A stretch of 64,000 nt of DNA from the IMG/VR virus record IMGVR_UViG_3300021962_009794, one strand, 5' to 3'. The notes under the pieces are model-generated. The model ran no database searches. It saw nothing but the letters and a program-made list of their open reading frames with translations, and had not been told where the DNA came from. Both the position numbers and the translations under genes were made by a program. Source of the DNA: a virus. Lineage: Duplodnaviria > Heunggongvirae > Uroviricota > Caudoviricetes. Positions 1 through 64,000 of this stretch are shown here, one piece after another; positions within the stretch are counted from its first letter, which is position 1, and every line of letters starts with the position of its first letter.

Positions 1-271
1 AGATAGATCCGTAATAAGCTCTGATTGCGTCTTCTGCAAGTTTTTCTAGTTCTTTCTCTTTTCCTGCTTGGATTTGTCTTGCTCTAGAAACCAATGACAT
101 GAATCTAGGGATATCAGCTCCGTGTCTTCTTTGAAGTGCATCTAATCTTTCTTTGGCTCTACCTTCAACTTTTGAAAGGTAATCTCCTTCGCTTCCGCCT
201 TCCCCAGGTATCCCTGGATTATCTCTTAAAGAAGCCTCGTCTACTAATTGTGTGAATGACTTAAGATTCAT
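1..271 (-). CDS. hypothetical protein, 3' end beyond window (starts MNLKSFTQLVDEASLRDNPG...)
   Basis: Open frame on minus strand from ATG (complement of 269-271) to the window edge; coding-like composition; not in ORF track because it is truncated. Confidence 0.4.
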   Translation of the reverse strand, partial: MNLKSFTQLVDEASLRDNPGIPGEGGSEGDYLSKVEGRAKERLDALQRRHGADIPRFMSLVSRARQIQAGKEKELEKLAEDAIRAYYGSI

Positions 272-527
272 ATCTGTCTTTTAATTTTGAAATGTCGAAT
301 TTTATAGGTGCTTTAGACTTCTTAAGCTCTCTCATAAATCTATCAACAACGTTAGCTGCTTTAGCTTTAGGAGCTGGATCAACAGCTGGTTTGTCCCTTC
401 TGATTGGGCTTGGCCTTGAAGGAGTAGGTCTAGTTCCAGGATCAACCCCAGGCTTGGTAGTTGGCTGGCTAGGAGCAGTTTGGGGCTTAGCTGCCAAAAA
501 CTCGTCTATTTTGGTGAAAACTTTCAT
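261..527 (-). CDS. hypothetical Pro/Thr-rich small protein
   Basis: 88-aa ORF; TATATATC promoter motif at 547-554 about 20 nt upstream of its start. Confidence 0.4.
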   Translation of the reverse strand: MKVFTKIDEFLAAKPQTAPSQPTTKPGVDPGTRPTPSRPSPIRRDKPAVDPAPKAKAANVVDRFMRELKKSKAPIKFDISKLKDRYES

Positions 528-546
528 AGTTGGTTTTTAATTTGAA

Positions 547-554
547 TATATATC
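547..554 (-). promoter_or_regulatory. GATATATA-type promoter-like motif (minus orientation)
   Basis: tatatatc about 20 nt upstream of the minus-strand start at 527; member of a motif recurring upstream of many start codons. Confidence 0.35.
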
Positions 555-557
555 ATC

Positions 558-566
558 GATATAAAT
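558..566 (+). promoter_or_regulatory. GATATAAAT promoter-like motif
   Basis: 10 nt upstream of the ATG at 576; variant of the recurring GATATATA(A/G) element. Confidence 0.3.
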
Positions 567-575
567 TTATACCTT

Positions 576-2120
576 ATGATGAAATATAGTTTCCCAACAT
601 TTTCTGAGAAGCAAGCCCTGATGGAAAACGTCCAGGCTGCTAAGGACTATCTTTTAAAGAGATATGCTTTAGCAAAGAAGATAAAAACCTCCGAGATCGA
701 CGAAGAAACCAAAAAAAAGATACTAGACGATCCTAAATTTAAGGAAATTAAGGACTTAACTGCAAAATTTCCGGGGTACACACCAATGTTCGTGAGATTT
801 AGATTCGATCAAAAAGCTCACATGGAGGAACTAAAAGAGATTTTTGATAATCTAATGAAATATAGACAAACTCTAGGACAGGATTTGTCTATGAACATTA
901 ATGATTATGCTAAAATAGAGCCTACTGAAGATGATATCCGTCCAGGATATGAGGTTTTGGGAGACGACCTTAGAAACATTGAGAGAAAAAGAAAACTAAG
1001 AAAGTTTTACTCTGAACTAACAGGTAAAATGAGAAAGGTTTTTGCAAAAGCAACAGACAAACAAATTGACGACCTTACAGAAATCTCCAACCAATTAGAA
1101 CAGTTGAAAGACAAAGACGGAAAAAATGCTTGGAAAGAATTCACCAAAGGTCTAAAGAAATACGAAGACACCAGAACTTATCCTGAGTATAAGGATGAAA
1201 AGGTGGCTTTCTCGGATATTATTAAAGATGCCTTAGAATTTGTAGAAGGATGGGACCAAGATGAATCTGGATTACTTAAGAAACTTAAGGATCTAGGTCC
1301 AATGGCTGGTATTCTTTATTCTAAAGACGGTTACATCGTGGAATCTGCAAGAACACCGGAAGCTCAAAGAGCAATATGCTCAGACACAACATGGTGTATC
1401 AGAAATGATTCAACATTCTGGACATATGGTGGCGGCAGAGTACAGATTAATATCTATAACGGAAACGTTCCAGTTACCGATATCCATAGCTTAGTTGGAA
1501 TCACAGTTAACCAAGACGGATCGATTCACACTGATGCAACAAGACCTAATAACAGATTAAAAGACAAAAACGGTAACAATTTCAGAACATTAAAAGATGC
1601 GCTAGAAGGACTTGGTTATCCCAAGGATCTAGTTGATACCGTTATGTCTAAGTTCAAAATGGAGTGTGACATTAAGATCGCTCTTGAAAGATACTACAAA
1701 GACGGATCAGGTCTTACTGTTAGAAACATCATCGAATCACTTATCGCAACTTCAAAAGGTTTCTTAGCTGGTGCTATGCCACAGGAAGACTGGGAAAAAA
1801 TCTCTGGATTGGTCGCTCAGATCATCTTCGATGTTAAAGGTCTTAAGAAAAGTGACTTTATGAAAGAGTTTAAACAATACGGTATCTTTAGTGAAGCAAC
1901 ACTAAACGTATTCAACAGACTTATAGGCGACGATTACACCAAAGATGATATCGAGGAGATATTAAAAGCAACCGAAAAAGGAATCGAGGAGATTAAGTAT
2001 GTTTTGGAACTCAATGCAGAAGGAAGCCTACCATTAAAATCCGCCCAAATTGAGAGCATGAAAAATGTGATTAAGGAGGAGGAAAACATAGCCAAAAGAA
2101 TTAAATCTAAATTAAAATGA
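576..2120 (+). CDS. hypothetical protein, tandem paralog A (514 aa)
   Basis: Long ORF sharing two blocks with the next gene: GILYS.DGY.V.S.RT.EAQ...CS...WCI and a C-terminal IIESLI..SK...E.WE.ISG.VA.II...K.DFMKEFK..GIF...NVF...IG.DYTK.DIE.IL block. Confidence 0.8.
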   Translation: MMKYSFPTFSEKQALMENVQAAKDYLLKRYALAKKIKTSEIDEETKKKILDDPKFKEIKDLTAKFPGYTPMFVRFRFDQKAHMEELKEIFDNLMKYRQTLGQDLSMNINDYAKIEPTEDDIRPGYEVLGDDLRNIERKRKLRKFYSELTGKMRKVFAKATDKQIDDLTEISNQLEQLKDKDGKNAWKEFTKGLKKYEDTRTYPEYKDEKVAFSDIIKDALEFVEGWDQDESGLLKKLKDLGPMAGILYSKDGYIVESARTPEAQRAICSDTTWCIRNDSTFWTYGGGRVQINIYNGNVPVTDIHSLVGITVNQDGSIHTDATRPNNRLKDKNGNNFRTLKDALEGLGYPKDLVDTVMSKFKMECDIKIALERYYKDGSGLTVRNIIESLIATSKGFLAGAMPQEDWEKISGLVAQIIFDVKGLKKSDFMKEFKQYGIFSEATLNVFNRLIGDDYTKDDIEEILKATEKGIEEIKYVLELNAEGSLPLKSAQIESMKNVIKEEENIAKRIKSKLK

Positions 2121-3583
2121 GAATAGTACTAGAATCTTTCAGAGTTTGGCTAGATATTCAAAGAATTGACGAAAACATCTCTGCTACTAAAGGTTTTATG
2201 CAGAGTAGATATGCCGAGCAACTTAATAAGAGAGCAAATGAACTAACTCCGGAAGAGAGAGAAGAAGCATTAAGAGACGAGGGCTATTTAAAGATCGTTG
2301 ATCTAACTAAGGGTTACCCCGGATATGCAATGCCATTCATTAAGTTCTATTTTGAACAAGGTGTAACATTAGAACAGCTAGGGGAAATCCTAAACATAGC
2401 AAGGAACGAAAAGCACATACTCCAGCAGTTAAGTAAACCAATAGATCAGTGGGCAAACACTGCAGAAGTGGATGGGCTTACTGGATTCGCTCAATTGACC
2501 AATGAGATTAGTGCTATAAGAAGAGCCAAAGAAGCTAAATGGTTTGTTGATGATATGCCTAGAGAATTAAGAGACAGGTATCGTTCAGCAAGTAAGGATA
2601 AACAGGAAGCATTGAATGATCTAGCTATCGAATTAAAAAAATTGGACGGTAGAATAGTAAAACGCTTAATTGCTAAAATTAAATCCCTGTCAACTTGGCC
2701 TATAGAGGACGTAACTTCTTATGTAGCCAGCTACGTTAAAGGCTACCAAAATTTAGGACTCCAGAAGAAAATGGAGGAATTAGAAAACATCGCTCCGCAA
2801 GCTGGTATTCTTTATTCTGATAGTGGTTATCTGGTAATGAGTATGCGTACCGAGAAAGCACAAAAAGAATTATGCTCTGTTGGAGTTTGGTGTATTAACA
2901 AAGGAAGTTTTTACAACTATGCTGATAAGGGACTTCAGATTAACATTTTCAATTTTTCTTTAGAATCAACCGATCGAATGTATCTCGTCGGAACAACTAT
3001 AACATTCGATGGAAAAGTTACCAATTGTCACGATATAAATAACACCTCGATTCTTAGATCTACCGATCCTAGAAAAAACTATGAAATGCTAGGATATCCG
3101 GAGGATTTGATAGAAGAAGTAATGAACAAATTCGACAGAGAATGCAACATTAAAAAGGCAGTCGATATGTTCTATAAAAGATCAAACGATCTTACTGTTC
3201 AGAAAATAATCGAATCCCTGATAATATCATCTAAAGCTCTAATAGAAGGAACCATTACGGAAAAAGAATGGGAAAATATCTCCGGAATTGTTGCAGAAAT
3301 AATTGCTGAACAGAAGAAGATAACCAAAAATGATTTCATGAAAGAATTCAAAGAAATGGGAATATTCAACCAGGCAGGTTTAAATGTTTTTGATGCTATC
3401 ATCGGAAACGATTACACTAAATCGGACATAGAGGATATATTAGCAAGTACTGAATTTGTCATCGCAGAAATAGAAAATATTCTTAATAGTGGAGGTGGAC
3501 GAAATCAAAAGGATCTCGAAAAGTTCCAAACCGTACTAAAAAACAAAGATGAAATAATAGAAAAAATCAAAGCTAAATTATAA
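2117..3583 (+). CDS. hypothetical protein, tandem paralog B (488 aa)
   Basis: Overlaps the previous stop by 4 nt (ATGA); same conserved blocks as paralog A. Confidence 0.8.
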   Translation: MRIVLESFRVWLDIQRIDENISATKGFMQSRYAEQLNKRANELTPEEREEALRDEGYLKIVDLTKGYPGYAMPFIKFYFEQGVTLEQLGEILNIARNEKHILQQLSKPIDQWANTAEVDGLTGFAQLTNEISAIRRAKEAKWFVDDMPRELRDRYRSASKDKQEALNDLAIELKKLDGRIVKRLIAKIKSLSTWPIEDVTSYVASYVKGYQNLGLQKKMEELENIAPQAGILYSDSGYLVMSMRTEKAQKELCSVGVWCINKGSFYNYADKGLQINIFNFSLESTDRMYLVGTTITFDGKVTNCHDINNTSILRSTDPRKNYEMLGYPEDLIEEVMNKFDRECNIKKAVDMFYKRSNDLTVQKIIESLIISSKALIEGTITEKEWENISGIVAEIIAEQKKITKNDFMKEFKEMGIFNQAGLNVFDAIIGNDYTKSDIEDILASTEFVIAEIENILNSGGGRNQKDLEKFQTVLKNKDEIIEKIKAKL

Positions 3584-3584
3584 T

Positions 3585-4829
3585 ATGGAAAAAGTTTCAA
3601 AATACGACGAATTCATAGGAGAAGCTTATTGGAGCAAATCTTGGTTAAATCCTCCAGGAAGAGATCTAATAGATTCATTCGATGGCAATCTTCCGTCAGC
3701 AAGAGACCTTAAAAGAGGACTTGGGGTAACTGTTCAAAGATTAGATGATCAAAAAATAAGACTCCATATAGCTGGAAGCTCAATGCCTAAAACTGCTATG
3801 TGGGTTAATGAGGACGGAAACTACTGTTCAGAACACTACTCAAGCAAACCTGGATTAGAAACTTACGGTTTTGCCAGCTTTGATACTCCACAAGAACTAT
3901 TCAGACACATCTGGCTTAGAATCGTTAAGAACGGTATACCAGCTTCACTCATAAGTAAGAGAGATGTTAACGAGAAGGTTAATTTTGATGAGATGTATCC
4001 TGCAGGTGAAGAGCTTGATCTTGACGAAATCAGGGAAAGATTAAAACCACTGATGGGTGGGGATCAATTAGCACATCCTTCCAATTCGGAGCTTCTAGAA
4101 CTTGCAACAATGCAAAGATTGATTGAGCTCGACTTCGTGGGAAAAATGGACAGATATTCAGGAAATAAGAGCGTTAGCTTAGTAAGAGACATTTCCAAAG
4201 GCGGTAAAGTTAAATACTACTTCTACCTAAGAGCATTAGAAAGAGCTAAACAGCTTTATGGTGATCTAATTAAAGATCTAGTGGGTGGAGACGCTCACGG
4301 ACAAATGATTCAGAAAACCGACTACGAAACATGGACTGTTACAAACACCCAAAGAATGCCGATCAACTCAGTTAACTTCAGAACAGGCGAAAACACACTA
4401 AGATGTAGATTGGAAGACGTTGAGATGTTTAACGCGATTTTCATTGCTATTGCAAAAAGAACTTTTAAAAGAGCTAAAGGTAGAAAGCTAGACGAGAAAT
4501 TAGTTATACCCGGATGGAGAGCGTCAGCTGATGATAAACAAACAATGGAAGAGCTAAATGATCTTCTAGCAGACTATTTCCATGATGCAGCTGCAGAAGT
4601 GAGCCAAACAGTTTTCTTTGACAAAGAACACGACTCAACAGCAGTACACGAGAATGCTAAAGCAATTCTAATCAAGTACCTTTTAAAAGAAGGGTCAATG
4701 TCAGTTAAGAGCCTAATCACAGGAAACGATAAAATGACTCAGTATGTTGATATGGCAACTAAGATTGAAGACATCGACGGATTAACTAAGAGATTGATCA
4801 ACGTTTCTAGAGCATTAAGATACGTATAA
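3585..4829 (+). CDS. hypothetical protein (414 aa)
   Basis: Uninterrupted ORF tightly packed after the paralog pair. Confidence 0.7.
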   Translation: MEKVSKYDEFIGEAYWSKSWLNPPGRDLIDSFDGNLPSARDLKRGLGVTVQRLDDQKIRLHIAGSSMPKTAMWVNEDGNYCSEHYSSKPGLETYGFASFDTPQELFRHIWLRIVKNGIPASLISKRDVNEKVNFDEMYPAGEELDLDEIRERLKPLMGGDQLAHPSNSELLELATMQRLIELDFVGKMDRYSGNKSVSLVRDISKGGKVKYYFYLRALERAKQLYGDLIKDLVGGDAHGQMIQKTDYETWTVTNTQRMPINSVNFRTGENTLRCRLEDVEMFNAIFIAIAKRTFKRAKGRKLDEKLVIPGWRASADDKQTMEELNDLLADYFHDAAAEVSQTVFFDKEHDSTAVHENAKAILIKYLLKEGSMSVKSLITGNDKMTQYVDMATKIEDIDGLTKRLINVSRALRYV

Positions 4830-4830
4830 T

Positions 4831-5826
4831 ATGAAAGAATTAAAACCGATATCTAATTTTCTATCAGAAAGAAGAAGACAAGACATCTGTTCGGGGTGTG
4901 GAAAAAGTATAGAGGATCAAGAAAAAGAGTGTCCAACATGTGGAGCATTTCCCCATAAAGCATATCACGAAAGAGCAGCAGCCAAAACTTTAGGTATTTC
5001 TAAATGGCTTCAGAATGCTCCCGTTATGCAACCAAATCAAAAATTAAGCGAAAATATAACAAAACCAGAAAATATGAACAACATAATTAAATTCGGTGAA
5101 TTTGTAGAATCAAGAATTCACGAAAGCGAAACAGAATGGGATTTCCTAGACCAAGCTTGCTTAGAAGAAGGTTTAGACGAAATGATAGATGAAATCTTAA
5201 ACGAAGGATTACTTTCCAACCCTTCTGAATTGGCAGGAAAATTAACCTCTATAATGACATCTTCCACTAGCAAGGTATCCAAAGGTATGGGACAAGAATC
5301 GGTAGACCCTAAGTTAGAAGGAATATTAAAAGGATTGAGTAAAGGTATAGCAGAAACAATGTCAAAAGCTGGAGGCAATCCGGGTGAATTCAGAAAGGCA
5401 CTTGCAGGAAACAAAGAAATGAAGAAGATCTCCGACATTTTCACGAACTCTTTGAAAAAGTTAATCGATTCGGCTAAGTCAGATCCCACTGTTTTATTCT
5501 CTAAACAATTCGGTCAAACTCTTGCAGGTCTATACATAGTTCGTAAAGTAGCTAAGGGAGCAATAGCTAAGCAAAATAAGGATTTTGCAGACTCATTTAA
5601 CATGTCGTTATCTAAAGCTGTGAATATGAAATCCGCTACTCCAATGAACATGAAGCCTAAAAAATCATCTACTGCTAAACCTGGTGCTAAACCAGCTGAG
5701 ACTAAAACTGCTGATGCAAAACCGGCTGAGACTAAACCGGAAGCAGCACCACAACCAGCTTCATCGACTTCTTCTACTAGCACAGAAACAACTACAACTA
5801 CCCCAGAGGATAAGAAGACAGCATAA
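4831..5826 (+). CDS. hypothetical protein with N-terminal CxxC...CPxC zinc ribbon and C-terminal AKPAETK / S-T-rich low-complexity tail
   Basis: CSGCGKS...CPTCG motif; KPAETK repeats and STSSTSTETTTTTP tail visible in the translation. Confidence 0.65.
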   Translation: MKELKPISNFLSERRRQDICSGCGKSIEDQEKECPTCGAFPHKAYHERAAAKTLGISKWLQNAPVMQPNQKLSENITKPENMNNIIKFGEFVESRIHESETEWDFLDQACLEEGLDEMIDEILNEGLLSNPSELAGKLTSIMTSSTSKVSKGMGQESVDPKLEGILKGLSKGIAETMSKAGGNPGEFRKALAGNKEMKKISDIFTNSLKKLIDSAKSDPTVLFSKQFGQTLAGLYIVRKVAKGAIAKQNKDFADSFNMSLSKAVNMKSATPMNMKPKKSSTAKPGAKPAETKTADAKPAETKPEAAPQPASSTSSTSTETTTTTPEDKKTA

Positions 5827-5848
5827 GAATCCTCTTATAATTTTAAAA

Positions 5849-5876
5849 ATCCAGCTCAAAAGGCTGGATTTTTTGT
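5849..5876 (+). terminator. rho-independent terminator
   Basis: tccagc-tcaaaag-gctgga hairpin followed by TTTTTT, directly after the stop at 5826. Confidence 0.6.
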
Positions 5877-5935
5877 GAAAATATTTTTTTTATCCGCGCT
5901 ACCATATTACTTTTGCTTCAAAGAAGCTATGTATT

Positions 5936-6160
5936 ATGGACATAAAAATATGGGACGCTAGAAACCGTCAATGGCTTGAGCCGATGTCAATTTATTTTGG
6001 CAAGGGAAACACAATCTGGAAAATCAATGCAGTTAAAGTAGGCGAGGATCCGCTTTCTGACGGATGGTATGACATCCAGGGCGAAGATCTGAAGAAGGTA
6101 GCTGTTATTGGAGACATTAAGCACAACGTCCACCTTGTGGAAAAAGAAAAGAAAAAATAG
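5936..6160 (+). CDS. hypothetical small protein (74 aa)
   Basis: ORF with ATG start after the terminator. Confidence 0.45.
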   Translation: MDIKIWDARNRQWLEPMSIYFGKGNTIWKINAVKVGEDPLSDGWYDIQGEDLKKVAVIGDIKHNVHLVEKEKKK

Positions 6161-6161
6161 A

Positions 6162-6764
6162 ATGAATAATTTTGATCTAATAAGAAAAATGCTGAGCTTT
6201 CCTGACGAGAATGCTTTTTACTTCCTTCAGATACTTAAAAGAAGAAAGGATAATCCAGATCTCAGAAAGGATATGGTTCTGCTTTCTGATTATTACATTT
6301 ATAGTCTGGAGCAGTTTGATGACCTAAAGCAGAGAATTATAGATCAATGTGACACAGAGAATGCTAGGGCATACTTTAGACTTAATCGTAGGGACGCTAA
6401 GAAGGTCGCTATGCAAGTTTTAAAAAGAACGGTAGATCATATTATGTCTGAAAATTATCGTGCAGTTAAGAACGCCTTTGCGTCCTGTGCGGGTGAATAT
6501 CATTCAGATCCAGATAAGAAGTGGATTGTCGATATAGACTGTGTTAGCATAGACACGTTTAATCACGCAGAAGTTTACAATGAAGTCAGAAATTTGATAT
6601 TGGATCTACAATCAGAGGCAGGAAAAGAACCGATGCTAAATCTTATAAGAAGCAAAAGCGGTGTTCATATTGTGACACGACCATTTAATCTAAATAAATT
6701 CAAATCCAGATTCCCCGATATTGATGTCCATAAGGACAACATGGTTATATTATACTGTAAATAA
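6162..6764 (+). CDS. hypothetical protein (start MNNFDLIRKML)
   Basis: ORF-track ORF 6108..6764 trimmed to the first ATG (6162) that does not overlap the previous gene. Confidence 0.6.
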   Translation: MNNFDLIRKMLSFPDENAFYFLQILKRRKDNPDLRKDMVLLSDYYIYSLEQFDDLKQRIIDQCDTENARAYFRLNRRDAKKVAMQVLKRTVDHIMSENYRAVKNAFASCAGEYHSDPDKKWIVDIDCVSIDTFNHAEVYNEVRNLILDLQSEAGKEPMLNLIRSKSGVHIVTRPFNLNKFKSRFPDIDVHKDNMVILYCK

Positions 6765-6781
6765 TTATCCTTATGAACATT

Positions 6782-6790
6782 GATATATAA
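6782..6790 (+). promoter_or_regulatory. GATATATAA promoter-like motif
   Basis: 19 nt upstream of the ATG at 6809. Confidence 0.35.
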
Positions 6791-6808
6791 TAAAAAAAAT
6801 ACCAATCA

Positions 6809-7510
6809 ATGTATCATTATGTTTATAAATTGGAGCATTTGGAAACGTCAGAATTTTACATAGGAAGCAGAAGCTGTAAATGCCACCCAACGATGGATAA
6901 TTATAAGGGATCTATGCTGACATGGAAACCAGATAAGAGTATGCTAAAAAAAATTATTTTAGATGATAGTTTTAAAAACAGGGAGGAAGCAATCCTATTT
7001 GAGGCAGAGATGATTATTAAAAGTATAAATGATCCTCTTAATATGAATTTTTCAATTCCAGGAAAGTTCTTCCATACAGTAGGTATGGTAACTGTGATAG
7101 ACAAAGATGAAAATATATTTTTAGTAAGCAAAAATGATAAAAGAATAGAGAGTGGAGAACTTGTATACTTATGGAAAGGTAAAACCCACACGGATAAAGC
7201 TAAAGAAAAAATGTCGGATTCCGCTAAAAATAGAAAAATCACCGAAGAGATGGAAAAATTCAGAAGAGATGAAATATCTAAAACTCTTAAGGGTATTCCT
7301 AAAAGTAAAGAGTTTTGTGAAAATATGTCGCAAACAAGAAAGGGTGGGAACAATCCATATTCTAAATATCTAAGAGACAATAACATAGAGCATCACTCAA
7401 AGGGTAAAATATATGAAAAAGCGTTATGCCCTCATTGTAACAGAATGATATCAACTACGATTATACACGTTGCACACTTGGACAATTGTAAATCTAGAAA
7501 TAATATATGA
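6809..7510 (+). CDS. GIY-YIG family homing-endonuclease-like protein
   Basis: N-terminal HYVYKLEHLETSEFYIGSRS (GIY...YIG spacing); C-terminal CPHCN...HLDNC zinc-finger-like segment. Confidence 0.55.
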   Translation: MYHYVYKLEHLETSEFYIGSRSCKCHPTMDNYKGSMLTWKPDKSMLKKIILDDSFKNREEAILFEAEMIIKSINDPLNMNFSIPGKFFHTVGMVTVIDKDENIFLVSKNDKRIESGELVYLWKGKTHTDKAKEKMSDSAKNRKITEEMEKFRRDEISKTLKGIPKSKEFCENMSQTRKGGNNPYSKYLRDNNIEHHSKGKIYEKALCPHCNRMISTTIIHVAHLDNCKSRNNI

Positions 7511-8955
7511 CAGCAAAGAAAAAAAGAAAACCAATAATAGATTTAGAATCTCTTAACTCAGATCAGAAGACAGCTTTTGAGGATTTAAGAGATTTCATCT
7601 GTGATAAGGGAGATGATAGCGTCTATGTTTTAAAAGGTTGGGCGGGTACAGGAAAGACCTATTGTGTGAGCGTTCTTGTTAGATACGTTCTCGAGGTCAT
7701 ACACCCAACTCATAATTGGTATAAGATTGGAGTTACTGGGCCTACAAATAAATCCGTGAGAGTTATTAAGAAAACAAGCGGACTTAGAAATTCAAGGGTT
7801 ACATTTCAAACTATCCACAAACTTCTTGGTCTAACAGAAAGGATAACCAAAGACGGCCAACAGGAGTTCGTCAATCAAGGTGATTTCCAGCCAAAGATCA
7901 AGACTGTAAAGCTCCTGATCATCGATGAGGTTTCGATGTTGAACGACGATCTATTTCAGGCTATCCTAAAATACCGGGACAAGATAAAGGTTATCTGCAT
8001 GGGAGATCCTGCTCAGATTCCTCCGGTGGGAAGACCTGATTGTATTCCGTTTAGGGAAGAACTTGCTGAAAGTTACAGAATCAAGACTCTAGATCTAAAA
8101 CAGATCATGCGTCAGAAATCAGATAATGCTATTATCGAATCTTCTGTGGCTATACGTTCCGATTTAGGTAAGGCAAAAAATCCGGTTGAACCTGTCACCA
8201 AACTAAATGCTAAAGGTGAGGGTATAGAATTTTTGAACCTGAACGATCCTGATATAAGAAAAGGATTCTCCGAAAGACTGAAAGGATATTTCGTAACTGA
8301 GGATTTCAAAAAAGATTCGGAGTACGCCAAGATTATTGCATGGAGAAATAAAACAGTTGCAACCATGAATGACGTTATCCGCAGGGTTATCTACGGAGAC
8401 GAGGCTTTGGGTTCTAAGATATTAGTTGGCGAGAAGCTCATTGCTAATAGCCCGATTATTCAGGGGGAGAGCATAGTGCTAAATACCAACGAAGAGTTCA
8501 CAGTGGAAAGCTTCGAGATCAAAAACGACGATCTACGATATAAGATTTCAGATCACCCTGATGCAGATCCATTAGCAGTAACTCTCAAATATTACAGTGC
8601 GACTGTTTCCTATCTTGACGACGAGGAAGATCTTATTAAAGTAAACATAGAAATCCTTCATGAGGATAGCGAGGATGAATTTAAAAAATTAGCGAACATC
8701 TTTAAATTAAGGGCTATTGAAAAGAAGGGTAAAGATAAGAGCTGGATTATCTACTACAACTTCCTCCGAAAGTACGCTGATGTGAATTACGGATATTGTA
8801 TAACCGCACACAAAGCGCAGGGAAGCACCTATAACACCACGTTTGTGCTTGAAGACGATATTGACATGAATTGGGATATCGTCGAGAGAAACAGAATCAA
8901 GTACACAGCTTACACCAGATCTAGTAAAAAACTATACGTTCTAAAAAGATTCTAA
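7507..8955 (+). CDS. dda: Dda/RecD-like superfamily 1 DNA helicase
   Basis: Walker A VLKGWAGTGKTY; Walker B LLIIDEVSML; C-terminal CITAHKAQGSTY and AYTRSSKKLYV motifs typical of the Dda/RecD2 family. Confidence 0.85.
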   Translation: MTAKKKRKPIIDLESLNSDQKTAFEDLRDFICDKGDDSVYVLKGWAGTGKTYCVSVLVRYVLEVIHPTHNWYKIGVTGPTNKSVRVIKKTSGLRNSRVTFQTIHKLLGLTERITKDGQQEFVNQGDFQPKIKTVKLLIIDEVSMLNDDLFQAILKYRDKIKVICMGDPAQIPPVGRPDCIPFREELAESYRIKTLDLKQIMRQKSDNAIIESSVAIRSDLGKAKNPVEPVTKLNAKGEGIEFLNLNDPDIRKGFSERLKGYFVTEDFKKDSEYAKIIAWRNKTVATMNDVIRRVIYGDEALGSKILVGEKLIANSPIIQGESIVLNTNEEFTVESFEIKNDDLRYKISDHPDADPLAVTLKYYSATVSYLDDEEDLIKVNIEILHEDSEDEFKKLANIFKLRAIEKKGKDKSWIIYYNFLRKYADVNYGYCITAHKAQGSTYNTTFVLEDDIDMNWDIVERNRIKYTAYTRSSKKLYVLKRF

Positions 8956-9017
8956 TAATTATTTTTTTACCCCGAAAGATTTACTTATCATTGTGGTAAA
9001 ATAATTAAAAGAGAATT

Positions 9018-9497
9018 ATGTTAGTAGACTTATCTAAGGGGGAAGAAGAGGTTCTTTCGGGAATAAGAAAGGATAGGAGATACAATGAGGGCAACTTCGA
9101 AATCAAGTACATCGAGCTTTCAGCGGAGATTCGTTCTGTTGTAGAGGCAGCAAAGATCTACATTCTTGACAACTATAAGAAGGTGAAAGATTACAAAGAT
9201 CTCCATCTCATGTTGAGATGTGCCAATCACGACGGAACTCAATACTTTGGACCAAAGAGCAAAAAACCTAAGAAAGATCAGGGGATAATTAGCAAAACAT
9301 TAGAGAATGCCATAAAGCGTCTTGACAAGCAGACAATCCAGATCAAGAAATTCGATGAAGCTGTTTATGATTGGACTGACGGAGACTTCTCTGTTGTTTT
9401 CAACGGAGTTAATTACAATTGGATTGACGGCAATTCGATAGTGGACATAGCATCTTATATAGAGAGAAAAATTGAGGAAGGTAATAAGGTTTTATAG
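9018..9497 (+). CDS. hypothetical protein (159 aa)
   Basis: ORF ending at TAG 9495-9497. Confidence 0.55.
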   Translation: MLVDLSKGEEEVLSGIRKDRRYNEGNFEIKYIELSAEIRSVVEAAKIYILDNYKKVKDYKDLHLMLRCANHDGTQYFGPKSKKPKKDQGIISKTLENAIKRLDKQTIQIKKFDEAVYDWTDGDFSVVFNGVNYNWIDGNSIVDIASYIERKIEEGNKVL

Positions 9498-9822
9498 AGA
9501 CGAGAACAAAAGATGGTACGCAGATCTACCTGAGTACATTGCACAAGGAGGAACTGTGGAAGAGTGCGAGATGGTTTCCGGTGCCGATGATTGGCTAGAC
9601 TACATCTCGGGAAACCGAGATGCCGTTGTTTTAACTTTATCTGATCAGAATTCGCTATCCGAGAAAATGCTTTTATATGAGAGCGACGAATACGGTGCTA
9701 CTTATATAGCACACACCTACAAGGAAGAAGACGTTAACCAAGTACTTTGGCTTTGTCCAGTTACTGTTTTTGTATTCGGTAACTATCCAAGCACAATTTA
9801 CTATCACGTAATAAAGGAATGA
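9472..9822 (+). CDS. hypothetical protein (no ATG start; TTG at 9472 or internal ATG)
   Basis: ORF in the +1 frame overlapping the previous gene's end; start uncertain. Confidence 0.4.
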   Translation: MRKVIRFYRDENKRWYADLPEYIAQGGTVEECEMVSGADDWLDYISGNRDAVVLTLSDQNSLSEKMLLYESDEYGATYIAHTYKEEDVNQVLWLCPVTVFVFGNYPSTIYYHVIKE

Positions 9823-10958
9823 AATACGATTTAAACATATTAAACGAATACATTGAGCGTGGACTTCTGATAAAGAATCCGCATCCAACTTTGCCTCTGG
9901 ATATCTATAACTATTCAAGAGATTGCCAGTTTAGTGAATCTTGGGATGAGATCACGTTAAATATGAGAGGTACTGTTCTGGATCGTGAAGGCAACATCGT
10001 GGCTAGGGTTTTTCCTAAGTTCTTTAACATGGAAGAACATAAGTCAGGAGAAATACCAAATGAGGATTTTGAGGTGTTTGAAAAGATGGACGGATCCCTA
10101 GGAATTCTTTTTCACTACGAAGGGGAATGGCATTTAGCTACCCGTGGATCCTTTGCCTCAGACCAAGCAATAAAGGGTAAAGAGATTCTGAGCAGATACA
10201 GGTACGAAAAGTTGATCCCAGGATACACTTACCTTTTTGAAATCATCTATCCAGAAAACAGAATCGTTTGTGACTACGGGTACGAAGATTTAGTTATGCT
10301 TGCTGTTATCGATAACAAGGACGGATACGAGCTTAGAATCCACGACAACGACATACATCTTGAAGGTATTAGATTCGCGAATCTCTACAACAATCTAGGA
10401 TTCAAGATTGTTAAGAAGTACGACGGGGTTCAAGATTATAAGCAACTGAAATCGATGATCAAGAACAATGCTGAAGGATTTGTAATCAAATTCAAATCTG
10501 GATTCAGAATGAAGATCAAAGGGGAGGAGTACGTTAGGTTGCATAGGTTGCTAACCAACTTCTCAAACGTTGATATCTGGGAGCTGTTAAAAGACGGTAG
10601 AGATCTTGATGAATTTCTAGACAGAGTTCCTGATGAGTTTGACAAATGGGTTAAGAAAACTATTCGGGATTTACAATATCATAAATACGCAATCGAGGAG
10701 AGAGCAGGTAAGACCCACGATTATTTTAGATATGGTAAGTATAACGATCGTGAAACTGAACCTACTAAGAAAGAGTTTGCTGAGCATCTAGAATTTTGTA
10801 AGGTTGAACCAAGCATAAGATCTATATGTTTTGCAATATGGGACGGAAAGAACTACGATCACATCACCTGGAAGATAATAAAACCAAAATATCAAAAACC
10901 ATTTTGGAATAAAGAGGAAGAAATTCCAGCGGATTCAAAATGGCTTAAAAAAGATTAA
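9819..10958 (+). CDS. ATP-dependent RNA ligase, T4 Rnl1-like
   Basis: Nucleotidyltransferase motif I EKMDGSL (T4 Rnl1 has KEDGSL); KFFN segment upstream; motif IV/V EGFVIKFKSGFRMKIKGEEY (T4 Rnl1 has EGYV...FKIK...Y). Confidence 0.75.
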   Translation: MKYDLNILNEYIERGLLIKNPHPTLPLDIYNYSRDCQFSESWDEITLNMRGTVLDREGNIVARVFPKFFNMEEHKSGEIPNEDFEVFEKMDGSLGILFHYEGEWHLATRGSFASDQAIKGKEILSRYRYEKLIPGYTYLFEIIYPENRIVCDYGYEDLVMLAVIDNKDGYELRIHDNDIHLEGIRFANLYNNLGFKIVKKYDGVQDYKQLKSMIKNNAEGFVIKFKSGFRMKIKGEEYVRLHRLLTNFSNVDIWELLKDGRDLDEFLDRVPDEFDKWVKKTIRDLQYHKYAIEERAGKTHDYFRYGKYNDRETEPTKKEFAEHLEFCKVEPSIRSICFAIWDGKNYDHITWKIIKPKYQKPFWNKEEEIPADSKWLKKD

Positions 10959-10961
10959 GAA

Positions 10962-11603
10962 ATGAAAATTATATTAGAAAAAAATCAGAACATATTTTTT
11001 ACGAGTGACACTCATTACAATCACTCAAATATTTGCCGCGCCACTTCTAATTGGCCGGGAGGAAGAGGCACACGAGACTTTCACTCTTTGGGTGAAATGA
11101 ACGATGCTATTGTAAGCGGTATTAACTCAGTTGTTGGACCGGACGATTACCTAGTTCATCTAGGTGATTGGAGCTTTGGTGGATTTGAATCCATTGCGGA
11201 GTTCAGAAAGAAAATAGCTTGCAAGAACGTGATACTATTTTTAGGCAACCACGATCACCACATCCGAAATAACAAGGAGGGCGTACAAGGCCATTTCAAG
11301 CAAGTTTCAAGCTACGATATTATAGATATCCGTAGGCCAGAAGGCAAGGAGATGGGTAAATACCAATTCGTATGCTGTCATTTTCCGATAGCAAGTTGGG
11401 ATGGTATGAATAAGAACGTTCCGCATTTACATGGGCACGTTCATTTACCACCTAAATTAAAAATCCACGAAGGACAGGCAATGGATGTGGGAGTAGATGG
11501 AAACAATCTCGAGCCTTACAGCTTAAATGAGATACTAAAGATTATGAAGGGAAGGCCAGTTAGGCACCTGGTATTACCCCAAGATCATCACTCGGAAGAA
11601 TAA
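10962..11603 (+). CDS. calcineurin-like metallophosphoesterase
   Basis: TSDTHYNH, HLGDW, GNHDHH and GHVH metal-binding motifs in canonical order. Confidence 0.7.
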   Translation: MKIILEKNQNIFFTSDTHYNHSNICRATSNWPGGRGTRDFHSLGEMNDAIVSGINSVVGPDDYLVHLGDWSFGGFESIAEFRKKIACKNVILFLGNHDHHIRNNKEGVQGHFKQVSSYDIIDIRRPEGKEMGKYQFVCCHFPIASWDGMNKNVPHLHGHVHLPPKLKIHEGQAMDVGVDGNNLEPYSLNEILKIMKGRPVRHLVLPQDHHSEE

Positions 11604-11613
11604 AAACAGAAAA

Positions 11614-11787
11614 ATGGTAACGCAAGAAATTTTAGACACATTCGTCTTCACCACAATCGGGGGAGAAAAATTTGGAGTTAATGATCCGACAGCTCACGAT
11701 GAGATTATTGGATATTACCCAACAAGACAAGAAGCTGAGAATGCTTTTAAGGAGTATATTGAAAAAGAAGGGATAATTTTCGAATAA
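11614..11787 (+). CDS. hypothetical small protein (57 aa, MVTQEILDTFVFTTIGGEKFG...)
   Basis: ORF below the track's 60-aa cut-off that fills the gap between two genes; its stop overlaps the next ATG (TAATG). Confidence 0.4.
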   Translation: MVTQEILDTFVFTTIGGEKFGVNDPTAHDEIIGYYPTRQEAENAFKEYIEKEGIIFE

Positions 11788-12236
11788 TGGAAAATGTAAG
11801 AAACGAAGAATACAGCACTTTGAATCCAACACTATTTCTTGTAAGAGGAATACCAGGATCAGGTAAGTCTACTTTCGCAAAGCACATCTGGAACGAGTAT
11901 GCAGTTTGTGAGGCTGATAAGTTTTTTCACAACAAAGAGACTGGTGAATACAACTTTGACGCATCAAGATTGAAAGAAGCTCATGAATGGTGCAGAAACG
12001 AGGTTGAGACTAGAATGAAAGATCACCAGGTTAATCCTCAGTATTATCCAGAGATCGTGGTTTCAAATACATTCACACAAGAATGGGAAATGCAGGCTTA
12101 TATCGATCTTGCCAAAAAATACGGTTATCAAGTCACAACATTAATCGTAGAGAACCGACACGGTAACTCAAATGTCCACAACGTTCCCGAGGAAACGCTG
12201 GATCGTATGAGACAAAGATTCGATGTAAAACTTTAA
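11787..12236 (+). CDS. P-loop polynucleotide-kinase-like kinase
   Basis: LFLVRGIPGSGKSTFAK Walker A at the N-terminus; size and layout like the T4 Pnk kinase domain. Confidence 0.6.
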   Translation: MENVRNEEYSTLNPTLFLVRGIPGSGKSTFAKHIWNEYAVCEADKFFHNKETGEYNFDASRLKEAHEWCRNEVETRMKDHQVNPQYYPEIVVSNTFTQEWEMQAYIDLAKKYGYQVTTLIVENRHGNSNVHNVPEETLDRMRQRFDVKL

Positions 12237-12239
12237 GAA

Positions 12240-13004
12240 ATGGAGGAGAACGAAAAAGTGATACCCATGACACTATCCCAAGCAAGGGAGAAGTTCGGGA
12301 AGGCAAGAAAGGCATTTGAAATCATGATTGATGATACGCCATACGTGGTTTATGATATCGATGGTTATGAGCATCAGAATGGAAAATGGAATGGTACGCC
12401 TGCCACATGGTGGCTTGATTTCTCCTCTCCCGCAGTTAAAGGAGAGATCACTCCGGAGAGGAATTTGGTTCCTTACGTCGATATAGGTGTTAATAGAATT
12501 TGCTGGGAAGTTAGATTCAAGCAAAGTAATTACGCAAAACATAAGTGGGACGAGTGGGACATAAGAAGCTCCGGCCAATGTCAGATTTATGCAAACGGTA
12601 AACTTATATACAGTTTTGGATCACGTGACGTTGCCTATGCCTTAAGCAAAGCACAATATCTGATGGTTAACCTGATGGAGCATCCGTATAACTTTCTAAA
12701 TCCAGAGGGGGAAAGAGGGAGGAAGATATGGTATTATGGTCTTCCTGCCACAGTAGAACCCTCGCATTGTCACGGCGAGATAAGGGTTGCACCTGACTAC
12801 ACCCAAATGGAGCAGGAAAGATGGTGGAAGGAATATAGTATAAGGAAAAAACCTATTGATCTCCCCAAAGAAGGTGAAGAATGGGAAACCGAAAGACAGG
12901 ACAGAGAGATGGAAGAGGAGCGTTTTAGAGAGACCAAAGATTATGGCTTCATTAATCACGGTGATGCACTCTGGGACGGCATGATAAACTGGTTTAGAAG
13001 ATAA
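12240..13004 (+). CDS. hypothetical protein (254 aa)
   Basis: ORF. Confidence 0.55.
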   Translation: MEENEKVIPMTLSQAREKFGKARKAFEIMIDDTPYVVYDIDGYEHQNGKWNGTPATWWLDFSSPAVKGEITPERNLVPYVDIGVNRICWEVRFKQSNYAKHKWDEWDIRSSGQCQIYANGKLIYSFGSRDVAYALSKAQYLMVNLMEHPYNFLNPEGERGRKIWYYGLPATVEPSHCHGEIRVAPDYTQMEQERWWKEYSIRKKPIDLPKEGEEWETERQDREMEEERFRETKDYGFINHGDALWDGMINWFRR

Positions 13005-13005
13005 A

Positions 13006-13449
13006 ATGAAAAAAATGAAAACATATAATTTATTCTTGGACGACTACAGACTTCCTGTTGATTGCTCAAGGTACATGCCCAATCCGGGATTATATAATCT
13101 TAATCAATGGGTTATAGCTAGAAACTACGACGAGTTTGTTAGCTTCATCGAGAAGAATGGTTTACCTGACATGATCTCTTTTGATCACGATCTAGCAGAC
13201 GAGCACTACTCAAATGACATGTATGCAGGTAACGAGGTTTACGATAAGAACTACGAGAAGTTCACAGAGAAAACCGGTTATGATTGCGCTAAGTGGTTGG
13301 TTGACTACTGTATGGATAAAGATCAAGATCTTCCCGAATACATAGTTCATTCAATGAATCCAGCAGGCGGGAAAAATATCTGGCAATATTTAGAGAATTA
13401 TCGAAAATTCAGGGAAGAAGAAGAGTATAAAAAGTATCACGGAGGATAA
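13006..13449 (+). CDS. hypothetical protein (147 aa)
   Basis: ORF. Confidence 0.55.
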   Translation: MKKMKTYNLFLDDYRLPVDCSRYMPNPGLYNLNQWVIARNYDEFVSFIEKNGLPDMISFDHDLADEHYSNDMYAGNEVYDKNYEKFTEKTGYDCAKWLVDYCMDKDQDLPEYIVHSMNPAGGKNIWQYLENYRKFREEEEYKKYHGG

Positions 13450-13452
13450 ATA

Positions 13453-13665
13453 ATGGCGGAACCAAGGAAAACAGTGATCCATGAGGAGCTCAACGAGAAA
13501 CAACAGAAAATGTACGATGAATGGTTATCCCACATCAAAGCAATCTACGGTGAGTATGGATTATTCACTTGGAAGATATCGCCAACCGGTATCGGAAGTG
13601 GAATCGTGGTTTATAGCCACCAAACAAAAACTGAATTAGATTTAACCGATGTCGATAGCTGGTAA
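13453..13665 (+). CDS. hypothetical small protein
   Basis: ORF. Confidence 0.45.
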   Translation: MAEPRKTVIHEELNEKQQKMYDEWLSHIKAIYGEYGLFTWKISPTGIGSGIVVYSHQTKTELDLTDVDSW

Positions 13666-13972
13666 AGATTTATGTGATTGTGGTAAAGTAGCAGTTTGGT
13701 GCTATATGCCAGGTTACTCTGACGGTAATCCGGATCATTGTGACGAATGCGTTCCTAGGGGATGCGATTGTAACCACAATTACGTCGATCCTAATTCATA
13801 CCATCCGGCACTTAATGAGCCTTACTTACCTGAAGGCGAGGAAGGAAAAGACTGGATGTGGATAGAGAAAGACGTTATGTGGACTACTCTAGATGACAAA
13901 GGAAGAGAATATCCATGCTGCGAGTACATGTACTCAGAAAACGGCTGGGACAAAGAAGAACATGAAGAATAA
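13649..13972 (+). CDS. hypothetical Cys-rich small protein
   Basis: CDCGKVAVWCY...HCDECVPRGCDCNH metal-binding-like cysteine pattern. Confidence 0.45.
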   Translation: MSIAGKDLCDCGKVAVWCYMPGYSDGNPDHCDECVPRGCDCNHNYVDPNSYHPALNEPYLPEGEEGKDWMWIEKDVMWTTLDDKGREYPCCEYMYSENGWDKEEHEE

Positions 13973-14195
13973 AATATATTTTTACGTAGGCATCATCTCA
14001 TCAGATGAGAGGGATTTGAAAGAATTCATTAACAACATGATCGAAGACAGCGATCAAAAGTATTTTGTTGAAGTCATTGATCAATATGACGATCCGTATG
14101 GATATTACACTTACCAGCTAAGAGGGTCTTGGGATGCTTATAAATGTTTCCTAGACAGACCTTTTGTTAGATCATTAACCCACCATGAAGAATAA
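13962..14195 (+). CDS. hypothetical small protein (start MKNKIYFYVG)
   Basis: ORF 13893..14195 trimmed to the ATG at 13962 that overlaps the upstream stop. Confidence 0.45.
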   Translation: MKNKIYFYVGIISSDERDLKEFINNMIEDSDQKYFVEVIDQYDDPYGYYTYQLRGSWDAYKCFLDRPFVRSLTHHEE

Positions 14196-14460
14196 CCCAC
14201 CAGAAATTTTTATTTGCGAGTGCCACTCCACCGAGCATCAGATGGTCTTTTTATATGGAGAAGACGATGATTTCCCTATGTTGTATGCCCACGTGCACCT
14301 CAATAAAAAATCCTTTTTCCAGAGACTCAAATATGCGGTTCAATATCTATTAGGTAGACAATCAAGATTTGGTGCTTTTGAAGAATTTATATTTAATCCG
14401 GATGATGCAGAGAGACTGCAGAAAGCGGTAGATTACCTAAAACAATCCAATGAAGTTTGA
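14185..14460 (+). CDS. hypothetical small protein
   Basis: ORF. Confidence 0.45.
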   Translation: MKNNPPEIFICECHSTEHQMVFLYGEDDDFPMLYAHVHLNKKSFFQRLKYAVQYLLGRQSRFGAFEEFIFNPDDAERLQKAVDYLKQSNEV

Positions 14461-15511
14461 CTTTGATGACATACTTATCCAGCCAGCTGAGATAAGCCAA
14501 ATAGAATCCAGAAAACAGGTAAATGTTTTCTGTGAGGATAATTACCTTCCTCTATTTACCGCTCCGATGGATACAGTGGTCAGCGATGATAATTATAGCT
14601 TCTTCCAGAATTCAGGTATAAGAGTCATAAGGCCAAGAAAAGCACCATCATTTGGTGTTAAGCTTGACAGTGACTTCAACGACTTTTTATCTTTTGGAAA
14701 GGATGAGTTTAAACAAATATTTTTGGATAGTGGAAAAATATCAGTAGCCGAAAAATATTACATTCTCATAGACATTGCAAATGGACACATGCAAAGTTTG
14801 CTAGACATGACTGCAGAGGCTAAATCTCTTTACGGTAACGATCTTATCTTAATGGTCGGCAATGTTGCAAATCCGGAAACTTATAAGCTTTTTTCCGATG
14901 CAGGTGCAGACTACGTTAGAATAGGTATAGGTAACGGAGGTGGATGTTTAACCACAGTACAAACAGGGGTTGGATATCCTATGGCATCTTTGGTGCATGA
15001 GTGCTATCAAATAAGCTGTGAATTAGCATCGCCGGCTAAAATCGTTGCCGACGGGGGATTTAAAAGTTACGCAGACATCATTAAGGCGCTCGCTTTGGGC
15101 GCAGATTATGTTATGCTTGGTTCAATATTGAATAAAGCTTTGGAGAGCGCAGGCGACACCTATTTAGCTAATACGAAGGGGGAAGGCTGGACCGAACCTG
15201 GTGAGAAGATCAATCAATATGCTATGGAGACTGAGAAGCTATTCAAATACGGAACTAAGATGTTTAAGAAGTTCAGAGGTATGAGCACCAAAGAGGCTCA
15301 GAAGTCTATGGGTAAGACTGAGTTAAAGACAAGCGAGGGTGTTAGTCGAATGCAACCGGTTGAATATACATTAGTAGGATGGAGAGATAATTTTGTAAGC
15401 TATCTTAGCTCTGCAATGAGTTACAGTAATGCCTCCTCGCTGAAAGAATTTATAGGAAATGCTAAATGGAACATCATTTCACAGAACTCTCTAAACAGAT
15501 TTAAGAAGTGA
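14450..15511 (+). CDS. IMPDH/GMP-reductase family protein (GMP-reductase-like, no CBS insert)
   Basis: N-terminal FDDILIQPA...LPLFTAPMDTV; GADYVRIGIGNGGGCLTTVQTGVGYP; ADGGFKSYADIIKALALGADYVMLGS. Confidence 0.65.
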   Translation: MKFDFDDILIQPAEISQIESRKQVNVFCEDNYLPLFTAPMDTVVSDDNYSFFQNSGIRVIRPRKAPSFGVKLDSDFNDFLSFGKDEFKQIFLDSGKISVAEKYYILIDIANGHMQSLLDMTAEAKSLYGNDLILMVGNVANPETYKLFSDAGADYVRIGIGNGGGCLTTVQTGVGYPMASLVHECYQISCELASPAKIVADGGFKSYADIIKALALGADYVMLGSILNKALESAGDTYLANTKGEGWTEPGEKINQYAMETEKLFKYGTKMFKKFRGMSTKEAQKSMGKTELKTSEGVSRMQPVEYTLVGWRDNFVSYLSSAMSYSNASSLKEFIGNAKWNIISQNSLNRFKK

Positions 15512-16233
15512 GACCAAGAATAAAGATCTGTCACTTACTACTGGATCCAAACCAGCCACAGGATATTCCCTCCGATAAATGGAATTCTGTTATGGCTAAA
15601 CAGAGAGCTTCTGTTTCCGCGTTTGAAAAAATATCAAGTAACTTTGCTTGCTATTCCCAAATGTATTCAGTTGTTAATAGAACTGAATTACCTTCTGAAA
15701 ACTGTGCTCAACCAGAAATAATAGACCGATCAAAAGATTTCATCAACAACCCACCAGTACTTTCTTATGGTCACTACGGTGCTTATGTTGCCCACAGATC
15801 AGCTGTGGAAGATTTCGGAAACTACGATGCTTTGATCGTTGTTGAAAGCGACGTTGTGTATGACCTAAGTCCAGAAGAATTCACTCAGAAGATATACGAT
15901 GCTTATGAATTTGGATTAGCCAGATCTGGTGCTATGTTTACTTTCGGTGCTGTTAGCTATGGTACAGCATCAAGAGCTTCGGTTAGTGACACTGCAATCT
16001 ATATGGGTGACTACAAACAGATAGATCATTTCCTGTGTGCTCACTGTTATATGATATTTGAATCAGAAAAAGAAAGCATTCAGAGCAAATTAGCCAATAG
16101 TGGATGGCATGCATGGGATATTTGGCTCTATTGGAATTACGATACTCGAGTTCCTATATTTTCTACTTTAGAGCCAATTGTTCATGAGCCGGAGGGTTAT
16201 TCTGTTATAGATTACCAGAAAAAAATATTATAA
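15508..16233 (+). CDS. hypothetical protein, possible GT25-like glycosyltransferase
   Basis: LSYGHYGAYVAHRSAVEDF...ALIVVESDVVYD loosely matches the GT25 core; weak. Confidence 0.5.
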   Translation: MRPRIKICHLLLDPNQPQDIPSDKWNSVMAKQRASVSAFEKISSNFACYSQMYSVVNRTELPSENCAQPEIIDRSKDFINNPPVLSYGHYGAYVAHRSAVEDFGNYDALIVVESDVVYDLSPEEFTQKIYDAYEFGLARSGAMFTFGAVSYGTASRASVSDTAIYMGDYKQIDHFLCAHCYMIFESEKESIQSKLANSGWHAWDIWLYWNYDTRVPIFSTLEPIVHEPEGYSVIDYQKKIL

Positions 16234-16502
16234 TGGCTCTATACAATCCAAAACCAAAACCGATCTTTGTAATTAGAATGCCTAGACAGTCTTCGTCAGA
16301 AGCAATGACGATCATGGCAGAGAACGTTGGGAAAAATATGGCTGACTACCATGTTCTGGTTGTTAAAGATATGTGGAGCAGTGAATCCAATGTTAGATTT
16401 GAGGTGTTCAACTCAGACTCCTTTCAGCAGATAGAATTCGAAAAGCTACAAAAAAGGTTGCTAACTTTAGCAACCGATACAATGAAATACGAGAAATTTT
16501 AG
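16233..16502 (+). CDS. hypothetical small protein
   Basis: ORF. Confidence 0.4.
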   Translation: MALYNPKPKPIFVIRMPRQSSSEAMTIMAENVGKNMADYHVLVVKDMWSSESNVRFEVFNSDSFQQIEFEKLQKRLLTLATDTMKYEKF

Positions 16503-17077
16503 TGATCTTTTAAATTAGCCTTAGCTCTCTTATAAAGAGCTTTATCACCCATCTTTGTAGTTTTACCGCCAGTAAGAAAAGAATTTACTCTAGCCATTGC
16601 CCATTGTTGAGGAGTAGTTCCTGGGATATGTCCAACTTTCCAAGCAGCATATCCTCTAGACCAAACTTGCTTTAGTATGCCTAAAGGAAATCCTGTTTTA
16701 TCTGATTTCTTTTTTAAAGCTTTGTAAACAGGACTGTTCTTACCCATTTTAGAAGCCTCTTCTAACATTTCAGCTGTTATGCTTTCGTCCTCTAAAACTA
16801 TCTCTTCGAAGATGTTCTCTGGCTCTTCATAAGAATCGTAGCTAATCACGTTGTTTGCCTCGTATTCTTCGCCCTCTCCAAACATCTCTTTATACTTCTT
16901 GGTGTATTTGCTAGTTTTAGTCGGAACTGGTTTACCCTTTCCTGCTTTGCCACTTTTATAATCAGCATCCCAAGGTCCGTATGCTGAACTGTCATCATCG
17001 GCCTTATCTCCATGCTTTTTAATCTCCCTTTTCATAATATTGGGATTTGTAGTTAGATATTTCTTAGGATATTTCAT
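16499..17077 (-). CDS. hypothetical Lys-rich protein (isolated minus-strand gene)
   Basis: 192-aa ORF; TATATATC motif at 17082-17089 just upstream of its start. Confidence 0.55.
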   Translation of the reverse strand: MKYPKKYLTTNPNIMKREIKKHGDKADDDSSAYGPWDADYKSGKAGKGKPVPTKTSKYTKKYKEMFGEGEEYEANNVISYDSYEEPENIFEEIVLEDESITAEMLEEASKMGKNSPVYKALKKKSDKTGFPLGILKQVWSRGYAAWKVGHIPGTTPQQWAMARVNSFLTGGKTTKMGDKALYKRAKANLKDH

Positions 17078-17081
17078 GCAT

Positions 17082-17089
17082 TATATATC
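17082..17089 (-). promoter_or_regulatory. GATATATA-type promoter-like motif (minus orientation)
   Basis: 5 nt upstream of the minus-strand start at 17077. Confidence 0.35.
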
Positions 17090-17153
17090 AAAAAAACAGC
17101 AGTAAAATTTTTTTATACCGATCATATATCATACTTTTGAGAAAAACAAGAAT

Positions 17154-18008
17154 ATGAGTCATTTCACAGTTATGGTTATCGGGGAGAATCCAGAAGAGCA
17201 ACTAGCTCCCTACCAAGAAAACAACATGGGCGACTGTCCGGAAGAATACATGGAATTTGTGGACGAGACCGAATCTCTCAAACAAAGTTGGGAAGATCTA
17301 ACGGAAGACGAGAAATCCGAATTCAAATCATTCGAGGATTTCGCAGAGAATGAGGGATACAAAGAGAATGAAGGTAAATTCGGCTACTGGGAAAATCCCA
17401 ATGCCAAATGGGACTGGTATGTTCTAGGAGGAAGATGGTCAGGATTTCTTAAGCTTAAAGAAGGGGCTGATGGAGAAGTCGGGAGTGCAGGGTTATTCAG
17501 TTCTCCTGCGGAGGAAGGAACAGCAGACTCTGCGTTCAAGAAAGACATAGACTTCTTTAACATGAGAAAGGATGCAGCCGAGAAAGCTGGAGAACTTTGG
17601 GACAAGGTGAAGAAGATCGTAAAAGGATGCCCAGAACCATTAGAATGGAAGCACGTAAGGGAAAACATGTTTCCTGGAGATATTGATGGTGCTAGGGAAT
17701 ATTACAGAAATCAGGAAGCTGTTCTAAAATTAGACGAATGGAACAAGGAGAATAGTCATGAGTTATTCGGTATTAATCTTGAAGATTTCAACTGCACCAG
17801 AGAAGATTACTGCATCGATGCAGCAAATGGTTCATTCGTAACATTTGCAGTTCTCAAAGATGGCAAATGGTATGAACGAGGTGAAATGGGCTGGTGGGCA
17901 AGCATAAGCAACGAAAAGTACAGGGACGAGTGGAATTCGGAGGTTGCCAAGATGATCGACGAATTACCAGATGACACACAAATCTCAATCTACGATTGTC
18001 ACATTTAA
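17154..18008 (+). CDS. hypothetical acidic protein (284 aa)
   Basis: ORF. Confidence 0.55.
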   Translation: MSHFTVMVIGENPEEQLAPYQENNMGDCPEEYMEFVDETESLKQSWEDLTEDEKSEFKSFEDFAENEGYKENEGKFGYWENPNAKWDWYVLGGRWSGFLKLKEGADGEVGSAGLFSSPAEEGTADSAFKKDIDFFNMRKDAAEKAGELWDKVKKIVKGCPEPLEWKHVRENMFPGDIDGAREYYRNQEAVLKLDEWNKENSHELFGINLEDFNCTREDYCIDAANGSFVTFAVLKDGKWYERGEMGWWASISNEKYRDEWNSEVAKMIDELPDDTQISIYDCHI

Positions 18009-18468
18009 TATGATCAAGAACAACGAAAATACATCACTATGCTCCGGCTGTGGTCAATGCTGCAAAAGGCTACCTGGAATAGTTTCTCCTTCGGATTTGG
18101 AAGAGGTAACTGTCGATTCACTTATCTCTCTTTTTAAAGCCGGATACCAGTTCGATTACTGGGAGGGAGATCTTACAGGTAAATCTGAGCATTCGGACAT
18201 GACGTTCTACTATCTAAGACCTCAGACTAAAAAATCAGCAGGTAGAATAGTAGATGGATCTTGGGGAGGTGAATGTGTTTTCTTGACAGAATCAGGTTGT
18301 TCTAAGTCTTTCGAGGAAAGACCCGCTCAATGCAGAGCTTTGATTCCAGTGGAAAATCACGGATGCCATGTTCCGATCCCTTATGAGAAGAAAACAATGA
18401 TTCAAGAATGGATACCGTATAATGGAATAATTTCTCAAACCATCGATAAAATATACGAAGAACAATAA
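17971..18468 (+). CDS. CxxCxxCC cysteine-cluster protein (YkgJ/UPF0153-like)
   Basis: CSGCGQCCKRLPG motif near the N-terminus. Confidence 0.5.
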   Translation: MTHKSQSTIVTFNMIKNNENTSLCSGCGQCCKRLPGIVSPSDLEEVTVDSLISLFKAGYQFDYWEGDLTGKSEHSDMTFYYLRPQTKKSAGRIVDGSWGGECVFLTESGCSKSFEERPAQCRALIPVENHGCHVPIPYEKKTMIQEWIPYNGIISQTIDKIYEEQ

Positions 18469-18469
18469 A

Positions 18470-18679
18470 ATGGAAACCGATTTAAGAACTTACAAGAACT
18501 CTACCAGAAGAGCATCCGAAGTAATAACAGTTGAAGATTTTAACATCGCAGTTAGTAACAAAGAGCTAACTAAGTGGGATGGTCACGGATACTGGGTAAA
18601 AGATGGATTGGAATCAGAAGACATGGTTTTCTCTGATCCCCAGCTAGATGCAACCCACGTTTCATGGTACAACAAATAA
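18470..18679 (+). CDS. hypothetical small protein
   Basis: ORF. Confidence 0.4.
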   Translation: METDLRTYKNSTRRASEVITVEDFNIAVSNKELTKWDGHGYWVKDGLESEDMVFSDPQLDATHVSWYNK

Positions 18680-18689
18680 AATAGGAAAT

Positions 18690-19307
18690 ATGCCAACAGG
18701 ATACACAGCAGGAGTGGTTGACGGAACCACCAAAACATTCAAAGATTTTGCAAAGATTTGCATGAGAGCTTTCGGGGCAGCGATTCATATGAGAGACGAA
18801 CCTCTGAGCAAGAAATATGAACACAGGGTTCCAGACGATTTCTATTACGAAAGAATTGAGGAAGCAAAGAAAAATCTTGCAGAACTCGATACGCTACCTG
18901 ACGAGCACTTCATTAAAGAGGAGCACGAGAAAATAAAGGATGATATCAGATACTACTCCGAAAAAATGAGAAAGGTTAAAGAAGCTAGAGAGAGATTAGA
19001 TTCCTTGCTGGAAGAAACATCTGAGTGGGAACCACCAACCACAGATCATGTGGAATTTAAGAATTTTATGATTCAACAACTCACCGAAACAATAAAATAT
19101 GATGGTGACGTTGAATATTATGAAGGAGAAATTGAGCGTCTTTATAAAAAATTAGATACCCCTATTGATCTGGACTCTGTTAAGAAAGATCTCAGAGAAT
19201 CTTACGAAGCTAATCTAAATAGGAGTCAAAAAAGTCTTGATGAAGAAATCGAAAGATGTAAAAAATCCCACGATTGGGCGGATCAATTATTAAAATCAAT
19301 AGAATAA
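18690..19307 (+). CDS. hypothetical coiled-coil protein
   Basis: ORF-track ORF 18648..19307 trimmed to the ATG at 18690 after the upstream stop. Confidence 0.5.
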   Translation: MPTGYTAGVVDGTTKTFKDFAKICMRAFGAAIHMRDEPLSKKYEHRVPDDFYYERIEEAKKNLAELDTLPDEHFIKEEHEKIKDDIRYYSEKMRKVKEARERLDSLLEETSEWEPPTTDHVEFKNFMIQQLTETIKYDGDVEYYEGEIERLYKKLDTPIDLDSVKKDLRESYEANLNRSQKSLDEEIERCKKSHDWADQLLKSIE

Positions 19308-19309
19308 GA

Positions 19310-20398
19310 ATGGAAAGGAAATTAGCATCCATACAAAGAATCGGAAACATACTTCCCATCGAGGGAGCAGACGCAATAGAAATCGTAACTGTTAACTCTT
19401 GGAAGGTTGTTTCTAAGAAGGGAGAATTTAATGAAGGGGATCTTTGTGTTTATTTCGAAATTGATTCGTTCTTACCTGTGAGAGAAGAATTCGAATTTCT
19501 TAGAAAATCATCTTATAAAAAGATGGGTGATGTCGAAGGATTCAGATTAAAGACAATCAAATTAAGAGGCCAGGTTTCTCAAGGACTTTGTCTTCCACTC
19601 AATATATTGGAAGGTCCAGATGAATTCGTAATCGGTGTCAGCAAGCAGCCTTGGGGAGATCAGCTTCAGATTGGACCTTATGATGACGCTTTTGTTATCG
19701 AGGAAGGTGCTGATGTAACAGAATACCTAGGTGTTCTTAAGTACGAGCCACCAGTTCCAGCAGAACTTGCAGGAAAGGTTAAAGGTCTATTCCCAGGTTT
19801 CATTAGAAAAACGGACGAGGAGAGAATCCAGAACATGACTAAGGAATACGACAGCATGCTTGATAAGCACTATTACGTAACAGAAAAACTCGACGGAAGT
19901 TCAGCTACATATTATTTCAAGGATGGTGTATTTGGCGTGTGTTCAAGAAATTTGGAGCTATTAGAAACAGAGGGAAATACTTTCTGGAAGGTTGCTAGAG
20001 AATTGCTTATCGAAGAGAAATTAAGAAACATAGGGGAGAATTACTCTATCCAAGGTGAGCTTATCGGAGAAGGCGTTCAGGGTAACCCCTACAAAATTAA
20101 AGGTCAAACTGTATTGATCTTTAACATTTTCAACATCGACAAGCAAGAGTATCTTAGTCTTGATGACATGGTTCATTTTCTACACAAAATAAATGTAGAC
20201 GATAAGCCTTTGGAGCTTGTGCCTGTCGTTAATTACGATTACAAATTACCTCCAACAATCGAGGAGATCATCAGATATGCTGACGGTAAATCAAGATTGA
20301 ATGAGGGAACAGATAGAGAGGGTATAGTTATCAGAAATAGAGACAAGAGTATTTCTTTTAAAGCTATATCAAATACGTTTTTATTAAAAGAGAAGTAA
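19310..20398 (+). CDS. second ATP-dependent RNA-ligase-like nucleotidyltransferase
   Basis: Motif I EKLDGSS with no Arg, which points to RNA rather than DNA ligase or capping enzyme; EGIVIRN and SFKAIS motif IV/V-like; N-terminal OB-like domain. Confidence 0.55.
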   Translation: MERKLASIQRIGNILPIEGADAIEIVTVNSWKVVSKKGEFNEGDLCVYFEIDSFLPVREEFEFLRKSSYKKMGDVEGFRLKTIKLRGQVSQGLCLPLNILEGPDEFVIGVSKQPWGDQLQIGPYDDAFVIEEGADVTEYLGVLKYEPPVPAELAGKVKGLFPGFIRKTDEERIQNMTKEYDSMLDKHYYVTEKLDGSSATYYFKDGVFGVCSRNLELLETEGNTFWKVARELLIEEKLRNIGENYSIQGELIGEGVQGNPYKIKGQTVLIFNIFNIDKQEYLSLDDMVHFLHKINVDDKPLELVPVVNYDYKLPPTIEEIIRYADGKSRLNEGTDREGIVIRNRDKSISFKAISNTFLLKEK

Positions 20399-20399
20399 C

Positions 20400-20534
20400 A
20401 TGAAAGGAATTAGTGAGGTTTTTACAACAACGGAGATTACATTATTCTTCGGAGGATTATTTTTAGGTATTTCAATTGGAATGTTTATTGGATACAAGTG
20501 TGCAAAATACTTAGTGGAGAAAGAAGATGAATAA
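20400..20534 (+). CDS. hypothetical small single-TM protein (44 aa)
   Basis: MKGISEVFTTTEITLFFGGLFLGISIGMFIGYKCAKYLVEKEDE fills the gap; below the ORF-track cut-off. Confidence 0.35.
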   Translation: MKGISEVFTTTEITLFFGGLFLGISIGMFIGYKCAKYLVEKEDE

Positions 20535-21087
20535 GAACCTAAAAGATATAAGCGATTGGTTCGAAAGTGAGGAAGGTAAAGCTTCATTGGAGAAGTACGC
20601 GGAAAAACTCAGAAACGATATGAACCATAAAATGGTTTGGATTGATAGGTTTAAGAAGTGGGCTGAACCCGATATGGATGCAGCAATCGAAAAACTTTGT
20701 GCATGGTATGAATCTGACAAGTATCGGGACAGGGAGTATAAGAGAGGATACGAGCCAAGAGAACGACTTCTGTGGTTAGCATTCAACTATGCGGAGGAGC
20801 ATTGCAAAGAGTGTGACGACGAAGAGTATTTGAATGACTTCACAGGTCAAGCATACTACATCGGATCATACGTTATCCAGGTGATGCACGGACAAGGTTC
20901 AGTATTAAGAGTCGATAAACTTAAAGGACCAATCAAACCGAGCAGAAAGGAAAGAATCGCATTAATGATCGAGAGCCGAATAAAATCAGAGTACACTAAG
21001 CATTCAAAGAGTTTACCTGATGATTGGGCTAAGATCGCATCTCACAAAATCTTAGCCTCTTTGGAGGATCTGGAAAACAGTATATGA
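20527..21087 (+). CDS. hypothetical protein (186 aa)
   Basis: ORF. Confidence 0.55.
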   Translation: MNKNLKDISDWFESEEGKASLEKYAEKLRNDMNHKMVWIDRFKKWAEPDMDAAIEKLCAWYESDKYRDREYKRGYEPRERLLWLAFNYAEEHCKECDDEEYLNDFTGQAYYIGSYVIQVMHGQGSVLRVDKLKGPIKPSRKERIALMIESRIKSEYTKHSKSLPDDWAKIASHKILASLEDLENSI

Positions 21088-22118
21088 AAATAATAATCAC
21101 AGGAGGAGCCGGATACATCGGTTCACATACGGCGGTTGAAGCTATCAGAGCAGGACACGAGGTAATTATAATCGATGACCTTTCCAATTCTTCGAGAGAT
21201 TCTATTAATAACATATATAAGGCTTCCGGAAAGATACCTTTATTCTATGAGGCATCGATGTTAAAGAATCCATTAGACATCTACGACCAGATTGGTGAGC
21301 ACGCAAGACATGCAGATGCACTTATACATTTTGCAGCTTTCAAATCTTCACCAGAATCAAAAGAGAATCCGCTTTCTTATTACAGAAACAATGTTGATTC
21401 TCTGATGACTGCGATCAGGCTTTGCGAAATCTTCAGCATAAAGAATTTCATCTTTTCTAGCTCTGCGACAGTTTACGGACATCCTAACTATTTACCGATC
21501 AATGAAGTCCATCCGATATTAAAGGGATCTACTCCTTACGGTTGTTCAAAGATTATGGGAGAATGGATACTGGAAGACTGCACAGCAGTAAAAAATCTAA
21601 AATCTGTAGCTCTAAGATATTTTAATCCAGCAGGAGCAGATCACACATATCTGTTAGGGGAAAGTCCAAAAGGAAAGCCAGGTAATTTGGTACCGATCAT
21701 CACACAGGCAGCTGCTGGGGTTTATGAACAGCCAATCAAAGTTACAGGGGTTGATTACCCAACACCAGATGGATCTGCTATTAGAGATTACATCCACGTA
21801 ACAGATCTAGCCCAAGCACATTTGGCCGCACTGGAGTGGCTAGATAAGCAGGAAATTCACACCTTTGAGACATTCAATATAGGAACAGGTAAAGGCACAT
21901 CTGTTTATGAAATGATAGAAACTTTCGTCATGGACGTTGAGCCAGATCTTATTGTCTGTGAAAAAGCAGATAGAAGACCTGGGGATCCAGCTGAAGTTTG
22001 GTGTGATCCTTCGAAAGCTAAAGAAATTCTAGGATGGGAGGCTAAGCTAACCACCCTTGACATTCTTAAAAGTGCATGGGAATGGGAGAAGAGAGTTGGG
22101 GGTGGCTGGGATATATAA
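21084..22118 (+). CDS. galE: UDP-glucose 4-epimerase / NAD-dependent epimerase
   Basis: MKIIITGGAGYIGSH Rossmann motif; YGCSK catalytic YxxxK; size typical of GalE. Confidence 0.85.
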   Translation: MKIIITGGAGYIGSHTAVEAIRAGHEVIIIDDLSNSSRDSINNIYKASGKIPLFYEASMLKNPLDIYDQIGEHARHADALIHFAAFKSSPESKENPLSYYRNNVDSLMTAIRLCEIFSIKNFIFSSSATVYGHPNYLPINEVHPILKGSTPYGCSKIMGEWILEDCTAVKNLKSVALRYFNPAGADHTYLLGESPKGKPGNLVPIITQAAAGVYEQPIKVTGVDYPTPDGSAIRDYIHVTDLAQAHLAALEWLDKQEIHTFETFNIGTGKGTSVYEMIETFVMDVEPDLIVCEKADRRPGDPAEVWCDPSKAKEILGWEAKLTTLDILKSAWEWEKRVGGGWDI

Positions 22119-22121
22119 TCC

Positions 22122-22763
22122 ATGCAAAATCTTAAACTGTACGAAGAATTTAGCCACCCAAAGGAGGAGGATCTAGCTCTGGAGATTGCTGAATTTTTCG
22201 ATGCGGTAGATATCTTCAAAAGGAGAAGGTATGGTCAAAAATTCAAAGCAAAGCTTGGAAAAAATTACACCCCTGAAAAAATCATAAGTCTAATCGGATC
22301 TTTAAAAGAAAAGAATTACGAGATTGAGTTATATCCTAATATGGACGAAAGAGCTTTAAGAGCTCTTATATCAGCTAGTAATATAGACTATTCAAATCCA
22401 ATAGAAAATCTAGAATATGGCTTAACCATTATAATAGTATCCAACTTCATGAGATACAAATCCTGTATTAATATACACAACGGGATAGTTTCTTATGACG
22501 TTCTGAATAAATCAAGCATGCAAGAAATTGCTCTTAATGAGTTTAATGAGAATAACATCGAAATGTTATTCTGGAATGGTAAGAATATGGTTAATGGAAA
22601 ATTCGAACAGACCGAGATATTCCGCGAAGACGGGATGACAACTCTGATCTTCGAAAGTTACGAAACTTCTGACGGCGAAGAATATGTTATGTCTGTTAGC
22701 GCTACCGGAAGTTTTAATGCTGGATACGATCTGGAGGATATTGAGGACATAGATTTCCTTTAG
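22122..22763 (+). CDS. hypothetical protein with MQNLKLYEEF propeptide-like N-terminus
   Basis: Member of the M-x-x-[IL]-K-L-[FY]-E N-terminal motif family. Confidence 0.55.
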   Translation: MQNLKLYEEFSHPKEEDLALEIAEFFDAVDIFKRRRYGQKFKAKLGKNYTPEKIISLIGSLKEKNYEIELYPNMDERALRALISASNIDYSNPIENLEYGLTIIIVSNFMRYKSCINIHNGIVSYDVLNKSSMQEIALNEFNENNIEMLFWNGKNMVNGKFEQTEIFREDGMTTLIFESYETSDGEEYVMSVSATGSFNAGYDLEDIEDIDFL

Positions 22764-23217
22764 CCTTCATTATAACTATCTGATTCTCTGCGTGTTTTAT
22801 TAGATATTCATTAACACCAGGTACTTTCAATAAATAAGCCCTTTCATAAGCATAACAAAGTGCTTCCTCATCATTACCGTCCATCTCTACCCCATCCATT
22901 AATAATTTTAGATGAAGCGACTCATGTACAATGACCGCACAAATGTCATCTATATCATTAGATCTCATATCTTTAGATGAGATGATGATAGTTCCTTTTT
23001 TTCCGTATCCGCCATAGCAGCTAGAAAAGTTTCCGCCCCAGAATGAAATTGTGTCACAAACTTCCAGAATGTGACTATAATAAGCAGAGTCGACCATTTT
23101 TATTTTATTTAAGGCTGAATCAACTTTAAGATCCCAGAAATCTCCAGCCTTGTCTACTTTGATTTGAGCAGAAGAAACTAAAGGGATAAATAGTAGGAAA
23201 CAAATTAAGTAACGCAT
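22714..23217 (-). CDS. secreted HExxH-motif protein (isolated minus-strand gene)
   Basis: Signal peptide MRYLICFLLFIPLVSSAQ; VIVHESLH motif. Confidence 0.5.
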   Translation of the reverse strand: MRYLICFLLFIPLVSSAQIKVDKAGDFWDLKVDSALNKIKMVDSAYYSHILEVCDTISFWGGNFSSCYGGYGKKGTIIISSKDMRSNDIDDICAVIVHESLHLKLLMDGVEMDGNDEEALCYAYERAYLLKVPGVNEYLIKHAENQIVIMKAKGNLCPQYPPDRIQH

Positions 23218-23226
23218 CTTTTATAT

Positions 23227-23724
23227 ATGGAAAGAAAAAACAATAAACCGAAGAGAAACCAAGTAAAACCGAAAATAGAGCAAAAAAATGACCAAGAGGT
23301 CAGTGATTTAGAGGTAGCTAAAAAGATGCTAAAGATCTACCAAAGTGCAGCAGATAGAAAATTAGAATTTAATTTATCATTTGAATCAGTTAAAAAACTA
23401 CTAAGCTACCAAACCTGCTATTACACCAATAAAAAATTCGAGGAGGAAGGCAACTATTCCAGAAGCTTTGATCGGGTTGACTCGGCTAAAGGCTATGTAG
23501 AAGGAAATGTCGTTGCTTGCACAGTTGATATAAACGGTAAGAAGAGCAACCTATCATTTGAGGAAATAGAGTGCATTTATAAGAAAATATCTCCATTTAA
23601 AGAGAAATCAGCAAAACCAGCAAAAATAGAGGAGTCTTCCGAGGTTACTGAGGTAACCATTATCCCACAAGAAGAGGTCTCCGAGGGATATATAGAGAAT
23701 GCAGAATCACCTACTGAAATATAA
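23227..23724 (+). CDS. hypothetical protein (165 aa)
   Basis: ORF. Confidence 0.5.
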   Translation: MERKNNKPKRNQVKPKIEQKNDQEVSDLEVAKKMLKIYQSAADRKLEFNLSFESVKKLLSYQTCYYTNKKFEEEGNYSRSFDRVDSAKGYVEGNVVACTVDINGKKSNLSFEEIECIYKKISPFKEKSAKPAKIEESSEVTEVTIIPQEEVSEGYIENAESPTEI

Positions 23725-24496
23725 GAATTGGCTGGCAGAGTCAGAAACTCCGGAGACTTATAACTTAACTCAGGAGGACATCGACTATATTCAGAATAAC
23801 TGTAAAGTATTAAGTGTTCTTAAAAAATCAGGATTATCGGAAGGAATATTCAAACACTTAAATAGTCGCGATTATTTCTATGCGAAGATATCCACAAAAG
23901 ATCTTGAGAAATATATTAAGCTTCTAGAGAAGACAGAGATAGAGTTTGTTCCAAGCTACTTTGAAGAGACAAACAATATCATAATACATTTTACCAGAGA
24001 TCGCAAGCTGGAAATAGGAAAGCACACCTCAGACATATTAGACTCCGGATCATTATCCCACAGAGGAAATACTAGGGAATTTAAAGTAAAATGGAGTGCT
24101 GATAGCAGAGATCAGGTTCTAGAGGTAGTAAATCAATCTATCGAAGAGATCATAAAGGAAATCAAGAAGGTTAGAGTCATGATCCAGGTGGGTAAAAAAA
24201 ATATTCCGGATTCTCTAAAACCAACGATTAAAAAGAGAATATTGGAAAATTATAGAAGTGTGGTTGACTCTTTCTTTTATGAAGGAAAATTACCCGAATT
24301 GGAGGAAACAAATATTGGATGGGTCATAGCGGAAATCTACTCATCAGATAAAACTATACTAAATACAATTTCTGATATAGAGGACAGGGAAACCCTTGAT
24401 TCCATCCTAAGATCGCTAGAAAAGATGGAGGAAACGGATATCGTTAAGATCGTGAAAGCATACGTTAGATCATCCAGAATATTAAAGCATCTCTAA
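23699..24496 (+). CDS. hypothetical protein (265 aa)
   Basis: ORF overlapping the previous gene by 26 nt. Confidence 0.5.
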   Translation: MQNHLLKYKNWLAESETPETYNLTQEDIDYIQNNCKVLSVLKKSGLSEGIFKHLNSRDYFYAKISTKDLEKYIKLLEKTEIEFVPSYFEETNNIIIHFTRDRKLEIGKHTSDILDSGSLSHRGNTREFKVKWSADSRDQVLEVVNQSIEEIIKEIKKVRVMIQVGKKNIPDSLKPTIKKRILENYRSVVDSFFYEGKLPELEETNIGWVIAEIYSSDKTILNTISDIEDRETLDSILRSLEKMEETDIVKIVKAYVRSSRILKHL

Positions 24497-24873
24497 TGAG
24501 GAACATTAAACTATATGAGCTTTGGGATAAGAAGGAAGATGATGGGGTGGAGATGCTGGTTAAAATTCTAGATGATCTAAAACCCACAATAATATCTCAC
24601 TTCAATGCAAGAACGATGGATGTGGATTTCGTTGAGGTTTCTGATCCCCAGCAATTTGTTCTTGAGTATTGGCCTAAATCATTCGACAACAGAATACCAC
24701 AAAGAATCTCATACTACATAGACGATATTGCGGAAACCCTTTCAGAAGAAATTGGGACTAAAATAGATTGGCAGTTCTCACCTAATGGTAACGTTCAAAG
24801 ATTGGAATTCAACCTTGAGAATGAAATTGATCCTAAATACTTCAGCGCCAAAGACCGCATGAGGTTCTCTTAA
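24496..24873 (+). CDS. hypothetical protein with MRNIKLYELW propeptide-like N-terminus
   Basis: Member of the N-terminal motif family. Confidence 0.55.
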   Translation: MRNIKLYELWDKKEDDGVEMLVKILDDLKPTIISHFNARTMDVDFVEVSDPQQFVLEYWPKSFDNRIPQRISYYIDDIAETLSEEIGTKIDWQFSPNGNVQRLEFNLENEIDPKYFSAKDRMRFS

Positions 24874-24943
24874 TCTCAAACAAATCCTCCGATTTATTTT
24901 TTTACCTCGGAATCATTCCTTATTTTTGTCTAAAATATAAGGT

Positions 24944-25309
24944 ATGAGATTCCTATTATCAATTTTTCTTATCACAATCATTGGCTGCACCAAGGCAGCA
25001 ACAACCCACAATGTAAGGGTTATAACATTTGCAGTAGATCAGTCTGGAGACTACGTAAAGCCATCCAACACTGCAATGTATTTAAACAAGACACAATGCG
25101 TTTGTTTTAGCGACTCCGTGTATGGCTACAACACAAATCCAACATTTACTCTCGAAAACGTAAATGACGGAGACGAACTACACATCATTTCCTTCGTTAA
25201 CGCTGGAGAAGAGATTCAATATAAGACTGTAGTTGTCTACGTCGACAATAAAATGATATTGAACATTTCCAATTCTCAGAACATAAACCAAAAAATTAAG
25301 TTAAGATGA
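24944..25309 (+). CDS. putative lipoprotein
   Basis: MRFLLSIFLITIIGC signal peptide plus lipobox. Confidence 0.55.
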   Translation: MRFLLSIFLITIIGCTKAATTHNVRVITFAVDQSGDYVKPSNTAMYLNKTQCVCFSDSVYGYNTNPTFTLENVNDGDELHIISFVNAGEEIQYKTVVVYVDNKMILNISNSQNINQKIKLR

Positions 25310-25899
25310 ACATGCAACAATGGTGCGTAGATCAGCACGCTAAAACAAATCATTGGTACGATACCTATCTGCCATACGAATTCCATCTAAGAATGGTCGC
25401 AAATGTCGCAAAAGATTTTCAACATCTTCTTGACAATGAAGTAGATTATTACACGGGAAAACAAGAAATTGACAAAGGCCAAGATCTAACCTTAACCTTA
25501 CGAACTGCTTGTTTACGAGCTGCTTGGGGTCACGATTTAATTGAAGACACTCGCAATTCTTATAACGATGTTAAGGAAATACTTGGACAAGAAGCTGCAG
25601 ATATTATCTATGCTGTTTCAAACGAGAAAGGAAAGAATCGTAAAGAAAGAGCAAACGACAAATACTACGAGGGAATCCGTAACACTCCAGGTGCGGTCTT
25701 TGTAAAGATGTGTGATCGTATTGCCAACGTCCAGTACTCAAAGATGACCAAGAGTCGTATGTTTGAGATGTATAAGAAAGAAAATACAGAGTTCACAAGA
25801 TCATTGGGTTTCATAGGTGGTGATTCTATTACAGTTGAGTACCCAGGTCACGAATATTACAAAATGTACAAATATCTTATTAACCTTTTTGAAAAATAA
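25306..25899 (+). CDS. HD-domain phosphohydrolase, small-alarmone-hydrolase-like
   Basis: RAAWGHDLIEDT (RelA/SpoT-type HD motif); downstream MCDRIANV. Confidence 0.55.
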   Translation: MNMQQWCVDQHAKTNHWYDTYLPYEFHLRMVANVAKDFQHLLDNEVDYYTGKQEIDKGQDLTLTLRTACLRAAWGHDLIEDTRNSYNDVKEILGQEAADIIYAVSNEKGKNRKERANDKYYEGIRNTPGAVFVKMCDRIANVQYSKMTKSRMFEMYKKENTEFTRSLGFIGGDSITVEYPGHEYYKMYKYLINLFEK

Positions 25900-25901
25900 T
25901 T

Positions 25902-26378
25902 ATGAGCCAACCGTGGTTAAGAGCTAGCATTAAAATAACAAAGCCTATCGTTCTAATAGATATGGATGGGGTTATCTGTGACTTTGACAAAAGAGCAAAG
26001 GAATTAGAAGCACAGGGTATAAAGGGACATAGCCTATTTAAGCACCCGACTGCATACAAAGATCTCGAGCCTATTGAAGGTGCAATAAGTGCATGGGATG
26101 CTTTGCAGGACAAGTACGAGACCTACATTTTAAGTACACCACCTTGGAGCAATCCTGATGCATGGGCAGAGAAAAGAGTTTGGGTAGAAACACATTTAGG
26201 TAAATCTGCCAATAAGAAGCTTATCCTTTGCCATCACAAGGGATTGGTTAAGGGTGATTTTCTTATCGACGACAGAATTGCCAATGGTGTAGCTGATTTC
26301 GAGGGAGAACATATTCATTTCGGAACCGATCAATTTCCGGGATGGAAATCGGTATTGACTTACTTAGGTATAAAATAA
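25902..26378 (+). CDS. HAD-superfamily 5'(3')-deoxyribonucleotidase-like
   Basis: LIDMDGVICDF motif I at the N-terminus, as in NT5C-type deoxynucleotidases. Confidence 0.6.
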   Translation: MSQPWLRASIKITKPIVLIDMDGVICDFDKRAKELEAQGIKGHSLFKHPTAYKDLEPIEGAISAWDALQDKYETYILSTPPWSNPDAWAEKRVWVETHLGKSANKKLILCHHKGLVKGDFLIDDRIANGVADFEGEHIHFGTDQFPGWKSVLTYLGIK

Positions 26379-26379
26379 A

Positions 26380-27114
26380 ATGAGTGATCGATCCATCCAT
26401 TGTCCAGTCTGCAAATCCAAACTAGAGGTAACCCACAGAGACCGTTACGAAGATATGAGCGAACACGTATCAAATCCAAACGGAACACCTTCTATGAAAG
26501 ACGGTTACCAGTGCACTAACGTAGACTGGTGCGAAGCTTCGTATCTGAACTTCACATGGATAAAAGACGGAGATTGCTACACTAATCCTCCGGAGGGTGT
26601 TAGCTGGTCTGAAGCCAATCGACGTTTGGAGAAAGCGAGCGCCTCTGGTATGATGTTCGCTCTCAATTCATGGAACCATTATTACAATCTAGGAAAGAAA
26701 AAGATAGAAGAAAGGAAAATGTCATTTCGTATAGGAAAATATAAGATCGACATAAAGCCTAAAGAGAAGGGCTACAAATATCCTGAGCATAAGCAATATA
26801 TGCCAAGCACATTTCGATGGGGATATGAGATATGGAAAGAGTCAGAGAATAGCAATGGCTTTTATACTTCGGTCATTCCGACACACAGAATGGTACTTCA
26901 CTGCATCGGATCTTTCAAAAGATCATATAAATCTGCTATTTATAATCCAGAGAAAAATAAGAGCTCTATAAAGGATTGCATGGATAGAATAAATTGTACT
27001 CATTGGGGAACTAAGGACGATCGTACATTTGCTAAGATATCTTCATTTCTGATAAGGGTAATGTATCCTAGAAAATGTAAAAAAATTAAAGCAATTTCAA
27101 TAAATTTAAAATAA
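26380..27114 (+). CDS. hypothetical protein with N-terminal Cys cluster
   Basis: ORF; CPVCKS...H motif. Confidence 0.5.
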   Translation: MSDRSIHCPVCKSKLEVTHRDRYEDMSEHVSNPNGTPSMKDGYQCTNVDWCEASYLNFTWIKDGDCYTNPPEGVSWSEANRRLEKASASGMMFALNSWNHYYNLGKKKIEERKMSFRIGKYKIDIKPKEKGYKYPEHKQYMPSTFRWGYEIWKESENSNGFYTSVIPTHRMVLHCIGSFKRSYKSAIYNPEKNKSSIKDCMDRINCTHWGTKDDRTFAKISSFLIRVMYPRKCKKIKAISINLK

Positions 27115-27116
27115 TT

Positions 27117-27485
27117 ATGGGACCAAAAGGAAACGTCTGGATAAAGACAACATTCGAGGCCACTAAGATTTGGCCAAATCCCCAGTTCAATTTTTTGACA
27201 GGTGAGGAAATCAATCTGGAAAAAGAATACAAAGAGGCATTGGCCGGAAAGATGGTCACTGTTATGGACATTGCTAATGATGACAGTGGTTATTTAGTTC
27301 TGGGAAAGACCAAGGACGGCGGGGATTTTCTTTGGATGATCGAAAAGGAAGATACGAGAGGATTTATTCCGATCATCAAAAAGAATGGCATTCTAATGCC
27401 AGCTGATTTGAGTCCGATTGAAGAGTTTAAATACATGGCGGAACATTACTCCAGAATGAGTGAAAACTTTAAAACAGAAGAATGA
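27117..27485 (+). CDS. hypothetical protein (122 aa)
   Basis: ORF. Confidence 0.5.
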   Translation: MGPKGNVWIKTTFEATKIWPNPQFNFLTGEEINLEKEYKEALAGKMVTVMDIANDDSGYLVLGKTKDGGDFLWMIEKEDTRGFIPIIKKNGILMPADLSPIEEFKYMAEHYSRMSENFKTEE

Positions 27486-27491
27486 TACCGG

Positions 27492-28070
27492 ATGAAACTA
27501 ATATTCTTAGATATAGACGGAGTTCTTAATTGCGAGAACGCTTACCGAAGAGGTGAGTGCCAATACCAGGAATGGATTTGGGAAGACGGTCGCAAGGATC
27601 ACTATCAGCGATTTTGTAAACGCAGCAAAGATCTGCTAAATCAACTCATTGATGCAACTGAAGCGAAAATCGTTATCTCATCTAGTTGGAGAACAAGTGG
27701 TATTGAATTTATGAAGAAAGTTTGGGAGCTTGAAGATATGCACGGTGAAATAATAGGGATCACCCCGTCAATGAGAACTTCGGGAATAAGTATTCCACGA
27801 GGAATGGAAATTCATTACTACTTAGAGCATGACTTGGGGTTCCGTCATATCAACTGGTCAGCTGACGAGCAACAAAAACTAATGGACAAGTCGGGCGTAG
27901 AAAACTACATTATCATTGATGATGACAGTGACATGCTATACGGGCAGCGTAATCACTTCGTCCACGTTCTACCTTCACCCAGAAACAAAGAAGGATTTAA
28001 CCAGAAGTATTACAAAGAAGCTTTATCTAAATTAAGTAAAACAGTAACGGATCTAAATTATAAAAAATGA
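27492..28070 (+). CDS. HAD-superfamily hydrolase/phosphatase
   Basis: MKLIFLDIDGVLN motif I; IIIDDDSD aspartate motif. Confidence 0.55.
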   Translation: MKLIFLDIDGVLNCENAYRRGECQYQEWIWEDGRKDHYQRFCKRSKDLLNQLIDATEAKIVISSSWRTSGIEFMKKVWELEDMHGEIIGITPSMRTSGISIPRGMEIHYYLEHDLGFRHINWSADEQQKLMDKSGVENYIIIDDDSDMLYGQRNHFVHVLPSPRNKEGFNQKYYKEALSKLSKTVTDLNYKK

Positions 28071-28915
28071 AAGACGCACTAGGCGATAGAATGAAAGATT
28101 TCTACGAAGACAGGACAAGAACAAAACTTCCGAGAAGAAGTTACACAATAATCAGAATCGACGGAAAGGCTTTCCATACTTACACAAGAGGTTTAGAAAG
28201 ACCTTTTGATATGTGGCTCATGGAAGACATGGACGCAACTGCAGCTTACCTCTGTAAGAATATTCAGGGTGCTAAATTTGCATACGTTCAGTCAGATGAG
28301 ATCTCAATTCTAATTACAGATTTTGATGATCTAGGAACACACGCTTGGTTTGATAACAATCTACAAAAGATGGCTTCAGTTTCTGCTTCAATGGCAACTG
28401 CCAGATTCAACCAACTTAGATTAATTAGAGAAGCTAAGAACGGGGGAGACTTAGTTAAATCACAGATCTCACAATTTCCGATGGCTATGTTTGACGCCAG
28501 GGTATTTCAAATTCCATTTGCAGCTGAGGTTGAAAACTATTTCATCTGGAGACAGCAAGACGCTACAAGAAACTCTATCAGTTCAGCTGCACAAAGTGTT
28601 TATAGCTCTAAAGAATTACACGGGGTTAAGAGTGACGGTATGCAGGAAATGCTCTTCCAAAAGGGGATCAACTGGAACGATTACAGTCCAAGAGAGAAAA
28701 GAGGATCTGTTATCAGAAAGGTAGAGAAACAATTTGTGAGGAGAGAAACAATGGCAGAGGTAACCGATACTACAGTAGTCATTCCTGAATCTGCTACCTA
28801 TAAAAGAAATGTTTGGGAAGCAGATCCAGAAACACCAATCTTTACACAGAACAGGGAATATCTAAGATCTCTCTTTCCTAATTACGAACAACAAAAAGAG
28901 GAAGAAAATGTTTAG
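28067..28915 (+). CDS. Thg1-like protein (tRNA-His guanylyltransferase family 3'-5' nucleotidyltransferase)
   Basis: RMKDFYEDRTRTKLPRRSYTIIRIDGKAFHTYTRGLERPFD and AYVQSDEISIL follow the Thg1 N-terminal signature. Confidence 0.75.
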   Translation: MKDALGDRMKDFYEDRTRTKLPRRSYTIIRIDGKAFHTYTRGLERPFDMWLMEDMDATAAYLCKNIQGAKFAYVQSDEISILITDFDDLGTHAWFDNNLQKMASVSASMATARFNQLRLIREAKNGGDLVKSQISQFPMAMFDARVFQIPFAAEVENYFIWRQQDATRNSISSAAQSVYSSKELHGVKSDGMQEMLFQKGINWNDYSPREKRGSVIRKVEKQFVRRETMAEVTDTTVVIPESATYKRNVWEADPETPIFTQNREYLRSLFPNYEQQKEEENV

Positions 28916-29165
28916 AGCAAAGTATGTAATAGTTGGAGGAAGCGCAATTGTTTTCTCAGCAGCGATCCAGCATAGCGAAATGGTTGGGTACAATCAAAAA
29001 TGTGATGGAGCAGGCTTTGTTACGTTCTTCACCAAGGTGGATTCGTATGGGGATACTATCATCGCTGCCGATGCTTACGGAGAATCTGTTTCACTGGGTA
29101 TAAAATCCAGAGGAGAAGAAGACTCTATAATTATCACAAGACAAATCTCAAATCCATTCGGATAA
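28908..29165 (+). CDS. hypothetical small protein
   Basis: ORF. Confidence 0.4.
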   Translation: MFRAKYVIVGGSAIVFSAAIQHSEMVGYNQKCDGAGFVTFFTKVDSYGDTIIAADAYGESVSLGIKSRGEEDSIIITRQISNPFG

Positions 29166-29620
29166 TGCTTAAGATAAAGGATGCAAAATCGATAATTAGA
29201 GAAGTACCTATACTTGAGATAGGTGTTCCTAATAGTGTAGGAAACATTTATACCGAAAAATCAGTTACATCCATATTTAAGATTCTCGAAGAGAGAGAAT
29301 ACTTCTGCGGAGAATTAGTTGACTCGATGGAGCAATCTGGCGAGTACACTACCAGACTAGAAGAGGCTTCACATACAGTTCCCCACATGTTTATAGATGA
29401 TAATTTTCTTGTTGCTGTTGTCAAATTCAGAATGACAAAAAACGGAAAGATCGCTTTAAAAATGTTCGAAGAGGGAATGGTAACAATTAGGCCCACTTTA
29501 AGGGGAAAGATTGACGAAGAAACAAAGGAGATTATTGTTAACGATGTTTTAGGCCTAGATCTCCTTCCTATTAACGACAAACTGCTGCAGAAAGAAATAT
29601 CTTGGATTAACGTGAAATAA
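29165..29620 (+). CDS. hypothetical protein (151 aa)
   Basis: ORF. Confidence 0.5.
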   Translation: MLKIKDAKSIIREVPILEIGVPNSVGNIYTEKSVTSIFKILEEREYFCGELVDSMEQSGEYTTRLEEASHTVPHMFIDDNFLVAVVKFRMTKNGKIALKMFEEGMVTIRPTLRGKIDEETKEIIVNDVLGLDLLPINDKLLQKEISWINVK

Positions 29621-29667
29621 ATTTTTTATTTTCGCATATCCCTCTTACTTTTACAAAAAATAATTCG

Positions 29668-30435
29668 ATGACAAAAGAAGAACTATTCAATAAAGGTCTA
29701 CCAAAATGGCCAGCACTAGTGGTAAAGGGTAAACCTGTTACCGAAGATCAGGCTAAAGAAATCATTATCAGAACAGATAGTTTCTACTTTGGATGCAATG
29801 ACAGAGCATGGGAAGCAGAGATCAACTCAATGGTCTATGGTGATGGTGCTGGTAATGCTAGAAATGTCAATGATCTTGATGACTATCTCAGAAAAAAACA
29901 CAATATCGATGAGAAGAACTGGACAGCATATTATGAAGCAAAAGATTCATACTCTAAAAAATATGGTGTATTAGAAGATCTTAATCTACTTCATAATAGT
30001 AGAATTGCTTCTTCTTGGATCGGCGGACCTCACGGTTGGTGTGCTTGGAACGGTAGAATTGGTTGTTCGAATTACAACATCGGTAAATGGCCTTCGGTAG
30101 AGTGTGTTTACAACGAATGGGTTATTATAGCGGAAGCTTTTCCTTTCCTGGAACTTAAGTGTCAGCTTATGGATAGTGAGGCAGGGGAGAACGAAGAACC
30201 TAAACCTGTAGTTGAATATGAAATCAAAAACGGTAAGGTTAAGATCTACGAACCAAAAGATATTCTAGATTACCCTGTATTCGGAAGTGAAGATATGATC
30301 AGAAGATTCGCGGATCCACATGCAGAAAGAGGATGCAGTTCAAAAACCCTTAAGGAAGCTTTTGAGTTCGTAGAGAAAAAAATGGAAATTGACAAACAAA
30401 TCGAAAAGAAAGAAATATGGAAAGAGGTAAAATAA
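29668..30435 (+). CDS. hypothetical protein (255 aa)
   Basis: ORF. Confidence 0.55.
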   Translation: MTKEELFNKGLPKWPALVVKGKPVTEDQAKEIIIRTDSFYFGCNDRAWEAEINSMVYGDGAGNARNVNDLDDYLRKKHNIDEKNWTAYYEAKDSYSKKYGVLEDLNLLHNSRIASSWIGGPHGWCAWNGRIGCSNYNIGKWPSVECVYNEWVIIAEAFPFLELKCQLMDSEAGENEEPKPVVEYEIKNGKVKIYEPKDILDYPVFGSEDMIRRFADPHAERGCSSKTLKEAFEFVEKKMEIDKQIEKKEIWKEVK

Positions 30436-30680
30436 TGGAAGATAGCTTAACCTACGAAGAGATCAGAGAACTCACCAATCCTATAATGGAGATGTGTGAG
30501 ATCTATCAAAGAAGATCTCATAAGTTGGAAATGCTAGTTATCGATTACATCAAATGTAGTTGGTGGAATTTTCGTGCTAAGGTGAATTTAGAGAAAGAGA
30601 TACTGAAAGCAATAACGGAAGCCAATCAAGATTCTAGATTGGATGGGATATTCGAAAAATTCGGACAAAAAATAAAGTAA
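30435..30680 (+). CDS. hypothetical small protein (start MEDSLTYEE)
   Basis: ORF 30417..30680 trimmed to the ATG that overlaps the upstream stop (TAATG). Confidence 0.45.
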   Translation: MEDSLTYEEIRELTNPIMEMCEIYQRRSHKLEMLVIDYIKCSWWNFRAKVNLEKEILKAITEANQDSRLDGIFEKFGQKIK

Positions 30681-30706
30681 CTGGAGTAATCTACAAAAAG
30701 GATTAA

Positions 30707-30997
30707 GTGAACTGGAAAGACGAGAAAATGATGGACGGTGCAATAGTATTTATTTACTATTGCAATAAACTTCGGGAAGGTAAATTTCTTGAGGGTGGAC
30801 CTGTCATAACTCTATCCGCTTTTGATAGAGCAGTAGATCTGGTAGATTCGGGATTTAAAATAGGTGATGATTTTTGCATCGAATGTTGTATAGCACTTGA
30901 GATGGACGTCAGAATAGGCGAGTTGGTTATGAGCATGCAAGAATTAGGATTACCTGAGATGTTAAGAATATCAAAAGAAATTGAAGATAATAAATAA
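30707..30997 (+). CDS. hypothetical small protein
   Basis: ORF. Confidence 0.45.
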   Translation: MNWKDEKMMDGAIVFIYYCNKLREGKFLEGGPVITLSAFDRAVDLVDSGFKIGDDFCIECCIALEMDVRIGELVMSMQELGLPEMLRISKEIEDNK

Positions 30998-31067
30998 AAA
31001 TCTCGTTGACACAGGTACGAGAAAAAGAAAATCCTGTAAAAAAACAATAATCTAAAAAAAAAGAAAA

Positions 31068-32948
31068 ATGGCAGACAAAATGCAAATGTTACTTTCCTAT
31101 TCGTGGATGGTTATCCCAATCTTAGGAATTCTATTCTACAAATTCACTTTACGATTCTTCTTCGGAATGGTAATCATTCCAGAAGACAAGATCGGTTTAG
31201 TAACCAAAAAATTTGTTCTCTTCGGAGCAAACAAATCTCTACCTGACGGAAAAATCATCGCTCTAAACGGAGAGCCTGGTTTCCAAGCAGATACTCTAGC
31301 CCCTGGTTTATATTGGGGATATTGGGTTTGGCAGTATTCAATTGGACAAGCTGAACTAACTATAATTCCTAAAGGTAAAATTGGTTTACTCTCGGCTAAA
31401 GACGGTAAGCAATTGCCAACCGGTGCGATCTTAGCACGTCACGTAGAATGCGACAACTATCAAGATACTAGAGCATTCTTAACAAACGGAGGTCAAAGAG
31501 GTAAGCAAGTTGGATATCTTAATAACGGGGTTTATCGTATTAATCCTTACTTATTCGATTTAGCAATCTCTGACATCACCTACATTGAAGATGGTATGGT
31601 CGGCGTGGTAACCTCATTGGACGGTATTCCGTTAGACCAAGGTAACATCGCAGGTAATGCTATCGAGGGTCACAATAATTATCAGGACTTCGACAAATTT
31701 TTAGCTAACGGAGGGCAACGTGGTCTTCAAATCCAAGTCATTCAAGCTGGTAACTACTCATTAAACCCTTGGGCGGTTGAGATTGAGAAAGTTGAAATGA
31801 CTAAAATTCCAATCGGTCACGTAGGTGTAATCATCTCTTTCGTAGGTAAGGAAGGACAAGACGTAACTGGAGACGGATTCAAACACGGAAATATCGTAAA
31901 GAAAGGAGAAAAAGGTGTTTGTATCACTCCGCTGGATCCAGGTAAATACGCAATCAATCCTTATACTCATAAGATTGAGGTTGTACCAACAACAAACCTT
32001 GTATTGAACTGGGCAAATGCTCGCACAGAATCACACAACCTTGATAAAGGACTAAGCACGATCACTGTACGTTCTAAAGACGGTTTCCCATTCAACTTAG
32101 ACGTATCACAAATCATTCACATTCCTGCACCAGAGGCACCTAAAGTAATTGCCCGATTTGGTTCAATGCAGAATCTTGTATCGCAAGTTCTTGAGCCTAC
32201 TATCGGTAACTACTTCCGTAACTCTGCTCAGGATTCAGATGTTATCTCGTTCTTGTCTACACGTCAAAAACGTCAGGATGCTGCAAAAGAATCTATCTCT
32301 AAAGTTCTTGAGATGTACAACGTTCACGCAGTTGACACATTGATTGGAGACATCACTCCTCCTGAGTCTTTAATGAAAACATTAACCGATCGTAAGATCG
32401 CTCAAGAGGAAGAGGTTACATTTGAAACCCAACGTAAAGCTCAAGACCAACGTAAGACTTTAGAGTCTGCTAAGGCGCTGGCTGATATGCAAGGTCAAAT
32501 GGTATCTGCACAACAATCGGTAGAGATTTCACAACGTGAAGCTGAGGCGGCAGTTAAGAGATCGGAAGGTGAGGCTAAGGCTATGGAACTTAAAGCTGGA
32601 GCTCAGGCAAAAGCTAAGAAGTTAATGGCTGAGGCAGATGCTGCTCAGATCAAATTAACAGGGGACGCAGAAGCATCTAAGATTGCTGCTATCGGTAAAT
32701 CCACAGCAGAAGCTTACGAGCAACAGGTTAAAGCAATGGGAGCTGATAACTTCGGTAAATTAAAAGTTACTGAGATGATTGGTACAAACGGAATCAAAAT
32801 CATTCCTGAAGTACTTATCTCAGGTAACGACGGAGGAAATGGTCCAATCAGCGGATTACTTGGTATGGAATTACTGAAACAAATTCAAGAGAAGTCTGAT
32901 ACAAAGGACGTAAAAACAAATATAAAAGATGCAGGAGATCAAAAATAG
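31068..32948 (+). CDS. SPFH/band-7 flotillin-like membrane protein with internal duplication
   Basis: N-terminal TM helix; Ala/Glu/Lys-rich flotillin-like C-terminal coiled coil; internal repeats FLTNGGQRGKQVGYLNNGVYRINPY and FLANGGQRGLQIQVIQAGNYSLNPW. Confidence 0.55.
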   Translation: MADKMQMLLSYSWMVIPILGILFYKFTLRFFFGMVIIPEDKIGLVTKKFVLFGANKSLPDGKIIALNGEPGFQADTLAPGLYWGYWVWQYSIGQAELTIIPKGKIGLLSAKDGKQLPTGAILARHVECDNYQDTRAFLTNGGQRGKQVGYLNNGVYRINPYLFDLAISDITYIEDGMVGVVTSLDGIPLDQGNIAGNAIEGHNNYQDFDKFLANGGQRGLQIQVIQAGNYSLNPWAVEIEKVEMTKIPIGHVGVIISFVGKEGQDVTGDGFKHGNIVKKGEKGVCITPLDPGKYAINPYTHKIEVVPTTNLVLNWANARTESHNLDKGLSTITVRSKDGFPFNLDVSQIIHIPAPEAPKVIARFGSMQNLVSQVLEPTIGNYFRNSAQDSDVISFLSTRQKRQDAAKESISKVLEMYNVHAVDTLIGDITPPESLMKTLTDRKIAQEEEVTFETQRKAQDQRKTLESAKALADMQGQMVSAQQSVEISQREAEAAVKRSEGEAKAMELKAGAQAKAKKLMAEADAAQIKLTGDAEASKIAAIGKSTAEAYEQQVKAMGADNFGKLKVTEMIGTNGIKIIPEVLISGNDGGNGPISGLLGMELLKQIQEKSDTKDVKTNIKDAGDQK

Positions 32949-33819
32949 GATCTGTTGGAATAAGACAGATAAAGGTTCAGGTGAGATATTCTATTTAGCA
33001 ATGGAGTACACCGGAAAGGATCGGGACGGAAATGATACTGTTTCGATGAAGACTCTGAGAAAATTCTTTGAGTTAGAAACTTACATGATTAAATCAAAGG
33101 TTTCTAAAGAGCAGATAGCAGATCTGGAAAAGCTACATTCGGTAGATCCCAAAGCTATGCTAATCTCTACTATGGAAGAGGAGGATAAAAGAGGTCAGGA
33201 TAAGCTTATCTATAACATGATTAAGTATGCCGGAACTGTTAACGAAAAGATTGGATGGTCAACCATAGTTTTTAAAGCTAACGAATGGTTTGGATATCAG
33301 CCTAAGTTCAGGGTAAAAGAGGACTCGGACATATTCAGAAAGATAGTTTCCGTTTCTAATTTAATCCATAGGACAACGAGAAGATCAGATGCTGATTTTA
33401 TTATAGTAGGACCTGCTATGGGAGCTAGAATAATGAATCTACCGCAATTCGTTTACAACGACCCAAATCAGCCAGATCTAGATCGTAGTACAGGACTTAT
33501 ACATAAAGTTGGTAATCTCGGAAACAAATTCTCTGTAATAATCAATCCAATACTACATTGGAATGACGAGTCTATAGTTATAGGATCTAATACCTTTGAA
33601 GGACAGGAAGGAGTTTATCAGTATGAGATGGAACCAGAGGTAATTGAGACCGAGGGGATAAGTCCAACGAATTTTATGTCTGAGGTCATTCTCCACTACA
33701 AAAAAAGAATGGCTTTGGTAGCAACAGAAAATGCCCACTTAAAATACTATACTCTTAATACAACTACTAAAAGGCATAACATAGTAACTCATCTTATAGA
33801 TAAGATCTTTAAGAAATAA
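32929..33819 (+). CDS. hypothetical protein (296 aa)
   Basis: ORF. Confidence 0.55.
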   Translation: MQEIKNRICWNKTDKGSGEIFYLAMEYTGKDRDGNDTVSMKTLRKFFELETYMIKSKVSKEQIADLEKLHSVDPKAMLISTMEEEDKRGQDKLIYNMIKYAGTVNEKIGWSTIVFKANEWFGYQPKFRVKEDSDIFRKIVSVSNLIHRTTRRSDADFIIVGPAMGARIMNLPQFVYNDPNQPDLDRSTGLIHKVGNLGNKFSVIINPILHWNDESIVIGSNTFEGQEGVYQYEMEPEVIETEGISPTNFMSEVILHYKKRMALVATENAHLKYYTLNTTTKRHNIVTHLIDKIFKK

Positions 33820-33826
33820 ATTAAAA

Positions 33827-33864
33827 TGGGAGAACATAAAAAGTTTTCCCATTTTTGTTTTTTT
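33827..33864 (+). terminator. putative rho-independent terminator
   Basis: tggga...tccca stem followed by TTTTTGTTTTTTT, right after the stop at 33819. Confidence 0.45.
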
Positions 33865-33903
33865 CTTCCGGAGTTATTTATTAATATTGTAGAAATTACC
33901 TAT

Positions 33904-34251
33904 ATGAAAGTAATAATAGCAGGTAGCAGAGGATTCTCAGATTTCCAACTTCTTTACGCAAAGTGTGAGGAAGTACTGGCAAATGTCAGCGAAGCTGAGA
34001 TTGTAAGCGGAACTGCTAGAGGAGCGGACAAGTTAGGTGAGCACTACGCCAGTTTAAAAGGCCATAGCGTGCGTCAATTCCCTGCTGACTGGGATAAACA
34101 TGGTAAAGCAGCAGGATACATTAGAAACAAAGAAATGGCCGATTACGCAGATTGTCTAATAGCATTCTGGGACGGCGAATCAAGAGGTACAAAACATATG
34201 ATAGATCTTGCAACGGAAAGAGGTCTATCGGTTCACATAATAAACTATTAA
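33904..34251 (+). CDS. DUF2493/SLOG-like phage protein
   Basis: MKVIIAGSRGF...IVSGTARGADKLGEHYA...GYIRNKEMADYADCLIAFWDGESRGTKHMIDLA pattern; start moved past the terminator. Confidence 0.5.
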   Translation: MKVIIAGSRGFSDFQLLYAKCEEVLANVSEAEIVSGTARGADKLGEHYASLKGHSVRQFPADWDKHGKAAGYIRNKEMADYADCLIAFWDGESRGTKHMIDLATERGLSVHIINY

Positions 34252-34254
34252 AAA

Positions 34255-34476
34255 ATGAGTCATTTCATAGAACTTAAAAACGCATTCGGATCGGATAGAA
34301 CAGTGGAGATTAACTCCATGTTCATAGAAAGCATGTGCCCGATGCAAAGAGGAGATAATTTTTTCACCCAAGTAACCACTTTCAGTGGTTCTAGATTTGA
34401 GGTCACTGAAACTCCTAAGGAAATCAAAAAATTGATGGAGACTAAAAAAATCAACTACTTCAATCAACAACCATGA
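34255..34476 (+). CDS. hypothetical small protein
   Basis: ORF. Confidence 0.45.
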   Translation: MSHFIELKNAFGSDRTVEINSMFIESMCPMQRGDNFFTQVTTFSGSRFEVTETPKEIKKLMETKKINYFNQQP

Positions 34477-34712
34477 GCAGATACACAATCAGAAAAGAAA
34501 ACAAACAACTAACGTACGGTCATGACCATGCGTTAGGATATTTCTACGACATCACAGATCTAAACGAGCCAGAGGATTCACGAAATTATCTCATTGAAGA
34601 GAAAAGCTATTTTCTAAATGGACTAACCAGAAATGAATTTGCTTCGATCCTAAAAGAATGGGGAGCAAGAGAAACCCACATGATGGCATTAGCACTCGAT
34701 CAACCATTTTAA
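34473..34712 (+). CDS. hypothetical small protein
   Basis: ORF. Confidence 0.45.
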   Translation: MSRYTIRKENKQLTYGHDHALGYFYDITDLNEPEDSRNYLIEEKSYFLNGLTRNEFASILKEWGARETHMMALALDQPF

Positions 34713-34724
34713 AATACAACAGAC

Positions 34725-35210
34725 ATGGGACTAGATATTTCAGCTTACAGCAAAATCACCAAGACAACTAATCTCGACGAAGCAACTATTTTCGTTTACC
34801 GTGGAGAATATTACAACGACCAGGCTAAAGACATCGAGCAAGGAACTTACGTAGAATGTAGCGAATCTGAGAATATTGGATTTAGAGCAGGATCGTATTC
34901 GGGTTACAGCGTTTTTAGAAATCACTTAAGCGAAATGATACTAGGAGCAGATGCAAGAACAGTTTGGGCTGAAGAGGAGAAATATGTAGGAAAGCCTTTC
35001 TATGAGCTGATTAATTTCTCAGATTGTGAAGGTAACTTTGGTCCACAAGTTTCCGCTAAGCTCCATAAGGACTTTGTAGATCACAGAGAAGTTTTCCACG
35101 AAAAGATTAAAAATAAAAATCTGTATGAAGGCTATTATGAAAGTGTTTATGATAACTTCATGAAGGGATTTGAATTAGCTTCACGAGGAGGAATTCTTTC
35201 TTTCCATTAA
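34725..35210 (+). CDS. hypothetical protein (161 aa)
   Basis: ORF. Confidence 0.5.
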   Translation: MGLDISAYSKITKTTNLDEATIFVYRGEYYNDQAKDIEQGTYVECSESENIGFRAGSYSGYSVFRNHLSEMILGADARTVWAEEEKYVGKPFYELINFSDCEGNFGPQVSAKLHKDFVDHREVFHEKIKNKNLYEGYYESVYDNFMKGFELASRGGILSFH

Positions 35211-35249
35211 ACCGAAACGAATTATAAATTTCAGCATAAAATATAATCA

Positions 35250-35558
35250 ATGAAGAACACAATCTTTTTTACCGTAATTTTTTTATGCCTTTTAGCAACT
35301 TCCTGCGTATCAGAAACAGGAAAGGCAATAGATAAGGCTGTCGACGGGGATGTTATAGTTTCAGGTAACGACACTTTTGACATAAAGGTTGACACTCATA
35401 CAGTGATTAGCTCAGAGAGATTACCACCAAGAAATGTTATGGAAGAGGCATCTCCGGTTTGGCTAAACACTACAGATCTGGACAGCACATTCAAATCAAG
35501 AACCTACATACCTATCGGATCTACACAGGTATATAAAACAGCTAAAAGAAGAAAATAG
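35250..35558 (+). CDS. putative lipoprotein
   Basis: MKNTIFFTVIFLCLLATSC signal peptide plus lipobox. Confidence 0.5.
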   Translation: MKNTIFFTVIFLCLLATSCVSETGKAIDKAVDGDVIVSGNDTFDIKVDTHTVISSERLPPRNVMEEASPVWLNTTDLDSTFKSRTYIPIGSTQVYKTAKRRK

Positions 35559-35561
35559 ATT

Positions 35562-35819
35562 ATGGATTTTAAATTTGTAACAGTCTCTCTTGAAACAATT
35601 CTAGGCGAAAACGATGAGTTCGACAAATCTTTTTTTGCCTATCTTGAAGAATATTCTATATCACATAAAATCATAGACGAATCTGCAACCGAATGGCCTA
35701 CGGTAGAATACACAGGCGGTCCTATATCAATAACAAACATGTTAAAGGAAAGGTTTGGAATGTCACAGGAAGAGATTGACGAATTATACCCAGAAATCAA
35801 CAACACACAAAATGTATAA
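35562..35819 (+). CDS. hypothetical small protein
   Basis: ORF. Confidence 0.45.
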   Translation: MDFKFVTVSLETILGENDEFDKSFFAYLEEYSISHKIIDESATEWPTVEYTGGPISITNMLKERFGMSQEEIDELYPEINNTQNV

Positions 35820-36006
35820 ATCTAAGAAAGAAAAACCGATAGTATTAGAAGTTGATCAGATTTACCAGATCGACGGAAAGAAATATCTAGTTGATGAGAC
35901 AACATTCAACAAAACGTACGTATGGATGCTAGATGAAAAAGGTGAACCCTACGGCAGAAGACGTATAATAGGTGGATTAAAGAGCAAAGAAATAATTAAG
36001 CTCTGA
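35812..36006 (+). CDS. hypothetical small protein (start MYKSKKEK)
   Basis: ORF 35755..36006 trimmed to the ATG overlapping the previous stop. Confidence 0.4.
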   Translation: MYKSKKEKPIVLEVDQIYQIDGKKYLVDETTFNKTYVWMLDEKGEPYGRRRIIGGLKSKEIIKL

Positions 36007-36007
36007 T

Positions 36008-36817
36008 CTATCTAAGCTTGTCCATCTGGGCCTGTAGCTCGTCAGGCTGAGCAAGTTTACCTGTGGCTGTAGAGTGGGCGCCAGCTAATATACGAGCCAT
36101 AAATCCTGCAGGTTTTGCTTTAAGATTTCCCAGTTCTTCTTCGTATCCGCTAACAACCTGATCCGAAGGAGAAGAATTTAGGGGAGATAAAGGTATTTTA
36201 GATTTATCGATAGCGGCAGCAAATTCTCTTTCGAACTCAGGAGTTCTATCATTTTTGAAATAATCTATAAATCCAACTAGCTCAGCGCTATCAATTTTTC
36301 TTCTATTAACACCTACCCTATCACCCTCTCCAGATTTCTGGTCATTGGTATTACCCTCGACAGTTACAAATTCTCTTCTGGCAACATCTACGCTTAATAC
36401 TATACCGGTGTGACCCAATCCTTTACCTTTTCGAGTCATTATAAATATTTGTCCAGGTTTTATTAAACTTGGATTTGCTTTCGCATTTTTTATATCTATT
36501 TTTGCGGTACGGTCTGAAGAATCCCACATGTTCATAACACCACCAGTCTTAGGAAGTGGGTTAGCTATGTGAAGCCTTTTTGTTGCTTGATCGAATATGT
36601 AATAAACGAAAGCTGCACACCAGGGTAGGCCTGGTTTAAGACCAACTGAAGAAAGATATTGATTTACCATTCTTCCAGTGTTGGAACCTTTAGGCTCTTC
36701 TTTTATATCTTTATTTCCTGCTATTACTCCAGCAAAAACGTCACCTGCTTGGCCTGGATCTGTGAGATCTATTTGTGCTTCCTTTATGAAGTCTTCGAAT
36801 AATTTAATTCTTTTCAT
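36008..36817 (-). CDS. CHAP-domain peptidoglycan hydrolase with MKRIKLFEDF propeptide-like N-terminus
   Basis: PGLPWCAAFVYYIF (CHAP catalytic Cys context) and GLGHTGIVL (His); N-terminal motif-family member. Confidence 0.65.
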   Translation of the reverse strand: MKRIKLFEDFIKEAQIDLTDPGQAGDVFAGVIAGNKDIKEEPKGSNTGRMVNQYLSSVGLKPGLPWCAAFVYYIFDQATKRLHIANPLPKTGGVMNMWDSSDRTAKIDIKNAKANPSLIKPGQIFIMTRKGKGLGHTGIVLSVDVARREFVTVEGNTNDQKSGEGDRVGVNRRKIDSAELVGFIDYFKNDRTPEFEREFAAAIDKSKIPLSPLNSSPSDQVVSGYEEELGNLKAKPAGFMARILAGAHSTATGKLAQPDELQAQMDKLR

Positions 36818-36825
36818 GGCGTTTT

Positions 36826-37395
36826 TTATGAGAAATCTATTCTACTGGCTACAGTTTTATAGAGTTCTGTTATTATTCTTTCTAATATCTCTTCTTTATC
36901 TATCTCAGCATCAGAAACATCCAATGAATCTTCAAACAACTTTCCAGTAACAGTGAGTTCTGTTGAATATCTATCTTCATTCACCTCTAAAGTGGTATCA
37001 ACACTATTGATATTGATCTTGATGTTTTCTGCAAAAACGTCAAATCTATTATGGGAAGAATCTATTGCTCTTTCTACTTCCTCTTTAGAAAATCTGGGTC
37101 CTTTAGATTCCGGATCTTGCTCCAAATTTCTTACTAACAATCTAGAGAATCCTGAAACATCAAAATTAAATTCAACGTGATCCAAGGAAGATTCTATGTC
37201 CAGAGATCCATATTTTAATGTCCACTCCAGTGTTACCTTTACATTGTCTTCGTCTACAGAATAATAATCAGATAGATCGTCTTCAACAGCTCGAAATGCG
37301 TTTTCCACATCATCCTTAGTGTATCCTTTGAGGTTAACCGCAGTTTCCTCATTAAGTCTACTCCTAAAATTATTAAATGATGTTACGCTTCCCAT
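36826..37395 (-). CDS. hypothetical protein (189 aa)
   Basis: ORF in the minus-strand operon. Confidence 0.5.
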   Translation of the reverse strand: MGSVTSFNNFRSRLNEETAVNLKGYTKDDVENAFRAVEDDLSDYYSVDEDNVKVTLEWTLKYGSLDIESSLDHVEFNFDVSGFSRLLVRNLEQDPESKGPRFSKEEVERAIDSSHNRFDVFAENIKININSVDTTLEVNEDRYSTELTVTGKLFEDSLDVSDAEIDKEEILERIITELYKTVASRIDFS

Positions 37396-37400
37396 ACTAA

Positions 37401-37868
37401 TTATGCTCCTTGGTTATCGGAGAAAAATCCGCTAAGTTTAGTTAAGAAAGAAGATTTAGAAGTATCAGGCTTTAATTCGTTTGCTTCCACATCTTTATCT
37501 GTTAAACTACCAAGTAATCCAGGAATAGATTGAACCATCATCTTAGCAATGTTTGATGATTGCGACTTCATAGATTGAATAAATGTGGGATTTAATCCAG
37601 GTACGCTCGCCAATATTCCTTCTATTTTCTTCTGTAGGTAAGATGCTGCTGAATTGGGGTCAGTGTCTGACATTCTAGTTATTCTCTCGGCTTCACCTGA
37701 TGCTAATACTGACTGAGCCATAAGACCTGCTATAAGCTTCATAGCATCGTCAGATACCCCTGACATGCTAAAATCTATTGTACCGAAAACTGGGGGAGCT
37801 ACTTCTTCTCCTGCTGGTGCCGCTCCTGGCTGTGGGTTAAATAAGTTAAATTCTAATAAATGTTCCAT
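37401..37868 (-). CDS. hypothetical protein (155 aa)
   Basis: ORF; TATATATC motif at 37873-37880 upstream. Confidence 0.5.
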   Translation of the reverse strand: MEHLLEFNLFNPQPGAAPAGEEVAPPVFGTIDFSMSGVSDDAMKLIAGLMAQSVLASGEAERITRMSDTDPNSAASYLQKKIEGILASVPGLNPTFIQSMKSQSSNIAKMMVQSIPGLLGSLTDKDVEANELKPDTSKSSFLTKLSGFFSDNQGA

Positions 37869-37871
37869 GTT

Positions 37872-38132
37872 TTATATATCTGTTTTTTTAGTGTCCTCAG
37901 ATTTTCCGGTCTTTTTAGCCGAGAATATCTTTTCGATAACGGTTAACCCTAATCCTCCTCCAGCAATTAGCGCTAAAGAATCGTACATAAATTCAGGTGT
38001 AACGAAGTCTTTAGCTTTGAAAGTAGCCACCCATGTTATAGCTATAATGTTAAAAAGGGTAAATAGGGCAGCAAATCTTTTGCTTGATGTGTCGCTTTGT
38101 CCTGAAAGAAGATCCATAAAGAATTTTTTCAT
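37872..38132 (-). CDS. small two-TM membrane protein (holin candidate)
   Basis: MKKFFMDLL... with two hydrophobic helices; start moved to the ATG 21 nt downstream of the promoter motif at 38153-38160. Confidence 0.4.
   Translation of the reverse strand: MKKFFMDLLSGQSDTSSKRFAALFTLFNIIAITWVATFKAKDFVTPEFMYDSLALIAGGGLGLTVIEKIFSAKKTGKSEDTKKTDI
37873..37880 (-). promoter_or_regulatory. GATATATA-type promoter-like motif (minus orientation)
   Basis: 5 nt upstream of the start at 37868; overlaps the stop of the upstream gene. Confidence 0.3.
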
Positions 38133-38152
38133 AGTTGTTTTGGTTTTTCTTC

Positions 38153-38160
38153 TATATATC
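38153..38160 (-). promoter_or_regulatory. GATATATA-type promoter-like motif (minus orientation)
   Basis: 21 nt upstream of the minus-strand ATG at 38132. Confidence 0.35.
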
Positions 38161-38186
38161 CTAGGGGGTTTGGGTAAAGAAGGGTG

Positions 38187-38195
38187 GATATATAA
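38187..38195 (+). promoter_or_regulatory. GATATATAA promoter-like motif
   Basis: 4 nt upstream of the ATG at 38199; divergent from the minus-strand motif 30 nt away. Confidence 0.35.
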
Positions 38196-38198
38196 AGC

Positions 38199-38633
38199 AT
38201 GAATCACATTTTAGAATACGAAATGCTCACGGAAGCATTAGACTGGAGGCAAAATGGGTGGGTTCTCATCAAGGGGGTTCCTCAAAATGATGGCAAATGC
38301 TACATTTTTGCTGCACAGATAAAGGAAATTCAGAACTTAGCCAGAACTAAAGTTGACGGAACACCTGGCATACCTGTTTGGATGTGCACTCTGTACCCTA
38401 AATTCTACGGTATAGGTCTAAGATCCGGTAAATTAGCTGCAAAAGAACTTTCTGCAGTTTCCGACGTTTATATGCAAAAATGGATCGGGTTAAACAATTA
38501 CAGAGTTGGTTTAAATCACCACAAAACGATAGGATGGAGGGAAACTATTAAAGACACCTCTTTAGCAAATGTGTTATCAAACCAGGAATGGATAGCCAAA
38601 ACAGATTGGGCTAAGTTTCCTGAATTACAATAA
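38199..38633 (+). CDS. hypothetical protein (144 aa)
   Basis: ORF. Confidence 0.5.
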   Translation: MNHILEYEMLTEALDWRQNGWVLIKGVPQNDGKCYIFAAQIKEIQNLARTKVDGTPGIPVWMCTLYPKFYGIGLRSGKLAAKELSAVSDVYMQKWIGLNNYRVGLNHHKTIGWRETIKDTSLANVLSNQEWIAKTDWAKFPELQ

Positions 38634-39218
38634 TTACTTTTTAGGCTTAGTGAGGTCTGCAAGGATCCAACGATCTCTATCTTCTAAAGGGATTTCGGAA
38701 AGATCAGTATAAGGAATTCTTTCCAGCTCCAGATAATTCTTTATTATCCCGTCCAATTTCATAATCTCCTCTTTGTTGTGGTATCTTATACCATCGTTCT
38801 GATCATCTTCCTCGAGGAAGGGTGGAACGTAGTAGATCTTATGCCACTGGTTTAGAGACTTAAGTATTTCCTTCTGAAGATGATTTATTGTTGCGATATC
38901 CTTCAGACTTAGATTGTGACTGAATAAAGATCTGAAGTAAAAGTAGTTTAGGATAGAACTAGAATCACAGATGATGAATTCTTTAGACCCAACATACATT
39001 CTTTCTCTTCCCAGTTGCTGGTAGAATATTATGATCTGATCAGTAGGAGTATTAGGTATTCCCCACTCTGCAATGTAGTCTGTTGCTGCTTCACCAACAA
39101 ATATAGAGTTTCTCTTTGATATCTTTAAGCTGTGATGAACTGAGGCTGCTAAAGTGCTTTTGCCTGATGATGGTGCTCCTATTATCGAAACTAAACGTGA
39201 CTCCTGATTCTCCTTCAT
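38634..39218 (-). CDS. P-loop NTPase/kinase (AAA_28-like)
   Basis: LVSIIGAPSSGKSTLA Walker A at the N-terminus. Confidence 0.5.
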   Translation of the reverse strand: MKENQESRLVSIIGAPSSGKSTLAASVHHSLKISKRNSIFVGEAATDYIAEWGIPNTPTDQIIIFYQQLGRERMYVGSKEFIICDSSSILNYFYFRSLFSHNLSLKDIATINHLQKEILKSLNQWHKIYYVPPFLEEDDQNDGIRYHNKEEIMKLDGIIKNYLELERIPYTDLSEIPLEDRDRWILADLTKPKK

Positions 39219-39340
39219 ATCATTGATTTATATTTGTTGTATCCAAAATTCTATAAAATGATCCAATAAAAGGTGGAAATTTATTTTTTTGTATCGGGAT
39301 TATTACTTAGGTTTGCGTCTATAAAATATAAAAAGAAAAA

Positions 39341-39895
39341 ATGGAAACAGGAAAAATCATTAAGTACTCGATTATTGCATTAGTTGCAATCGTGTTTGTT
39401 GGAATATTCTCCAGCGTAATCTCTACCTCGAATGAAGAAGTAGATTTAAGAAATCGATTCAAACAAAAAATGGATGAGCGTACAGCTTTCTATGACAAGA
39501 TGTGGAAGACGATTTCTCAAAAATCTCAAATCGCAATCAAGAACGATAGCTCATTCACTAACAACATTAATATCATCATGGCAGGGCGTAAGGATGCACA
39601 GGGGGTATTCATGAAGTGGGTTCAGGAGAGCAATCCTAATGCTAACTACGAAGCAGTTTCAGCTTTATATGCGGACTTAAGTCGTGCAGTAGAAGGCCAA
39701 CGGGACGGATTCTTCATGGAAGAAAAAATGATACAAGGAATCGTTTTAGAGCACGATAATATAATGTCAAAGTTCCCTTCAGGATTTATTCTATCAATGT
39801 TCGGAAGGAGCAAATTGGTTTACAAGCCAATCACCTCAGATAGAACTGACGGTGTTATCCAATCAGGTAAAGATAACGACGTAAACGTATTTTAA
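39341..39895 (+). CDS. membrane-anchored hypothetical protein
   Basis: N-terminal TM helix IIKYSIIALVAIVFVGIFSSVI. Confidence 0.5.
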   Translation: METGKIIKYSIIALVAIVFVGIFSSVISTSNEEVDLRNRFKQKMDERTAFYDKMWKTISQKSQIAIKNDSSFTNNINIIMAGRKDAQGVFMKWVQESNPNANYEAVSALYADLSRAVEGQRDGFFMEEKMIQGIVLEHDNIMSKFPSGFILSMFGRSKLVYKPITSDRTDGVIQSGKDNDVNVF

Positions 39896-39957
39896 TTACA
39901 CACAAAAATCGGGATCGATCCTAACGGGTTGATCCCTTTTTTATAAAAGAAAGAAAC

Positions 39958-41178
39958 ATGTCAATTTGGTTTTGTCTATTGATCCCCATTGTAGCAGCAT
40001 TAGTAATGCTCAAATGGTTCCCTAAGTATATGGCCTGGTGGGAGGGCGTCATTCCTTTAATTGTGTGTTTCGTTTTCATCGGTATATTTAAGTTCACCGT
40101 AGAAAAGGTAAGAGTAAATGATACAGAATATCACGGAGCTCTTATTGTAGAAGCAAGGTATTACGAGTATTGGGAAACGTATGTCCATAGGACCTGTACA
40201 AGAACAGTAAGCTGCGGTAAAAACTGCACAACAACAATATCGTATGACTGTTCGTATTGCGACGAAAATCCAGAACACTGGACGGTAGTAAACTCTCTAG
40301 GGAACGAATATGAAATATCTAAAGAGTTCTATGACTTTCTAGTAAAGAAATGGAAGGACACACCAGAATTCGTCGAGCTAAACAGAGATATCGACGACGG
40401 TGGATTTGGTTGCGGTAAAGATGGAGACATGTACAGGGTAAACTGGAATAAAGACCCAATGACAGCAGAAGCAACCACAACCGATCACTGGTACGAAAAC
40501 AGGGTTCAAGCTGCACACACAGCATTCGATTATCCGGAAGTTACCGAAGATGATGTTAAGAGCTATGGGTTATTCGATTACCCTGAACTAAAAGATCATC
40601 AACAAGAAACCGTATTAGGATTAGACAAAGTTAAATGGATGTCCAGACGCGAGTCAGATACAATGAAGCAATGGGCTAAATTTTTAAACGGGCATCTAGG
40701 AGTAAAGAAACATGCAAGGATCTATTTTCTATTCTTCACAGATAAGCCATCCTTATCGGCTAACATGCAGGAGGCTTATTGGGACGGAGGGAATGACAAT
40801 GAACTTGTAGTCTGTGTGGGATTAAGTAGCAAGACAAAGGAACTCCAATGGGTTCGTCCTTTTACTTGGTCGCCAGAAAGACGAATCATTCCAGACGTAA
40901 GAGAAATGATTATGGACCACAAGAAATTCAAACCTGACTATATCGCAGAATCTGTTTGGACAAATGTGGAAAAAGAATATAAAAGGAAGGACTTTAAAGA
41001 ATTTTCTTACATCACAGTAGAACCTCCAACTTGGGCTAAATGGACAACGTTCTTTATAACGTTAATCATAACAGGATTGGTGTGCTGGTGGGCGATCGCA
41101 AATGAAATTGATTCTGAATATGATCCAATAAAAGAATATTTTGTAAATAGAAGAAATAGAAATAACCATGGATATTAA
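39958..41178 (+). CDS. Cys-rich membrane protein (N- and C-terminal TM helices)
   Basis: TM helices at both ends; multiple Cys in the middle (CTRTVSCGKNCTT...CSYCDE). Confidence 0.55.
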   Translation: MSIWFCLLIPIVAALVMLKWFPKYMAWWEGVIPLIVCFVFIGIFKFTVEKVRVNDTEYHGALIVEARYYEYWETYVHRTCTRTVSCGKNCTTTISYDCSYCDENPEHWTVVNSLGNEYEISKEFYDFLVKKWKDTPEFVELNRDIDDGGFGCGKDGDMYRVNWNKDPMTAEATTTDHWYENRVQAAHTAFDYPEVTEDDVKSYGLFDYPELKDHQQETVLGLDKVKWMSRRESDTMKQWAKFLNGHLGVKKHARIYFLFFTDKPSLSANMQEAYWDGGNDNELVVCVGLSSKTKELQWVRPFTWSPERRIIPDVREMIMDHKKFKPDYIAESVWTNVEKEYKRKDFKEFSYITVEPPTWAKWTTFFITLIITGLVCWWAIANEIDSEYDPIKEYFVNRRNRNNHGY

Positions 41179-41590
41179 AAAATCAAGCCACCTAAATCGT
41201 CATTCAGATACGATAGTAGTTGAAAGAATATCGTTGACTGAATTTATAATGTCAGGATACTCTGATTTTTATCGGACTTCTCATACCGATGACAATAAGC
41301 TTATAATGTTTGATCCTCCAGGAGGACCTTACACCACAGCCAAACACGGAAATCAACCAGGAGCTGATATGGGTTACTATGAGGAAGAATGGAAAGGTCT
41401 TGTAGTGGAAACAATGAATTTTGTGGAGGATGGAATTAAATTAACCTGTTTCTATGAAACAAAAGTGGACTGGATTGACATAAAAGACAAGGGGGAATTT
41501 GACGAGGATCATGCTTTAAGCGAAGTTCTAAATGACATGATCAAAGATATAGACGTCGATGAACTATTAGATAACAAAGAAAATCAATAA
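41168..41590 (+). CDS. hypothetical acidic protein (140 aa)
   Basis: ORF. Confidence 0.5.
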   Translation: MDIKKSSHLNRHSDTIVVERISLTEFIMSGYSDFYRTSHTDDNKLIMFDPPGGPYTTAKHGNQPGADMGYYEEEWKGLVVETMNFVEDGIKLTCFYETKVDWIDIKDKGEFDEDHALSEVLNDMIKDIDVDELLDNKENQ

Positions 41591-41602
41591 CAAGTAAATA
41601 AT

Positions 41603-42286
41603 ATGAACTACAGATCAGAATTTGAAAAGTACGCTAGAAGCGAACACGGAATCTCCTCACTGAGATTGGATTACTTCGATAAAAGAATCCAATCGTCAAT
41701 GACGCCTTATATCTTAGAGGAAAGAGAAATGAGAGTTACTCAGATGGATATCTTCTCACGTTTAATGAGAGATCGCATTCTTTGGGTTGCTGGAGGAGTT
41801 GATGATGACATGTCGACTGTGGTTCAGGCTCAGCTGATGTTTTTAGATTCTGTTGACGACAGAGACATCACTATGCACATCGATTCACCAGGTGGATCTG
41901 TTAAGTCCGGTCTATCTATGATTGATGTTATGGAATACATCGCATGTGACATCAGAACAGTAAATACCGGAATGGCAGCATCAATGGGATCTGTTTTATT
42001 GGGAGCAGGTACTAAAGGTAAAAGAAGCTCTTTGAGATTCAGTAAGGTGATGCTTCACCAATCAAGCGGAGGATTTAGAGGAAATATCCAGGATGCAAAG
42101 ATTGATATGCAAGAGTGGGAAGAGGTTAACAAGATTCTTTTCGATCTTCTTGGAAGTTACTGCGGTAAGAAACCAGAGCAGGTCATGAAAGATGCAACTA
42201 GAGATTTCTGGTTAAGTGCAGAAGAGGCAGTAAAATACGGAATCATTGATGAAGTAGTTCTCAAGAAGGAGAAAAAAAGAAAATAA
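41603..42286 (+). CDS. clpP: ATP-dependent Clp protease proteolytic subunit ClpP
   Basis: Canonical ClpP blocks: RDRILWVAGGVDD, AQLMFLDS, IDSPGGSV, GMAASMGS (catalytic Ser), MLHQSSGG (His). Confidence 0.85.
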   Translation: MNYRSEFEKYARSEHGISSLRLDYFDKRIQSSMTPYILEEREMRVTQMDIFSRLMRDRILWVAGGVDDDMSTVVQAQLMFLDSVDDRDITMHIDSPGGSVKSGLSMIDVMEYIACDIRTVNTGMAASMGSVLLGAGTKGKRSSLRFSKVMLHQSSGGFRGNIQDAKIDMQEWEEVNKILFDLLGSYCGKKPEQVMKDATRDFWLSAEEAVKYGIIDEVVLKKEKKRK

Positions 42287-42711
42287 TGCAATCCATAGTT
42301 AACCGTAAGGCCAGATTTGAATACACGTTTATTGACACCTACACTGCGGGGATATGCCTAATTGGCTCCGAAGTTAAGGCTATCAAAGACGGCAGGGCTT
42401 CTATGGTTGACACATATTGCATTTTTAATAAAGAAGAACTTTGGGTTAAGGGACTAGGGATAACTCCTGGTCCTGGCTCATTTCAGCACGAAGCACTCAG
42501 GGACAAGAAACTTCTACTGAGAAAGAAAGAGCTAAAAAAGCTGAGATCGTCTTTGGATAAAGGTCTTACGATAATACCTGTTAAGATATTCGTAAACGAA
42601 AAGAATAGGTTAAAGATGGAAATAGCTTTAGCTAGAGGTAAGAAGCTTTATGACAAAAGGGAATCTATTAAGGAAAGGGATATAGAGAGGGACATGAGAA
42701 GGAACGATTAA
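42286..42711 (+). CDS. smpB: SsrA-binding protein SmpB
   Basis: NRKARFEYTFIDTYTAGICLIGSEVKA...KLLLRKKEL...KIALARGKKLYDKRESIKERD aligns with bacterial SmpB along its whole length. Confidence 0.85.
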   Translation: MQSIVNRKARFEYTFIDTYTAGICLIGSEVKAIKDGRASMVDTYCIFNKEELWVKGLGITPGPGSFQHEALRDKKLLLRKKELKKLRSSLDKGLTIIPVKIFVNEKNRLKMEIALARGKKLYDKRESIKERDIERDMRRND

Positions 42712-43286
42712 GTCCATCTCATAATATCGGTTGCTCTATTATAAAGGCTAACCAATTTATTTAGATCCTGTTCAGTCTTACCAATTTTCTTCAAGAATGA
42801 CTCTTTGGATTTTAAATCCAGATCTTTATAGATACCCATAAAGATTTCGACATCTTCTTTATAGATAGATTCCAGATAATTTTCTATATTAGGGATTTTA
42901 GATAGGTCAAACGGTATGCCTTGTTTATTATATCTTTTTCTAGCCCAGTTAACAAGATATGCAAATCGGGCATTCCAATCTGCCAAAGATACGATATTTG
43001 AATTAAAATTCTTTAATATGTGAGGTGCACCCTTTCCAAACATGCCTTTAATAGTTTTTCTAACCGGACCGTTACCATAGATAGTTATACATTCAGATGG
43101 ATCACTCATATAAAGAACATCATTATAGATTCTCATATTACCATGTCTCCATATTGTAGATGAAGTGCTATCATAAAATCCAAGCTTTTCTAACAACTTA
43201 AATAGTGGCAACCTTTTAACATCATCAATCGTATAATTATACGAAGAAGACTCAAATAAGGCAAAAGTTTGGAGATTTTTCATCAC
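42708..43286 (-). CDS. hypothetical protein with MMKNLQTFALFES propeptide-like N-terminus
   Basis: ORF; TATATATC motif at 43290-43297 just upstream. Confidence 0.5.
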   Translation of the reverse strand: MMKNLQTFALFESSSYNYTIDDVKRLPLFKLLEKLGFYDSTSSTIWRHGNMRIYNDVLYMSDPSECITIYGNGPVRKTIKGMFGKGAPHILKNFNSNIVSLADWNARFAYLVNWARKRYNKQGIPFDLSKIPNIENYLESIYKEDVEIFMGIYKDLDLKSKESFLKKIGKTEQDLNKLVSLYNRATDIMRWT

Positions 43287-43289
43287 AGT

Positions 43290-43297
43290 TATATATC
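43290..43297 (-). promoter_or_regulatory. GATATATA-type promoter-like motif (minus orientation)
   Basis: 4 nt upstream of the minus-strand start at 43286. Confidence 0.3.
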
Positions 43298-43420
43298 ATT
43301 AAAATAATAGAATGGAATACTTTGACCTCATATGCAATATAATAGTAGCAATACTAGGAATTTTTGGCTTATCACTATTCCTGTTTGTTATCATAAGAGA
43401 TAATTTTTTTAAAAACAACA

Positions 43421-43603
43421 ATGAAAGCAAAAGTAATAACATCGAAGACGGTTCAGGAAGCGATGAATACCTATGGTGAAGAATCGGTAAAAACCATCTT
43501 CGATCTCATCCAAAACAAGTCTCCGAGAGCGGTAATGGACGATTTAGAGGATGAAAATTTGAAAAAATGCCTTCTTTTTTTACTAAATAACGATATCGAT
43601 TGA
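43421..43603 (+). CDS. hypothetical small protein (60 aa)
   Basis: ORF; an alternative overlapping 55-aa TM ORF at 43312..43479 cannot be excluded. Confidence 0.3.
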   Translation: MKAKVITSKTVQEAMNTYGEESVKTIFDLIQNKSPRAVMDDLEDENLKKCLLFLLNNDID

Positions 43604-43700
43604 CAAAAAAGATGAAACATTATTAATTTGACCTGGTATAACGAACGTAACCCTATCGAGGTTGATCATAGATCTTTTTAGGTGTTTGTTTTGGTTCACG

Positions 43701-43732
43701 CCTCCAGGATTGGTTTCCTGGAGGTTTTTTTT
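43701..43732 (+). terminator. rho-independent terminator
   Basis: cctccagga-ttggttt-cctggagg hairpin followed by TTTTTTTT. Confidence 0.65.
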
Positions 43733-43762
43733 GATATATAGTAAACAAATAATTCAATATAA

Positions 43763-44140
43763 ATGAGACATCTAAAAGAATTCGGAAAATTAAATGAAGG
43801 CATGGCTAGAAACACCATGGTGGATTTTGAAGGCGAGGAATTTAATCTCAAAGGATTTAACTTCATAGTGGATTTTCAAGCTGAGGGTACAACCTATTTT
43901 GAGGCTCCAGAAAAGGAGGAAGGACACGGATTTCATGATGTAGGGGGTGGAGTTATCGTAGAGGACATAGGAATAACCATAAATAATCTCGAAGTTGATG
44001 TACTAGATACCTACATACCAGTTAAAGATCCATCAGTAATGGGTGTAATAGAAAGATATCTAGCAAACGAAGATTTCGTTTATGATGCTTTATCAGAAGC
44101 TCATGACGGAGAAGAAGAACCGGACTATCCCGAAGAATAA
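43763..44140 (+). CDS. hypothetical acidic protein (125 aa)
   Basis: ORF. Confidence 0.55.
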   Translation: MRHLKEFGKLNEGMARNTMVDFEGEEFNLKGFNFIVDFQAEGTTYFEAPEKEEGHGFHDVGGGVIVEDIGITINNLEVDVLDTYIPVKDPSVMGVIERYLANEDFVYDALSEAHDGEEEPDYPEE

Positions 44141-44167
44141 GGTGTAACCAAATCAAACACCGAGATA

Positions 44168-44203
44168 GGGATTAGCTTTAGTTAGCTGATCCCTTTTCTT
44201 TTT
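44168..44203 (+). terminator. putative rho-independent terminator
   Basis: gggattagc...gctgatccc stem followed by TTTTCTTTTT after the stop at 44140. Confidence 0.5.
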
Positions 44204-44567
44204 CAATTTTTGCAAGCAAGAAATACAGAACAAAGAAGGAGGCAGAAGCCATATAGAATAAGATGTCTGTGATTAAATACGAACCCGTCCACTTGGTAAC
44301 GATCGCAAAGAGTGCGTCGAATCCCAAGGGATTGAAAAACGTCGCCAGTATGAGTGCTATTGTTTTTAGTCTCTTTAATTTCATTAGTCGTTTTACTGCT
44401 GGGATCGTCCATAGTGGAAAATATTTTAACGTTTTAGCTCCTTAGTGGAAAAAATTCGCGGGATTCGAGTTATCCAATCCTATATATTGGAAAAGTTTAT
44501 CTTTTTTTGGAGAAAAATTTTTTTAAACCGAAACGGTTTGTTAAATTTGAGTATAATTAATAACAAA

Positions 44568-44642
44568 GGTCCCTTAGCTCAGTTGGTCAGTAGCGGCGGC
44601 CTCATAAGCCGAAGGTCACAGGTTCAAGTCCTGTAGGGACCA
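44568..44642 (+). tRNA. tRNA-Met (anticodon CAU; could be elongator Met or a lysidine-modified Ile2)
   Basis: Hand fold: acceptor GGTCCCT/AGGGACC; anticodon stem GCGGC/GCCGA with loop CTCATAA; T-arm ACAGG-TTCAAGT-CCTGT; discriminator A; no encoded CCA. Confidence 0.65.
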
Positions 44643-44725
44643 CAAAGTGTTGTCACCTTGAGAAAGTGATGTTATATAGTGGCTTTGACTGAGTGCCAAC
44701 AACACTAAGGGGTTCTCTCCCTTAA

Positions 44726-44802
44726 TACTCGGGTATCTCCTCATGCTTATACCATGTAGAAAGAGTAATTGGTTACATAAGGGTTCAAGTCCCTTCCCGA
44801 GT
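44726..44802 (+). tRNA. tRNA-like element (canonical acceptor and T arm, unresolved core)
   Basis: ACTCGGG/CCCGAGT acceptor, AAGGG-TTCAAGT-CCCTT T-arm, discriminator A. The 45-nt core does not fold into canonical D and anticodon arms by hand, and is preceded by a structured 85-nt spacer with nested hairpins. Confidence 0.35.
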
Positions 44803-44826
44803 ACAAAAACAAATTAAAAAAATAAT

Positions 44827-45144
44827 ATGCCAGAGTTTAGCACAGATGTGGACATAGATCCAAGTGAATTCGTAAGCGAATGCGGTAGAGCAGAAAAAAT
44901 TGAATTGATCGATCTAGTAGTCGAGGAATGTGCAGACGACACAGGGCTTAAGAAAGAGCTGATCAAGAGCATCAGAGAATACTTCCCGCAAAGTGCTCGG
45001 GAAATAATAGATCCAGCTACATCTTCTAAGAATACATTCATGCACGATGAGTTTTTAGGCAGTTTAAATAAGCTTAGCGAAGCTTATTACCGTTTATCTA
45101 ATGAAGATATTGAAAAGATAAACGAGCTCGCTAAACGCTTTTAA
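44827..45144 (+). CDS. hypothetical protein (105 aa)
   Basis: ORF. Confidence 0.5.
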   Translation: MPEFSTDVDIDPSEFVSECGRAEKIELIDLVVEECADDTGLKKELIKSIREYFPQSAREIIDPATSSKNTFMHDEFLGSLNKLSEAYYRLSNEDIEKINELAKRF

Positions 45145-45170
45145 ACGAGCTTTATCCGATATATAGGATT

Positions 45171-45851
45171 ATGAATGTCCTTAACTACAATCAATTCTCA
45201 AATCTCTCCGAATCGGACGGAGGGAAATCTTATACATTTGACGAACTATCACCCGAGGCTAAAAAAAATGCCATAGAGAAGAACCGTGATTATGACATCG
45301 AATCTTACGATTGGTGGGAACCTATCATCGAAGGATTTACTGGGGATCTGGAGGAGATCGGCATGATCAATGTGGACTGCCAGTTTTCTGGATTCTATTC
45401 ACAGGGTGACGGCGCATCTTTCACCGGAAGGGTATCGGACAATAGAAAATTTCTTAAATCTGTAGGGGTTACACCAGAGCTGGTTGGACTTGGTAGCAAA
45501 ATTTCAAGCAAATTTGAAAATGTACTAAACGAGATCTCGGATAACCTATACATCACAATACAGAGAGAAAGCAATAGACACTACCACAGCAAAACCGTTT
45601 CAGCTTTAGTTGAAGTTGACGGGGAAGATGAGATTGAGCTTGATCTTGGTCTGGGTATGATAATAGAGATAGATCTTAACGACGTTTGCGAAAAAATAGA
45701 GCCCGTAATTACAGATTGGGCTCAGAAAAAAAGTGACGATCTATACACAAAACTAGAGAGTCATTATGAGGAATTAATGTCAGACGAAAATATAGAATCC
45801 AATTTGAGATCAGGTGGTCATGAATTTGATGAAGAAGGAAACATGATATAA
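45171..45851 (+). CDS. hypothetical protein (226 aa)
   Basis: ORF. Confidence 0.55.
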   Translation: MNVLNYNQFSNLSESDGGKSYTFDELSPEAKKNAIEKNRDYDIESYDWWEPIIEGFTGDLEEIGMINVDCQFSGFYSQGDGASFTGRVSDNRKFLKSVGVTPELVGLGSKISSKFENVLNEISDNLYITIQRESNRHYHSKTVSALVEVDGEDEIELDLGLGMIIEIDLNDVCEKIEPVITDWAQKKSDDLYTKLESHYEELMSDENIESNLRSGGHEFDEEGNMI

Positions 45852-45900
45852 AAGAAGAAACAAAAAGATAATTCTAAGTATAAACCTAAAATCCACCCAC

Positions 45901-46086
45901 ATGGCAAGACAAAAGAAAAAACCCGAAGTCGAATTAAACGACGACATTAATTGGGATTATGATTCTTATCAGGGGAGATCTAGAAGACAAGTTGTCAATA
46001 ACGAAAACGTTGCCTACTATGTAATATTAGCTACGGTAGGATTCGGTATTGGGATTCTTTTCTATTGGATCGTTTCTAGTATTTAA
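45901..46086 (+). CDS. small C-terminal-TM protein
   Basis: 61-aa ORF with hydrophobic tail VAYYVILATVGFGIGILFYWIV. Confidence 0.45.
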   Translation: MARQKKKPEVELNDDINWDYDSYQGRSRRQVVNNENVAYYVILATVGFGIGILFYWIVSSI

Positions 46087-46103
46087 TCTTCTCCAATTAA
46101 TTA

Positions 46104-46128
46104 AAAGCACTCATTGAGTGCTTTTTTT
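46104..46128 (+). terminator. rho-independent terminator
   Basis: gcactc-att-gagtgc hairpin followed by TTTTTTT. Confidence 0.7.
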
Positions 46129-46187
46129 GTGGGTTTTATTTTTTTATCCCGTGAATTTAGATTATCTTTGGTAAAATTAAACACAAA

Positions 46188-46604
46188 ATGGTAGAAGAAA
46201 CTTTTGACATAAACGAGATCATAGGTATAAAACTGACCGAAGAAAGTGAAGTAGGGCGCTACAAATGGGTAGATGCCATACCAGAAAAGAGAATATTTTT
46301 CGGACTGATTAAAACCCAATCAGCAGTTCCCGCAGGATTCTTGGATCTGCACTCATGGGAAGGTGAAATATACACTGTGGAAGAGCTAGAAGAATATGGC
46401 TACAAAGTTTACATCATGGACGAAAGAATCATTAGCAAACTTTTACCCCAAGAACCTATGGTTTTTCGCAAACCCCACGTAAAAATTTATCTATCTCACG
46501 AACTTACCGTAGCGAAAGTATTCGAAACCAATAGGGAAGCTCGGTCTTGGGTAGACCAATTGAAATTAAAATCTGGAAAAACATTTGAAACAGTAGTCCG
46601 CTAA
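46188..46604 (+). CDS. hypothetical protein (138 aa)
   Basis: ORF. Confidence 0.55.
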   Translation: MVEETFDINEIIGIKLTEESEVGRYKWVDAIPEKRIFFGLIKTQSAVPAGFLDLHSWEGEIYTVEELEEYGYKVYIMDERIISKLLPQEPMVFRKPHVKIYLSHELTVAKVFETNREARSWVDQLKLKSGKTFETVVR

Positions 46605-46613
46605 AAAAACAAC

Positions 46614-47663
46614 ATGGAAAAGAAAAATATTTGGAATCAGGACGGTAACACATTTACCCTCGGAGAAACAACTAAGCACATCAAAACTCTCCCAGCAGGA
46701 GTGTATGTGTTGAATAAAAGCATGTTCGGATTTTATCTCGATAGGATAGAAGGGAAGTTCGAGTTTGGCCACAAACTATACGGCTTGGAAACAGCTCTTA
46801 TTGATCGTGTTATCAAAACATGGAACTCGACCAATAAGAATTTGGGTGTGCTTCTAAACGGTCTCAAAGGAACCGGTAAGACGGTAACTGCTAAAGTGAT
46901 CTGCAACAAACTAAATCTACCGGTTATTCTGATCAATGAAAATCCAGAAGGAGGAGGGATTCCCGATTTCCTAAACGAAATCGAACAAGATGTGATCGTG
47001 ATGATGGACGAGTACGAAAAAGTATTTGGCGAGGATGCAGAACTTTTGACTGTGATGGATGGAGTATTAACATCGACTTCCAGAAAGCTATTCATGCTTA
47101 CCACAAACAACACCTACATCAACGAAAACCTTTTACAAAGACCTAGCAGGATCCGATACCAAAAAACTTTCAAAGATCTTTCGCCAGAGGTCATTGAAGA
47201 GATTGTGGACGATCTTCTTAAGTACAAGAAGCACAAGGGAGAGCTAATCTCTTCAATATCTAATCTTGAGGTGATCACAATCGATGTTGTCAAATCTATT
47301 ATCGAGGAGATCAACATTCATAACGAGCCACCTTCAGTTTTCATGGACGTCTTTAACGTTAAAAAGATCACTGGGAAGTACACAGTGACCAAATTAACCG
47401 AAATGAAAGGCGGAGAGATTATAGAAGAGATCTTACACAAAGGTGTTAGGATCTATCCTAGAGAATTCGACGAGGATTACGTTGGAAGATACTTCGAAAT
47501 AGACGGGGATTATATAGGACAGATAACAAAGGTTCTGGACACGGATGTGATCGCAATCAAACCGAACAAAAGGGGAGCTAAAGAAATTATACTAAAGATT
47601 TCAGACTACAACTCCATCCACAAGAATTTCAAGTACAAAAATTTCGAACATCTCGTTTTCTAA
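46614..47663 (+). CDS. AAA+ family ATPase
   Basis: Walker A LNGLKGTGKTVTAK; Walker B VIVMMDEYEK. Confidence 0.6.
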   Translation: MEKKNIWNQDGNTFTLGETTKHIKTLPAGVYVLNKSMFGFYLDRIEGKFEFGHKLYGLETALIDRVIKTWNSTNKNLGVLLNGLKGTGKTVTAKVICNKLNLPVILINENPEGGGIPDFLNEIEQDVIVMMDEYEKVFGEDAELLTVMDGVLTSTSRKLFMLTTNNTYINENLLQRPSRIRYQKTFKDLSPEVIEEIVDDLLKYKKHKGELISSISNLEVITIDVVKSIIEEINIHNEPPSVFMDVFNVKKITGKYTVTKLTEMKGGEIIEEILHKGVRIYPREFDEDYVGRYFEIDGDYIGQITKVLDTDVIAIKPNKRGAKEIILKISDYNSIHKNFKYKNFEHLVF

Positions 47664-47672
47664 ATTATTAAT

Positions 47673-47954
47673 ATGTCTAGACTATTCAACTACTCAGGAG
47701 ATATTCAGGTCATCGGAGATGTTATCTCCGTTACGGATAACTCAGGGGACAATCATGTTATATCACAAATCTCTTCAAGAGATAGGATGAACGATATTGA
47801 GAATGAAATCAGCCAAATGCACCTTCTTCTCAATAAACTATGTCCTGGCACCTACGGAGCTATCGGATTAGGTCCAACTGTAGCGGAGAGGTTTGAAGAG
47901 TTTCTGAAAACAGGTCCTGAGTGGGTAAGCGTGAAAAAGGAAGAAAATAAATAG
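47673..47954 (+). CDS. hypothetical small protein
   Basis: ORF. Confidence 0.45.
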   Translation: MSRLFNYSGDIQVIGDVISVTDNSGDNHVISQISSRDRMNDIENEISQMHLLLNKLCPGTYGAIGLGPTVAERFEEFLKTGPEWVSVKKEENK

Positions 47955-48008
47955 ATTTACATTTTTTTAATACGAAATCAATGATTATATTTGTAATGTA
48001 AATCAAAT

Positions 48009-48088
48009 GGTCCTAGAGCTTAAACCGGCGTGGAAGTCGAGTCTGCCTCTAAAACAGATAGCATCGGGTTCAAATCCTGCTAGGATCA
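48009..48088 (+). tRNA. tRNA-like element with CUA triplet in an anticodon-loop-like context (possible amber-reading suppressor; non-canonical fold)
   Basis: Acceptor GGTCCTA/TAGGATC (one G-T wobble); T-loop TTCAAAT; internal stem GTCTG/CAGAT closing a C-T-CTA-A-A loop (positions 48047-48053, CTA at 48049-48051); the D-arm is overlong. Confidence 0.35.
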
Positions 48089-48111
48089 CGAAAAAGTTCT
48101 TTGAAAAATAT

Positions 48112-48182
48112 AGTCAGGTGGCGGAATTGGTAGACGCTAGTTATTTATACGAAAGTTACAGGTTCGAATCCTGTCCTGACTA
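48112..48182 (+). tRNA. tRNA-like element (Leu-type D arm, aberrant anticodon region)
   Basis: Acceptor AGTCAGG/CCTGACT; D-arm GCGG-AATTGGTAGA-CGC identical to a bacterial tRNA-Leu; T-arm ACAGG-TTCGAAT-CCTGT; region between D and T arms is only about 20 nt and has no 5-bp anticodon stem (only a small AC-GAAA-GT hairpin). Confidence 0.4.
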
Positions 48183-48422
48183 CACGGTTCGGTTCATCTC
48201 CGAATAGTATGCCCAATACGATGAGAAGTAGGATGATTACCTACATGGGACTTCTGATAGGGAAACGCTCTATCTGGTTTGACTAACCACGGAGAAGATC
48301 AAAGAGGCGTAAGAACAACGTACGTTTCATAAGTCTATTTCTAACTTTACAATAACCACTTACCAGTGGGAGTAAAGGACAGCCACGACACCTGCAAGTT
48401 GAATAAATTAGGGTGTTAATAC

Positions 48423-48506
48423 AGTCAGGTAGCGCACGGGTTAGCGCGTTGGTGAGCAATAAAAAGCAAAAGACAAAGGTAACAGGTTCGAGTCCTGTCC
48501 TGGCTA
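48423..48506 (+). tRNA. tRNA-like element (paralog of 48112..48182 with aberrant, extended anticodon region)
   Basis: Acceptor AGTCAGG/CCTGGCT; D-arm GCGC-ACGGGTTA-GCGC; T-arm ACAGG-TTCGAGT-CCTGT; a 33-nt A-rich stretch sits where the anticodon and variable arms should be. Confidence 0.4.
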
Positions 48507-48519
48507 CAAAAATAAAATT

Positions 48520-48984
48520 ATGAGGCAGTTAAAAATAGAATTGGAAGACATTTCACACATCACAGGATCGATATCTGACTATCAGTACTTACCTAACATT
48601 TTCACCCAACTAACAAGTGGAGAAGAAAGAGAAGGGTTAGTAAAATTTTGGAATGAGAAGGTGGTTAAAAGAGAAAAAGATACTTGGCTGAACCGACAAG
48701 AAATTAACTTTTGGCATGAAATCAATCTTCATGTGGTTAAACAAACTTGGGGTAATACCTCAGGAGGATGGCAAGGTATAGGAGGATCTGCAATGACTTC
48801 TACATATACCGTTATCATAGAGAATGATTGGTATGATTTTGCCTGCATTTATTATAATGGAAAGCTGGCTTACGTTTGTGAAATGGACGACAAATACAAA
48901 GAACATGTGACAAATGGATATAGAACTTTGCCAGGTTGCGGTAGCTGCAGAGAAAAATTGACAGTACTTTACAAGTCAAGATAA
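48520..48984 (+). CDS. hypothetical protein (154 aa; weak C-type-lectin-like WQGIGG...NGKLAYVCE pattern)
   Basis: ORF. Confidence 0.5.
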   Translation: MRQLKIELEDISHITGSISDYQYLPNIFTQLTSGEEREGLVKFWNEKVVKREKDTWLNRQEINFWHEINLHVVKQTWGNTSGGWQGIGGSAMTSTYTVIIENDWYDFACIYYNGKLAYVCEMDDKYKEHVTNGYRTLPGCGSCREKLTVLYKSR

Positions 48985-49034
48985 GAAGGAAATGAAACAT
49001 TTTTAAAAACAAATATATAATAAGCATGAACTAG

Positions 49035-49397
49035 ATTAAATTTCAACAACCGAAACTTGTCATCGTAACAAGACAAGACATCAACCCAGGTTACCAAGTG
49101 GTTCAGTCCACGCATTCAATCGCCGACTTTGCTTACGAGCATCCAGAAATATTCGGCAAATGGAAAGAAGAGTCAAACTCTATAATTTGTCTTTCCGCAA
49201 AATCACAAGAACACTTATTAAAACTTCATGAGAAATATTCTCATCTAACAGAGGCATCATTGTTTTTTGAGCCTGACGTAGACGAGTATACATCATTGTG
49301 CCTTTATGGATCGCCAGAGATTCGTAAAGGCCTTTCTCATTTGCCCCTATGTAATCCTAAAAATCAAATAAAAAAAGAAAGCTATGAAAACAAGTGA
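49035..49397 (+). CDS. PTH2-family peptidyl-tRNA hydrolase with uncertain start
   Basis: KLVIVTRQDINPGYQVVQSTHS...IICLSAKSQEHLLKL...SLCLYGSP aligns with the Pth2 fold. The first canonical start is a GTG at 49098, inside the conserved N-terminal strand. The in-frame ATG at 49026 is followed two codons later by an in-frame TAG (49032). Confidence 0.5.
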   Translation: MKFQQPKLVIVTRQDINPGYQVVQSTHSIADFAYEHPEIFGKWKEESNSIICLSAKSQEHLLKLHEKYSHLTEASLFFEPDVDEYTSLCLYGSPEIRKGLSHLPLCNPKNQIKKESYENK

Positions 49398-50013
49398 ATT
49401 TATTAAAATGCTACAAGAAGCAGATCCGAGTGGAGAAGCACACATCAGAATGGAAGGAGGTGTTCCCTTTGCAGCAGAACTCAAACCAGGATACTGGGAT
49501 GGCCCTTACAGTTACATCGACGAAGATGGAAATTGGAACTACAGCACACAGGGTAACAAAGTAGACATCCACTGCAAAGACGTTTATGATATGGTTTACG
49601 ATATGGTAGACGCCTATCGAATTCCTGAGTGGAAAGATGTTGAAGCAAAATTCAAATTCAGTCTGGGATATTCCATAGAATCACAGAGAAAGGAAAGAGA
49701 AAATGGGGTACTCAAAGAGGCTAAGGAAGCTTATGAATCTGCGGTTTCAAACGAAAGAAGATTTGAGACCGATGGCGAGGAGAGAGCTTCGACTAACTCA
49801 GATAAAGGATGGACATGGTTCCAAAATAAACTAGTAGATGACCCAGAGCTCAGACCGAACATGCACCATTATTATACCTGGAAAGTCTATGACGAGAATG
49901 GAAAGGATCAAGGGTCTAATCCACACAATGTCCAATCAGTTTACAAATCAGGACTTTTCGAAAAACACGACAATGGACTAATGGAAGGTTACTACCAATG
50001 GATTAAAAAATAA
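49384..50013 (+). CDS. hypothetical protein (209 aa)
   Basis: ORF. Confidence 0.55.
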   Translation: MKTSEFIKMLQEADPSGEAHIRMEGGVPFAAELKPGYWDGPYSYIDEDGNWNYSTQGNKVDIHCKDVYDMVYDMVDAYRIPEWKDVEAKFKFSLGYSIESQRKERENGVLKEAKEAYESAVSNERRFETDGEERASTNSDKGWTWFQNKLVDDPELRPNMHHYYTWKVYDENGKDQGSNPHNVQSVYKSGLFEKHDNGLMEGYYQWIKK

Positions 50014-50038
50014 TTAACAATAAAAATAAATAAAAATC

Positions 50039-50404
50039 ATGAAAACAAAAGAACAAATCAAACAAGAAATCGTTAACTATCTAACGAAAACATCAGAACA
50101 CACTTTCATTAAGCCGAAAGCAACTACCAAATGGATTAAAGAAGGTGTTTACTGTGAGTACGACTACAACGAGTTTAGTTACTTCAAAGTGATGGTACAG
50201 GATGGAGAATTTTTCTATCTAGAAAAGAGGGATAGGAATGACTACAAGCTGTATCCAATTAATATAGACAGCTCCATTAATTACTATGGTAACAATGCTA
50301 AGTGTGTCATTAGTCACAATCTTTTCTTAGATAAGAAAATGAAAAGTGTTAAGAGCAACTCATATCATCTAGGAGAAATAGAAAAGATAATGGAAGGCAT
50401 TTAA
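50039..50404 (+). CDS. hypothetical protein (121 aa)
   Basis: ORF. Confidence 0.5.
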   Translation: MKTKEQIKQEIVNYLTKTSEHTFIKPKATTKWIKEGVYCEYDYNEFSYFKVMVQDGEFFYLEKRDRNDYKLYPINIDSSINYYGNNAKCVISHNLFLDKKMKSVKSNSYHLGEIEKIMEGI

Positions 50405-50456
50405 AAAGCCTTCCTTTTATCCAGTTATCTCCGGGTCTATTCTTTATATTTGCCGA

Positions 50457-50993
50457 ATGAATAGGGCAGATAAAATAACGGATCTAATGTACGGATGCAA
50501 AGCTAATGATCCAAAAGCCCAAAGAGAACTATACGATCTACTTAGCCGAAAAATGGCAGCATACATTTCAAGATATGTAGATTCAAAAGAAGATGCTGAA
50601 GAAATAGTTAATACGGGATTCTGTAGGGTTTTTCGGAAAATACATCTTTATAGCGGAATAGGGGATTTCGAAGGATGGATTTCTGTTATAATAAAAAGAG
50701 CAGCCATAGATCATCTAAAGCGTAAACTGAAAGCAAGAGAATCGATGAATGTAGTGGAGTTAAAAGAATATGAAAACTTTAAGCATCCAGAAATCGGAGA
50801 TAGCGTGGATTACATCTATAAGAGTATGGAAGGACTACCCAAGAAAACAAAAAGAGTAATGGATCTTTTTATTAGAGGATTTAAGCACAGTGAGATTGGA
50901 GATATAATAGGGATTAGCGAGGGAACATCTAAGTGGCACGTTCACGAGGCCAAAAAGATTATGCTAGGTAGGATAACAAAAAAGGCGGGATAA
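50457..50993 (+). CDS. sigma-70-family (ECF-like) RNA polymerase sigma factor
   Basis: Region 2-like GFCRVFRKIHLY...GWISVIIKRAAIDHLKRK; region 4 HTH GFKHSEIGDIIGISEGTSKWHVHEAKKIM. Confidence 0.65.
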   Translation: MNRADKITDLMYGCKANDPKAQRELYDLLSRKMAAYISRYVDSKEDAEEIVNTGFCRVFRKIHLYSGIGDFEGWISVIIKRAAIDHLKRKLKARESMNVVELKEYENFKHPEIGDSVDYIYKSMEGLPKKTKRVMDLFIRGFKHSEIGDIIGISEGTSKWHVHEAKKIMLGRITKKAG

Positions 50994-51008
50994 CCCGCCT
51001 TTTTTTTA
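50984..51008. terminator. bidirectional rho-independent terminator
   Basis: ggcggg-ataa-cccgcc hairpin flanked by an A-run upstream and TTTTTTTTT downstream, between convergent genes. Confidence 0.7.
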
Positions 51009-51111
51009 GTTTTTACGTGACTTGATGAAGTCTAGTATAAAGAATACTGTTGCTGTCCAGCCCCAGACTATTGCAGGAGCCATTAGGATCGTTAAAAAAA
51101 TAGTGCTCATC

Positions 51112-52548
51112 TTACTTTTGATAATCTCTGATTACCACTTTGTTTACCTTCAAGTTAGGCGTTTGAATTCCGCCACTCTTATAAACAACAACATCATATT
51201 TGTCTGAAGTGTTAATCTCGTATTTGAAAACAGTCATTAGCTTACCGTCTTCGCTAACTGGATTACAACATCCTTTAAGACATGTTTTGTTTCTAGGGTC
51301 ACTATGGTTAGCACCAAAGAATGTCATAACACCTACGAAAGATTCGCTCTGCATGTCATATGGTTTACCTTCAGCGTGATTAACATAAACTTCATAGAAT
51401 CCGGTAGGATCTGTGTCGAATGTTGTGTAGATCTCTAAAAGAGTTTTTTGATGATTATACTTAGCAGGCTTATTTAAAGTGGCTACGTGAGTAGCAGCTT
51501 CTTTTAGAATTTTATTAGATGACTCAGAACCTATAATTTGTTTTGGTCCTATGTTAGCATCAGAAGCTTTTAAATTCTCCTTAACCTTTACGTCATCATA
51601 ATCATAGTCCATGTTGTAAACGATGGCTAATACCTCCTCCGGAGTGTAAACAACAGATTTACCATTCTCGTCGAAGAATTGATATTTCCATGGGTTGTCT
51701 TTTAACTGCTGTAGAGTAATCTTTTTACCGTTTGGAGAGTTTAACCATTGCTGAAACACTCTATCAATATTAGCGTGGTGAGCCCAGAAAATAGGATCGA
51801 AAGCTGCACTCGGTACTTCTGACATCATACCAAAATGAGAATTACGTTGATAGATCTTGTTGTAGTACCAAACAGATCCTGGATTGTTACCAGATCCGAT
51901 ATAGTTGTGCATTTGTCCGTGAATGTTCTGATCAAAGTAAGAATTGAATGTTTGGTAGTCAGTGATCTGCATCATCTTAGGATAAGTGCTCTGAATAACT
52001 CTTAATGTTCCGCCGCTGATTGGGTGACCGTTATTTAAAGAATCAAGTCTTGCTTCCTCGTATAAAGAACTGTTAACATCTCTCCATTTCTTAGGCATGA
52101 TCTTATCTCTCTTGTCGTAGTTAGTGTAACCCCAATAAGGTAATGCGAAATCAGATTTACCTGAAAGTTTTCTTACGATCTTTTCAAAATGCCAGATGTA
52201 TAATCTGTGCCAGATAAGGAAATTGATTTCTTCAGCACCACTGTGAGAGTGCGTGCACTCATCCCAAGCCATTTTTAATTCTGTCCAGTCGCTATATGAT
52301 TCACATAACTTATTAGAGTCGATATGTGAAGGAACCCAGTGAATAGCAGCTTGATAGTACCAGCTGGTTGGATCGTCACATCCTTTTAGTTTCATAACAG
52401 TCATTGCGCTATCAAGAGCTTCGATGTCAGCCAAAGCCTCAGACGAGTTGGCATTTTTTCTCACATATCTTAAATCGTTTTCGCTAGTAGTACACGAAGA
52501 TATGGCCGTGACTAATAGGGCAAATAGAATTACAATTTTTGTTTTCAT
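51112..52548 (-). CDS. secreted tyrosinase (type-3 copper polyphenol oxidase) lipoprotein
   Basis: Signal peptide plus lipobox MKTKIVILFALLVTAISSC; CuA site H...FLIWHRLYIWHFE; CuB site HGQMHNYIG...DPIFWAHHANIDR. Confidence 0.7.
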   Translation of the reverse strand: MKTKIVILFALLVTAISSCTTSENDLRYVRKNANSSEALADIEALDSAMTVMKLKGCDDPTSWYYQAAIHWVPSHIDSNKLCESYSDWTELKMAWDECTHSHSGAEEINFLIWHRLYIWHFEKIVRKLSGKSDFALPYWGYTNYDKRDKIMPKKWRDVNSSLYEEARLDSLNNGHPISGGTLRVIQSTYPKMMQITDYQTFNSYFDQNIHGQMHNYIGSGNNPGSVWYYNKIYQRNSHFGMMSEVPSAAFDPIFWAHHANIDRVFQQWLNSPNGKKITLQQLKDNPWKYQFFDENGKSVVYTPEEVLAIVYNMDYDYDDVKVKENLKASDANIGPKQIIGSESSNKILKEAATHVATLNKPAKYNHQKTLLEIYTTFDTDPTGFYEVYVNHAEGKPYDMQSESFVGVMTFFGANHSDPRNKTCLKGCCNPVSEDGKLMTVFKYEINTSDKYDVVVYKSGGIQTPNLKVNKVVIRDYQK

Positions 52549-52561
52549 TTTTTTGTTTTAT

Positions 52562-52960
52562 TTAGATTATTATTTTATCGTTTGTGGTCATAAAGTCCCT
52601 CTTTCTCATTATAGTCTTAAGGACCAGATCTAGTTCCCCGTTTCTGGGATCAAATTCAATAACGAAGGGAGTATTAAGATCAGTTCTCATATCCTGAAGT
52701 ACTGCCTCAGCATTTGGTGGCATTTGAGATATTCTTTTACCTGACTTCTCGTAAGCTCTTTTGAATAGGCCAATAAGCTCTTGCGGGGTAATTGGTTGTC
52801 TATTTCTTGGATCATTAACTCTTTCCCTGAAATGCTTACTAAATTCAACATCCAGTCCAAGCTCTTTGAATAGCCTATCTGCATAATCCTCTAAAATATC
52901 AAGCTCACTAGAAGTGATAGCCTCATTTAGTGAATTCCATTCGTTCCAATTGTGTATCAT
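52562..52960 (-). CDS. hypothetical protein (132 aa)
   Basis: ORF; TATATATC motif at 52977-52984 upstream. Confidence 0.55.
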   Translation of the reverse strand: MIHNWNEWNSLNEAITSSELDILEDYADRLFKELGLDVEFSKHFRERVNDPRNRQPITPQELIGLFKRAYEKSGKRISQMPPNAEAVLQDMRTDLNTPFVIEFDPRNGELDLVLKTIMRKRDFMTTNDKIII

Positions 52961-52976
52961 TAGATTTCTTTTTTTC

Positions 52977-52984
52977 TATATATC
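52977..52984 (-). promoter_or_regulatory. GATATATA-type promoter-like motif (minus orientation)
   Basis: 17 nt upstream of the minus-strand start at 52960. Confidence 0.35.
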
Positions 52985-53061
52985 ATGAAAAAATACCCCT
53001 TAAAATTTTTTTATCCCGTAATGTGATCGTATATTTGCATCATAATTTTAAATAATTAATT

Positions 53062-53469
53062 ATGTCTTACACAAAAAAGCCGGTTAACCCGAAAGCTCCG
53101 TCCAACAACGCTTTATGGACAAAGAAAGACGATGCAATTCTAAAAGAAATGGCATCCAACAAATCAACCACTGCTCAAATTGCAATTGCTTTAGGTCGAA
53201 CTAAGGCATCTGTTTGGGGACGTAAAAGTATGTTAGGAATCAAAGGTCGTTTGGCTTCTTCAAAAGGTCAAACCGTTGTTGCTCCTACCACTTTGACCTC
53301 AAACACTCGTAGAAGCCAAGAGGCAATGGTTAAGGTGAAGAATCCGAAACAAGTTAAGAGTGTTTCTGAACCTCGAGTAATCGATCAGAAGAGCATCTCA
53401 GCTGATTTTGCTACGTTGTCAGCATTAGCTAAACAAACAGGAGCTAAAATCGTTATCACTTTCGAATAA
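53062..53469 (+). CDS. GcrA-like HTH DNA-binding protein
   Basis: ALWTKKDDAILKEMASNKSTTAQIAIALGRTKASVWGRKSMLGI resembles the GcrA N-terminal domain. Confidence 0.45.
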   Translation: MSYTKKPVNPKAPSNNALWTKKDDAILKEMASNKSTTAQIAIALGRTKASVWGRKSMLGIKGRLASSKGQTVVAPTTLTSNTRRSQEAMVKVKNPKQVKSVSEPRVIDQKSISADFATLSALAKQTGAKIVITFE

Positions 53470-53494
53470 GGGATAACCACTAAAAATAAAAAAA

Positions 53495-53519
53495 GGCCTG
53501 ATCCCTCAGGCCTTTTTTT
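53495..53519. terminator. bidirectional rho-independent terminator
   Basis: A-run, ggcctga-tccc-tcaggcc hairpin, TTTTTTT; between convergent genes. Confidence 0.75.
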
Positions 53520-53535
53520 ATATGATCAAATTGTA

Positions 53536-54159
53536 TTATTGAAATTTGGTTGCTAGGTTAACTAGATTCTGAAAGTATCCCTTCCACTGAGGATCTAAGG
53601 CAACTAATTCTTGCATAGTAAATTTCTCAGGATTTCCTTTTAGATCAAGATCTTTACCGATTCTTTTATGAACGTTAAGGTAGCAATAATATCCAGATAG
53701 TGCCGGTGTAATAGTTTTCTTTGGCCCATTAACTTCGGCATTAAAATCCATATCAGCAAATGACTTATCCTTGGTAACATATCCAGCTATGAAAGCAGTT
53801 GGGAAATATCCAGTTTCTAATTGGGATTCTTCTTTTCTAACCGCGTTATTCCAAACACCTGCTCCTTTAGCCATACTCATGATCGAAAAGCAGCAATCAG
53901 CAAATCCCTCAAATTTAAAAGTTGATTTAGGAACCATACCGTAGTTAGGAACCTTCAAAGATTTACCAGCAAAGCTGGCTGCGAATTGTTTACAAGCTGC
54001 AAAATACTCAGAGTTCTTATCTCTATCGCTAGCTTCTTCGCCTTTAACCTTGGCTAAATAATCCTCAACCTCTACGCCTTTAGTTGCTTCGGGAGACTCT
54101 AGAGTCTCTGCGTTTGCGGCCTCGAAAATGTAGGATTCGAATAATTTAATACGTTTCAT
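53536..54159 (-). CDS. hypothetical protein with MKRIKLFESY propeptide-like N-terminus
   Basis: ORF 53536..54198 trimmed to the ATG that sits 19 nt downstream of the promoter motif at 54178-54185. Confidence 0.55.
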   Translation of the reverse strand: MKRIKLFESYIFEAANAETLESPEATKGVEVEDYLAKVKGEEASDRDKNSEYFAACKQFAASFAGKSLKVPNYGMVPKSTFKFEGFADCCFSIMSMAKGAGVWNNAVRKEESQLETGYFPTAFIAGYVTKDKSFADMDFNAEVNGPKKTITPALSGYYCYLNVHKRIGKDLDLKGNPEKFTMQELVALDPQWKGYFQNLVNLATKFQ

Positions 54160-54177
54160 TTTAATATGTTTTTTGTT

Positions 54178-54185
54178 TATATATC
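54178..54185 (-). promoter_or_regulatory. GATATATA-type promoter-like motif (minus orientation)
   Basis: 19 nt upstream of the minus-strand ATG at 54159. Confidence 0.35.
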
Positions 54186-55268
54186 TTAGTTGAACCATCC
54201 ACCTTGTAGACCCCTAGCCAGCTTGGAGAGATCTCTAATTCCAGTTCTTTTCAGTACGCCCTCTTTAGTATCAGGGTAAGCATCAAGTATGGTTATTTTA
54301 AGTGGATTGCTTTTAAAGTATGAATCAAGGATCTCGTTGCTCAATATTGTTGTGACCAAAGACCTCGCTTTATCATCATACCCCGGCTTAGCATCGTGAT
54401 TGGGTAATATGTTATATCCTCCGCCTACTTTGTAATATGTTTTGACACTACCTAATTCCAATACTTTAAGACATGTCTCAACATCAAAAGGTTTAATGTC
54501 AAAAAATCTTGTCATTAAATATTCAGCGCCGAAAGATAAATTCAGATCCTTTAAACTTTCCAATTCTGCGGTGCCTATATTAATCCCACCTTTAATACCT
54601 GCGGGGAATCCTTTTGTTGACTTTATACCTCCCCACACACTAATTTTTTTAACACTCGAAGGTGCAAAATCCTCTATGGAATAAATATCCCTCCCTATCA
54701 CATCAATGCTAAATTCTCCCTTTATTTTACCAAACTTGAATCCGATAGGATTATTGTCATTGTTGTAAATGTCTAGTTTAACCGCACCTTCGACGTCAAC
54801 TGAATTTGTATTGGGATTCCATTTCCAAGGGGCTTTAGTTGATTTGTTTATTAGGAGTATATCTTCTTTTGTCAAAGTTCCAGTTGCTTCTGGATTCATC
54901 CTCTTCATTTCCTTTGACCATCTATCCTTTAAATAATTAAAAAGATCCTCAAGGGTAAATGCGGTCTTATATTGCTTAATAAATCCAGAGCTTACACCCT
55001 TGTCCCTGATGTAACCCGACGATTGTAAAACAACTCCGCTTGGATACATGTATGGAACTTCTCTATTAACCACCATGATGGTACCATTTTTAGCCTGGAT
55101 AGGTGTGGTAACGTCTTCGAATCCCATTTCCTCGAGTTCTTTCCATAAATCCATCTCTTTCCAGTTTGTAGGCCATTTTGGATTTCCCTCCGCTTTAAAT
55201 TCTTCAGACAGAAGAATTCTCCTGTCAGAGGAATTTTGATATAGATCGTACTCAAGTATTCTTCTCAT
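54186..55268 (-). CDS. hypothetical protein (360 aa) with MRRILEYDLY propeptide-like N-terminus
   Basis: ORF. Confidence 0.55.
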   Translation of the reverse strand: MRRILEYDLYQNSSDRRILLSEEFKAEGNPKWPTNWKEMDLWKELEEMGFEDVTTPIQAKNGTIMVVNREVPYMYPSGVVLQSSGYIRDKGVSSGFIKQYKTAFTLEDLFNYLKDRWSKEMKRMNPEATGTLTKEDILLINKSTKAPWKWNPNTNSVDVEGAVKLDIYNNDNNPIGFKFGKIKGEFSIDVIGRDIYSIEDFAPSSVKKISVWGGIKSTKGFPAGIKGGINIGTAELESLKDLNLSFGAEYLMTRFFDIKPFDVETCLKVLELGSVKTYYKVGGGYNILPNHDAKPGYDDKARSLVTTILSNEILDSYFKSNPLKITILDAYPDTKEGVLKRTGIRDLSKLARGLQGGWFN

Positions 55269-56098
55269 TATAAATTGTTTCTGAATTCTTTAAATGTTCT
55301 GAAAGATTCTGATTCATTTGGCTTCTCGTCGGTGCTTAATTCTGTACCTTTCTCTTTCTCCCAATGGAATAGTGGTGTGTTCCAAGCAATCTCGAAAGTA
55401 TCCACTGCGTCTCTATATGATTCAGGGGATTCTTCGTTAGCGTCTCTTGTGTACTGCCAGCCCATGAAAAGCTCTTCAGGTACTTGGAATCCAAAGAATT
55501 CCAAAACCTTTCTTTGTGTGGTTAAGCTCTGATCAACCTGCCAGTTTTGACCTATCACAACCAAACCCGCCATTATATTCTCAACTGTGCTTTTCTCACC
55601 GAGTGTTGTGTGCATGTTTTCTATCCAGTCAAGTCTTTCTATGACCTTCTGGTAAATTGCATTAACGCTTCCCCATCTTTGTGATCCGAAGAATATGACT
55701 GCCTGGCTATCATAGATTGCGTTTGCTATCTTATAGAGTTCATCATCTTCGAAGTCATGTGAAGCCCAGCATCTAAGATGCCCGTGTGGGTTCTTTACAT
55801 CGTCTTTAACAGCAGATTCTTTAACGCCGCAGTTATTACCATGTACCTCACTAACACATCCTAAACAATTATGTATATTCAGTTTAGCAGCATCTATAAT
55901 CTCAACCTTAATATCACGTTGTTTTAGCTTATCTGCTAAGTTTCTAGCAAGCTGTGATGATTTTGGGCTCTCGCCAAATTTCTCGACGTAAGGGCTTCTG
56001 CTGGAGGTTGTAATAAAAGTCACCTTCTTGCATGGAGTAAGTTTCTCAATGAACCTCCTTACATCCTCTATCTCAAATCCGTATTTTACGTCTATCAT
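55268..56098 (-). CDS. hypothetical protein, possibly flavodoxin-fold
   Basis: VTFITTSSRSP...IIDAAKLNIHNCLGC resembles NAD(P)H-dependent FMN-reductase/flavodoxin-like proteins; weak. Confidence 0.5.
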   Translation of the reverse strand: MIDVKYGFEIEDVRRFIEKLTPCKKVTFITTSSRSPYVEKFGESPKSSQLARNLADKLKQRDIKVEIIDAAKLNIHNCLGCVSEVHGNNCGVKESAVKDDVKNPHGHLRCWASHDFEDDELYKIANAIYDSQAVIFFGSQRWGSVNAIYQKVIERLDWIENMHTTLGEKSTVENIMAGLVVIGQNWQVDQSLTTQRKVLEFFGFQVPEELFMGWQYTRDANEESPESYRDAVDTFEIAWNTPLFHWEKEKGTELSTDEKPNESESFRTFKEFRNNL

Positions 56099-56100
56099 AA

Positions 56101-56451
56101 TTAATATCTAGTTGGCATTCTATCGTTTCCGCCTCTTCCTTCTTGCATCTTAGCCATTACAAGACCAAATAAGAATGCGTTAAAAGCTTCGTAATGATCC
56201 GAAGCATAAATTACATTGTTATCTATTGCTACACCTGATTGTCCGTCTGGAGTGTGTCTAATTGATAAATTAGGGTACATTCTTTTAACATCAGCTTCAA
56301 GTCTTGCTCTCATAGCTTCCTGTTCTCTTGTTACTGGCTGCTCTTCATTAGATGGAACTGAAACATCAGATGTTTGTGTTCTCAATTGTGGAACGTTAGG
56401 CATCTCAGGAGATTCGTTTACAAAGCTTTCATACATTTTTATATTCAGCAT
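56101..56451 (-). CDS. hypothetical protein with MLNIKMYESF propeptide-like N-terminus
   Basis: ORF; promoter motif at 56472-56479. Confidence 0.5.
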   Translation of the reverse strand: MLNIKMYESFVNESPEMPNVPQLRTQTSDVSVPSNEEQPVTREQEAMRARLEADVKRMYPNLSIRHTPDGQSGVAIDNNVIYASDHYEAFNAFLFGLVMAKMQEGRGGNDRMPTRY

Positions 56452-56471
56452 GGTTATTCTTTTATTTGCTC

Positions 56472-56479
56472 TATATATC
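56472..56479 (-). promoter_or_regulatory. GATATATA-type promoter-like motif (minus orientation)
   Basis: 21 nt upstream of the minus-strand start at 56451. Confidence 0.35.
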
Positions 56480-56593
56480 TAAAAAAGAAAGACGAGAGTA
56501 GCGAATTCCCGTCTTTCAGTGATCGTAACCACTCCGGTCCTAAAATGGGGGATTAAACCCGCCGGATACTGTATATATGATACTAACGGAGGG

Positions 56594-56601
56594 GATATAT
56601 A
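56594..56601 (+). promoter_or_regulatory. GATATATAG promoter-like motif
   Basis: 5 nt upstream of the ATG at 56606. Confidence 0.35.
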
Positions 56602-56605
56602 GAGT

Positions 56606-57061
56606 ATGATGAAATTTATCAGAACCTTTGATGATTACGAGAATCAAATGGTTCCAACCAGTTTTAAAGTTACCGAGCCAGGAGTCAAAAATATTGCGGA
56701 CCAATTTCTAAGGGATCTTGGAAAGGATTACGATCTAAGGGTTGGCAAAGAGTTTGATCCGAAGAAAGGTAACTGTGCTTGGTATGTCCAAGAATTTTAT
56801 CAATGGGCGGAGAATAATAGAACACCAGTTAGAATAGTTTACTTTCCGGAGACAGAGAAAGCTAAAGATGCTCACATAGCAATTTTAATTGACGATTTAG
56901 TGCTCGATTTCGCTCATAAACAGTTTTCTAAAGACAAGAAAGAGAAATACGCTATATTGCCTTTAAAAGCTTATAAAAAGTACGGTTATTCGGATAAGAT
57001 GGAACTTTTGGACGAGGTTCCTAGCTGGATCGAAGACATTTACCCTTTAGACGAGAAATAG
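56606..57061 (+). CDS. hypothetical protein (151 aa)
   Basis: ORF. Confidence 0.5.
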   Translation: MMKFIRTFDDYENQMVPTSFKVTEPGVKNIADQFLRDLGKDYDLRVGKEFDPKKGNCAWYVQEFYQWAENNRTPVRIVYFPETEKAKDAHIAILIDDLVLDFAHKQFSKDKKEKYAILPLKAYKKYGYSDKMELLDEVPSWIEDIYPLDEK

Positions 57062-57062
57062 T

Positions 57063-57545
57063 TTAATTCTTCTTAATTTCTTTCTTCATCTTGTCAATCT
57101 TTTTAAGAATTGGCGAGATATCAGGTTTAGACTCGGGCCTCGGAGCTTGTTCCATTCTCATCATCATTGGTTCTTCTCCATCTGATCCATTACTTCTCAT
57201 AAGAACCTTAGGACGTTCTTCAAGGGTTTTACACTTGAAAGCTTCCGATCGTATCTCATCAAGCATCTTTATAAACTCACTTTCCCTTTGAAAGAGTTCT
57301 TGAGTACAAGATCTTTGACCTTCTCTAAGTCTTTGATCTAATGTGTCTATCTGGGTCTCAAGAGAGTTTATCCTTTCAGTTTGCTTTTCTATCTGATCTT
57401 CCAATTCCTTTCTGTCTGTAGTTATGGATGAAATGAAGCTAGGGGCAATGGTAATTATGGTGATAGTGGTTAGAACCATCAACAACGCCATTATTCTTTG
57501 TGTTCTGGTGAACTGTGCTAGTATTTCTGAGATGTACTTGAACAT
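57063..57545 (-). CDS. membrane-anchored coiled-coil protein
   Basis: N-terminal TM helix MALLMVLTTITIITIAPSFI followed by a coiled-coil segment. Confidence 0.45.
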   Translation of the reverse strand: MFKYISEILAQFTRTQRIMALLMVLTTITIITIAPSFISSITTDRKELEDQIEKQTERINSLETQIDTLDQRLREGQRSCTQELFQRESEFIKMLDEIRSEAFKCKTLEERPKVLMRSNGSDGEEPMMMRMEQAPRPESKPDISPILKKIDKMKKEIKKN

Positions 57546-57560
57546 TATCCTTGTTTTATT

Positions 57561-59246
57561 TTATATTCCATAGAAGCTTCTGGTTGCCTCGAAGTTCTGA
57601 GATATTTGAGAAGCGGTTAGGGCTGAGTTATACATCCTTACAACACCAAACTTACCATTGAACCATTGTCCGAATGTTGCACCCCCGTCGAAAGATCCCA
57701 TATATAACGAATGTGTTGTGTTTTTAATACTGGCAAAGGAGTGACTGTTACTTCCTTGGCTAACCCCATTAACATAAAGAGCAATTGAGTTTGAAGCAAC
57801 ATTAGTCCAGACTCCTACAATCTGATACCAAGTATTCGTTGACAATGTATAAGAAGGTGAAGTAATCGAAGTGGTGCCGTTACCAACCTCCATGTATGTT
57901 GAGCCTGAAGAATTTGTTCTAATACCATACCCCCAATCAGCTGCGTTACCTCCGTCAGTCTTACCTATCACGCATCTACTAGATCCAGCTATAACGGAGT
58001 GATTGATCCAAATCTCTACGGTCCAATCACCAGATCCTGGTTCTAATGTTGCGCTATCTGCTGTCGATGCAGTTGCATTTGTACCGTTGTAATTTAAGTA
58101 TGGATTGGTAAAGGTAACGTTGGTTAGTGTACTGGTCAAGGAGTTACCTGACATGTCACTTAATGATGTTCCCGATCCGGAATAACTATATAAATCTCCA
58201 GGATTATAGTAGAGAACTAGATTCTGAAGTACTGGAGAAAGGTATTTAGATGCGCCAGTATTATAGATTGACTGAACGCTAGAGAAATTTAGACCAGTAT
58301 TATAAACAAGAACCTCTGCTATCTTACCCGGGAAATATTCTGAGCCGTTTGTAACCCCTATAGTTAAGTTATTAGCATTCGGAACCGCATGACCTGATCC
58401 TGGGGTGTCTGAAGCTGCAGTGGCCCCATTTACCCAAATTGTTCTAGTTGTCCCGTTGAATGCTGCAACCACGTTAAACCATTGGAGAGATCTAAATCCG
58501 GAAGGATAAACCGCTAGATCGTTATTCCACCAATAGTTAACCAATCCATTAGTAGCAAGTATTCTGAAAGCATTCACCTGATTGTTTGAACCGTAATTAC
58601 CCCATCCGATCAATCCATATGCTCCAGCCATAGAATTGGCATTAATCCATAGACTAATAGTATATTGATCATTCTGTGTCGGAATAAGACTGGTTGAAGA
58701 GAAACTTACGTAAGATAAAGATCCGGTAAAATACATGTTATCTGGACCATTTGAACTATAAGTGACTGAGTTAAGAGTTCCGTTATTTCCGTTACCTGAG
58801 AGATCATACCAAGTTGATCCGCTTCCCGAATATGATGATGGATTCGAAGCATCCAGATATAAAACCATTCCGGAAGGTATAGTTGTAAACGAAGTCCAGT
58901 ACCCGTTGGTGTTTAGCCATGTTTTAGCGGCACTTCCTGTTGAAAAAGGTCCTCCACCAGAGAGTCTAGCAACAACATTAGAAATCGATATGAAAGACGA
59001 TTCGGTTAGATCAGTAGACCTATAAAATCCAACAGATCCAGAAACACCAGTTATTGGAGTTGGTTGGGTGTCACCAGGAACAGGTTCTGCGATAACATAT
59101 CCAGTATCCTCGTCTGGTCCATTCCACCACTCAAGACCCGTAGCAGAAAATCCTGCTGTGGGATAGCCTACAGCTAAACTACCAACCTGTTCAGTTCCCG
59201 CTATAGCTGATCCTGTATTGTATGAAAAGGGTCTTGCTGTTGCCAT
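57561..59246 (-). CDS. LamG/concanavalin-A-like double-domain protein (virion or fibre protein candidate)
   Basis: Two blocks with the LamG pattern (W.N....G..GL.G.....N..R.....G...W.N.......W.....NG; TVEIWINHS...YQIVGVWTN...LYVNG); rich in S/T/N/G. Confidence 0.55.
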   Translation of the reverse strand: MATARPFSYNTGSAIAGTEQVGSLAVGYPTAGFSATGLEWWNGPDEDTGYVIAEPVPGDTQPTPITGVSGSVGFYRSTDLTESSFISISNVVARLSGGGPFSTGSAAKTWLNTNGYWTSFTTIPSGMVLYLDASNPSSYSGSGSTWYDLSGNGNNGTLNSVTYSSNGPDNMYFTGSLSYVSFSSTSLIPTQNDQYTISLWINANSMAGAYGLIGWGNYGSNNQVNAFRILATNGLVNYWWNNDLAVYPSGFRSLQWFNVVAAFNGTTRTIWVNGATAASDTPGSGHAVPNANNLTIGVTNGSEYFPGKIAEVLVYNTGLNFSSVQSIYNTGASKYLSPVLQNLVLYYNPGDLYSYSGSGTSLSDMSGNSLTSTLTNVTFTNPYLNYNGTNATASTADSATLEPGSGDWTVEIWINHSVIAGSSRCVIGKTDGGNAADWGYGIRTNSSGSTYMEVGNGTTSITSPSYTLSTNTWYQIVGVWTNVASNSIALYVNGVSQGSNSHSFASIKNTTHSLYMGSFDGGATFGQWFNGKFGVVRMYNSALTASQISQNFEATRSFYGI

Positions 59247-59252
59247 GTTAAT

Positions 59253-59260
59253 TATATATC
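59253..59260 (-). promoter_or_regulatory. GATATATA-type promoter-like motif (minus orientation)
   Basis: 7 nt upstream of the minus-strand start at 59246. Confidence 0.35.
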
Positions 59261-59261
59261 A

Positions 59262-59286
59262 CAAAAAAAGCAGGGATGAACCTGCT
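59262..59286 (-). terminator. rho-independent terminator (minus strand)
   Basis: gcagg-gatgaa-cctgc hairpin with the T-run on the minus strand (plus-strand A-run 59263-59269); follows minus gene 59309..59899. Confidence 0.65.
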
Positions 59287-59308
59287 CTTTCTATTATGTA
59301 ATTGGGAT

Positions 59309-59899
59309 TTAAAATTTCACTCCAAATTTCTTAACAATGCCATTAAGTTTTGCAAGTTCTTCCTCGTTTAATTCCTCTTTCAACCAATAAGAGAGTTTTG
59401 TTAATCTTAGATTCGGATTCTTCTTATAGAATTCTTCTCTTGCTTTCCAATAAGCCTCTACGTTTCCTGTACCGCCATCTTTTTTCCAGAAATTCATGCT
59501 TGATATAACGTCCTTCATCATAGCAGGAAATATGTTCCATCTATTAGAAACCTGCTTACTGAATGCGTCTACTTTACCTGAGATCAATTCACCAAAGAAA
59601 GCTAAACCAGACCCACCGCCTGAAGAGTAGTTAAAATCAAACAGATCCCAAAGTGCCATAAGCTGAATTAGTTCTGCCTTGGTCTTAATCTTAGAAAAGA
59701 CGGAGAATATTGCATCCTCATCAGTTCCTGTACCTTGCATTGCTTTCCATAAAGTTTTACAGTTTTCTGCTGCCTGCTTTGCCGCCGGATTATCTTTAAT
59801 GTACTTAGCAATAACAGCCACCTTGTTTCTGTTATAAGCATCCTCTAGGATTGGCTCTGAAGAAGAATCGAATGTTTCGTATAATTTAATGTACTTCAT
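59309..59899 (-). CDS. hypothetical protein with MKYIKLYETF propeptide-like N-terminus
   Basis: ORF. Confidence 0.55.
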   Translation of the reverse strand: MKYIKLYETFDSSSEPILEDAYNRNKVAVIAKYIKDNPAAKQAAENCKTLWKAMQGTGTDEDAIFSVFSKIKTKAELIQLMALWDLFDFNYSSGGGSGLAFFGELISGKVDAFSKQVSNRWNIFPAMMKDVISSMNFWKKDGGTGNVEAYWKAREEFYKKNPNLRLTKLSYWLKEELNEEELAKLNGIVKKFGVKF

Positions 59900-59929
59900 T
59901 ATGGTAATTTTTTTATATCCTTATATATT

Positions 59930-60829
59930 TTAAATCATGCCTTTAATTTTGGTATATGTTGATAAAGCTTTGTACTTTCTGATCTCCTCTTGACTTAAAG
60001 CAGGATTGTCCTTGTACATCAGAATTCTATCCTCATCTGGCATGTCAGGCCAAAATTCTTCTAGTGCTTCCGTATATGTTCTTCTTCGACTTCCCCCTCC
60101 TTGATTCATTATCTCTATAATATTTTTTAGAGTGCCTGGAGAAACTGGGTTGTCCCGGCAGAAAATCCCGTTAGTCTTTGGTGCACCTTCTAGAGACACG
60201 ATAAGATTTCTACTACAGTAGATATCCTTCACTACCTCTGGTGCTCCTACTAATGAGGTGAGCTTATTGTCGCTACAGTTCAATGAGCTTAATAGTTCCC
60301 TAGGTGATCCTTCTAAAGTTGTGAGCTTGTTTTCAGATGCGTGAAGAGTATAGTAGACATTCTGGGGTGCTCCTACTAGTGAGGTGAGTTTGTTATTAGA
60401 GCAATCAAAAACTCTAGCAACCTTTTCTGGTGCGCCCTCTAAAGTTTCCAATATATTCACACTGCAATCAAAATCTCCACCAACTTCCCTCGGAGATCCT
60501 ATTAGGTTCTTAAGGGAGTTCTGTGCGCAGATAAAATTCGCACCAACAAAAACGGGTGAGCCAACTAAGGAGGTGAGAGCGTTGGAGCTGCAATCGAAAC
60601 TGCCCTTAATCTCTCCGAATTCTATTCCTTTAAAGTCTCGTAATTTTTGTCCCTGACAGACGAATTTCCCGTAAACATCAACCTTACCTGTTGAAGGATT
60701 ATACTCCCATGATCCATACGCTCCACCCAACACGCCCTTATCAAGCCATCTCATCTGTTCTTTAGTGAACACCTTTCTGATTGGCTCTGATTCGGATTCA
60801 AATACGTGGTATGGTGTAACGTGCTTCAT
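59930..60829 (-). CDS. repeat protein (about 23-aa LTSLEGAP-type leucine-rich-like repeats) with MKHVTPYHVFES N-terminus and conserved C-terminal module
   Basis: Repeats G.P..V.G.F.CS.N.LTSL.GAP; the C-terminal W..MPDEDRILMY...EE.RKYKAL..Y.KIK module is shared with 62015..62554 and 62583..63194. Confidence 0.55.
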   Translation of the reverse strand: MKHVTPYHVFESESEPIRKVFTKEQMRWLDKGVLGGAYGSWEYNPSTGKVDVYGKFVCQGQKLRDFKGIEFGEIKGSFDCSSNALTSLVGSPVFVGANFICAQNSLKNLIGSPREVGGDFDCSVNILETLEGAPEKVARVFDCSNNKLTSLVGAPQNVYYTLHASENKLTTLEGSPRELLSSLNCSDNKLTSLVGAPEVVKDIYCSRNLIVSLEGAPKTNGIFCRDNPVSPGTLKNIIEIMNQGGGSRRRTYTEALEEFWPDMPDEDRILMYKDNPALSQEEIRKYKALSTYTKIKGMI

Positions 60830-60833
60830 AATT

Positions 60834-60841
60834 TATATATC
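60834..60841 (-). promoter_or_regulatory. GATATATA-type promoter-like motif (minus orientation)
   Basis: 5 nt upstream of the minus-strand start at 60829. Confidence 0.35.
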
Positions 60842-60843
60842 CG

Positions 60844-60873
60844 CAAAAAAAGCAGACAAAAGCCTGCTTTTTA
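60844..60873. terminator. bidirectional-looking rho-independent terminator
   Basis: A-run, agcag...ctgct hairpin, TTTTT; follows minus gene 60891..61250. Confidence 0.6.
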
Positions 60874-60890
60874 GATTATGTAATTGATTC

Positions 60891-61250
60891 TTATGCTCTG
60901 TTCTTGATTCTTACAAGCTTATCATAAAGGAATCCTGCCTCGTCTTCAACATTTTGTAGATCTAAAGTCTTACCCTTATAAATAATCTCTGGAGTGTTCT
61001 TGTCGACAAGAAAAGAGTTGTCATTTATCCAAGCAACAATCACACCTGGTTTAATCTCTCTTACGTTACTTACCCAATCCTGCTGGCGAGCAGCTGAGGT
61101 AGCATTATGCAATGTTTCCAAAGATTTTCTGTCTTCTTTATTCTCGAATCCTAGTGCTTTCTTAGCACCGCTAGCAATTCTAGAAAAGAACCCTGCGGGT
61201 TTTTCCATTGGGCCTTCTTTGAAATCTTCGAATAGTTGGAGGTTTTTCAT
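60891..61250 (-). CDS. hypothetical protein with MKNLQLFEDF propeptide-like N-terminus
   Basis: ORF. Confidence 0.5.
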   Translation of the reverse strand: MKNLQLFEDFKEGPMEKPAGFFSRIASGAKKALGFENKEDRKSLETLHNATSAARQQDWVSNVREIKPGVIVAWINDNSFLVDKNTPEIIYKGKTLDLQNVEDEAGFLYDKLVRIKNRA

Positions 61251-61291
61251 TCAGTTCGTAATTTTTTATTCTTTATATATTCCGAACCAGA

Positions 61292-61978
61292 CTATTTCTT
61301 CTCAGTCATAGTAGGAATTGGAGTTCCAACAGGGTAAGGGAATCCTTGTTTAGCTGCTGTTACTGAAGTCTGCCCATTTTTAACAGGAACTGCTATACGT
61401 AAAGGAACTGCAGCTTCATTAAGTGGTCCGTAAACTTTAGCTAACACTATGCCAGTCTCTGTAGTGTCGAAGATCACACCAGGCATGGCAAACATGTTGC
61501 TCTCAGATGTAGCTGGATCTTCCATGTTGATCGTGAATGCTCTGTTCACTGGACTCATCATCTCCCATTGCTTATTTGCAGGGTTGAACTGAGGAATAGT
61601 TGTTGTGGTGTCGAAGTACCAGAATAAACTCCAAACTGTCTTATCACTTCCGTCTGGGGTTTGGAAGGCGGTAGCCACGTTGAAATCTCCCCAAGTACCA
61701 CCACTTCCATACATGGCTAGATTAGAGATAGAAGGTCCGTCAAGTACAGGACAGATAGCGCATCCCTCTTTATATTCAACACCTTGGATAACAATTGTCT
61801 TGCCGGTAGGTACTGCAGCAGATGCTCCACAGAAAGCAAATTTGCCTTTGTGAATTCTAAGCACACCAGCTTCATTCTCTTGTGCAACTTCTATTTGGGT
61901 CTCATGCTTCTTCTCTGAGCATGCTGTAAAGGCAAGCATTGCGGCTGCCATTAGTAATAGTTTTGTTGTTTTCATCAT
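61292..61978 (-). CDS. putative lipoprotein (228 aa)
   Basis: MMKTTKLLLMAAAMLAFTAC signal peptide plus lipobox; promoter motif at 61999-62006. Confidence 0.55.
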   Translation of the reverse strand: MMKTTKLLLMAAAMLAFTACSEKKHETQIEVAQENEAGVLRIHKGKFAFCGASAAVPTGKTIVIQGVEYKEGCAICPVLDGPSISNLAMYGSGGTWGDFNVATAFQTPDGSDKTVWSLFWYFDTTTTIPQFNPANKQWEMMSPVNRAFTINMEDPATSESNMFAMPGVIFDTTETGIVLAKVYGPLNEAAVPLRIAVPVKNGQTSVTAAKQGFPYPVGTPIPTMTEKK

Positions 61979-61998
61979 GGTTTATTATTTTATTACCC

Positions 61999-62006
61999 TA
62001 TATATC
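61999..62006 (-). promoter_or_regulatory. GATATATA-type promoter-like motif (minus orientation)
   Basis: 21 nt upstream of the minus-strand start at 61978. Confidence 0.35.
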
Positions 62007-62014
62007 GGGTGAAA

Positions 62015-62554
62015 TTAGATCACGTCTTTTATTCTATTGTAGAGTTTAAAAGCTTTCAGCTTTCTCTCCTCTTCGGGACTCACCCATTTTAAATCTGGTG
62101 TATATAAAGCTGCCTTGGTGTTGTCGCTAAGTGATGGCCACACCATCTCCAATGATTTTGGGTCCAGATTTTTCTCAATAGCCTCCATAGCTTCCGCTCT
62201 TTCCTCTTTGAAGTATTCTCTGTTCTCCTCCCATATATCATCCTCTGTTACTTCCTCTCCCGGAGATAAGCCATCACCATGTTCAATCGCATCGCCTATT
62301 AGAACCCCTCTGTTTAGCCACACATCGGTATATCCTGGTCCCTCTTTTGTCAGATCAACGAGTATAGAGAGGTCGGTATTCAAAGTTTCGGCAAATTCAT
62401 CAAGTTCATCGAGAAGATCCTCCGGCGGATCATCACCTTCAATAAACCAGCTCTCCCCTGATAGGGCTTTGATCTTATAGAATATTATAAGATCTTCTTT
62501 ATTAAATTTATCAAATTCGGATTCAAAAACTGTATATGGTGTGACGTGCTTCAT
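62015..62554 (-). CDS. hypothetical acidic protein with MKHVTPYTVFES N-terminus and shared C-terminal module
   Basis: ORF 62015..62650 trimmed to the ATG 6 nt downstream of the promoter motif at 62560-62567; C-terminal W...DLKWVSPEEERKLKAFKLYNRIKDVI. Confidence 0.5.
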   Translation of the reverse strand: MKHVTPYTVFESEFDKFNKEDLIIFYKIKALSGESWFIEGDDPPEDLLDELDEFAETLNTDLSILVDLTKEGPGYTDVWLNRGVLIGDAIEHGDGLSPGEEVTEDDIWEENREYFKEERAEAMEAIEKNLDPKSLEMVWPSLSDNTKAALYTPDLKWVSPEEERKLKAFKLYNRIKDVI

Positions 62555-62559
62555 AGAAC

Positions 62560-62567
62560 TATATATC
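62560..62567 (-). promoter_or_regulatory. GATATATA-type promoter-like motif (minus orientation)
   Basis: 6 nt upstream of the ATG at 62554. Confidence 0.35.
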
Positions 62568-62582
62568 CATGGATAAGGTGCG

Positions 62583-63194
62583 TCATAGCATGTTCTTGAT
62601 GTTGCTATAAAACAGAAAGGCCTCAATCTTTCTTTTCTCCTCGGAACCAATCCAATAAAAATTTGGTCTGTATAAAAGAACCTGATCCTCTATAGGAATC
62701 TCGCTCCATAGAAGTTCAACTGAATCCAGGTAGTTCTGATATAAAAGTCCTCCCATGAGGTGGGCTATTTTGTGAAGAACCTCTTCAGAAACTGGATTCG
62801 TTGAGACCCATAGCGCGCCACCGATCTTCCTGGGTAATCCCTCCAGACTGGTGAGCTGGTTTTTATTAAGGGTTAGATGTCCACCAACCTCACTAGGTGC
62901 GTTCTTCAGAGAGGTGAGGGGGTTGCTGGTGAGATACAGGTGACTCAAGATCTCCCTAGGGAATCCATCCAGAGTGGTGAACAGGTTGTCATCGGCGTTG
63001 AAGTACCCTGTGACCGTTCCAAACCTCACGCCCTTCAGATCTCTCAGACCCTGACGGCTGCAATCGAAATTACCCTTCACGCTCACCAGCCCAGTCGAGG
63101 CATCGTGGCTCAGATTGCCGCTGGTGCAGGAGGAGAGCCAATCAATTTGCTCTCTGCTTAGGACTGGGAGTTGTGGATTAGGAACAGTTCTCAT
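62583..63194 (-). CDS. GC-rich paralog of the 59930..60829 repeat protein, lacking the N-terminal propeptide motif
   Basis: STGLVSVKGNFDCSRQGLRDLKGVRFG, LTSLEG repeats and C-terminal W.EIPIEDQVLLY...EEKRKIEAF.FYSNIKNML match the paralog; start set at M55 of the track ORF; codon usage visibly GC-richer than neighbours. Confidence 0.45.
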   Translation of the reverse strand: MRTVPNPQLPVLSREQIDWLSSCTSGNLSHDASTGLVSVKGNFDCSRQGLRDLKGVRFGTVTGYFNADDNLFTTLDGFPREILSHLYLTSNPLTSLKNAPSEVGGHLTLNKNQLTSLEGLPRKIGGALWVSTNPVSEEVLHKIAHLMGGLLYQNYLDSVELLWSEIPIEDQVLLYRPNFYWIGSEEKRKIEAFLFYSNIKNML

Positions 63195-63346
63195 TGTACA
63201 GCAAATGTAAGAACTGTTTACGGGCGGAAAAAATGAAACCGGGCCTTTTCGGCCCTTTTCCCCAGATGGGCCCGGCCTCCAAATAGATATAGCATATATT
63301 CCGTCTCTTATAGAGCTAGATAGATAGAGAGATACTAAAGAACAGC

Positions 63347-63730
63347 ATGAGCACACAATCGCATATAGACAAGGTAAGCATGAAACCTAATCTACTACCA
63401 TACCCACACCATGTAGCAGCACCTAAGATAGAAGCACTAGATCTATCAACGTTCAATAAGCTACAGGCGCACAAGGTCACTAAGTCGCTACAGAAGAGAG
63501 CAGATGAGATAGCGAGCTTAATGAAGTCCTTACAAGAAGACTATGAGCTCAACCTACAGCTCTACTCGGCAACCAGATCTTTCGAGCCTGTACTAGGGGA
63601 GGTGTATCATCTATATGAGAAGCCAGATGGCACCCAGTTCTTAAGCCTTATAGCTCCCACCGAATGGAAGCAGAAGTACCTGTACTCTGGCACACTTAAC
63701 TCAGATGGCACCTGGAGCAGGGTACAGTAG
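63347..63730 (+). CDS. hypothetical protein (127 aa, GC-richer segment)
   Basis: ORF. Confidence 0.4.
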   Translation: MSTQSHIDKVSMKPNLLPYPHHVAAPKIEALDLSTFNKLQAHKVTKSLQKRADEIASLMKSLQEDYELNLQLYSATRSFEPVLGEVYHLYEKPDGTQFLSLIAPTEWKQKYLYSGTLNSDGTWSRVQ

Positions 63731-63735
63731 TCAAA

Positions 63736-63744
63736 GATATATAG
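63736..63744 (+). promoter_or_regulatory. GATATATAG promoter-like motif
   Basis: 5 nt upstream of the ATG at 63749; shows the phage motif persists in the GC-richer segment. Confidence 0.35.
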
Positions 63745-63748
63745 AGGC

Positions 63749-64000
63749 ATGAGACACCTACAGAAATACAGAGGATTTGGGATCAAAGAGAACATCACCC
63801 AAACAGAAGGCTGGGAGATTAGCGACAACTCCCTCTATAAGAAATACGTGTTCGAAGACTTCAATGTTGCCATGGAGTTTATGAACGAAGTAGCAGAGGT
63901 GTGTAACCAAATGAATCACCATCCCAAGTGGACCAACATCTATAAGACAGTAGAGTGCTGGCTCAGAACCCACGACGTGGAAGCCATCACGGATAATGAC
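63749..64000 (+). CDS. pterin-4a-carbinolamine dehydratase (PCD/DCoH), 3' end beyond window
   Basis: EVCNQMNHHPKWTNIYKTVECWLRTHDVEAITDND matches the PCD signature ([EDKH]-x-H-[HN]-P-x...-H-D); open to the window end. Confidence 0.55.
   Translation, partial: MRHLQKYRGFGIKENITQTEGWEISDNSLYKKYVFEDFNVAMEFMNEVAEVCNQMNHHPKWTNIYKTVECWLRTHDVEAITDND

What the first reader, a model, noticed from the sequence alone, without database searches (positions are those of the whole stretch)
547..63744. Recurrent GATATATA(A/G) element 4-25 nt upstream of start codons on both strands; probable phage late-type promoter
The motif (tatatatc for minus genes) occurs at 547, 558, 6782, 17082, 37873, 38153, 38187, 43290, 52977, 54178, 56472, 56594, 59253, 60834, 61999, 62560 and 63736, with looser copies at about 59913 and 61274. 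It is always immediately upstream of a start codon and often forms divergent pairs, as at 38153 and 38187. In length, AT-content and position it resembles the T4 late promoter TATAAATA, which gp55 recognises without a -35 element. It marks nearly every gene of the propeptide family, consistent with late virion-gene expression.
Basis: seen in the sequence. Interest (0 to 1): 0.6.

Follow-up and report, generated by a model that had tools for sequence, protein, structure and literature searches.

The report
Phage late-type promoter motif GATATATA
A short DNA word, GATATATA, sits just upstream of about a quarter of the genes in this piece of an uncultured giant phage; it is almost certainly a promoter without a -35 element, a variant of the phage T4 late promoter, and it may produce many messenger RNAs with no leader.

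Summary
GATATATA occurs 20 times in the window against about 2-5 expected. All 20 copies point at an ATG that opens an ORF of at least 84 aa, either 4-6 nt or 16-22 nt downstream. It is the best start-associated 8-mer in the window (P = 1e-19). Nothing is conserved upstream, so there is no -35 element. Four copies lie 0-3 nt after a strong terminator hairpin.

The word is kept upstream of matching genes in about 40 related jumbo-phage loci, while flanks and spacer lengths change. There, 78 of 92 unique sites precede a start, and none has a spacing of 8-14 nt. Unrelated viral loci give 2 of 14. A sister clade carries RATAAATA(A), the T4/CBB late consensus, in the same geometry and has no GATATATA.

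Early-looking genes use a different, Bacteroidota-type promoter (TAnnTTTG). Units led by the motif include lysis genes, a virion-like LamG protein and proteins whose N-termini resemble the T4 capsid-targeting peptide.

Best reading: a -35-independent late-class promoter starting at an A 5 nt downstream, which would make roughly a third to a half of its transcripts leaderless. The factor that reads it is not identified. An ECF sigma gene lies in the window, but it is patchy among relatives that carry the motif. No gp55 homologue is in the sequence held. This is a new variant of a known kind.

The parts
546..554 (-). GATATATA(T); ATG of ORF 261-527 (88 aa) 19 nt downstream
   Evidence: conserved upstream of the orthologue in L014-L020
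6782..6790 (+). GATATATAA; 19 nt to ATG of 6809-7510, a GIY-YIG homing endonuclease
   Evidence: the gene is absent from variant contig L008
17081..17089 (-). GATATATAA; 4 nt to ATG of 16499-17077 (192 aa), a lone minus-strand gene among plus-strand genes
22110..22118 (+). GATATATAA, overlapping the stop codon of the epimerase gene; 4 nt to ATG of 22122-22763
23687..23695 (+). GATATATAG inside the 3' end of the Srd-like gene; 4 nt to ATG of 23699-24496
37872..37880 (-). GATATATAA; 4 nt to ATG of 37401-37868. The unit continues through 36826-37395 and the CHAP endolysin-like gene 36008-36817
38152..38160 (-). GATATATAG; 20 nt to ATG of 37872-38132 (86 aa); one half of a divergent pair
38187..38195 (+). 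GATATATAA; 4 nt to ATG of 38199-38633; the other half of the divergent pair
43289..43297 (-). GATATATAA; 6 nt to ATG of 42708-43283 (191 aa), a lone minus-strand gene
43733..43741 (+). GATATATAG directly after a terminator hairpin (-19.4 kcal/mol) and U8 run; 22 nt to ATG of 43763-44140
45158..45166 (+). GATATATAG; 5 nt to ATG of 45171-45851 (226 aa, phrog_5162)
52976..52984 (-). GATATATAG; 16 nt to ATG of 52562-52960, followed by the tyrosinase lipoprotein gene 51112-52548; back to back with a class I promoter for 53062-53469
54177..54185 (-). GATATATAA; 18 nt to ATG of 53536-54159 (207 aa)
56471..56479 (-). GATATATAG one nt after a terminator (-14.6 kcal/mol); 20 nt to ATG of 56101-56451, followed by 55268-56098 and 54186-55268
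56594..56602 (+). GATATATAG; 4 nt to ATG of 56606-57061; divergent from the copy at 56479
59252..59260 (-). GATATATAA 2 nt after a terminator (-16.4 kcal/mol); 6 nt to ATG of 57561-59246 (561 aa, LamG, matches a 'virion structural protein' family), followed by the Rz-like gene 57063-57545
   Evidence: in relative L011 the spacer is 23 nt
60833..60841 (-). GATATATAA 3 nt after a terminator (-13.8 kcal/mol); 4 nt to ATG of 59930-60829 (299 aa)
61998..62006 (-). GATATATAG; 20 nt to ATG of 61292-61978 (lipoprotein-like, 228 aa)
62559..62567 (-). GATATATAG; 5 nt to ATG of 62015-62554 (179 aa)
63736..63744 (+). GATATATAG; 5 nt to the ATG at 63749 (99 aa, Pterin_4a; the gene runs off the window)
558..565 (+). 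One-mismatch copy GATATAAA, 10 nt before the ATG of 576-2120. This is the first of four large ORFs (576-5826); by the same crude pattern three of them (576-2120, 3585-4829, 4831-5826) have capsid-targeting-like N-termini. Function as a promoter is uncertain
59912..59929 (-). Two overlapping-region one-mismatch copies, AATATATA (59922-59929) and GATATAAA (59912-59919), before 59309-59899 (196 aa)
61274..61281 (-). One-mismatch copy AATATATA, 23 nt before the ATG of 60891-61250 (119 aa)
23222..23229 (-). One-mismatch copy CATATATA, 4 nt before the ATG of 22714-23217 (167 aa)
50487..50993 (+). ECF-type sigma factor gene (168 aa, regions 2 and 4), preceded by a host-type TATATTTG box at 50445. It is the only sigma gene in the window and a minority candidate for reading the motif

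Best explanation
GATATATA(R)-N3-A is the core promoter of a second, phage-specific transcription class in a jumbo phage lineage of Bacteroidota. It is a single -10-region element with no -35 partner, and it is a variant of the T4-type late promoter (TATAAATA in T4, ATAAATA in CBB and GAP32, RATAAATA in the sister clade). I infer that the host RNA polymerase core, carrying a phage-encoded late specificity factor, melts this element and starts at the conserved A 5 nt downstream. That factor is most probably a gp55-like minimal sigma encoded outside the window. Where the ATG sits 4-6 nt after the motif (12 of 20 window sites), the mRNA would be leaderless or nearly so. Elsewhere it would have an A-rich leader of about 11-25 nt. 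Early and metabolic genes are served by a separate host sigma-A type promoter (T-run + AYCCSG ... TAnnTTTG), so the two classes make a temporal programme. Shown here: enrichment, orientation, position, the lack of a -35 element, the placement after terminators, conservation across relatives, and the motif switch in the sister clade.
For: The motif occurs 20 times against about 2-5 expected, and all 20 copies are oriented towards a gene start 4-22 nt away; it is the top 8-mer in an unbiased scan, P = 1.3e-19. No position from -50 to -1 carries more than 0.53 bits. Strong terminator hairpins with U-runs end 0-3 nt before the motif at 43733, 56479, 59260 and 60841 (z = -4.7 to -6.2). At 59260 and 60841 only 16-17 nt separate the U-run from the ATG. 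Lone genes on the opposite strand (17089, 43297) and divergent pairs each have their own copy. Across 45 family loci, 78 of 92 unique sites precede a start, with spacings of 3-7 nt (29 sites) or 15-30 nt (49 sites) and none at 8-14 nt; controls give 2 of 14. The motif is kept when the spacer changes from 6 to 23 nt at the LamG gene. It persists in relatives whose helicase is only 63% identical and whose 406-aa protein is only 57% identical to the window's. The fifth base after the 8-mer is A in 31 of 32 long-spacer sites, and in 12 of 16 short-spacer sites (in 11 of them the A of the ATG). In the sister clade, RATAAATA precedes a start at 27 of 31 unique sites, with spacings of 5-6 or 17-31 nt, and GATATATA is absent. 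Motif-led units hold a GH19 endolysin (L007), a CHAP endolysin-like gene, an Rz-like gene, a LamG 'virion structural' protein and proteins with T4-like capsid-targeting N-termini. A distinct host-type promoter class serves the other genes, and sigma-70 type promoters are not enriched. The phage has T4-like marks: Srd-like, Dda, RnlA, endonuclease VII-like and a weak gp23-like hit. Group 2 jumbo phages encode gp55-type and other sigma factors plus gp33 (PMC7824862). CBB and GAP32 have an ATAAATA late motif and a gp55-like gene (PMC5259590).
Against: There are no transcript data, so initiation, start site and timing are all inferred. No gp55 or gp33 homologue was found in the window or in any related locus held (phmmer with T4 gp55; PHROGs at E <= 0.01 on 32 unannotated ORFs; the other ORFs at stricter cut-offs, with the 16 weakest hits not displayed). 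Only about a quarter to a third of a roughly 350-kb genome was readable. Most motif-led genes have no known function. Two copies (22110, 23687) lie inside runs of early-looking genes. The inferred start is one nt closer to the motif than in T4. Leaderless mRNAs are rare in flavobacteria, at 5.5% (PMC9723704).
Confidence: 0.6

Rival explanations
1. It is the same promoter, but the reader is the ECF-type sigma encoded in the window (50487-50993). Host RNA polymerase would make this sigma early from the TATATTTG promoter at 50445, and it would then direct the core enzyme to GATATATA, as gp36 does in phiEco32.
For: It is the only sigma gene in about 100 kb of this phage. It sits behind a host-type promoter box. 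The close relative L011 has both the sigma (76% identical) and the motif. L014 has a 47%-identical sigma and the motif. The sister clade has a very different ECF-like sigma (19-24% identical) and a different motif. There is a precedent for a phage sigma reading a single element (PMC8948821).
Against: Two alignment-based scans of IMG/VR found no such sigma in the 217-373 kb contigs of relatives that do carry the motif. None was found at the syntenic place in 17 related loci. In L014 the gene sits at a different locus, so it behaves as an accessory gene. The protein keeps a full region 4 that closely resembles its bacterial Bacteroidota homologues (40% identical), yet the sites have no -35 element. 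Flavobacterial ECF promoters carry a CGT -10 box (PMC9723704). The phiEco32 sigma lacks region 4, and this one does not.
Confidence: 0.15
2. It is a promoter for a phage-encoded RNA polymerase, either virion-packaged or non-virion, like the short AT-rich promoters of phiKZ- and AR9-type jumbo phages. In that case it could mark an early class rather than a late one.
For: This is a jumbo phage lineage (contigs up to 373 kb). AR9 early promoters are AT-rich (AAATATATATTAT-N6-G) with a fixed start site downstream (PMC5312081). Most of the genome is unseen.
Against: No RNA polymerase subunit domains appear in any of the Pfam-annotated stretches. The phage has host-type promoters, an Srd-like sigma decoy and a sigma gene, which are the marks of phages that use the host enzyme; phiKZ-type group 1 phages have no sigma (PMC7824862). 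Its affinities are with T4 and Rak2-like phages. The sister-clade motif is the T4 late consensus. The target genes include lysis genes.
Confidence: 0.07
3. The motif acts in RNA rather than DNA: as a translation enhancer or operator near the start codon in a phylum without Shine-Dalgarno sequences, or as an RNase processing site.
For: The motif is always close to a start codon. Bacteroidota lack Shine-Dalgarno-based initiation (PMC9723704).
Against: The spacing is bimodal (3-7 or 15-30 nt) and changes between orthologues. Eight invariant bases are typical of a protein-DNA site. The copies directly after terminators, and the copies in front of lone genes on the opposite strand, would have no transcript to act on. 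These sites contain no other candidate promoter. Rfam finds nothing there at gathering score (one weak sub-threshold L10_leader match over the site at 43733).
Confidence: 0.05
4. It is a by-product of AT-rich composition, or of recent duplication of gene cassettes, and has no function of its own.
For: The genome is 38% G+C. Two intergenic cassettes (59.26 and 60.84 kb) and two downstream genes are paralogous.
Against: Shuffles and Markov models expect 2-5 copies, and none of 100 shuffles exceeded 7. Flanking sequences are unrelated at most sites. AT-rich control phage loci show no association with gene starts. The motif is conserved across diverged relatives.
Confidence: 0.01

Closest known systems
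Phage T4 late promoter (TATAAATA at -13 to -6, read by gp55 with gp33 and the gp45 clamp)
   Same: Both are a single 8-bp AT-rich element in the -10 region with no -35 element. In register, 6 of 8 bases are identical. Both lie in front of lysis and virion-type genes and homing endonuclease genes. The phage has other T4-like genes. The sister clade carries the near-canonical RATAAATA.
   Different: The first base is a fixed G and the fifth is T. The inferred start is 5 nt after the element rather than 6. Many sites would give leaderless mRNA. No gp55, gp33 or gp45 has been seen. The host is Bacteroidota.
ATAAATA late motif of Rak2-like jumbo phages CBB and GAP32 (PMC5259590)
   Same: These are jumbo phages with T4-like cores. 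The motif was found the same way, upstream of structural genes, alongside separate host-type promoters and extra sigma genes.
   Different: The consensus differs. The CBB motif is also only predicted. Protein similarity to this lineage is only about 30%.
phiEco32 middle/late promoters (tAATGTAtA) read by the phage sigma gp36 (PMC8948821)
   Same: Both involve a single, highly conserved 9-bp element without a -35 element, a start site a few bp downstream, and a phage-encoded small sigma of the sigma-70/ECF kind made earlier in infection.
   Different: gp36 lacks region 4, whereas the window sigma has it. The sequence, the phage type (a podovirus) and the host are all different.
Bacillus phage SPO1 late promoters (-10 GATATT with -35 CGTTAGA, gp33/gp34); recalled from my own knowledge, not checked here
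   Same: Both have a G-A-T-A-T core in the -10 region read by a phage sigma.
   Different: SPO1 late promoters have a -35 element, and the phages are unrelated.
Bacteroidota sigma-A promoters (-33 TTTG, -7 TAnnTTTG; PMC9723704)
   Same: Same host phylum. This type is present in the window as the other promoter class.
   Different: The GATATATA sites have no TAnnTTTG box.

Membership tests
T4-type late promoter | A single AT-rich 8-bp element near -10 with consensus TATAAATA | tested here: inconclusive
   There is a single 8-bp AT-rich element, but only 6 of 8 bases match T4 and 7 of 8 match the sister-clade RATAAATA. The exact TATAAATA occurs 5 times in the window and was not examined for association with starts; the one GATAAATA next to a start abuts the ATG (spacing 0).
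T4-type late promoter | No -35 element | tested here: met
   No position from -50 to -1 exceeds 0.53 bits over 20 sites. Terminator stems occupy the -35 region at four sites.
T4-type late promoter | Transcription starts about 6 nt downstream of the element | not testable with these tools
   There is only indirect evidence: a conserved A 5 nt downstream (31 of 32 long-spacer sites), and ATGs clustering at 4-6 nt with none at 8-14 nt.
T4-type late promoter | Read by a gp55-type sigma together with gp33 and a sliding clamp | tested here: inconclusive
   No homologue was found in the window or in the loci held, but most of the roughly 350-kb genome could not be read.
T4-type late promoter | Serves late genes (virion, lysis) | tested here: inconclusive
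   The motif-led units include a GH19 endolysin, a CHAP endolysin-like gene, an Rz-like gene, a LamG virion-like protein and proteins with capsid-targeting-like N-termini. Most targets have no known function, and no expression data exist.
phiEco32 gp36-type single-element promoter | A phage sigma lacking region 4 reads one conserved element | tested here: not met
   The window sigma has Sigma70_r4_2 at E = 6e-9, above the curated cut-off. The sequence tAATGTAtA does not match.
ECF sigma promoter | A bipartite promoter: an AAC-type -35 element and a CGT-type -10 element | tested here: not met
   There is no -35 conservation, and the -10 region consists only of A and T after the G.
Bacteroidota sigma-A promoter | A -7 box TAnnTTTG | tested here: not met
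   The box is absent at the motif sites. It is present at a separate set of sites: 5908, 17132, 24921, 39308, 44542, 46163, 47986, 53030 and 63209(-).
phiKZ/AR9 virion-polymerase early promoter | A phage multisubunit RNA polymerase and an extended AT-rich element of 13 nt or more | tested here: inconclusive
   No polymerase domains appear in the annotated stretches. The element is only 8-9 nt long. The full genome was not seen.

The most novel reading that the evidence does not exclude
An ECF sigma factor captured from a Bacteroidota host has been turned into a -35-independent late sigma that reads GATATATA in place of gp55. The promoter is placed so that a large share of late mRNAs are leaderless, a translation route that is rare in this phylum. 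Sister clades would have switched motif (GATATATA versus RATAAATA) together with their sigma.
Probability: 0.12. Interest if true: 0.7.

Novelty: new variant of a known kind. Interest (0 to 1): 0.45.

Why it matters
It supplies a clean, testable promoter model for an uncultured jumbo-phage lineage of freshwater Bacteroidota, a phylum with unusual transcription and translation signals and almost no characterised phage promoters. The motif lets one sort about a quarter of the genes, mostly of unknown function, into a probable late, virion or lysis class from sequence alone. The pair of sister clades (GATATATA versus RATAAATA, same geometry) is a natural experiment in promoter and sigma co-evolution. 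The 4-6 nt spacing predicts abundant leaderless late mRNAs where the host uses them for only about 5% of genes, and a single 5'-end mapping experiment or metatranscriptome could check that.

Tried and rejected
- A near-identity search of the first 20 kb against 50,697 phage records found nothing. tblastn with the helicase and with a 226-aa protein gave only hits of about 30% identity, to Rak2-like and other jumbo phages. There is no cultured relative.
- A single-protein scan of IMG/VR with the sigma found nothing. Scans with two sigma alignments found it in only one related contig.
- A weak 'sigma' hit in L079 looks like a glycosyltransferase from its sequence (not searched) and was discarded.
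- phmmer with T4 gp55, gp45, gp44, gp62, RpbA, gp46 and gp47 against all ORFs held gave only a weak AAA+ match of 46614-47663 to gp44.
- PHROGs found no late sigma or gp33 family at E <= 0.01 in 32 unannotated ORFs or, at stricter cut-offs, in the displayed hits for the other ORFs.
One look-up was wasted on a wrong start codon.
- I considered that the genes next to the sigma (209 aa and 121 aa) might be gp45- or gp33-like. There is no sequence support, and I did not pursue it with structure prediction.
- A literature search for GATATATA with phage and promoter found nothing relevant, and I found nothing on late promoters of T4-like Bacteroidota phages.
- Sigma-70 type promoter scanning shows no enrichment, 51 against 53 expected.
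- Rfam finds only tRNAs at gathering score, and no match at any motif site there; the relaxed scan gave one weak sub-threshold L10_leader match (29.3 bits against 44, E = 0.076) over 43614-43739, which covers the site at 43733 and which I take as chance.

Full report
**What the window is.** The 64-kb window (38% G+C) is densely packed with ORFs and has no near match among 50,697 phage records. The same DNA occurs on 82-85 kb contigs from metagenome assemblies (ENA, JGI and Logan records). Relatives in IMG/VR sit on contigs of 154-373 kb, so this is a jumbo-phage lineage.

It carries several T4-like genes:
- a Dda-like helicase
- an RnlA-type RNA ligase
- an endonuclease VII-like gene
- an Srd-like gene at 23227-23724 (phmmer 3.6e-10 to T4 Srd)
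- a weak gp23-like ORF

Its best, distant protein matches include Rak2-like jumbo phages. Three things point to a Bacteroidota host: the host-type promoters described below, lipoprotein-like signal peptides, and the closest homologues of its sigma gene, which include a Phnomibacter (Chitinophagaceae) protein.

**The observation.** GATATATAR occurs 19 times against 2.05 +/- 1.49 in shuffles. The 8-mer GATATATA occurs 20 times against 3.6-5.0 under Markov models, while TATATATA and GATATATC never occur.

All 20 copies point towards an ATG that opens an ORF of at least 84 aa. The distance from the end of the 8-mer is 4-6 nt at 12 sites and 16-22 nt at 8 sites. A random position has this property 11.4% of the time, giving P = 1.3e-19. 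Among all 8-mers in the window, GATATATA is the one most strongly tied to downstream starts, and the next best are its own overlapping fragments.

One-mismatch forms are rare. Only five look functional:
- AATATATA at 61281(-)
- AATATATA at 59929(-)
- CATATATA at 23229(-)
- GATATAAA at 558(+)
- GATATAAA at 59919(-)

It missed four plus-strand copies, at 22110, 23687, 43733 and 45158.

**Anatomy of the sites.**
- Upstream of the 8-mer nothing is conserved: no position from -50 to -1 exceeds 0.53 bits.
- Downstream, the next base is a purine in 19 of 20 sites.
- The fifth base after the 8-mer is A in 16 of 20 window sites. Over unique sites in the family it is A in 31 of 32 long-spacer sites, and in 12 of 16 short-spacer sites (in 11 of them it is the A of the ATG).
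- At the spacing-4 sites the base before that A is usually a pyrimidine, which fits the usual pyrimidine(-1)/purine(+1) start preference. This is my reading of the listing.

Four copies lie 0-3 nt after a strong hairpin plus U-run: -13.8 to -19.4 kcal/mol, z -4.7 to -6.2, with no shuffle folding as well. At 59260 and 60841 the whole distance from the U-run to the ATG is 16-17 nt, and the motif fills half of it.

Copies also stand in front of lone genes on the opposite strand (17089, 43297) and form divergent pairs (38160/38187, 56479/56594). A gene that follows a terminator, or sits alone on its strand, needs its own promoter, and the motif is the only shared sequence available.

**A second, different promoter class.** Many other intergenic regions share a T-run, then A(T/C)CC(C/G)G, then about 11 nt, then TAnnTTTG, followed by 13-25 nt to the ATG. 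Sites are at 5908, 17132, 24921, 39308, 44542 (before tRNA-Met), 46163, 47986 (before a tRNA cluster), 53030 and 63209(-). Weaker forms lie before 9018, 29668 and the sigma gene.

TAnnTTTG is the -7 box of the Bacteroidota primary sigma (PMC9723704). E. coli-type promoters are not enriched, at 51 against 53 expected. So the phage has a host-type class in front of its metabolism and replication genes, and the GATATATA class in front of another set of genes.

**Conservation in relatives.** A relative with 76% sigma identity (L011/L012) keeps the motif before the orthologous genes. At the LamG gene the terminator stem has changed, and the spacer has grown from 6 to 23 nt, yet TTTTTTTGTGATATATA is intact.

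Relatives fetched with the helicase (63-88% identity) and with a 406-aa membrane protein (57-98% identity) also carry the motif before starts.

| Set of loci | Motif | Unique sites | Sites before a start | Spacings (nt) |
|---|---|---|---|---|
| 45 family loci | GATATATA | 92 | 78 | 3-7 (29 sites), 15-30 (49 sites), none at 8-14 |
| 39 unrelated, mostly AT-rich viral loci and one bacterial locus | GATATATA | 14 | 2 | no pattern |
| Sister clade (6 loci) | RATAAATA | 31 | 27 | 5-6 or 17-31 |

The gap at 8-14 nt is what one expects if the mRNA 5' end is fixed by the motif. The start codon then has to sit either at the 5' end or far enough inside for a ribosome to load. This is an inference.

**A sister clade with the T4 consensus.** A more distant group (L028, L070-L074; 41% G+C) was found through an AAA ATPase (65% identical) and through its own ECF-like sigma. 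It has the same kind of genes, with N-termini such as MKHVKLFESW. It has no GATATATA at all. Instead, (G/A)ATAAATA(A) precedes starts at 27 of 31 unique sites.

That sequence is the T4 late consensus TATAAATA with a relaxed first base, and it matches the ATAAATA motif predicted for late genes of the jumbo phages CBB and GAP32 (PMC5259590). In register, the window motif differs from the sister-clade motif only at the fifth base (T for A) and in its fixed G. This ties GATATATA to the T4 late-promoter family much more firmly than resemblance alone.

**What the motif-led genes are.** Most have no PHROG or Pfam match. Those with a hint are:
- a GH19/PG_binding endolysin just left of the window (L007)
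- a CHAP endolysin-like gene, last in the unit led by 37880
- an Rz-like gene behind the LamG gene
- the 561-aa LamG protein, which matches a 'virion structural protein' family
- a GIY-YIG homing endonuclease that is missing from a variant contig
- two lipoprotein-like genes

Thirteen of 20 motif-led ORFs begin with a peptide like the T4 capsid-targeting sequence: M-K/R-x-aromatic..., ending in [LIVF]xE. Only 13 of 84 other ORFs do, and several of those 13 lie inside motif-led units or behind one-mismatch copies. The comparison with the T4 peptide MKTYQEFIAE and with gp21 cleavage after LxE rests on my own knowledge. Lysis genes and capsid-internal proteins are late functions in T4-like phages, so 'late' is a reasonable label, but it is untested.

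**Who reads it.** The window encodes an ECF-type sigma at 50487-50993, with regions 2 and 4 both above the Pfam cut-offs. It sits behind a host-type box. Apart from copies in this phage and its close relatives (98% and 76%), its nearest homologues are ECF sigmas at 40-46% identity, at least some of them from Bacteroidota bacteria. Several results argue against that:
- A complete, bacterial-like region 4 predicts a -35 element, and none exists.
- Flavobacterial ECF promoters have a CGT -10 box (PMC9723704).
- Two alignment-based scans of IMG/VR found a homologue in only one related contig, at 47% identity and at a different locus. They found none in the 217-373 kb contigs that carry the motif.
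- None was found at the syntenic place in 17 related loci.

The sigma therefore behaves as an accessory gene, while the motif is universal in the lineage. Group 2 jumbo phages encode a minimal gp55-type sigma plus gp33, and often a fuller sigma as well (PMC7824862). CBB has both kinds, and its authors assign the gp55-like one to late transcription (PMC5259590).

By analogy, and given the sister-clade consensus, I think a gp55-like factor encoded elsewhere in the roughly 350-kb genome is the most likely reader. A phage RNA polymerase is less likely: no such domains were seen, and the phage has the marks of one that uses the host enzyme.

**Verdict.** It is a new sequence variant of the T4-type late promoter in an uncultured Bacteroidota jumbo-phage lineage. 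Three points are worth following up: the clean two-class promoter layout, the motif switch between sister clades, and the prediction that a third to a half of these transcripts are leaderless in a phylum where that is rare.

Noticed in passing
window 5908, 17132, 24921, 39308, 44542, 46163, 47986, 53030, 63209(-); weaker at 50445, 8956-9017, 29621-29667: A second promoter class: a T-run, then A(T/C)CC(C/G)G, about 11 nt, then TAnnTTTG (the Bacteroidota sigma-A -7 box), 13-25 nt before starts of metabolism/replication genes and before tRNAs. The strongly conserved upstream box sits where T4 middle promoters carry the MotA box, so it could be an activator site rather than part of a plain early promoter. 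It is also present in relatives without the sigma (L015, L019, L079, L091) and absent from the sister clade and the controls.
   Followed up: partly
window 50487-50993 (+); L014:7194-7694 (-); L028:4164-4709 (+): ECF-type sigma genes are scattered in this phage group. They are 76% identical in L011, 47% identical and at a different locus in L014, and 19-24% identical in the sister clade. None was detected in the 217-373 kb relatives. The window copy has bacterial homologues at up to about 40% identity, including a Phnomibacter (Chitinophagaceae) sigma. Its target promoters are unknown.
   Followed up: partly
window 23227-23724 (+): A homologue of T4 Srd, the postulated decoy of host sigma factors (phmmer 3.6e-10; PHROG 'Srd anti-sigma factor', 2e-22). 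A GATATATA copy lies inside its 3' end.
   Followed up: partly
window-wide, e.g. 59930-60829, 62015-62554, 43763-44140, 38199-38633, 52562-52960, 36008-36817, 576-5826: There is a large set of ORFs, mostly of unknown function, whose first 10-14 residues resemble the T4 capsid-targeting peptide (M-K/R-H-x-x-x-F/Y-x-x-F-E, ending in [LIVF]xE). The same kind of N-terminus is abundant in the sister clade (MKHVKLFESW, MKYIKLFEE).
   Followed up: partly
window 6809-7510 (+): A GIY-YIG homing endonuclease gene with its own GATATATA copy. It is present in contig L007 but absent from the otherwise collinear variant L008.
   Followed up: partly
window 42286-42711, 44568-44643, 48009-48506, 44637-44826: A phage SmpB gene. 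tRNAs at 44568-44643 (Met), 48112-48182 and 48423-48506, of which ARAGORN reported only tRNA-Met; the other two come from Rfam (48423-48506 only in the relaxed scan, at 42.4 bits), which also gives a weak tRNA hit at 48009-48088. A 190-nt unassigned stretch after tRNA-Met ends in a tRNA-like T-arm and acceptor sequence. No tmRNA was called.
   Followed up: partly
window 31068-33819 and 41603-42286: A Band7/SPFH protein (626 aa) is followed by a 296-aa ORF with a weak match to the T4 gp23 major head protein (Pfam Gp23; phrog_138, 1e-7). A ClpP-type 'head maturation protease' lies nearby. None of the three has a GATATATA copy just upstream.
   Followed up: no
window 51112-52548 (-): A tyrosinase-domain protein with a lipoprotein-like signal peptide sits as the second gene of a motif-led unit.
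   Followed up: no
L028, L070-L074: The sister clade (41% G+C) uses RATAAATA(A). It shows E. coli-like extended -10 sequences (TGGTATAAT, TAGTATAAT) before its sigma gene and one other gene, instead of TAnnTTTG. This suggests a host outside Bacteroidota.
   Followed up: partly
window 59261-59300 (-) and 60842-60881 (-): Two near-identical terminator-plus-promoter cassettes (ACATAAT..AGCAGG..CTGCTTTTTTTG.GATATATAA) separate neighbouring genes. This is reminiscent of the mobile regulatory cassettes described in T4-type genomes (recalled from my own knowledge).
   Followed up: no
window 576-2120 and 2117-3583: Two adjacent paralogous large ORFs (514 and 488 aa) of unknown function open a four-gene unit that lies behind only one-mismatch copies of the motif.
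   Followed up: no

Follow-up and report, generated by a model that had tools for sequence, protein, structure and literature searches.

To our knowledge, the Pnkp–Rnl1 pathway of phage T4 is the only phage RNA-repair pathway that has been worked out experimentally. RNA targets of bacterial immunity, including tRNA, are increasingly recognized (examples are the anticodon nucleases, Cas13, type III CRISPR, PARIS and retrons). Phage gene neighborhoods that contain a T4-like tRNA ligase together with cREC, a kinase and a calcineurin-like phosphoesterase were described computationally in 2021–2022 by Iyer, Burroughs, Anantharaman and Aravind, who reported a type found in Escherichia phage V5 and Proteus phage Mydo as well as RNA-repair sets of jumbo phages (PMC7824862, PMC9503650); in these neighborhoods, which are themselves computational predictions, the phosphoesterase, MazG or sirtuin is optional. 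Among cellular systems, Pnkp of C. thermocellum (CthPnkp) is a kinase-metallophosphoesterase-ligase fusion that can, in vitro, heal broken tRNA so that T4 Rnl1 seals it (PMC1920235), and Trl1 of fungi and plants is a three-activity heal-and-seal enzyme in which a Pnk-like kinase is joined to a ligase of the covalent nucleotidyltransferase type (PMC1920235, PMC10946426).

We analyzed a stretch of 64,000 nucleotides (referred to as the window) from an uncultured jumbo (giant) phage. The cultured phages most closely related to it have Bacteroidota as hosts (Flavobacterium, Cellulophaga). As judged from its predicted proteins, the window probably contains an operon with which the phage heals and seals RNA ends. 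Four ORFs were found on the + strand, encoding a predicted Rnl1-family ATP-dependent RNA ligase as the sealing enzyme (9819..10958, 379 aa), a stand-alone binuclear metallophosphoesterase (MPE; 10962..11603, 213 aa), a conserved small protein (o57; 11614..11787, 57 aa) and a stand-alone Pnk-like P-loop kinase that is a candidate RNA 5'-OH kinase (11787..12236, 149 aa). This is the gene set of the initial annotation, at the coordinates given there, and independent gene callers placed these genes, with the 57-aa ORF among them, in three source metagenome contigs. The module limits given in that annotation (9819-12236) were too narrow, as three further + strand genes also belong to it: o254, an orphan 254-aa protein (12240..13004), a protein with a cyclic-phosphate-processing receiver-like domain (cREC; 13006..13449, with the gene callers' start at 13015), and o70, an orphan 70-aa protein (13453..13665). 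The first four genes are separated by gaps of 3-10 nt or have overlapping stop and start codons, and no internal signals were detected between these packed genes.

The module resembles the neighborhoods of Iyer et al. in having an Rnl1-type ligase, a small P-loop kinase, a calcineurin-like phosphoesterase and cREC encoded co-directionally in a large phage, and in its predicted role (RNA-end clean-up and sealing). It differs from them as follows: the phosphoesterase is a regular rather than an occasional member (in 51 out of 62 non-redundant loci, an MPE gene lies on the same strand and within 6 kb of the ligase gene), no sirtuin, MazG, KptA, Nudix or 2H was found among the window ORFs scanned, and the lineage-specific orphans o57, o254 and o70 lie in or beside the module. 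Since comparative genomics has described clusters of this kind before, the locus is a fresh example and not a fresh kind; it bears out and broadens a prediction already made computationally and reveals no new kind of system. We predict it to be a compact, intact and metagenome-widespread example of an alternative repair pathway made from separate parts.

As in T4, where rnlA and pseT are near each other, the repair genes are close together, but there is no HAD phosphatase, and a metallophosphoesterase and cREC are present in addition. The initial annotation had proposed that healing is split into two polypeptides with a metallophosphoesterase replacing the HAD phosphatase, and the separate ORFs confirm this arrangement, which is already known from CthPnkp in bacteria (PMC1920235) and from jumbo phages (Iyer et al.; PMC7824862, PMC9503650). 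With bacterial Pnkp the module shares a Pnk-like kinase (nearest to the CthPnk structure), a binuclear metallophosphoesterase predicted to act in 3' healing, and an ATP-dependent ligase; however, each of these is a polypeptide of its own, encoded in the order ligase-phosphoesterase-kinase, and not part of a single kinase-phosphoesterase-ligase protein, the MPE is of the aq_1665 clade, and the ligase is of the Rnl1 type, not a Pnkp ligase domain. A bacterial Pnkp-Hen1 system was rejected, given the order of the three genes and the lack of a Hen1/methyltransferase match (Pfam or PHROGs) among the ~60 window ORFs scanned. The heal-and-seal logic with three activities is also that of Trl1, which in contrast is a single polypeptide whose 2H cyclic phosphodiesterase leaves a 2'-PO4, for which Tpt1 is then required; neither a 2H nor a Tpt1/KptA gene turned up among the window ORFs scanned.

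Pfam models RNA_lig_T4_1, Metallophos and AAA_33, which the initial annotation had named for the three enzymes, were all matched far beyond chance. The ligase matched RNA_lig_T4_1 at 2.6e-16 (60.6 bits, cut-off 28.3), phrog_562 at 1e-64 (the match spans residues 15-361) and T4 Rnl1 structures at ~1e-11 (7e-12 for PDB 2c5u). Its score against NCBIfam TIGR02308, the T4 RnlA equivalog model, was 67.2 (cut-off 242.25); having passed the Pfam cut-off and missed this one, the protein is a member of the Rnl1 family but not an equivalog of T4 RnlA. Assignment to a DNA-ligase or capping family was rejected, as the profiles give the Rnl1 family. The motifs that had led to the label of Rnl1-like ligase (KMDGSL and EGFVIKF...KIK) are present: they read FEKMDGSL, with the predicted nucleophile K89 in KMDGS, and EGFVIKF...MKIKGEEY, with E219, G220, K232 and K234. 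In an alignment of 18 sequences including T4, residues R50, K67, F69, K89, G92, E141, E219, G220, K232 and K234 are invariant and correspond, in this order, to T4 R54, K75, F77, K99, G102, E159, E227, G228, K240 and K242. Mutational studies from the Shuman lab reportedly define Rnl1-specific essential residues that include T4 R54, K75, F77, G102 and K119. All of these are kept in the window ligase except K119, whose counterpart is R109; this change is conservative, since the residue is Arg here and Lys in some relatives. When the ligase family profile was aligned with full-length T4 RnlA using hhalign (99.4%, E 5.6e-22), the alignment covered T4 residues 50-354 of 374, with low per-column confidence in the C-terminal part; by this comparison, the ligase has a region homologous to the C-terminal helical domain of T4 Rnl1, a domain implicated in tRNA specificity.

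Phrog_562 and several database records are named 'RNA ligase and tail fiber protein attachment catalyst', and the ligase could be mainly structural or morphogenetic, like T4 gp63 in tail-fiber attachment, with its neighboring genes unrelated. We consider this highly improbable: apart from T4 K119 (R109 here) the catalytic residues of the ligase are invariant, its neighbors encode nucleic-acid enzymes, not tail proteins, its linkage with the kinase, the phosphoesterase and cREC is conserved, and the tail-fiber role is not known outside T4.

The kinase matched Pfam AAA_33 (1.3e-13), phrog_2071 (3e-46) and phrog_505, 'polynucleotide kinase' (8e-9). In a profile search of PDB its matches were CthPnk (4gp7, 6e-6), PSTK (5e-5) and T4 Pnk (4e-4), and hhalign against T4 PseT (95.7%, E 8e-9) indicated homology with the N-terminal domain of PseT. 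Foldseek searches of PDB with its AF2 model (pLDDT 80) ranked CthPnk (TM 0.61) and T4 Pnk (TM 0.58) at the top, ahead of AvrRxo1, PFKFB and PNKP. Both by profile and by predicted fold, then, the kinase has the polynucleotide kinases of C. thermocellum and T4 as its nearest solved relatives, and the resemblance to T4 Pnk first seen by eye was borne out; an unrelated nucleoside/nucleotide kinase family was rejected because the best matches are Pnk-type kinases. Hallmarks of Pnk are a P-loop of the form GxxGxGK(S/T) and, following strand 2, an Asp that acts as general base (T4 D35, CthPnk D38). The P-loop (G21-T29) and the catalytic Asp (D44, aligned with T4 D35 and also with the SSD motif of CthPnk) are invariant in the family. 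In T4 Pnk, R38 and D85/T86 contact the phospho-acceptor, and R122 and R126 are lid arginines. According to hhalign, F47 of the window kinase is found at T4 R38, N94 at D85 and T95 at T86, and its invariant ENRH (R124) falls within two positions of T4 R122/R126, out of register. Since it lacks equivalents of T4 R38 and D85, an RNA 5'-OH is a putative phospho-acceptor. In Iyer et al. the kinase is named 'nucleotide kinase' only (PMC7824862, PMC9503650).

For the MPE, matches to Pfam Metallophos (7e-7, above the cut-off) and phrog_547 (3e-42) and a complete set of metal-binding motifs (DxH, GD, GNH(D/E), H and GHxH) uphold its description as a calcineurin-like phosphoesterase. Among 21 sequences, little or no variation is seen at positions D16/H18, G68/D69, G95/N96/H97/D98, H140 and G158/H159/H161. 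A profile search of PDB gave a single confident solved relative, aq_1665 (1xm7, 3.7e-16; cd07390 clade), with marginal GpdQ-like matches and no Pnkp or lambda-phosphatase match. Motif II reads GDWSFGG, without the arginine of GDxxDR, and we rejected membership in the Pnkp/lambda-phosphatase clade on both grounds. The MPE may work like the phosphatase of Pnkp although it is outside that clade, and it is a candidate 3'-end healing enzyme (for a 2',3'-cyclic phosphate, 3'-phosphate or 2'-phosphate).

The cREC protein matched Pfam cREC_REC (PF20274) at 1.4e-22 (80.6 bits, cut-off 27), with D12, D13, D60, H61, D62, E88, T90, H115, S116 and N118 invariant, and no histidine kinase was found in its neighborhood. 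From its sequence it is predicted to open 2',3'-cyclic phosphates; this function has been proposed as a prediction only (PMC7824862, PMC9503650), and the domain was described as experimentally uncharacterized (PMC9503650). A cREC gene lies within 6 kb of the ligase gene at 20 of the 62 loci, and it directly follows the ligase gene, with overlapping stop and start codons, at L060, L082-84, L139 and L148. The distributions of MPE and cREC are not complementary (Fisher p = 0.47).

We then considered linkage in other phages. Ligase, phosphoesterase and kinase genes are found on one strand at 29 of the 39 ligase-anchored loci with full flanks, although part of this linkage is synteny by descent because related loci are not independent. 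Gene order varies (MPE-kinase-ligase at 25 loci, ligase-MPE-kinase at 10 and kinase-ligase-MPE at one), and compact kinase-ligase-cREC operons are seen at some loci. In distant cultured phages of Aeromonas and Pseudomonas, the kinase gene lies right next to that of an RNA ligase: MPE, ligase and kinase are encoded by consecutive genes in Aeromonas phage phiA009, and Pseudomonas phage Pyxpy02 has HD, MPE, ligase and kinase genes. In addition, the ligase, MPE and kinase match the three domains of a fused phage family, phrog_8238, in the order kinase-phosphoesterase-ligase. That the genes stay linked even where the loci are rearranged speaks for a joint function.

These data also bear on whether the kinase, MPE and cREC might act on small-molecule nucleotides instead of RNA ends, with the ligase nearby only as part of a shared early counter-defense block; they could, for example, break down or alter immune signals (cyclic nucleotides, cADPR or oligoadenylates) or act in the processing of NAD/ADPr. 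Besides RNA ends, cADPr or 2',3'-cyclic nucleotides were proposed as substrates of cREC (PMC7824862, PMC9503650), and aq_1665, the sole solved relative of the MPE, has no known function. In the cultured Bacteroidota phages immuto (Flavobacterium) and phi17:2 (Cellulophaga), members of the MPE family have no ligase or kinase close by, the kinase is alone at 7 of 63 full-flank loci, and the missing equivalents of T4 Pnk R38 and D85 fit this possibility as well. We nevertheless think it unlikely, as the adjacency of kinase and ligase survives rearrangements and extends to distant phages, the ligase stop overlaps the cREC start at several loci, the kinase finds its top profile and fold matches among polynucleotide kinases, plus a tRNA kinase, and not among nucleoside/nucleotide kinases, and the window ORFs scanned gave no sirtuin, KptA, Macro, Nudix or 2H partner.

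Under the preferred reading as an RNA-repair operon, each step of the mechanism is based on homology and gene linkage. A metal-independent ribonuclease (of the host or of a competitor) would cut RNA, most plausibly in a tRNA anticodon loop, and the 149-aa Pnk-like kinase would phosphorylate the 5'-OH. The 3' end would be converted to 3'-OH, for which cREC may open the cyclic phosphate before the binuclear MPE strips the monophosphate; alternatively, the MPE alone might perform both 3' steps, like the CthPnkp phosphatase. The Rnl1-family ligase, adenylylated on K89, would then join the 3'-OH to the 5'-PO4. The operon may thereby counter a host defense that targets RNA, as the initial annotation suggested, for example an anticodon nuclease such as PrrC or RloC. 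If this is true, a function would be assigned to the structural-genomics orphan clade of aq_1665 metallophosphoesterases and to cREC, the stand-alone kinase, phosphatase and ligase would perhaps be useful as reagents, and the three small conserved proteins would become candidate new players.

Other putative RNA-processing genes are found in the window, outside the core module. A second RNA ligase of the NgrRnl/DraRnl type (19274..20398, + strand), encoded in the same co-directional gene block as the module, has an N-terminal OB domain followed by a nucleotidyltransferase domain (Pfam PHA02142 OB, 5e-40, and RNA_ligase, 6e-26; phrog_968, 7e-84; Naegleria RNA ligase, PDB 5cot, 3.4e-77). A Thg1-like protein, i.e. 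a 3'-5' nucleotidyltransferase of the tRNA 5'-end repair type, is encoded at 28067..28915 (+ strand; phrog_4717, 2e-87; Pfam Thg1, 3.3e-28; bacterial Thg1-like protein, PDB 4kgk, 1.8e-61); its gene and one for an HD hydrolase also lie in the gene block of the module. With these three predicted enzymes, the module appears to belong to a broader RNA-repair toolkit. Such a toolkit could also serve RNA metabolism of the phage itself (processing of tRNAs or introns, mending of incidental damage, or RNA circularization) and not counter-defense, a reading that involves the same enzymology and is therefore about purpose, not mechanism. The two tRNA genes of the window, the Thg1-like tRNA 5'-end enzyme and the second, nick-sealing-type ligase are in line with it, as is the MPE homolog of Flavobacterium phage immuto, whose gene comes directly after a cluster of four tRNA genes. 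We hold it to be quite improbable, given that reversal of anticodon-nuclease damage is the only experimentally established role of Pnkp-Rnl1 (T4 record annotation; PMC1920235) and that none of the tRNAs detected within the window is split or contains an intron.

A bolder version of the repair reading, which we put forward tentatively and with some doubt, is that the module forms an RNA-repair machine more elaborate than any characterized, with 3' healing split between cREC and the MPE and with o57, o254 and o70 as new subunits. In such a machine, opening of the cyclic phosphate would fall to cREC and removal of the monophosphate to the aq_1665-clade MPE, and the orphans, especially o70, might confer tRNA specificity, bridge the enzymes or neutralize the nuclease. 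No match to o70 was found in PDB, and its relatives form ~236 clusters, every one of them labeled 'hypothetical'. o70 retains 88-95% amino acid identity at loci where the ligase is only 56-59% identical, and its place varies: it can follow cREC, stand immediately upstream of the ligase gene or separate the phosphoesterase gene from that of the kinase. Codon comparisons gave 20-29 synonymous versus 3-8 nonsynonymous changes in five relatives (80-85% nucleotide identity), and 27 versus 13 in a sixth (72%); o70 is under very strong purifying selection and moves together with the module. o254, which has a confident predicted fold without a match, separates the kinase gene from cREC in only some of the relatives. 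o57 has no match in Pfam, PHROG or PADLOC; it is intact and of the same length in four distinct relatives, compared with which it shows 12-18 synonymous and 8-12 nonsynonymous codon changes, and its stop codon overlaps the start codon of the kinase.

The four ORFs that an initial annotation had read as a T4-style RNA/tRNA repair module (9819-12236) were all confirmed at their positions on the + strand, i.e., a Rnl1-family ligase (LIG; 9819-10958, 379 aa), a metallophosphoesterase (MPE; 10962-11603, 213 aa), an orphan protein of 57 aa (o57; 11614-11787) and a Pnk-like kinase (KIN; 11787-12236, 149 aa). They are tightly spaced, with two gaps (3 and 10 nt) and one overlap of stop and start codons, and independent pipelines made the same gene calls, including the 57-aa ORF, in three metagenome contigs with an identical ligase. 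Based on gene structure, family membership, intact active sites and conserved linkage, we consider it likely that these genes form an RNA heal-and-seal module, so the proposed RNA-repair reading stands; its proposed extent was too narrow, as three further + strand genes lie directly 3' of the kinase. These encode an orphan protein of 254 aa (o254; 12240-13004), a predicted cyclic-phosphate-processing receiver-like domain protein (cREC; 13006-13449, 147 aa) and an orphan protein of 70 aa (o70; 13453-13665). A DUF6717 gene (9472-9822, + strand; 1.8e-31, TTG start) shares 4 nt with the start of the ligase gene; we rejected it as a module member, and it probably lies outside the module, as it is near the ligase in just 2-3 related loci. 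No plausible terminator interrupts the module (the terminator-like hairpins within it are all inside ORFs), and sigma-70 promoter-like sites occur at chance level (31 found vs 31.8 expected, in a scan that may not suit a Bacteroidota host), which together fit co-transcription of the module.

The ligase matches Pfam RNA_lig_T4_1 with 60.6 bits (threshold 28.3), the PHROG containing T4 gp63/Rnl1 (1e-64) and crystal structures of T4 Rnl1 (~1e-11), bearing out the Rnl1 motifs first noticed in it. An hhalign comparison of its family profile with the complete T4 RnlA sequence of a T4 genome record gave 99.4% probability and E 5.6e-22, covering T4 residues 50-354 and thus reaching into the C-terminal domain. 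The residues that we take to be essential in T4 Rnl1 are R54, K75, F77, K99, G102, E159, E227, G228, K240 and K242 (also K119). In an alignment of 17 family members from related loci and the T4 fragment from the PDB search, the first ten of these correspond to invariant R50, K67, F69, K89, G92, E141, E219, G220, K232 and K234; the T4 K119 position is Arg109 in the window ligase and Lys in some relatives. With these matches and residues kept, yet a score of 67 against the NCBIfam T4 RnlA equivalog that is well under the cut-off (242), the protein, as judged from its sequence, belongs to the Rnl1 ligase family without being a T4 RnlA equivalog. We also observed that the ligases of four related phage loci (L039, L060, L148 and L155) have a ~45-aa insertion right behind motif I (…ELSDERRYNIWFNNNYETGME…PNFDDPYY…, alignment residues ~100-145), absent in the window ligase and T4 Rnl1.

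The kinase, initially likened to the kinase domain of T4 Pnk, matches Pfam AAA_33 (1.3e-13), phrog_2071 ('ATPase', 3e-46) and, more weakly, phrog_505 ('polynucleotide kinase', 8e-9). A single-sequence PDB search was uninformative; a 21-member family profile went beyond bare P-loop matches and recovered the kinase domain of C. thermocellum Pnkp (6e-6), PSTK, a tRNA kinase (5e-5), and T4 Pnk (4e-4). According to hhalign, the similarity to T4 PseT extends across the kinase domain (95.7% probability, E 8e-9), and when an AlphaFold2 model (pLDDT 80) was compared with the PDB in Foldseek, it matched CthPnk (TM 0.61) and the kinase domain of T4 Pnk (TM 0.58) best. Invariant features of the family are the P-loop and D44, the general-base Asp equivalent to T4 D35. 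Given these profile, hhalign and fold matches and the kept P-loop and Asp, homology to Pnk-type kinases is well supported, and the likeness first drawn holds. Phe47 and Asn94 occupy the positions of T4 R38 and D85, and in place of the lid arginines there is an invariant ENRH motif, which is out of register in the alignment; the phospho-acceptor is suggested by context. Searching a large database with the kinase profile returned near-identical stand-alone 'predicted kinases' only, and was uninformative on fusions. The kinase is also the sole module protein matched by PADLOC (N-terminal kinase-like domain of a CARF-PD-(D/E)xK CRISPR-ancillary family; PDLC01900, 2e-11), so this kinase fold is used on the host-immunity side too; we rejected the reading of the module as a defence or exclusion system.

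The phosphoesterase is very likely an active metallophosphoesterase, to judge from the five metal-binding motifs of the calcineurin-like superfamily, all invariant among 21 family members. Motif II reads GDWSFGG, in which the arginine of GDxxDR is missing, and the protein falls outside the one clade of metallophosphoesterases with a known role in healing RNA 3' ends. The only confident match of its family profile is Aquifex aq_1665 (1xm7, 3.7e-16), which came from structural genomics and whose function is unknown; the profile retrieved neither Pnkp nor lambda-phosphatase-type enzymes. A homologue in a Cellulophaga phage record is annotated via CDD cd07390. A second candidate for 3' end healing is the cREC protein, which matches Pfam cREC_REC ('cyclic-phosphate processing receiver domain', 1.4e-22) and has invariant receiver-type aspartates. 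The domain was defined by the Aravind group from the operons it shares with RNA ligases and NAD/ADPr enzymes, and was predicted to open 2',3'-cyclic phosphates (PMC7824862, PMC9503650). We found no experimental studies on these kinase, phosphoesterase or cREC families in the literature.

We infer all enzymatic steps, and with them the biological purpose of the module: a metal-independent RNase would leave ends bearing a 2',3'-cyclic phosphate or a 5'-OH, the kinase would phosphorylate the 5' end, cREC and/or the metallophosphoesterase would turn the 3' end into a 3'-OH, and the Rnl1-type ligase would seal the break. There is experimental precedent for metallophosphoesterase healing that feeds a Rnl1 ligase, since CthPnkp (a kinase-metallophosphoesterase-ligase fusion) carries out every end-healing step when tRNA is spliced in vitro with T4 Rnl1 (PMC1920235; compare PMC2190708).

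To examine linkage, 160 related IMG/VR loci were fetched with the ligase and the kinase, and module genes were placed by tblastn. Among 62 non-redundant ligase-anchored loci, the phosphoesterase (51), the kinase (43) and cREC (20) are found ≤6 kb from the ligase, always on the same strand; 29 of the 39 ligase-anchored loci with full flanks contain ligase, phosphoesterase and kinase together. All 36 non-redundant ligase-anchored three-gene loci fall into three gene orders: MPE-KIN-LIG (25), LIG-MPE-KIN (10) and KIN-LIG-MPE (1). The linkage has thus survived rearrangement, in loci that are relatives and hence non-independent. Module composition is combinatorial: the 63 full-flank loci include 21 with ligase, phosphoesterase and kinase, 9 with these three and cREC, 5 with ligase, kinase and cREC, 5 with ligase and kinase, and 4 with ligase, phosphoesterase and cREC, among others. 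In several KIN-LIG-cREC loci, ligase and cREC overlap by their stop and start codons, respectively. Mutual exclusivity of phosphoesterase and cREC, which would suggest that they are functional substitutes, was rejected (Fisher p = 0.47).

The linkage is also present in distant cultured phages whose ligase is just ~25-30% identical, e.g. as consecutive MPE-LIG-KIN genes in Aeromonas phage phiA009, and as HD, MPE, LIG and KIN in Pseudomonas phage Pyxpy02, where the kinase is already annotated as 'putative polynucleotide kinase'. All three window proteins match the three domains of a fused phage family (phrog_8238), whose kinase-phosphoesterase-ligase order is the architecture of bacterial Pnkp. 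The kinase stands alone in some related loci, and the phosphoesterase family occurs in Cellulophaga phage phi17:2 without a nearby ligase or kinase. The closest cultured phosphoesterase homologue (58% identity), in Flavobacterium phage immuto (L165, 4880-6651), comes directly after a four-gene tRNA cluster (Cys, Ser, Glu, Gln), and neither a ligase nor a kinase lies within 6 kb of it.

None of o57, o254 and o70 has a match in Pfam, PHROG, PADLOC or PDB. Four distinct relatives have an intact o57 of identical length, and its synonymous changes there exceed its nonsynonymous ones. The most notable orphan is o70, which is 88-95% identical where the ligase of the same locus is 56-59% identical. 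Five of six relatives compared, at nucleotide identities of 80-85%, differ in it by 20-29 synonymous vs 3-8 nonsynonymous codon changes, which indicates protein-level conservation, not recent transfer. Its position in the module varies: it may follow cREC, lie immediately upstream of the ligase, or separate phosphoesterase and kinase.

The cluster belongs to a known, computationally defined kind, so its novelty is less than initially implied: Iyer et al. described cREC operonically linked to RNA ligases, and jumbo-phage RNA-end phosphatases that are usually HAD-type and 'in a small number ... calcineurin-like and HD-like' (PMC7824862). It differs from the published cREC/RNA-ligase phage neighbourhoods in having no sirtuin or MazG, a phosphoesterase as a regular member, and three orphan genes specific to the lineage; none of the sirtuin, MazG, KptA/Tpt1, 2H, Nudix, Macro and Hen1 partners of published variants was found among ~60 window ORFs scanned. 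What remains new are two candidate healing enzymes (the aq_1665-clade phosphoesterase and cREC) and the orphan proteins, o70 above all.

The window (G+C ~38%) has no match to cultured phages in a near-identity DNA search, and its lineage is known only from metagenomes. IMG/VR contigs of 127-349 kb, whose ligases are 81-90% identical, are the closest relatives, and many other related contigs measure 250-373 kb; sizes like these suggest a jumbo-phage lineage. Among cultured phages, the nearest relatives of the phosphoesterase are in those infecting Flavobacterium and Cellulophaga.

Three other genes of interest lie in the co-directional block of the module (all + strand). The first encodes another RNA ligase, this one of the NgrRnl/DraRnl (Naegleria/Deinococcus) type (19274-20398; PDB 5cot, 3e-77; N-terminal OB domain), a type with demonstrated nick-sealing activity on duplex RNA (PMC4408790), so two RNA ligase families are found ≤10 kb apart in one phage. 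The second is an HD-type metal-dependent phosphohydrolase (25306-25899; phrog_990, 7e-24; Pfam HD_4 marginal only), followed by an ORF (25902-26378, +) matching phrog_420 (unknown function, 6e-21) and, more weakly, a 5'-3' deoxyribonucleotidase family (6.5e-8). The third is a Thg1-like 3'-5' nucleotidyltransferase (28067-28915; Pfam Thg1, 3e-28; PDB 4kgk, 2e-61), of a type associated with tRNA 5'-end repair.

The window contains two tRNA genes, i.e., tRNA-Met (44568-44643), the only one reported by ARAGORN, and a second (48112-48182, +; Rfam, 43 bits) that ARAGORN missed. Other genes encode an IMPDH/GMP-reductase-like protein (14450-15511, +), an AAA_28 protein (38634-39218, -), ClpP protease (41603-42286, +; 5e-57), an ECF-type sigma factor (50457-50993, +) and a tyrosinase-domain protein (51112-52548, -; 2e-28). 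Two ORFs are possibly of homing-endonuclease type: one (6809-7510, +) begins with a GIY-YIG-like MYHYVYKLEHLETSEFYIGS motif and has no Pfam match at 1e-3, and the other (23227-23724, +) is HNH/endonuclease VII-like and matches several PHROGs (1e-12 to 1e-22).

Follow-up and report, generated by a model that had tools for sequence, protein, structure and literature searches.

An Rnl5-family RNA ligase and a bacterial-type Thg1-like protein, with a likely role in RNA repair, encoded by an uncultivated large phage

The 64 kb of tailed-phage DNA analysed here (the window) belongs to a large phage that has not been cultivated, relatives of which, at ~64-84% protein identity, sit on contigs of 340-370 kb. 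In addition to a heal-and-seal module with an Rnl1-family RNA ligase it carries a second ligase and a Thg1-like protein (TLP). A preliminary description had placed that second ligase, with a K-x-D-G motif and an N-terminal OB-like domain, at 19310-20398 and the TLP at 28067-28915, and had proposed that four or five enzymes of the phage act on tRNA ends.

The ligase gene (19310-20398, + strand) encodes 362 amino acids, its ATG lying 2 nt past the stop codon of the upstream gene, and the translation contains both peptides quoted earlier, VTEKLDGSSATYY and DREGIVIRNRD. Pfam searches gave matches exceeding the gathering scores to the PHA02142 OB-fold (PF21189, E 5e-40, residues 5-97), which bears out the OB-like domain, and to RNA_ligase (PF09414, E 6e-26, residues 187-352 of 362). 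The protein also matched PHROG 968 (E 2e-83) and, over model positions 2-341 of 341, the equivalog TIGR02306 (RNA_lig_DRB0094) at 197.8 bits (E 2.1e-58), above the curated NCBIfam cutoff of 151.15 bits, while the structure of NgrRnl (5COT; E 3.4e-77) aligned with both domains (residues 3-98 and 132-362), so that the second K-x-D-G ligase can be assigned to the Rnl5 family. It shares the two-domain architecture of NgrRnl and DraRnl, an OB domain followed by a nucleotidyltransferase domain with which the protein ends, without a C-terminal appendage, but differs from NgrRnl in having a 24-residue insertion between the domains.

When active-site residues were mapped from the 5COT alignment, using the roles given in PMC7261155, all nine were found to be identical to those of NgrRnl (R3, D52, K144, R172, K193, D195, E250, E337 and K351). 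K193 (KLDG, motif I), E250, E337 and K351 are the counterparts of NgrRnl K170, E227, E312 and K326, four residues indispensable to that enzyme (PMC7261155), namely the nucleophilic lysine of motif I (KxDG), the glutamates of motifs III and IV and the lysine of motif V; R3, D52, K144 and R172 correspond to R4, D53, K121 and R149, which contact the ATP gamma-phosphate or the second metal. In an alignment of homologs (A1) the four counterparts of essential residues are invariant or nearly so, with K193, G196, E250, E337 and G338, together with D52 and K144, being invariant. Judged from its sequence, this is a full-length Rnl5-family RNA ligase with its catalytic residues intact. Its sequence is divergent, the nearest isolate-phage homolog having only ~48% identity; homologs are found in 349 isolate phage records, where they are already annotated, and phage homologs of Rnl5 were noted earlier by Shuman's group.

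Characterised Rnl5 enzymes are Mn2+-dependent and seal 3'-OH/5'-PO4 nicks in duplexes only if the 3'-OH strand is RNA (PMC4408790, PMC5397189). By analogy with the family biochemistry, the phage ligase would be adenylylated on K193 and would then seal 3'-OH/5'-PO4 nicks whose 3'-OH strand is RNA, where the break lies within a duplex.

The TLP gene (28067-28915, + strand) encodes 282 amino acids and its translation contains TIIRIDGKAFHTYTRGLERPFD and FAYVQSDEISILI. It matched Thg1 (PF04446, E 3e-28, 98.6 bits against a gathering score of 29.2; residues 7-150, profile positions 2-130 of 130), PHROG 4717 (E 2e-87) and the Bacillus thuringiensis TLP (BtTLP, 4KGK, E 1.8e-61, residues 3-265), with weaker matches to eukaryal Thg1 from Candida and human (E 3e-12 to 6e-7). 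The Thg1-like assignment thus stands, and the profile matches of both proteins are far beyond chance. The HINNLYN anticodon-recognition motif of the eukaryal enzymes is absent, the protein reading RQQDATRNSISS at this position compared to RQVDCHINNLYN in Candida Thg1. Loss of the catalytic carboxylates, which would have counted against the assignments, was not seen; D32, D77 and E78 (D30, D75 and E76 in BtTLP; D29, D76 and E77 in human Thg1) are intact and are conserved in 81/81 homologs of the phage clade, as K193 is intact in the ligase.

Residue by residue comparison with BtTLP, in which the roles of the catalytic residues have been described (PMC3701042), showed that E14, R18, R30, S76, K101, R145 and R162 are identical to BtTLP E12, R16, R28, S74, K99, R131 and R147, and that BtTLP H35 and D46 are likewise conserved. 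K43, which contacts N3 of ATP in BtTLP (K44 in ScThg1), is replaced by Arg45, the phage clade having R at this position in 62/81 and K in 11/81 homologs; the K43A mutation in BtTLP reduced ATP-dependent but not GTP-dependent activation (PMC3701042). The substitution appears conservative rather than disqualifying, but the nucleotide preference in the activation step may differ. The match to the helical Thg1C domain (PF14413) fell short of the gathering score (24.0 against 26.3 bits), and the putative Thg1C region can be aligned with BtTLP as far as residue 232, the NWND and KRG motifs being conserved. Other differences from BtTLP (4KGK/4KGM) are a Ser at M158, two insertions of ~12 and ~16 residues, a 17-residue C-terminal tail, and the fact that the window TLP is phage-encoded, by a gene that overlaps a phosphatase gene. 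By its residues, the protein is a catalytically intact, bacterial-type member of this family of templated 3'-5' RNA polymerases. Homologs occur in 162 isolate phage records, databases label them as tRNA-His guanylyltransferase, and the literature searched yielded neither a characterised phage TLP nor activity measurements for a phage Rnl5.

In vitro, TLPs from bacteria and archaea can mend tRNA that is truncated at its 5' end (PMC3061083, PMC3701042), and the activity expected of the family is described in PMC3061083 and PMC4820378. The window TLP would be expected to behave as BtTLP does, using ATP or GTP to activate RNA ends that carry a 5'-monophosphate and adding Watson-Crick-templated nucleotides in the 3'-5' direction, so that a stem lacking 5' nucleotides, for example the acceptor stem of a truncated tRNA, could be restored.

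The overlapping phosphatase gene (27492-28070, + strand) encodes a stand-alone HAD_SAK_2 protein (“Swiss Army Knife” RNA-repair HAD; PF18143, E 7e-22, 78.7 bits against a gathering score of 27.5) with an intact motif I (FLDIDGVLN, DxDG) and a visible acidic motif, IIIDDDSD; no solved structure homologous to it was found by sequence. Its stop codon overlaps the TLP start as ATGA and so the TLP is probably translationally coupled to it. The other healing and sealing genes, also on the + strand, lie upstream and comprise the first ligase, of the Rnl1 family (9819-10958; PF09511, E 2.6e-16, 60.6 bits against a cutoff of 28.3), a calcineurin-like (Metallophos) phosphoesterase which is a candidate for 3'-end healing (10962-11603; PF00149, E 7e-7), a P-loop (AAA_33) polynucleotide-kinase-like protein which is a candidate 5'-OH kinase (11787-12236; PF13671, E 1.3e-13, with a weak match to bacterial Pnkp TIGR04075) and a cREC (cyclic-phosphate-processing receiver) domain protein (13006-13449; PF20274, E 1.4e-22), cREC being predicted to process 2',3'-cyclic phosphates (PMC7824862). 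With Rnl5, HAD_SAK_2 and TLP this makes seven candidate RNA-repair genes, a richer setting than the four or five tRNA-end enzymes first proposed, although that proposal needs amending for the ligase, as the Rnl5 family seals duplex nicks and has no known activity on the ends of tRNAs. The further suggestion of the preliminary description that tRNA repair is central to the infection strategy goes beyond what the sequence can show.

A possible eighth candidate is an HD-domain protein of the small alarmone hydrolase type (SAH/MESH1; 25306-25899, + strand; PHROG 990), which matched 6YVC (8.6e-7), 6Z3N/6Z3O, described as “Small Alarmone Hydrolase” (1e-6), and MESH1 (4e-6 to 2e-4) in the PDB with its HD..ED residues aligned, and TIGR00691 at 3.6e-6, far under the cutoff of that model; it may be an accessory of RNA repair, but its role is uncertain. 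The adjacent gene (25902-26378, + strand) encodes an NT5C-type HAD 5'(3')-nucleotidase-like protein (PF06941, E 4.5e-19) that probably acts in nucleotide metabolism; contigs of related jumbo phages have it together with the TLP region (syntenic in loci L022-L026 and L063), and its membership of the repair set is uncertain. An 85 amino acid ORF overlapping the TLP stop (28908-29165, + strand) is present at 14/82 TLP loci, and elsewhere it immediately precedes the gene for the SAH-like HD protein (L012, L013, L029, L031 and L042); it gave no significant family match in the profile search. RlaP, a CCA-adding enzyme and RtcB were not found in the 64 kb window.

As far as can be read from the genes, the phage encodes an Rnl5 ligase and a TLP with intact catalytic residues besides its Rnl1/Metallophos/kinase/cREC heal-and-seal module, and we consider it likely that both enzymes have the activities described above and serve the repair of RNA, most probably tRNA, after cleavage by host defence ribonucleases. 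The damaged tRNAs would probably be those of the host or the phage, cut by bacterial defences, and labour may be divided such that Rnl1 mends breaks in loops and Rnl5 breaks in helices, while TLP and the phosphatases restore eroded termini. These are already-known kinds of phage gene; the association of Thg1 with PNK and RNA ligase, and a counter-defence role in phage, have been proposed before (PMC2904730; PMC7824862), an RNA-repair role for phage Thg1 being suggested in 2010 and 2021. The logic, with activities read from the genes alone, is that of the T4 Pnkp-Rnl1 pathway, in which a kinase/phosphoesterase heals and an ATP-dependent ligase seals, and nucleotidyltransferases as auxiliaries that restore lost nucleotides are common to the window, T4 and the jumbo-phage repertoire. 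The repertoire listed for jumbo phages by Iyer et al. 2021 (PMC7824862) includes cREC, HAD-SAK, calcineurin-like and Thg1 proteins, all of which are in the window. A T4-type Pnkp/Rnl1 architecture was considered and rejected, as Rnl1 is present but there is no fused kinase-HAD Pnkp, the window having separate AAA_33 kinase and Metallophos proteins instead; a further difference from both T4 and the jumbo-phage repertoire is that the window has two ligases, one from the Rnl1 and one from the Rnl5 family.

In favour of the repair reading, no terminator-like sites were found on the + strand between 16 and 31.5 kb. Counting against it, the repair genes are dispersed within the window, Rnl5 being ~8.3 kb from Rnl1 and ~7.7 kb from TLP with unrelated genes (for example, an NAD-dependent epimerase) between it and the other repair genes. 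This separation from the Rnl1 module is consistent with Rnl5 acting outside RNA repair, on DNA-containing substrates in phage replication, recombination or repair, such as nicks with RNA on the 3'-OH side at ribonucleotide-terminated or RNA-primed breaks. For DraRnl and NgrRnl the 5'-PO4 strand and the template strand can indeed be DNA (PMC4408790), and the physiological substrate of Rnl5 enzymes has been termed “uncharted”, with the sole in vivo phenotype being that loss of DraRnl causes radiation sensitivity and delays reassembly of the DNA genome after irradiation (PMC5397189). The gene neighbourhoods make a DNA role improbable. No replication genes flank Rnl5 in the window, and of the 71 dereplicated viral lineages anchored on Rnl5, 43 had an Rnl1, Metallophos, kinase or cREC gene within 10 kb of it (Rnl1 within 2 kb in 16 and within 100 bp in 6, Metallophos within 2 kb in 17, cREC within 5 kb in 19). 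Related viral contigs often have a tight cassette with Rnl5 between Metallophos and Rnl1 and with cREC and kinase genes nearby, and in many Rnl1 directly follows Rnl5 (+1 to +16 bp). DraRnl, by comparison, is encoded in an operon with a DEDDh-like exonuclease, whereas the phage ligase gene is tied to the Rnl1/Metallophos/cREC/kinase module in relatives also, and Rnl5 genes adjoin TLP genes in bacteria and phages.

For the TLP, 67 dereplicated viral lineages were compared, in which its neighbours included HAD_SAK_2 (15/67, within 10 kb), a CCA-adding-type nucleotidyltransferase (13/67), YqeY (12/67) and Rnl5 (6/67). It was also found inside or beside tRNA gene arrays at ~9/60 loci, one of which (L007) has a tRNA-His gene 24 bp past the TLP stop, and this could mean that the TLP matures or quality-controls the phage's own tRNAs, for example by adding or restoring G-1 on tRNA-His or by fixing 5' ends mis-cut by host RNase P, rather than repairing damage from host defence. 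The database annotation of these genes as tRNA-His guanylyltransferase would agree with this, and TLPs can add G-1 opposite C73 (PMC6471195). Among the phage tRNA-His genes near TLPs, however, 4/6 gave a clean acceptor-stem solution and 4/4 of those encode G at -1, C73 and CCA, so post-transcriptional addition of G-1 would be unneeded in those four. The window TLP is without the eukaryal anticodon-recognition motif, the only tRNA gene of the window (Met) is ~16 kb from it, and its recurrent partners are end-healing enzymes and ligases; bacterial TLPs adjoin Rnl5 (5 loci), an AAA_33 kinase (8), Metallophos (2 clusters of 7) and HD (8) genes. We therefore think it unlikely that the TLP serves maturation of phage tRNAs rather than repair, while giving this some weight.

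Both genes could instead be horizontally acquired passengers with no important role, accessory genes that occur here and there in jumbo phages and persist by drift. Their distribution among isolate phages is patchy, most Rnl5 genes being in phages of Pseudomonas and Aeromonas and most TLP genes in those of Bacillus, and Thg1 is described as only sporadically present in jumbo phages (PMC7824862). Against this, neither protein has lost a catalytic residue, those of the TLP being intact across 81 homologs as well, the TLP start overlaps the stop of its neighbouring gene, and relatives with protein identities as low as ~64% retain the order Rnl1 module, Rnl5, TLP (contigs 3300044624_002978 and 3300044640_002737 are examples; loci L023-L025 and L123/L131), making the passenger explanation highly improbable.

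Within the RNA-repair reading, adjacency of TLP and Rnl5 was found in both gene orders in at least 6 or 7 diverged viral lineages (L028/L127, L033, L040, L064, L137, L147 and L149) and in 5 bacterial genomes that represent three phyla, where 19-80 bp separate the genes. Because of this adjacency we tentatively suggest that the two enzymes may carry out two steps of one pathway together with the 5'-kinase and 3'-phosphoesterase, a “heal-fill-seal” of those breaks in RNA helices (tRNA stems, for instance) at which nucleotides have been lost. In such a pathway the kinase would clean the ends along with the Metallophos or HAD enzymes, the gap would be refilled 3'-5' by TLP with the opposite strand as template, and the remaining nick would be sealed by the duplex-dependent Rnl5. 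An association of Thg1 with an “RNA ligase” was mentioned in 2010 without the ligase family being named (PMC2904730). Most isolate phages have just one of the two genes, which limits how far such a shared pathway can apply, and we regard it as doubtful at present. If it were true, the Rnl5 family would gain its missing physiological substrate, and the TLPs of bacteria and phages would gain their missing biological role.

The ORFs at 19310-20398 (+ strand, 362 aa) and 28067-28915 (+ strand, 282 aa) were both present with the motifs first quoted for them, and the former, which had been put forward as a second RNA ligase with an N-terminal OB-like domain, was placed in the Rnl5 family when the Rnl2, Rnl3 and Rnl5 families were considered. 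The OB-like domain was matched by the Pfam PHA02142 OB-fold (E 5e-40) and the nucleotidyltransferase domain by RNA_ligase (E 6e-26), while PHROG 968 ("RNA ligase") covered the product end to end and the NCBIfam equivalog for the Deinococcus DR_B0094 ligase was passed at 197.8 bits (cutoff 151). Among solved structures the only matches were entries for NgrRnl, the Naegleria gruberi Rnl5 ligase (PDB 5COT), spanning both domains (E 3.4e-77). Using a residue map based on NgrRnl structures and an alanine scan (PMC7261155), the OB-domain residues R4, D53 and K121 of NgrRnl were found to be kept as R3, D52 and K144, and the nucleotidyltransferase residues R149, K170, D172, E227, E312 and K326 were identical (R172, K193, D195, E250, E337 and K351 of the window ligase); K193, G196, E250, E337 and G338 were invariant across the 11 diverse viral homologs aligned. 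The ATG at 19310, 2 nt past the upstream stop, is the true start, since residue 3 of the product is already aligned with NgrRnl. On these comparisons the product is a bona fide Rnl5-family ligase, and apparently an active one.

Rnl5 ligases form a lysyl-AMP intermediate and seal 3'-OH/5'-PO4 duplex nicks when the 3'-OH strand is RNA. Phage homologs were already remarked upon by Shuman's group (PMC4408790), and by tblastn we found Rnl5-type ligases in 349 isolate phage records, chiefly of Pseudomonas and Aeromonas phages and mostly annotated as "RNA ligase", with more than 555 relatives of the window ligase in IMG/VR; no biochemical characterisation of a phage Rnl5 was found in the literature searched. 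In one 319-kb viral contig (L022, 1140-3723) the Rnl5 gene is split into three ORFs, the first holding the N-terminal part (residues 1-172 plus approximately 97 extra amino acids), the second encoding 322 aa with a zinc-finger-like start and the third beginning ...YDIEVDKVHNFYANDILVHN and then, across a typical intein C-terminal splice junction, CQNLTKEY. The break point falls directly after the ATP-binding Arg (R172 of the window protein), and the arrangement resembles a "fractured gene" of the split-intein kind that has a free-standing endonuclease.

The product of 28067-28915 had been described as Thg1-like, and PF04446 was matched across its full profile (E 3e-28); PHROG 4717 was matched too (E 2e-87). 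It is far closer to the Bacillus thuringiensis Thg1-like protein (TLP), BtTLP (PDB 4KGK; E 1.8e-61), than to eukaryal Thg1 enzymes and an archaeal TLP (1e-7 to 1e-12 only). With residue roles taken from the BtTLP structure paper (PMC3701042), the catalytic carboxylates are intact, the metal-binding D30 and D75 and the third carboxylate E76 of BtTLP being D32, D77 and E78 here; E12, R16, R28, H35, D46, S74, K99, R131 and R147 of BtTLP are also identical, and the functional positions mapped from BtTLP are essentially invariant in 81 viral TLP homologs. K43 of BtTLP, which contacts N3 of ATP, is replaced by Arg45, and Arg occupies this position in 62 of the 81 clade members; this conservative clade trait might alter how ATP and GTP are used for activation. 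The window protein has RNSISS in place of the eukaryal HINNLYN motif, and by sequence this is a bacterial-type TLP rather than a tRNA-His-specific Thg1. Both enzyme assignments of the preliminary description were thus confirmed at the level of sequence, and refined to Rnl5 and a bacterial-type TLP.

In the TLP family, ATP or GTP is used to activate a 5'-phosphate, and 5'-truncated tRNAs are extended by templated 3'-5' addition of nucleotides. Homologs were found by tblastn in 162 isolate phage records (Bacillus, Prevotella, Caulobacter, Mycobacterium and jumbo phages), mostly annotated as "tRNA-His guanylyltransferase", and IMG/VR holds at least 121 relatives; no biochemical study of a phage TLP was found in the literature searched. 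The annotation, taken literally, would have these enzymes adding G-1 to tRNA-His, and some TLP genes do lie close to such a tRNA: approximately 9 of 60 loci have the TLP inside or beside a tRNA gene array, some jumbo-phage contigs have it within arrays of 11-30 tRNA genes (L007; L053 and L058 around 9600-10950), and in L007 a tRNA-His gene (10855-10931) begins 24 bp past the TLP stop. Six tRNA-His genes near TLPs were examined, each preceded by ...ATG, and in all four of the six which gave a clean acceptor-stem solution G-1, C73 and CCA were already encoded, so that these tRNAs need no G-1 addition and the name given in databases misleads.

The window carries further candidate RNA-repair genes, all on the + strand. 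Upstream of Rnl5 are an Rnl1-family ligase (9819-10958), a Metallophos phosphoesterase (10962-11603) and an AAA_33 polynucleotide kinase (PNK)-like kinase (11787-12236), followed by a 254-aa ORF (12240-13004) and a gene for a cyclic-phosphate-processing receiver domain protein (cREC; 13006-13449). The 254-aa product had no Pfam, PHROG, NCBIfam or PDB sequence match, is approximately 50% identical in the related jumbo contigs L094, L123, L131 and L111, and may be a further RNA-repair component. A stand-alone HAD_SAK_2 ("Swiss Army Knife" HAD) phosphatase gene (27492-28070), for which a PDB sequence search returned nothing useful, overlaps the TLP start with its own stop by ATGA. Farther upstream of the TLP are genes for an NT5C-type HAD protein and a 197-aa HD protein (25306-25899) closest to small alarmone hydrolases (SAH), with matches to 6YVC, 6Z3N/6Z3O and MESH1 (E 1e-6 to 1e-4) in which the HD..ED motif is aligned. 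Defence toxins of the toxSAS type, CapRel and FaRel2 among them, pyrophosphorylate the 3'-CCA ends of tRNAs, and SAH enzymes are able to oppose these toxins; judged by homology, the HD protein could serve the phage as a counter-defence, with tRNA 3' ends or (p)ppGpp/(p)ppApp as its target. A 244-aa ORF (26380-27114) with an N-terminal CPVC... zinc-ribbon-like motif had no Pfam, PHROG, NCBIfam or PDB match and, in nine related viral loci, shows synteny with the NT5C-like gene and TLP region. An 85-aa ORF (28908-29165) overlaps the TLP stop and has a homolog directly upstream of an SAH-like HD gene in L012, L013, L029, L031 and L042, and this small protein appears to move between the two candidate tRNA-end enzymes. 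Several flanking ORFs had no Pfam, PHROG or NCBIfam match. The multi-enzyme RNA-repair set of the preliminary description therefore stands and exceeds its count of four or five, there being seven candidate genes and possibly eight; a 2021 list of jumbo-phage RNA-repair proteins by Iyer et al. includes Thg1, HAD-SAK, cREC, calcineurin-like phosphoesterases, kinases and several ligase families (PMC7824862).

Rnl5-anchored viral loci were dereplicated to 71 lineages, in 43 of which Rnl1, Metallophos, a kinase or cREC lies within 10 kb of Rnl5. Rnl1 is within 2 kb in 16 of the 71, where chance proximity of single-copy genes in genomes of 100-350 kb would be of the order of 1-4%, and in six it starts no more than 100 bp past the Rnl5 stop, giving Metallophos-Rnl5-Rnl1 cassettes. 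Such cassettes occur near locus position 10000 (L100-L103, L110, L112, L116-L119, L126, L130, L134 and L139), with mostly 1-16 bp, and in some up to approximately 950 bp, from Rnl5 stop to Rnl1 start and with cREC 1.5-3.6 kb upstream, so that many uncultivated viral contigs carry back-to-back ligases of different families. By context, these neighbourhoods strongly indicate that viral Rnl5 is part of RNA heal-and-seal modules, and they argue against a purely DNA-related role.

Unbiased clustering of TLP neighbours in 67 dereplicated viral lineages gave PRPP synthetase (17), NAMPT (16), HAD_SAK_2 within 10 kb (15), a CCA-adding-type nucleotidyltransferase (13), a YqeY/GatB-like protein (12, eight of them within 1.5 kb), NADAR (9) and Rnl5 (6); within the 64-kb window, no CCA-adding enzyme, YqeY, NAMPT, PRPP synthetase, NADAR or Nuc_deoxyri_tr2 was found. 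HAD_SAK_2 and TLP do not form a conserved operon, direct adjacency being seen only in the near relatives L001-L003 and in L019, and as just 15 of the 67 lineages have the two within 10 kb their linkage is loose rather than tight. Among 80 bacterial and archaeal TLP loci, the closest were from Bacteroidota (approximately 60% identity), which hints at this as the host phylum, and the immediate partners of cellular TLPs included an AAA_33 kinase, Metallophos phosphoesterases, an HD protein and Rnl5.

A TLP->Rnl5 pair with a 19-80 bp spacer was found in five cellular genomes of three phyla (two-gene units in L172, L174, L175, L176 (8001-9800) and L228 (3491-5470)), the carriers being a Flavobacterium MAG (1.5-Mb contig), other Bacteroidota, a Hydrocarboniphaga MAG and a Lachnospiraceae MAG; genes flanking the unit in L172 had no Pfam matches. 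The two genes also adjoin, in both orders, in several diverged viral lineages (L028/L127, L033, L040, L064, L137, L147 and L149). This adjacency fits a single heal-fill-seal gap-repair pathway joining TLP and Rnl5, which would need a TLP product with a 5'-monophosphate end, the third step established for Thg1, but we consider such a pathway unlikely. An obligate partnership was rejected, since Rnl5 is found chiefly in Pseudomonas and Aeromonas phages and TLP chiefly in Bacillus phages, and only 6 of the 71 Rnl5 lineages have a TLP within 10 kb; most isolate phages have just one of the two enzymes, and so heal-fill-seal would not be obligate.

The window has a G+C content of 38% and both ORFs lie within a long run of co-directional + strand genes. 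Other annotated genes of the window are a homing endonuclease (6809-7510, +; PHROG 314), an IMPDH/GMP-reductase-like protein (14450-15511, +; PF00478, E 4.5e-41), an NAD-dependent sugar epimerase just downstream of Rnl5 (21084-22118, +; PF01370, E 4e-45) and the sole tRNA gene of the window, tRNA-Met(CAT) (44568-44643, +). A promoter/terminator scan was uninformative, with fewer promoter-like sites than in shuffles and no + strand terminators found between 16 and 31.5 kb. Besides the homing endonuclease, phage hallmarks were a weak major-head match, a virion structural protein and an endolysin. When the stretch at 18-30 kb was compared with isolate phages by megablast no match was obtained, and the best isolate-phage protein matches to both enzymes were at most 49% identical; by these searches the phage is without a close cultured relative. 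IMG/VR contigs identical or near-identical to the window were found (L001-L003 and L083), and relatives with approximately 64-84% protein identity lie on contigs of 340-370 kb, which makes this an uncultivated jumbo-type phage lineage.

Both proteins are intact family members, and gene neighbourhood ties them to enzymes of end healing, to a second ligase and to tRNA-related genes. As in T4, Rnl1 with the kinase, Metallophos and cREC probably repairs loop breaks; Rnl5 would repair breaks inside helices and TLP with HAD_SAK_2 would restore eroded termini, and together the Rnl1 module, Rnl5 and TLP would counter host tRNA-targeting defences. The tRNA-repair reading of the preliminary description is plausible and supported by context, but it went too far in having the ligase act on tRNA ends and in making tRNA repair central to infection.

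Both families are known and annotated in hundreds of phages, and an RNA-repair role has already been proposed: in 2010 Anantharaman, Iyer and Aravind tied Thg1 by gene neighbourhood to polynucleotide kinase and "a RNA ligase", and suggested that a phage Thg1 may serve RNA repair against host defences (PMC2904730). In a TLP review of 2019 there is no mention of a ligase, kinase, operon or phage. What is added here is neighbourhood evidence bearing on the biology of the two families, the work being otherwise an annotation result for a divergent uncultivated jumbo-type phage. Taken together, the close-set Metallophos-Rnl5-Rnl1 cassettes, the pairing of TLP with Rnl5 genes in phages and bacteria and the presence of TLPs within tRNA arrays point to testable candidate substrates for TLP and Rnl5, namely tRNAs broken in their stems or at their termini. 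Should phages indeed rebuild tRNAs which have lost nucleotides, the T4 Pnkp/Rnl1 paradigm would reach beyond simple religation to include the repair of gaps.
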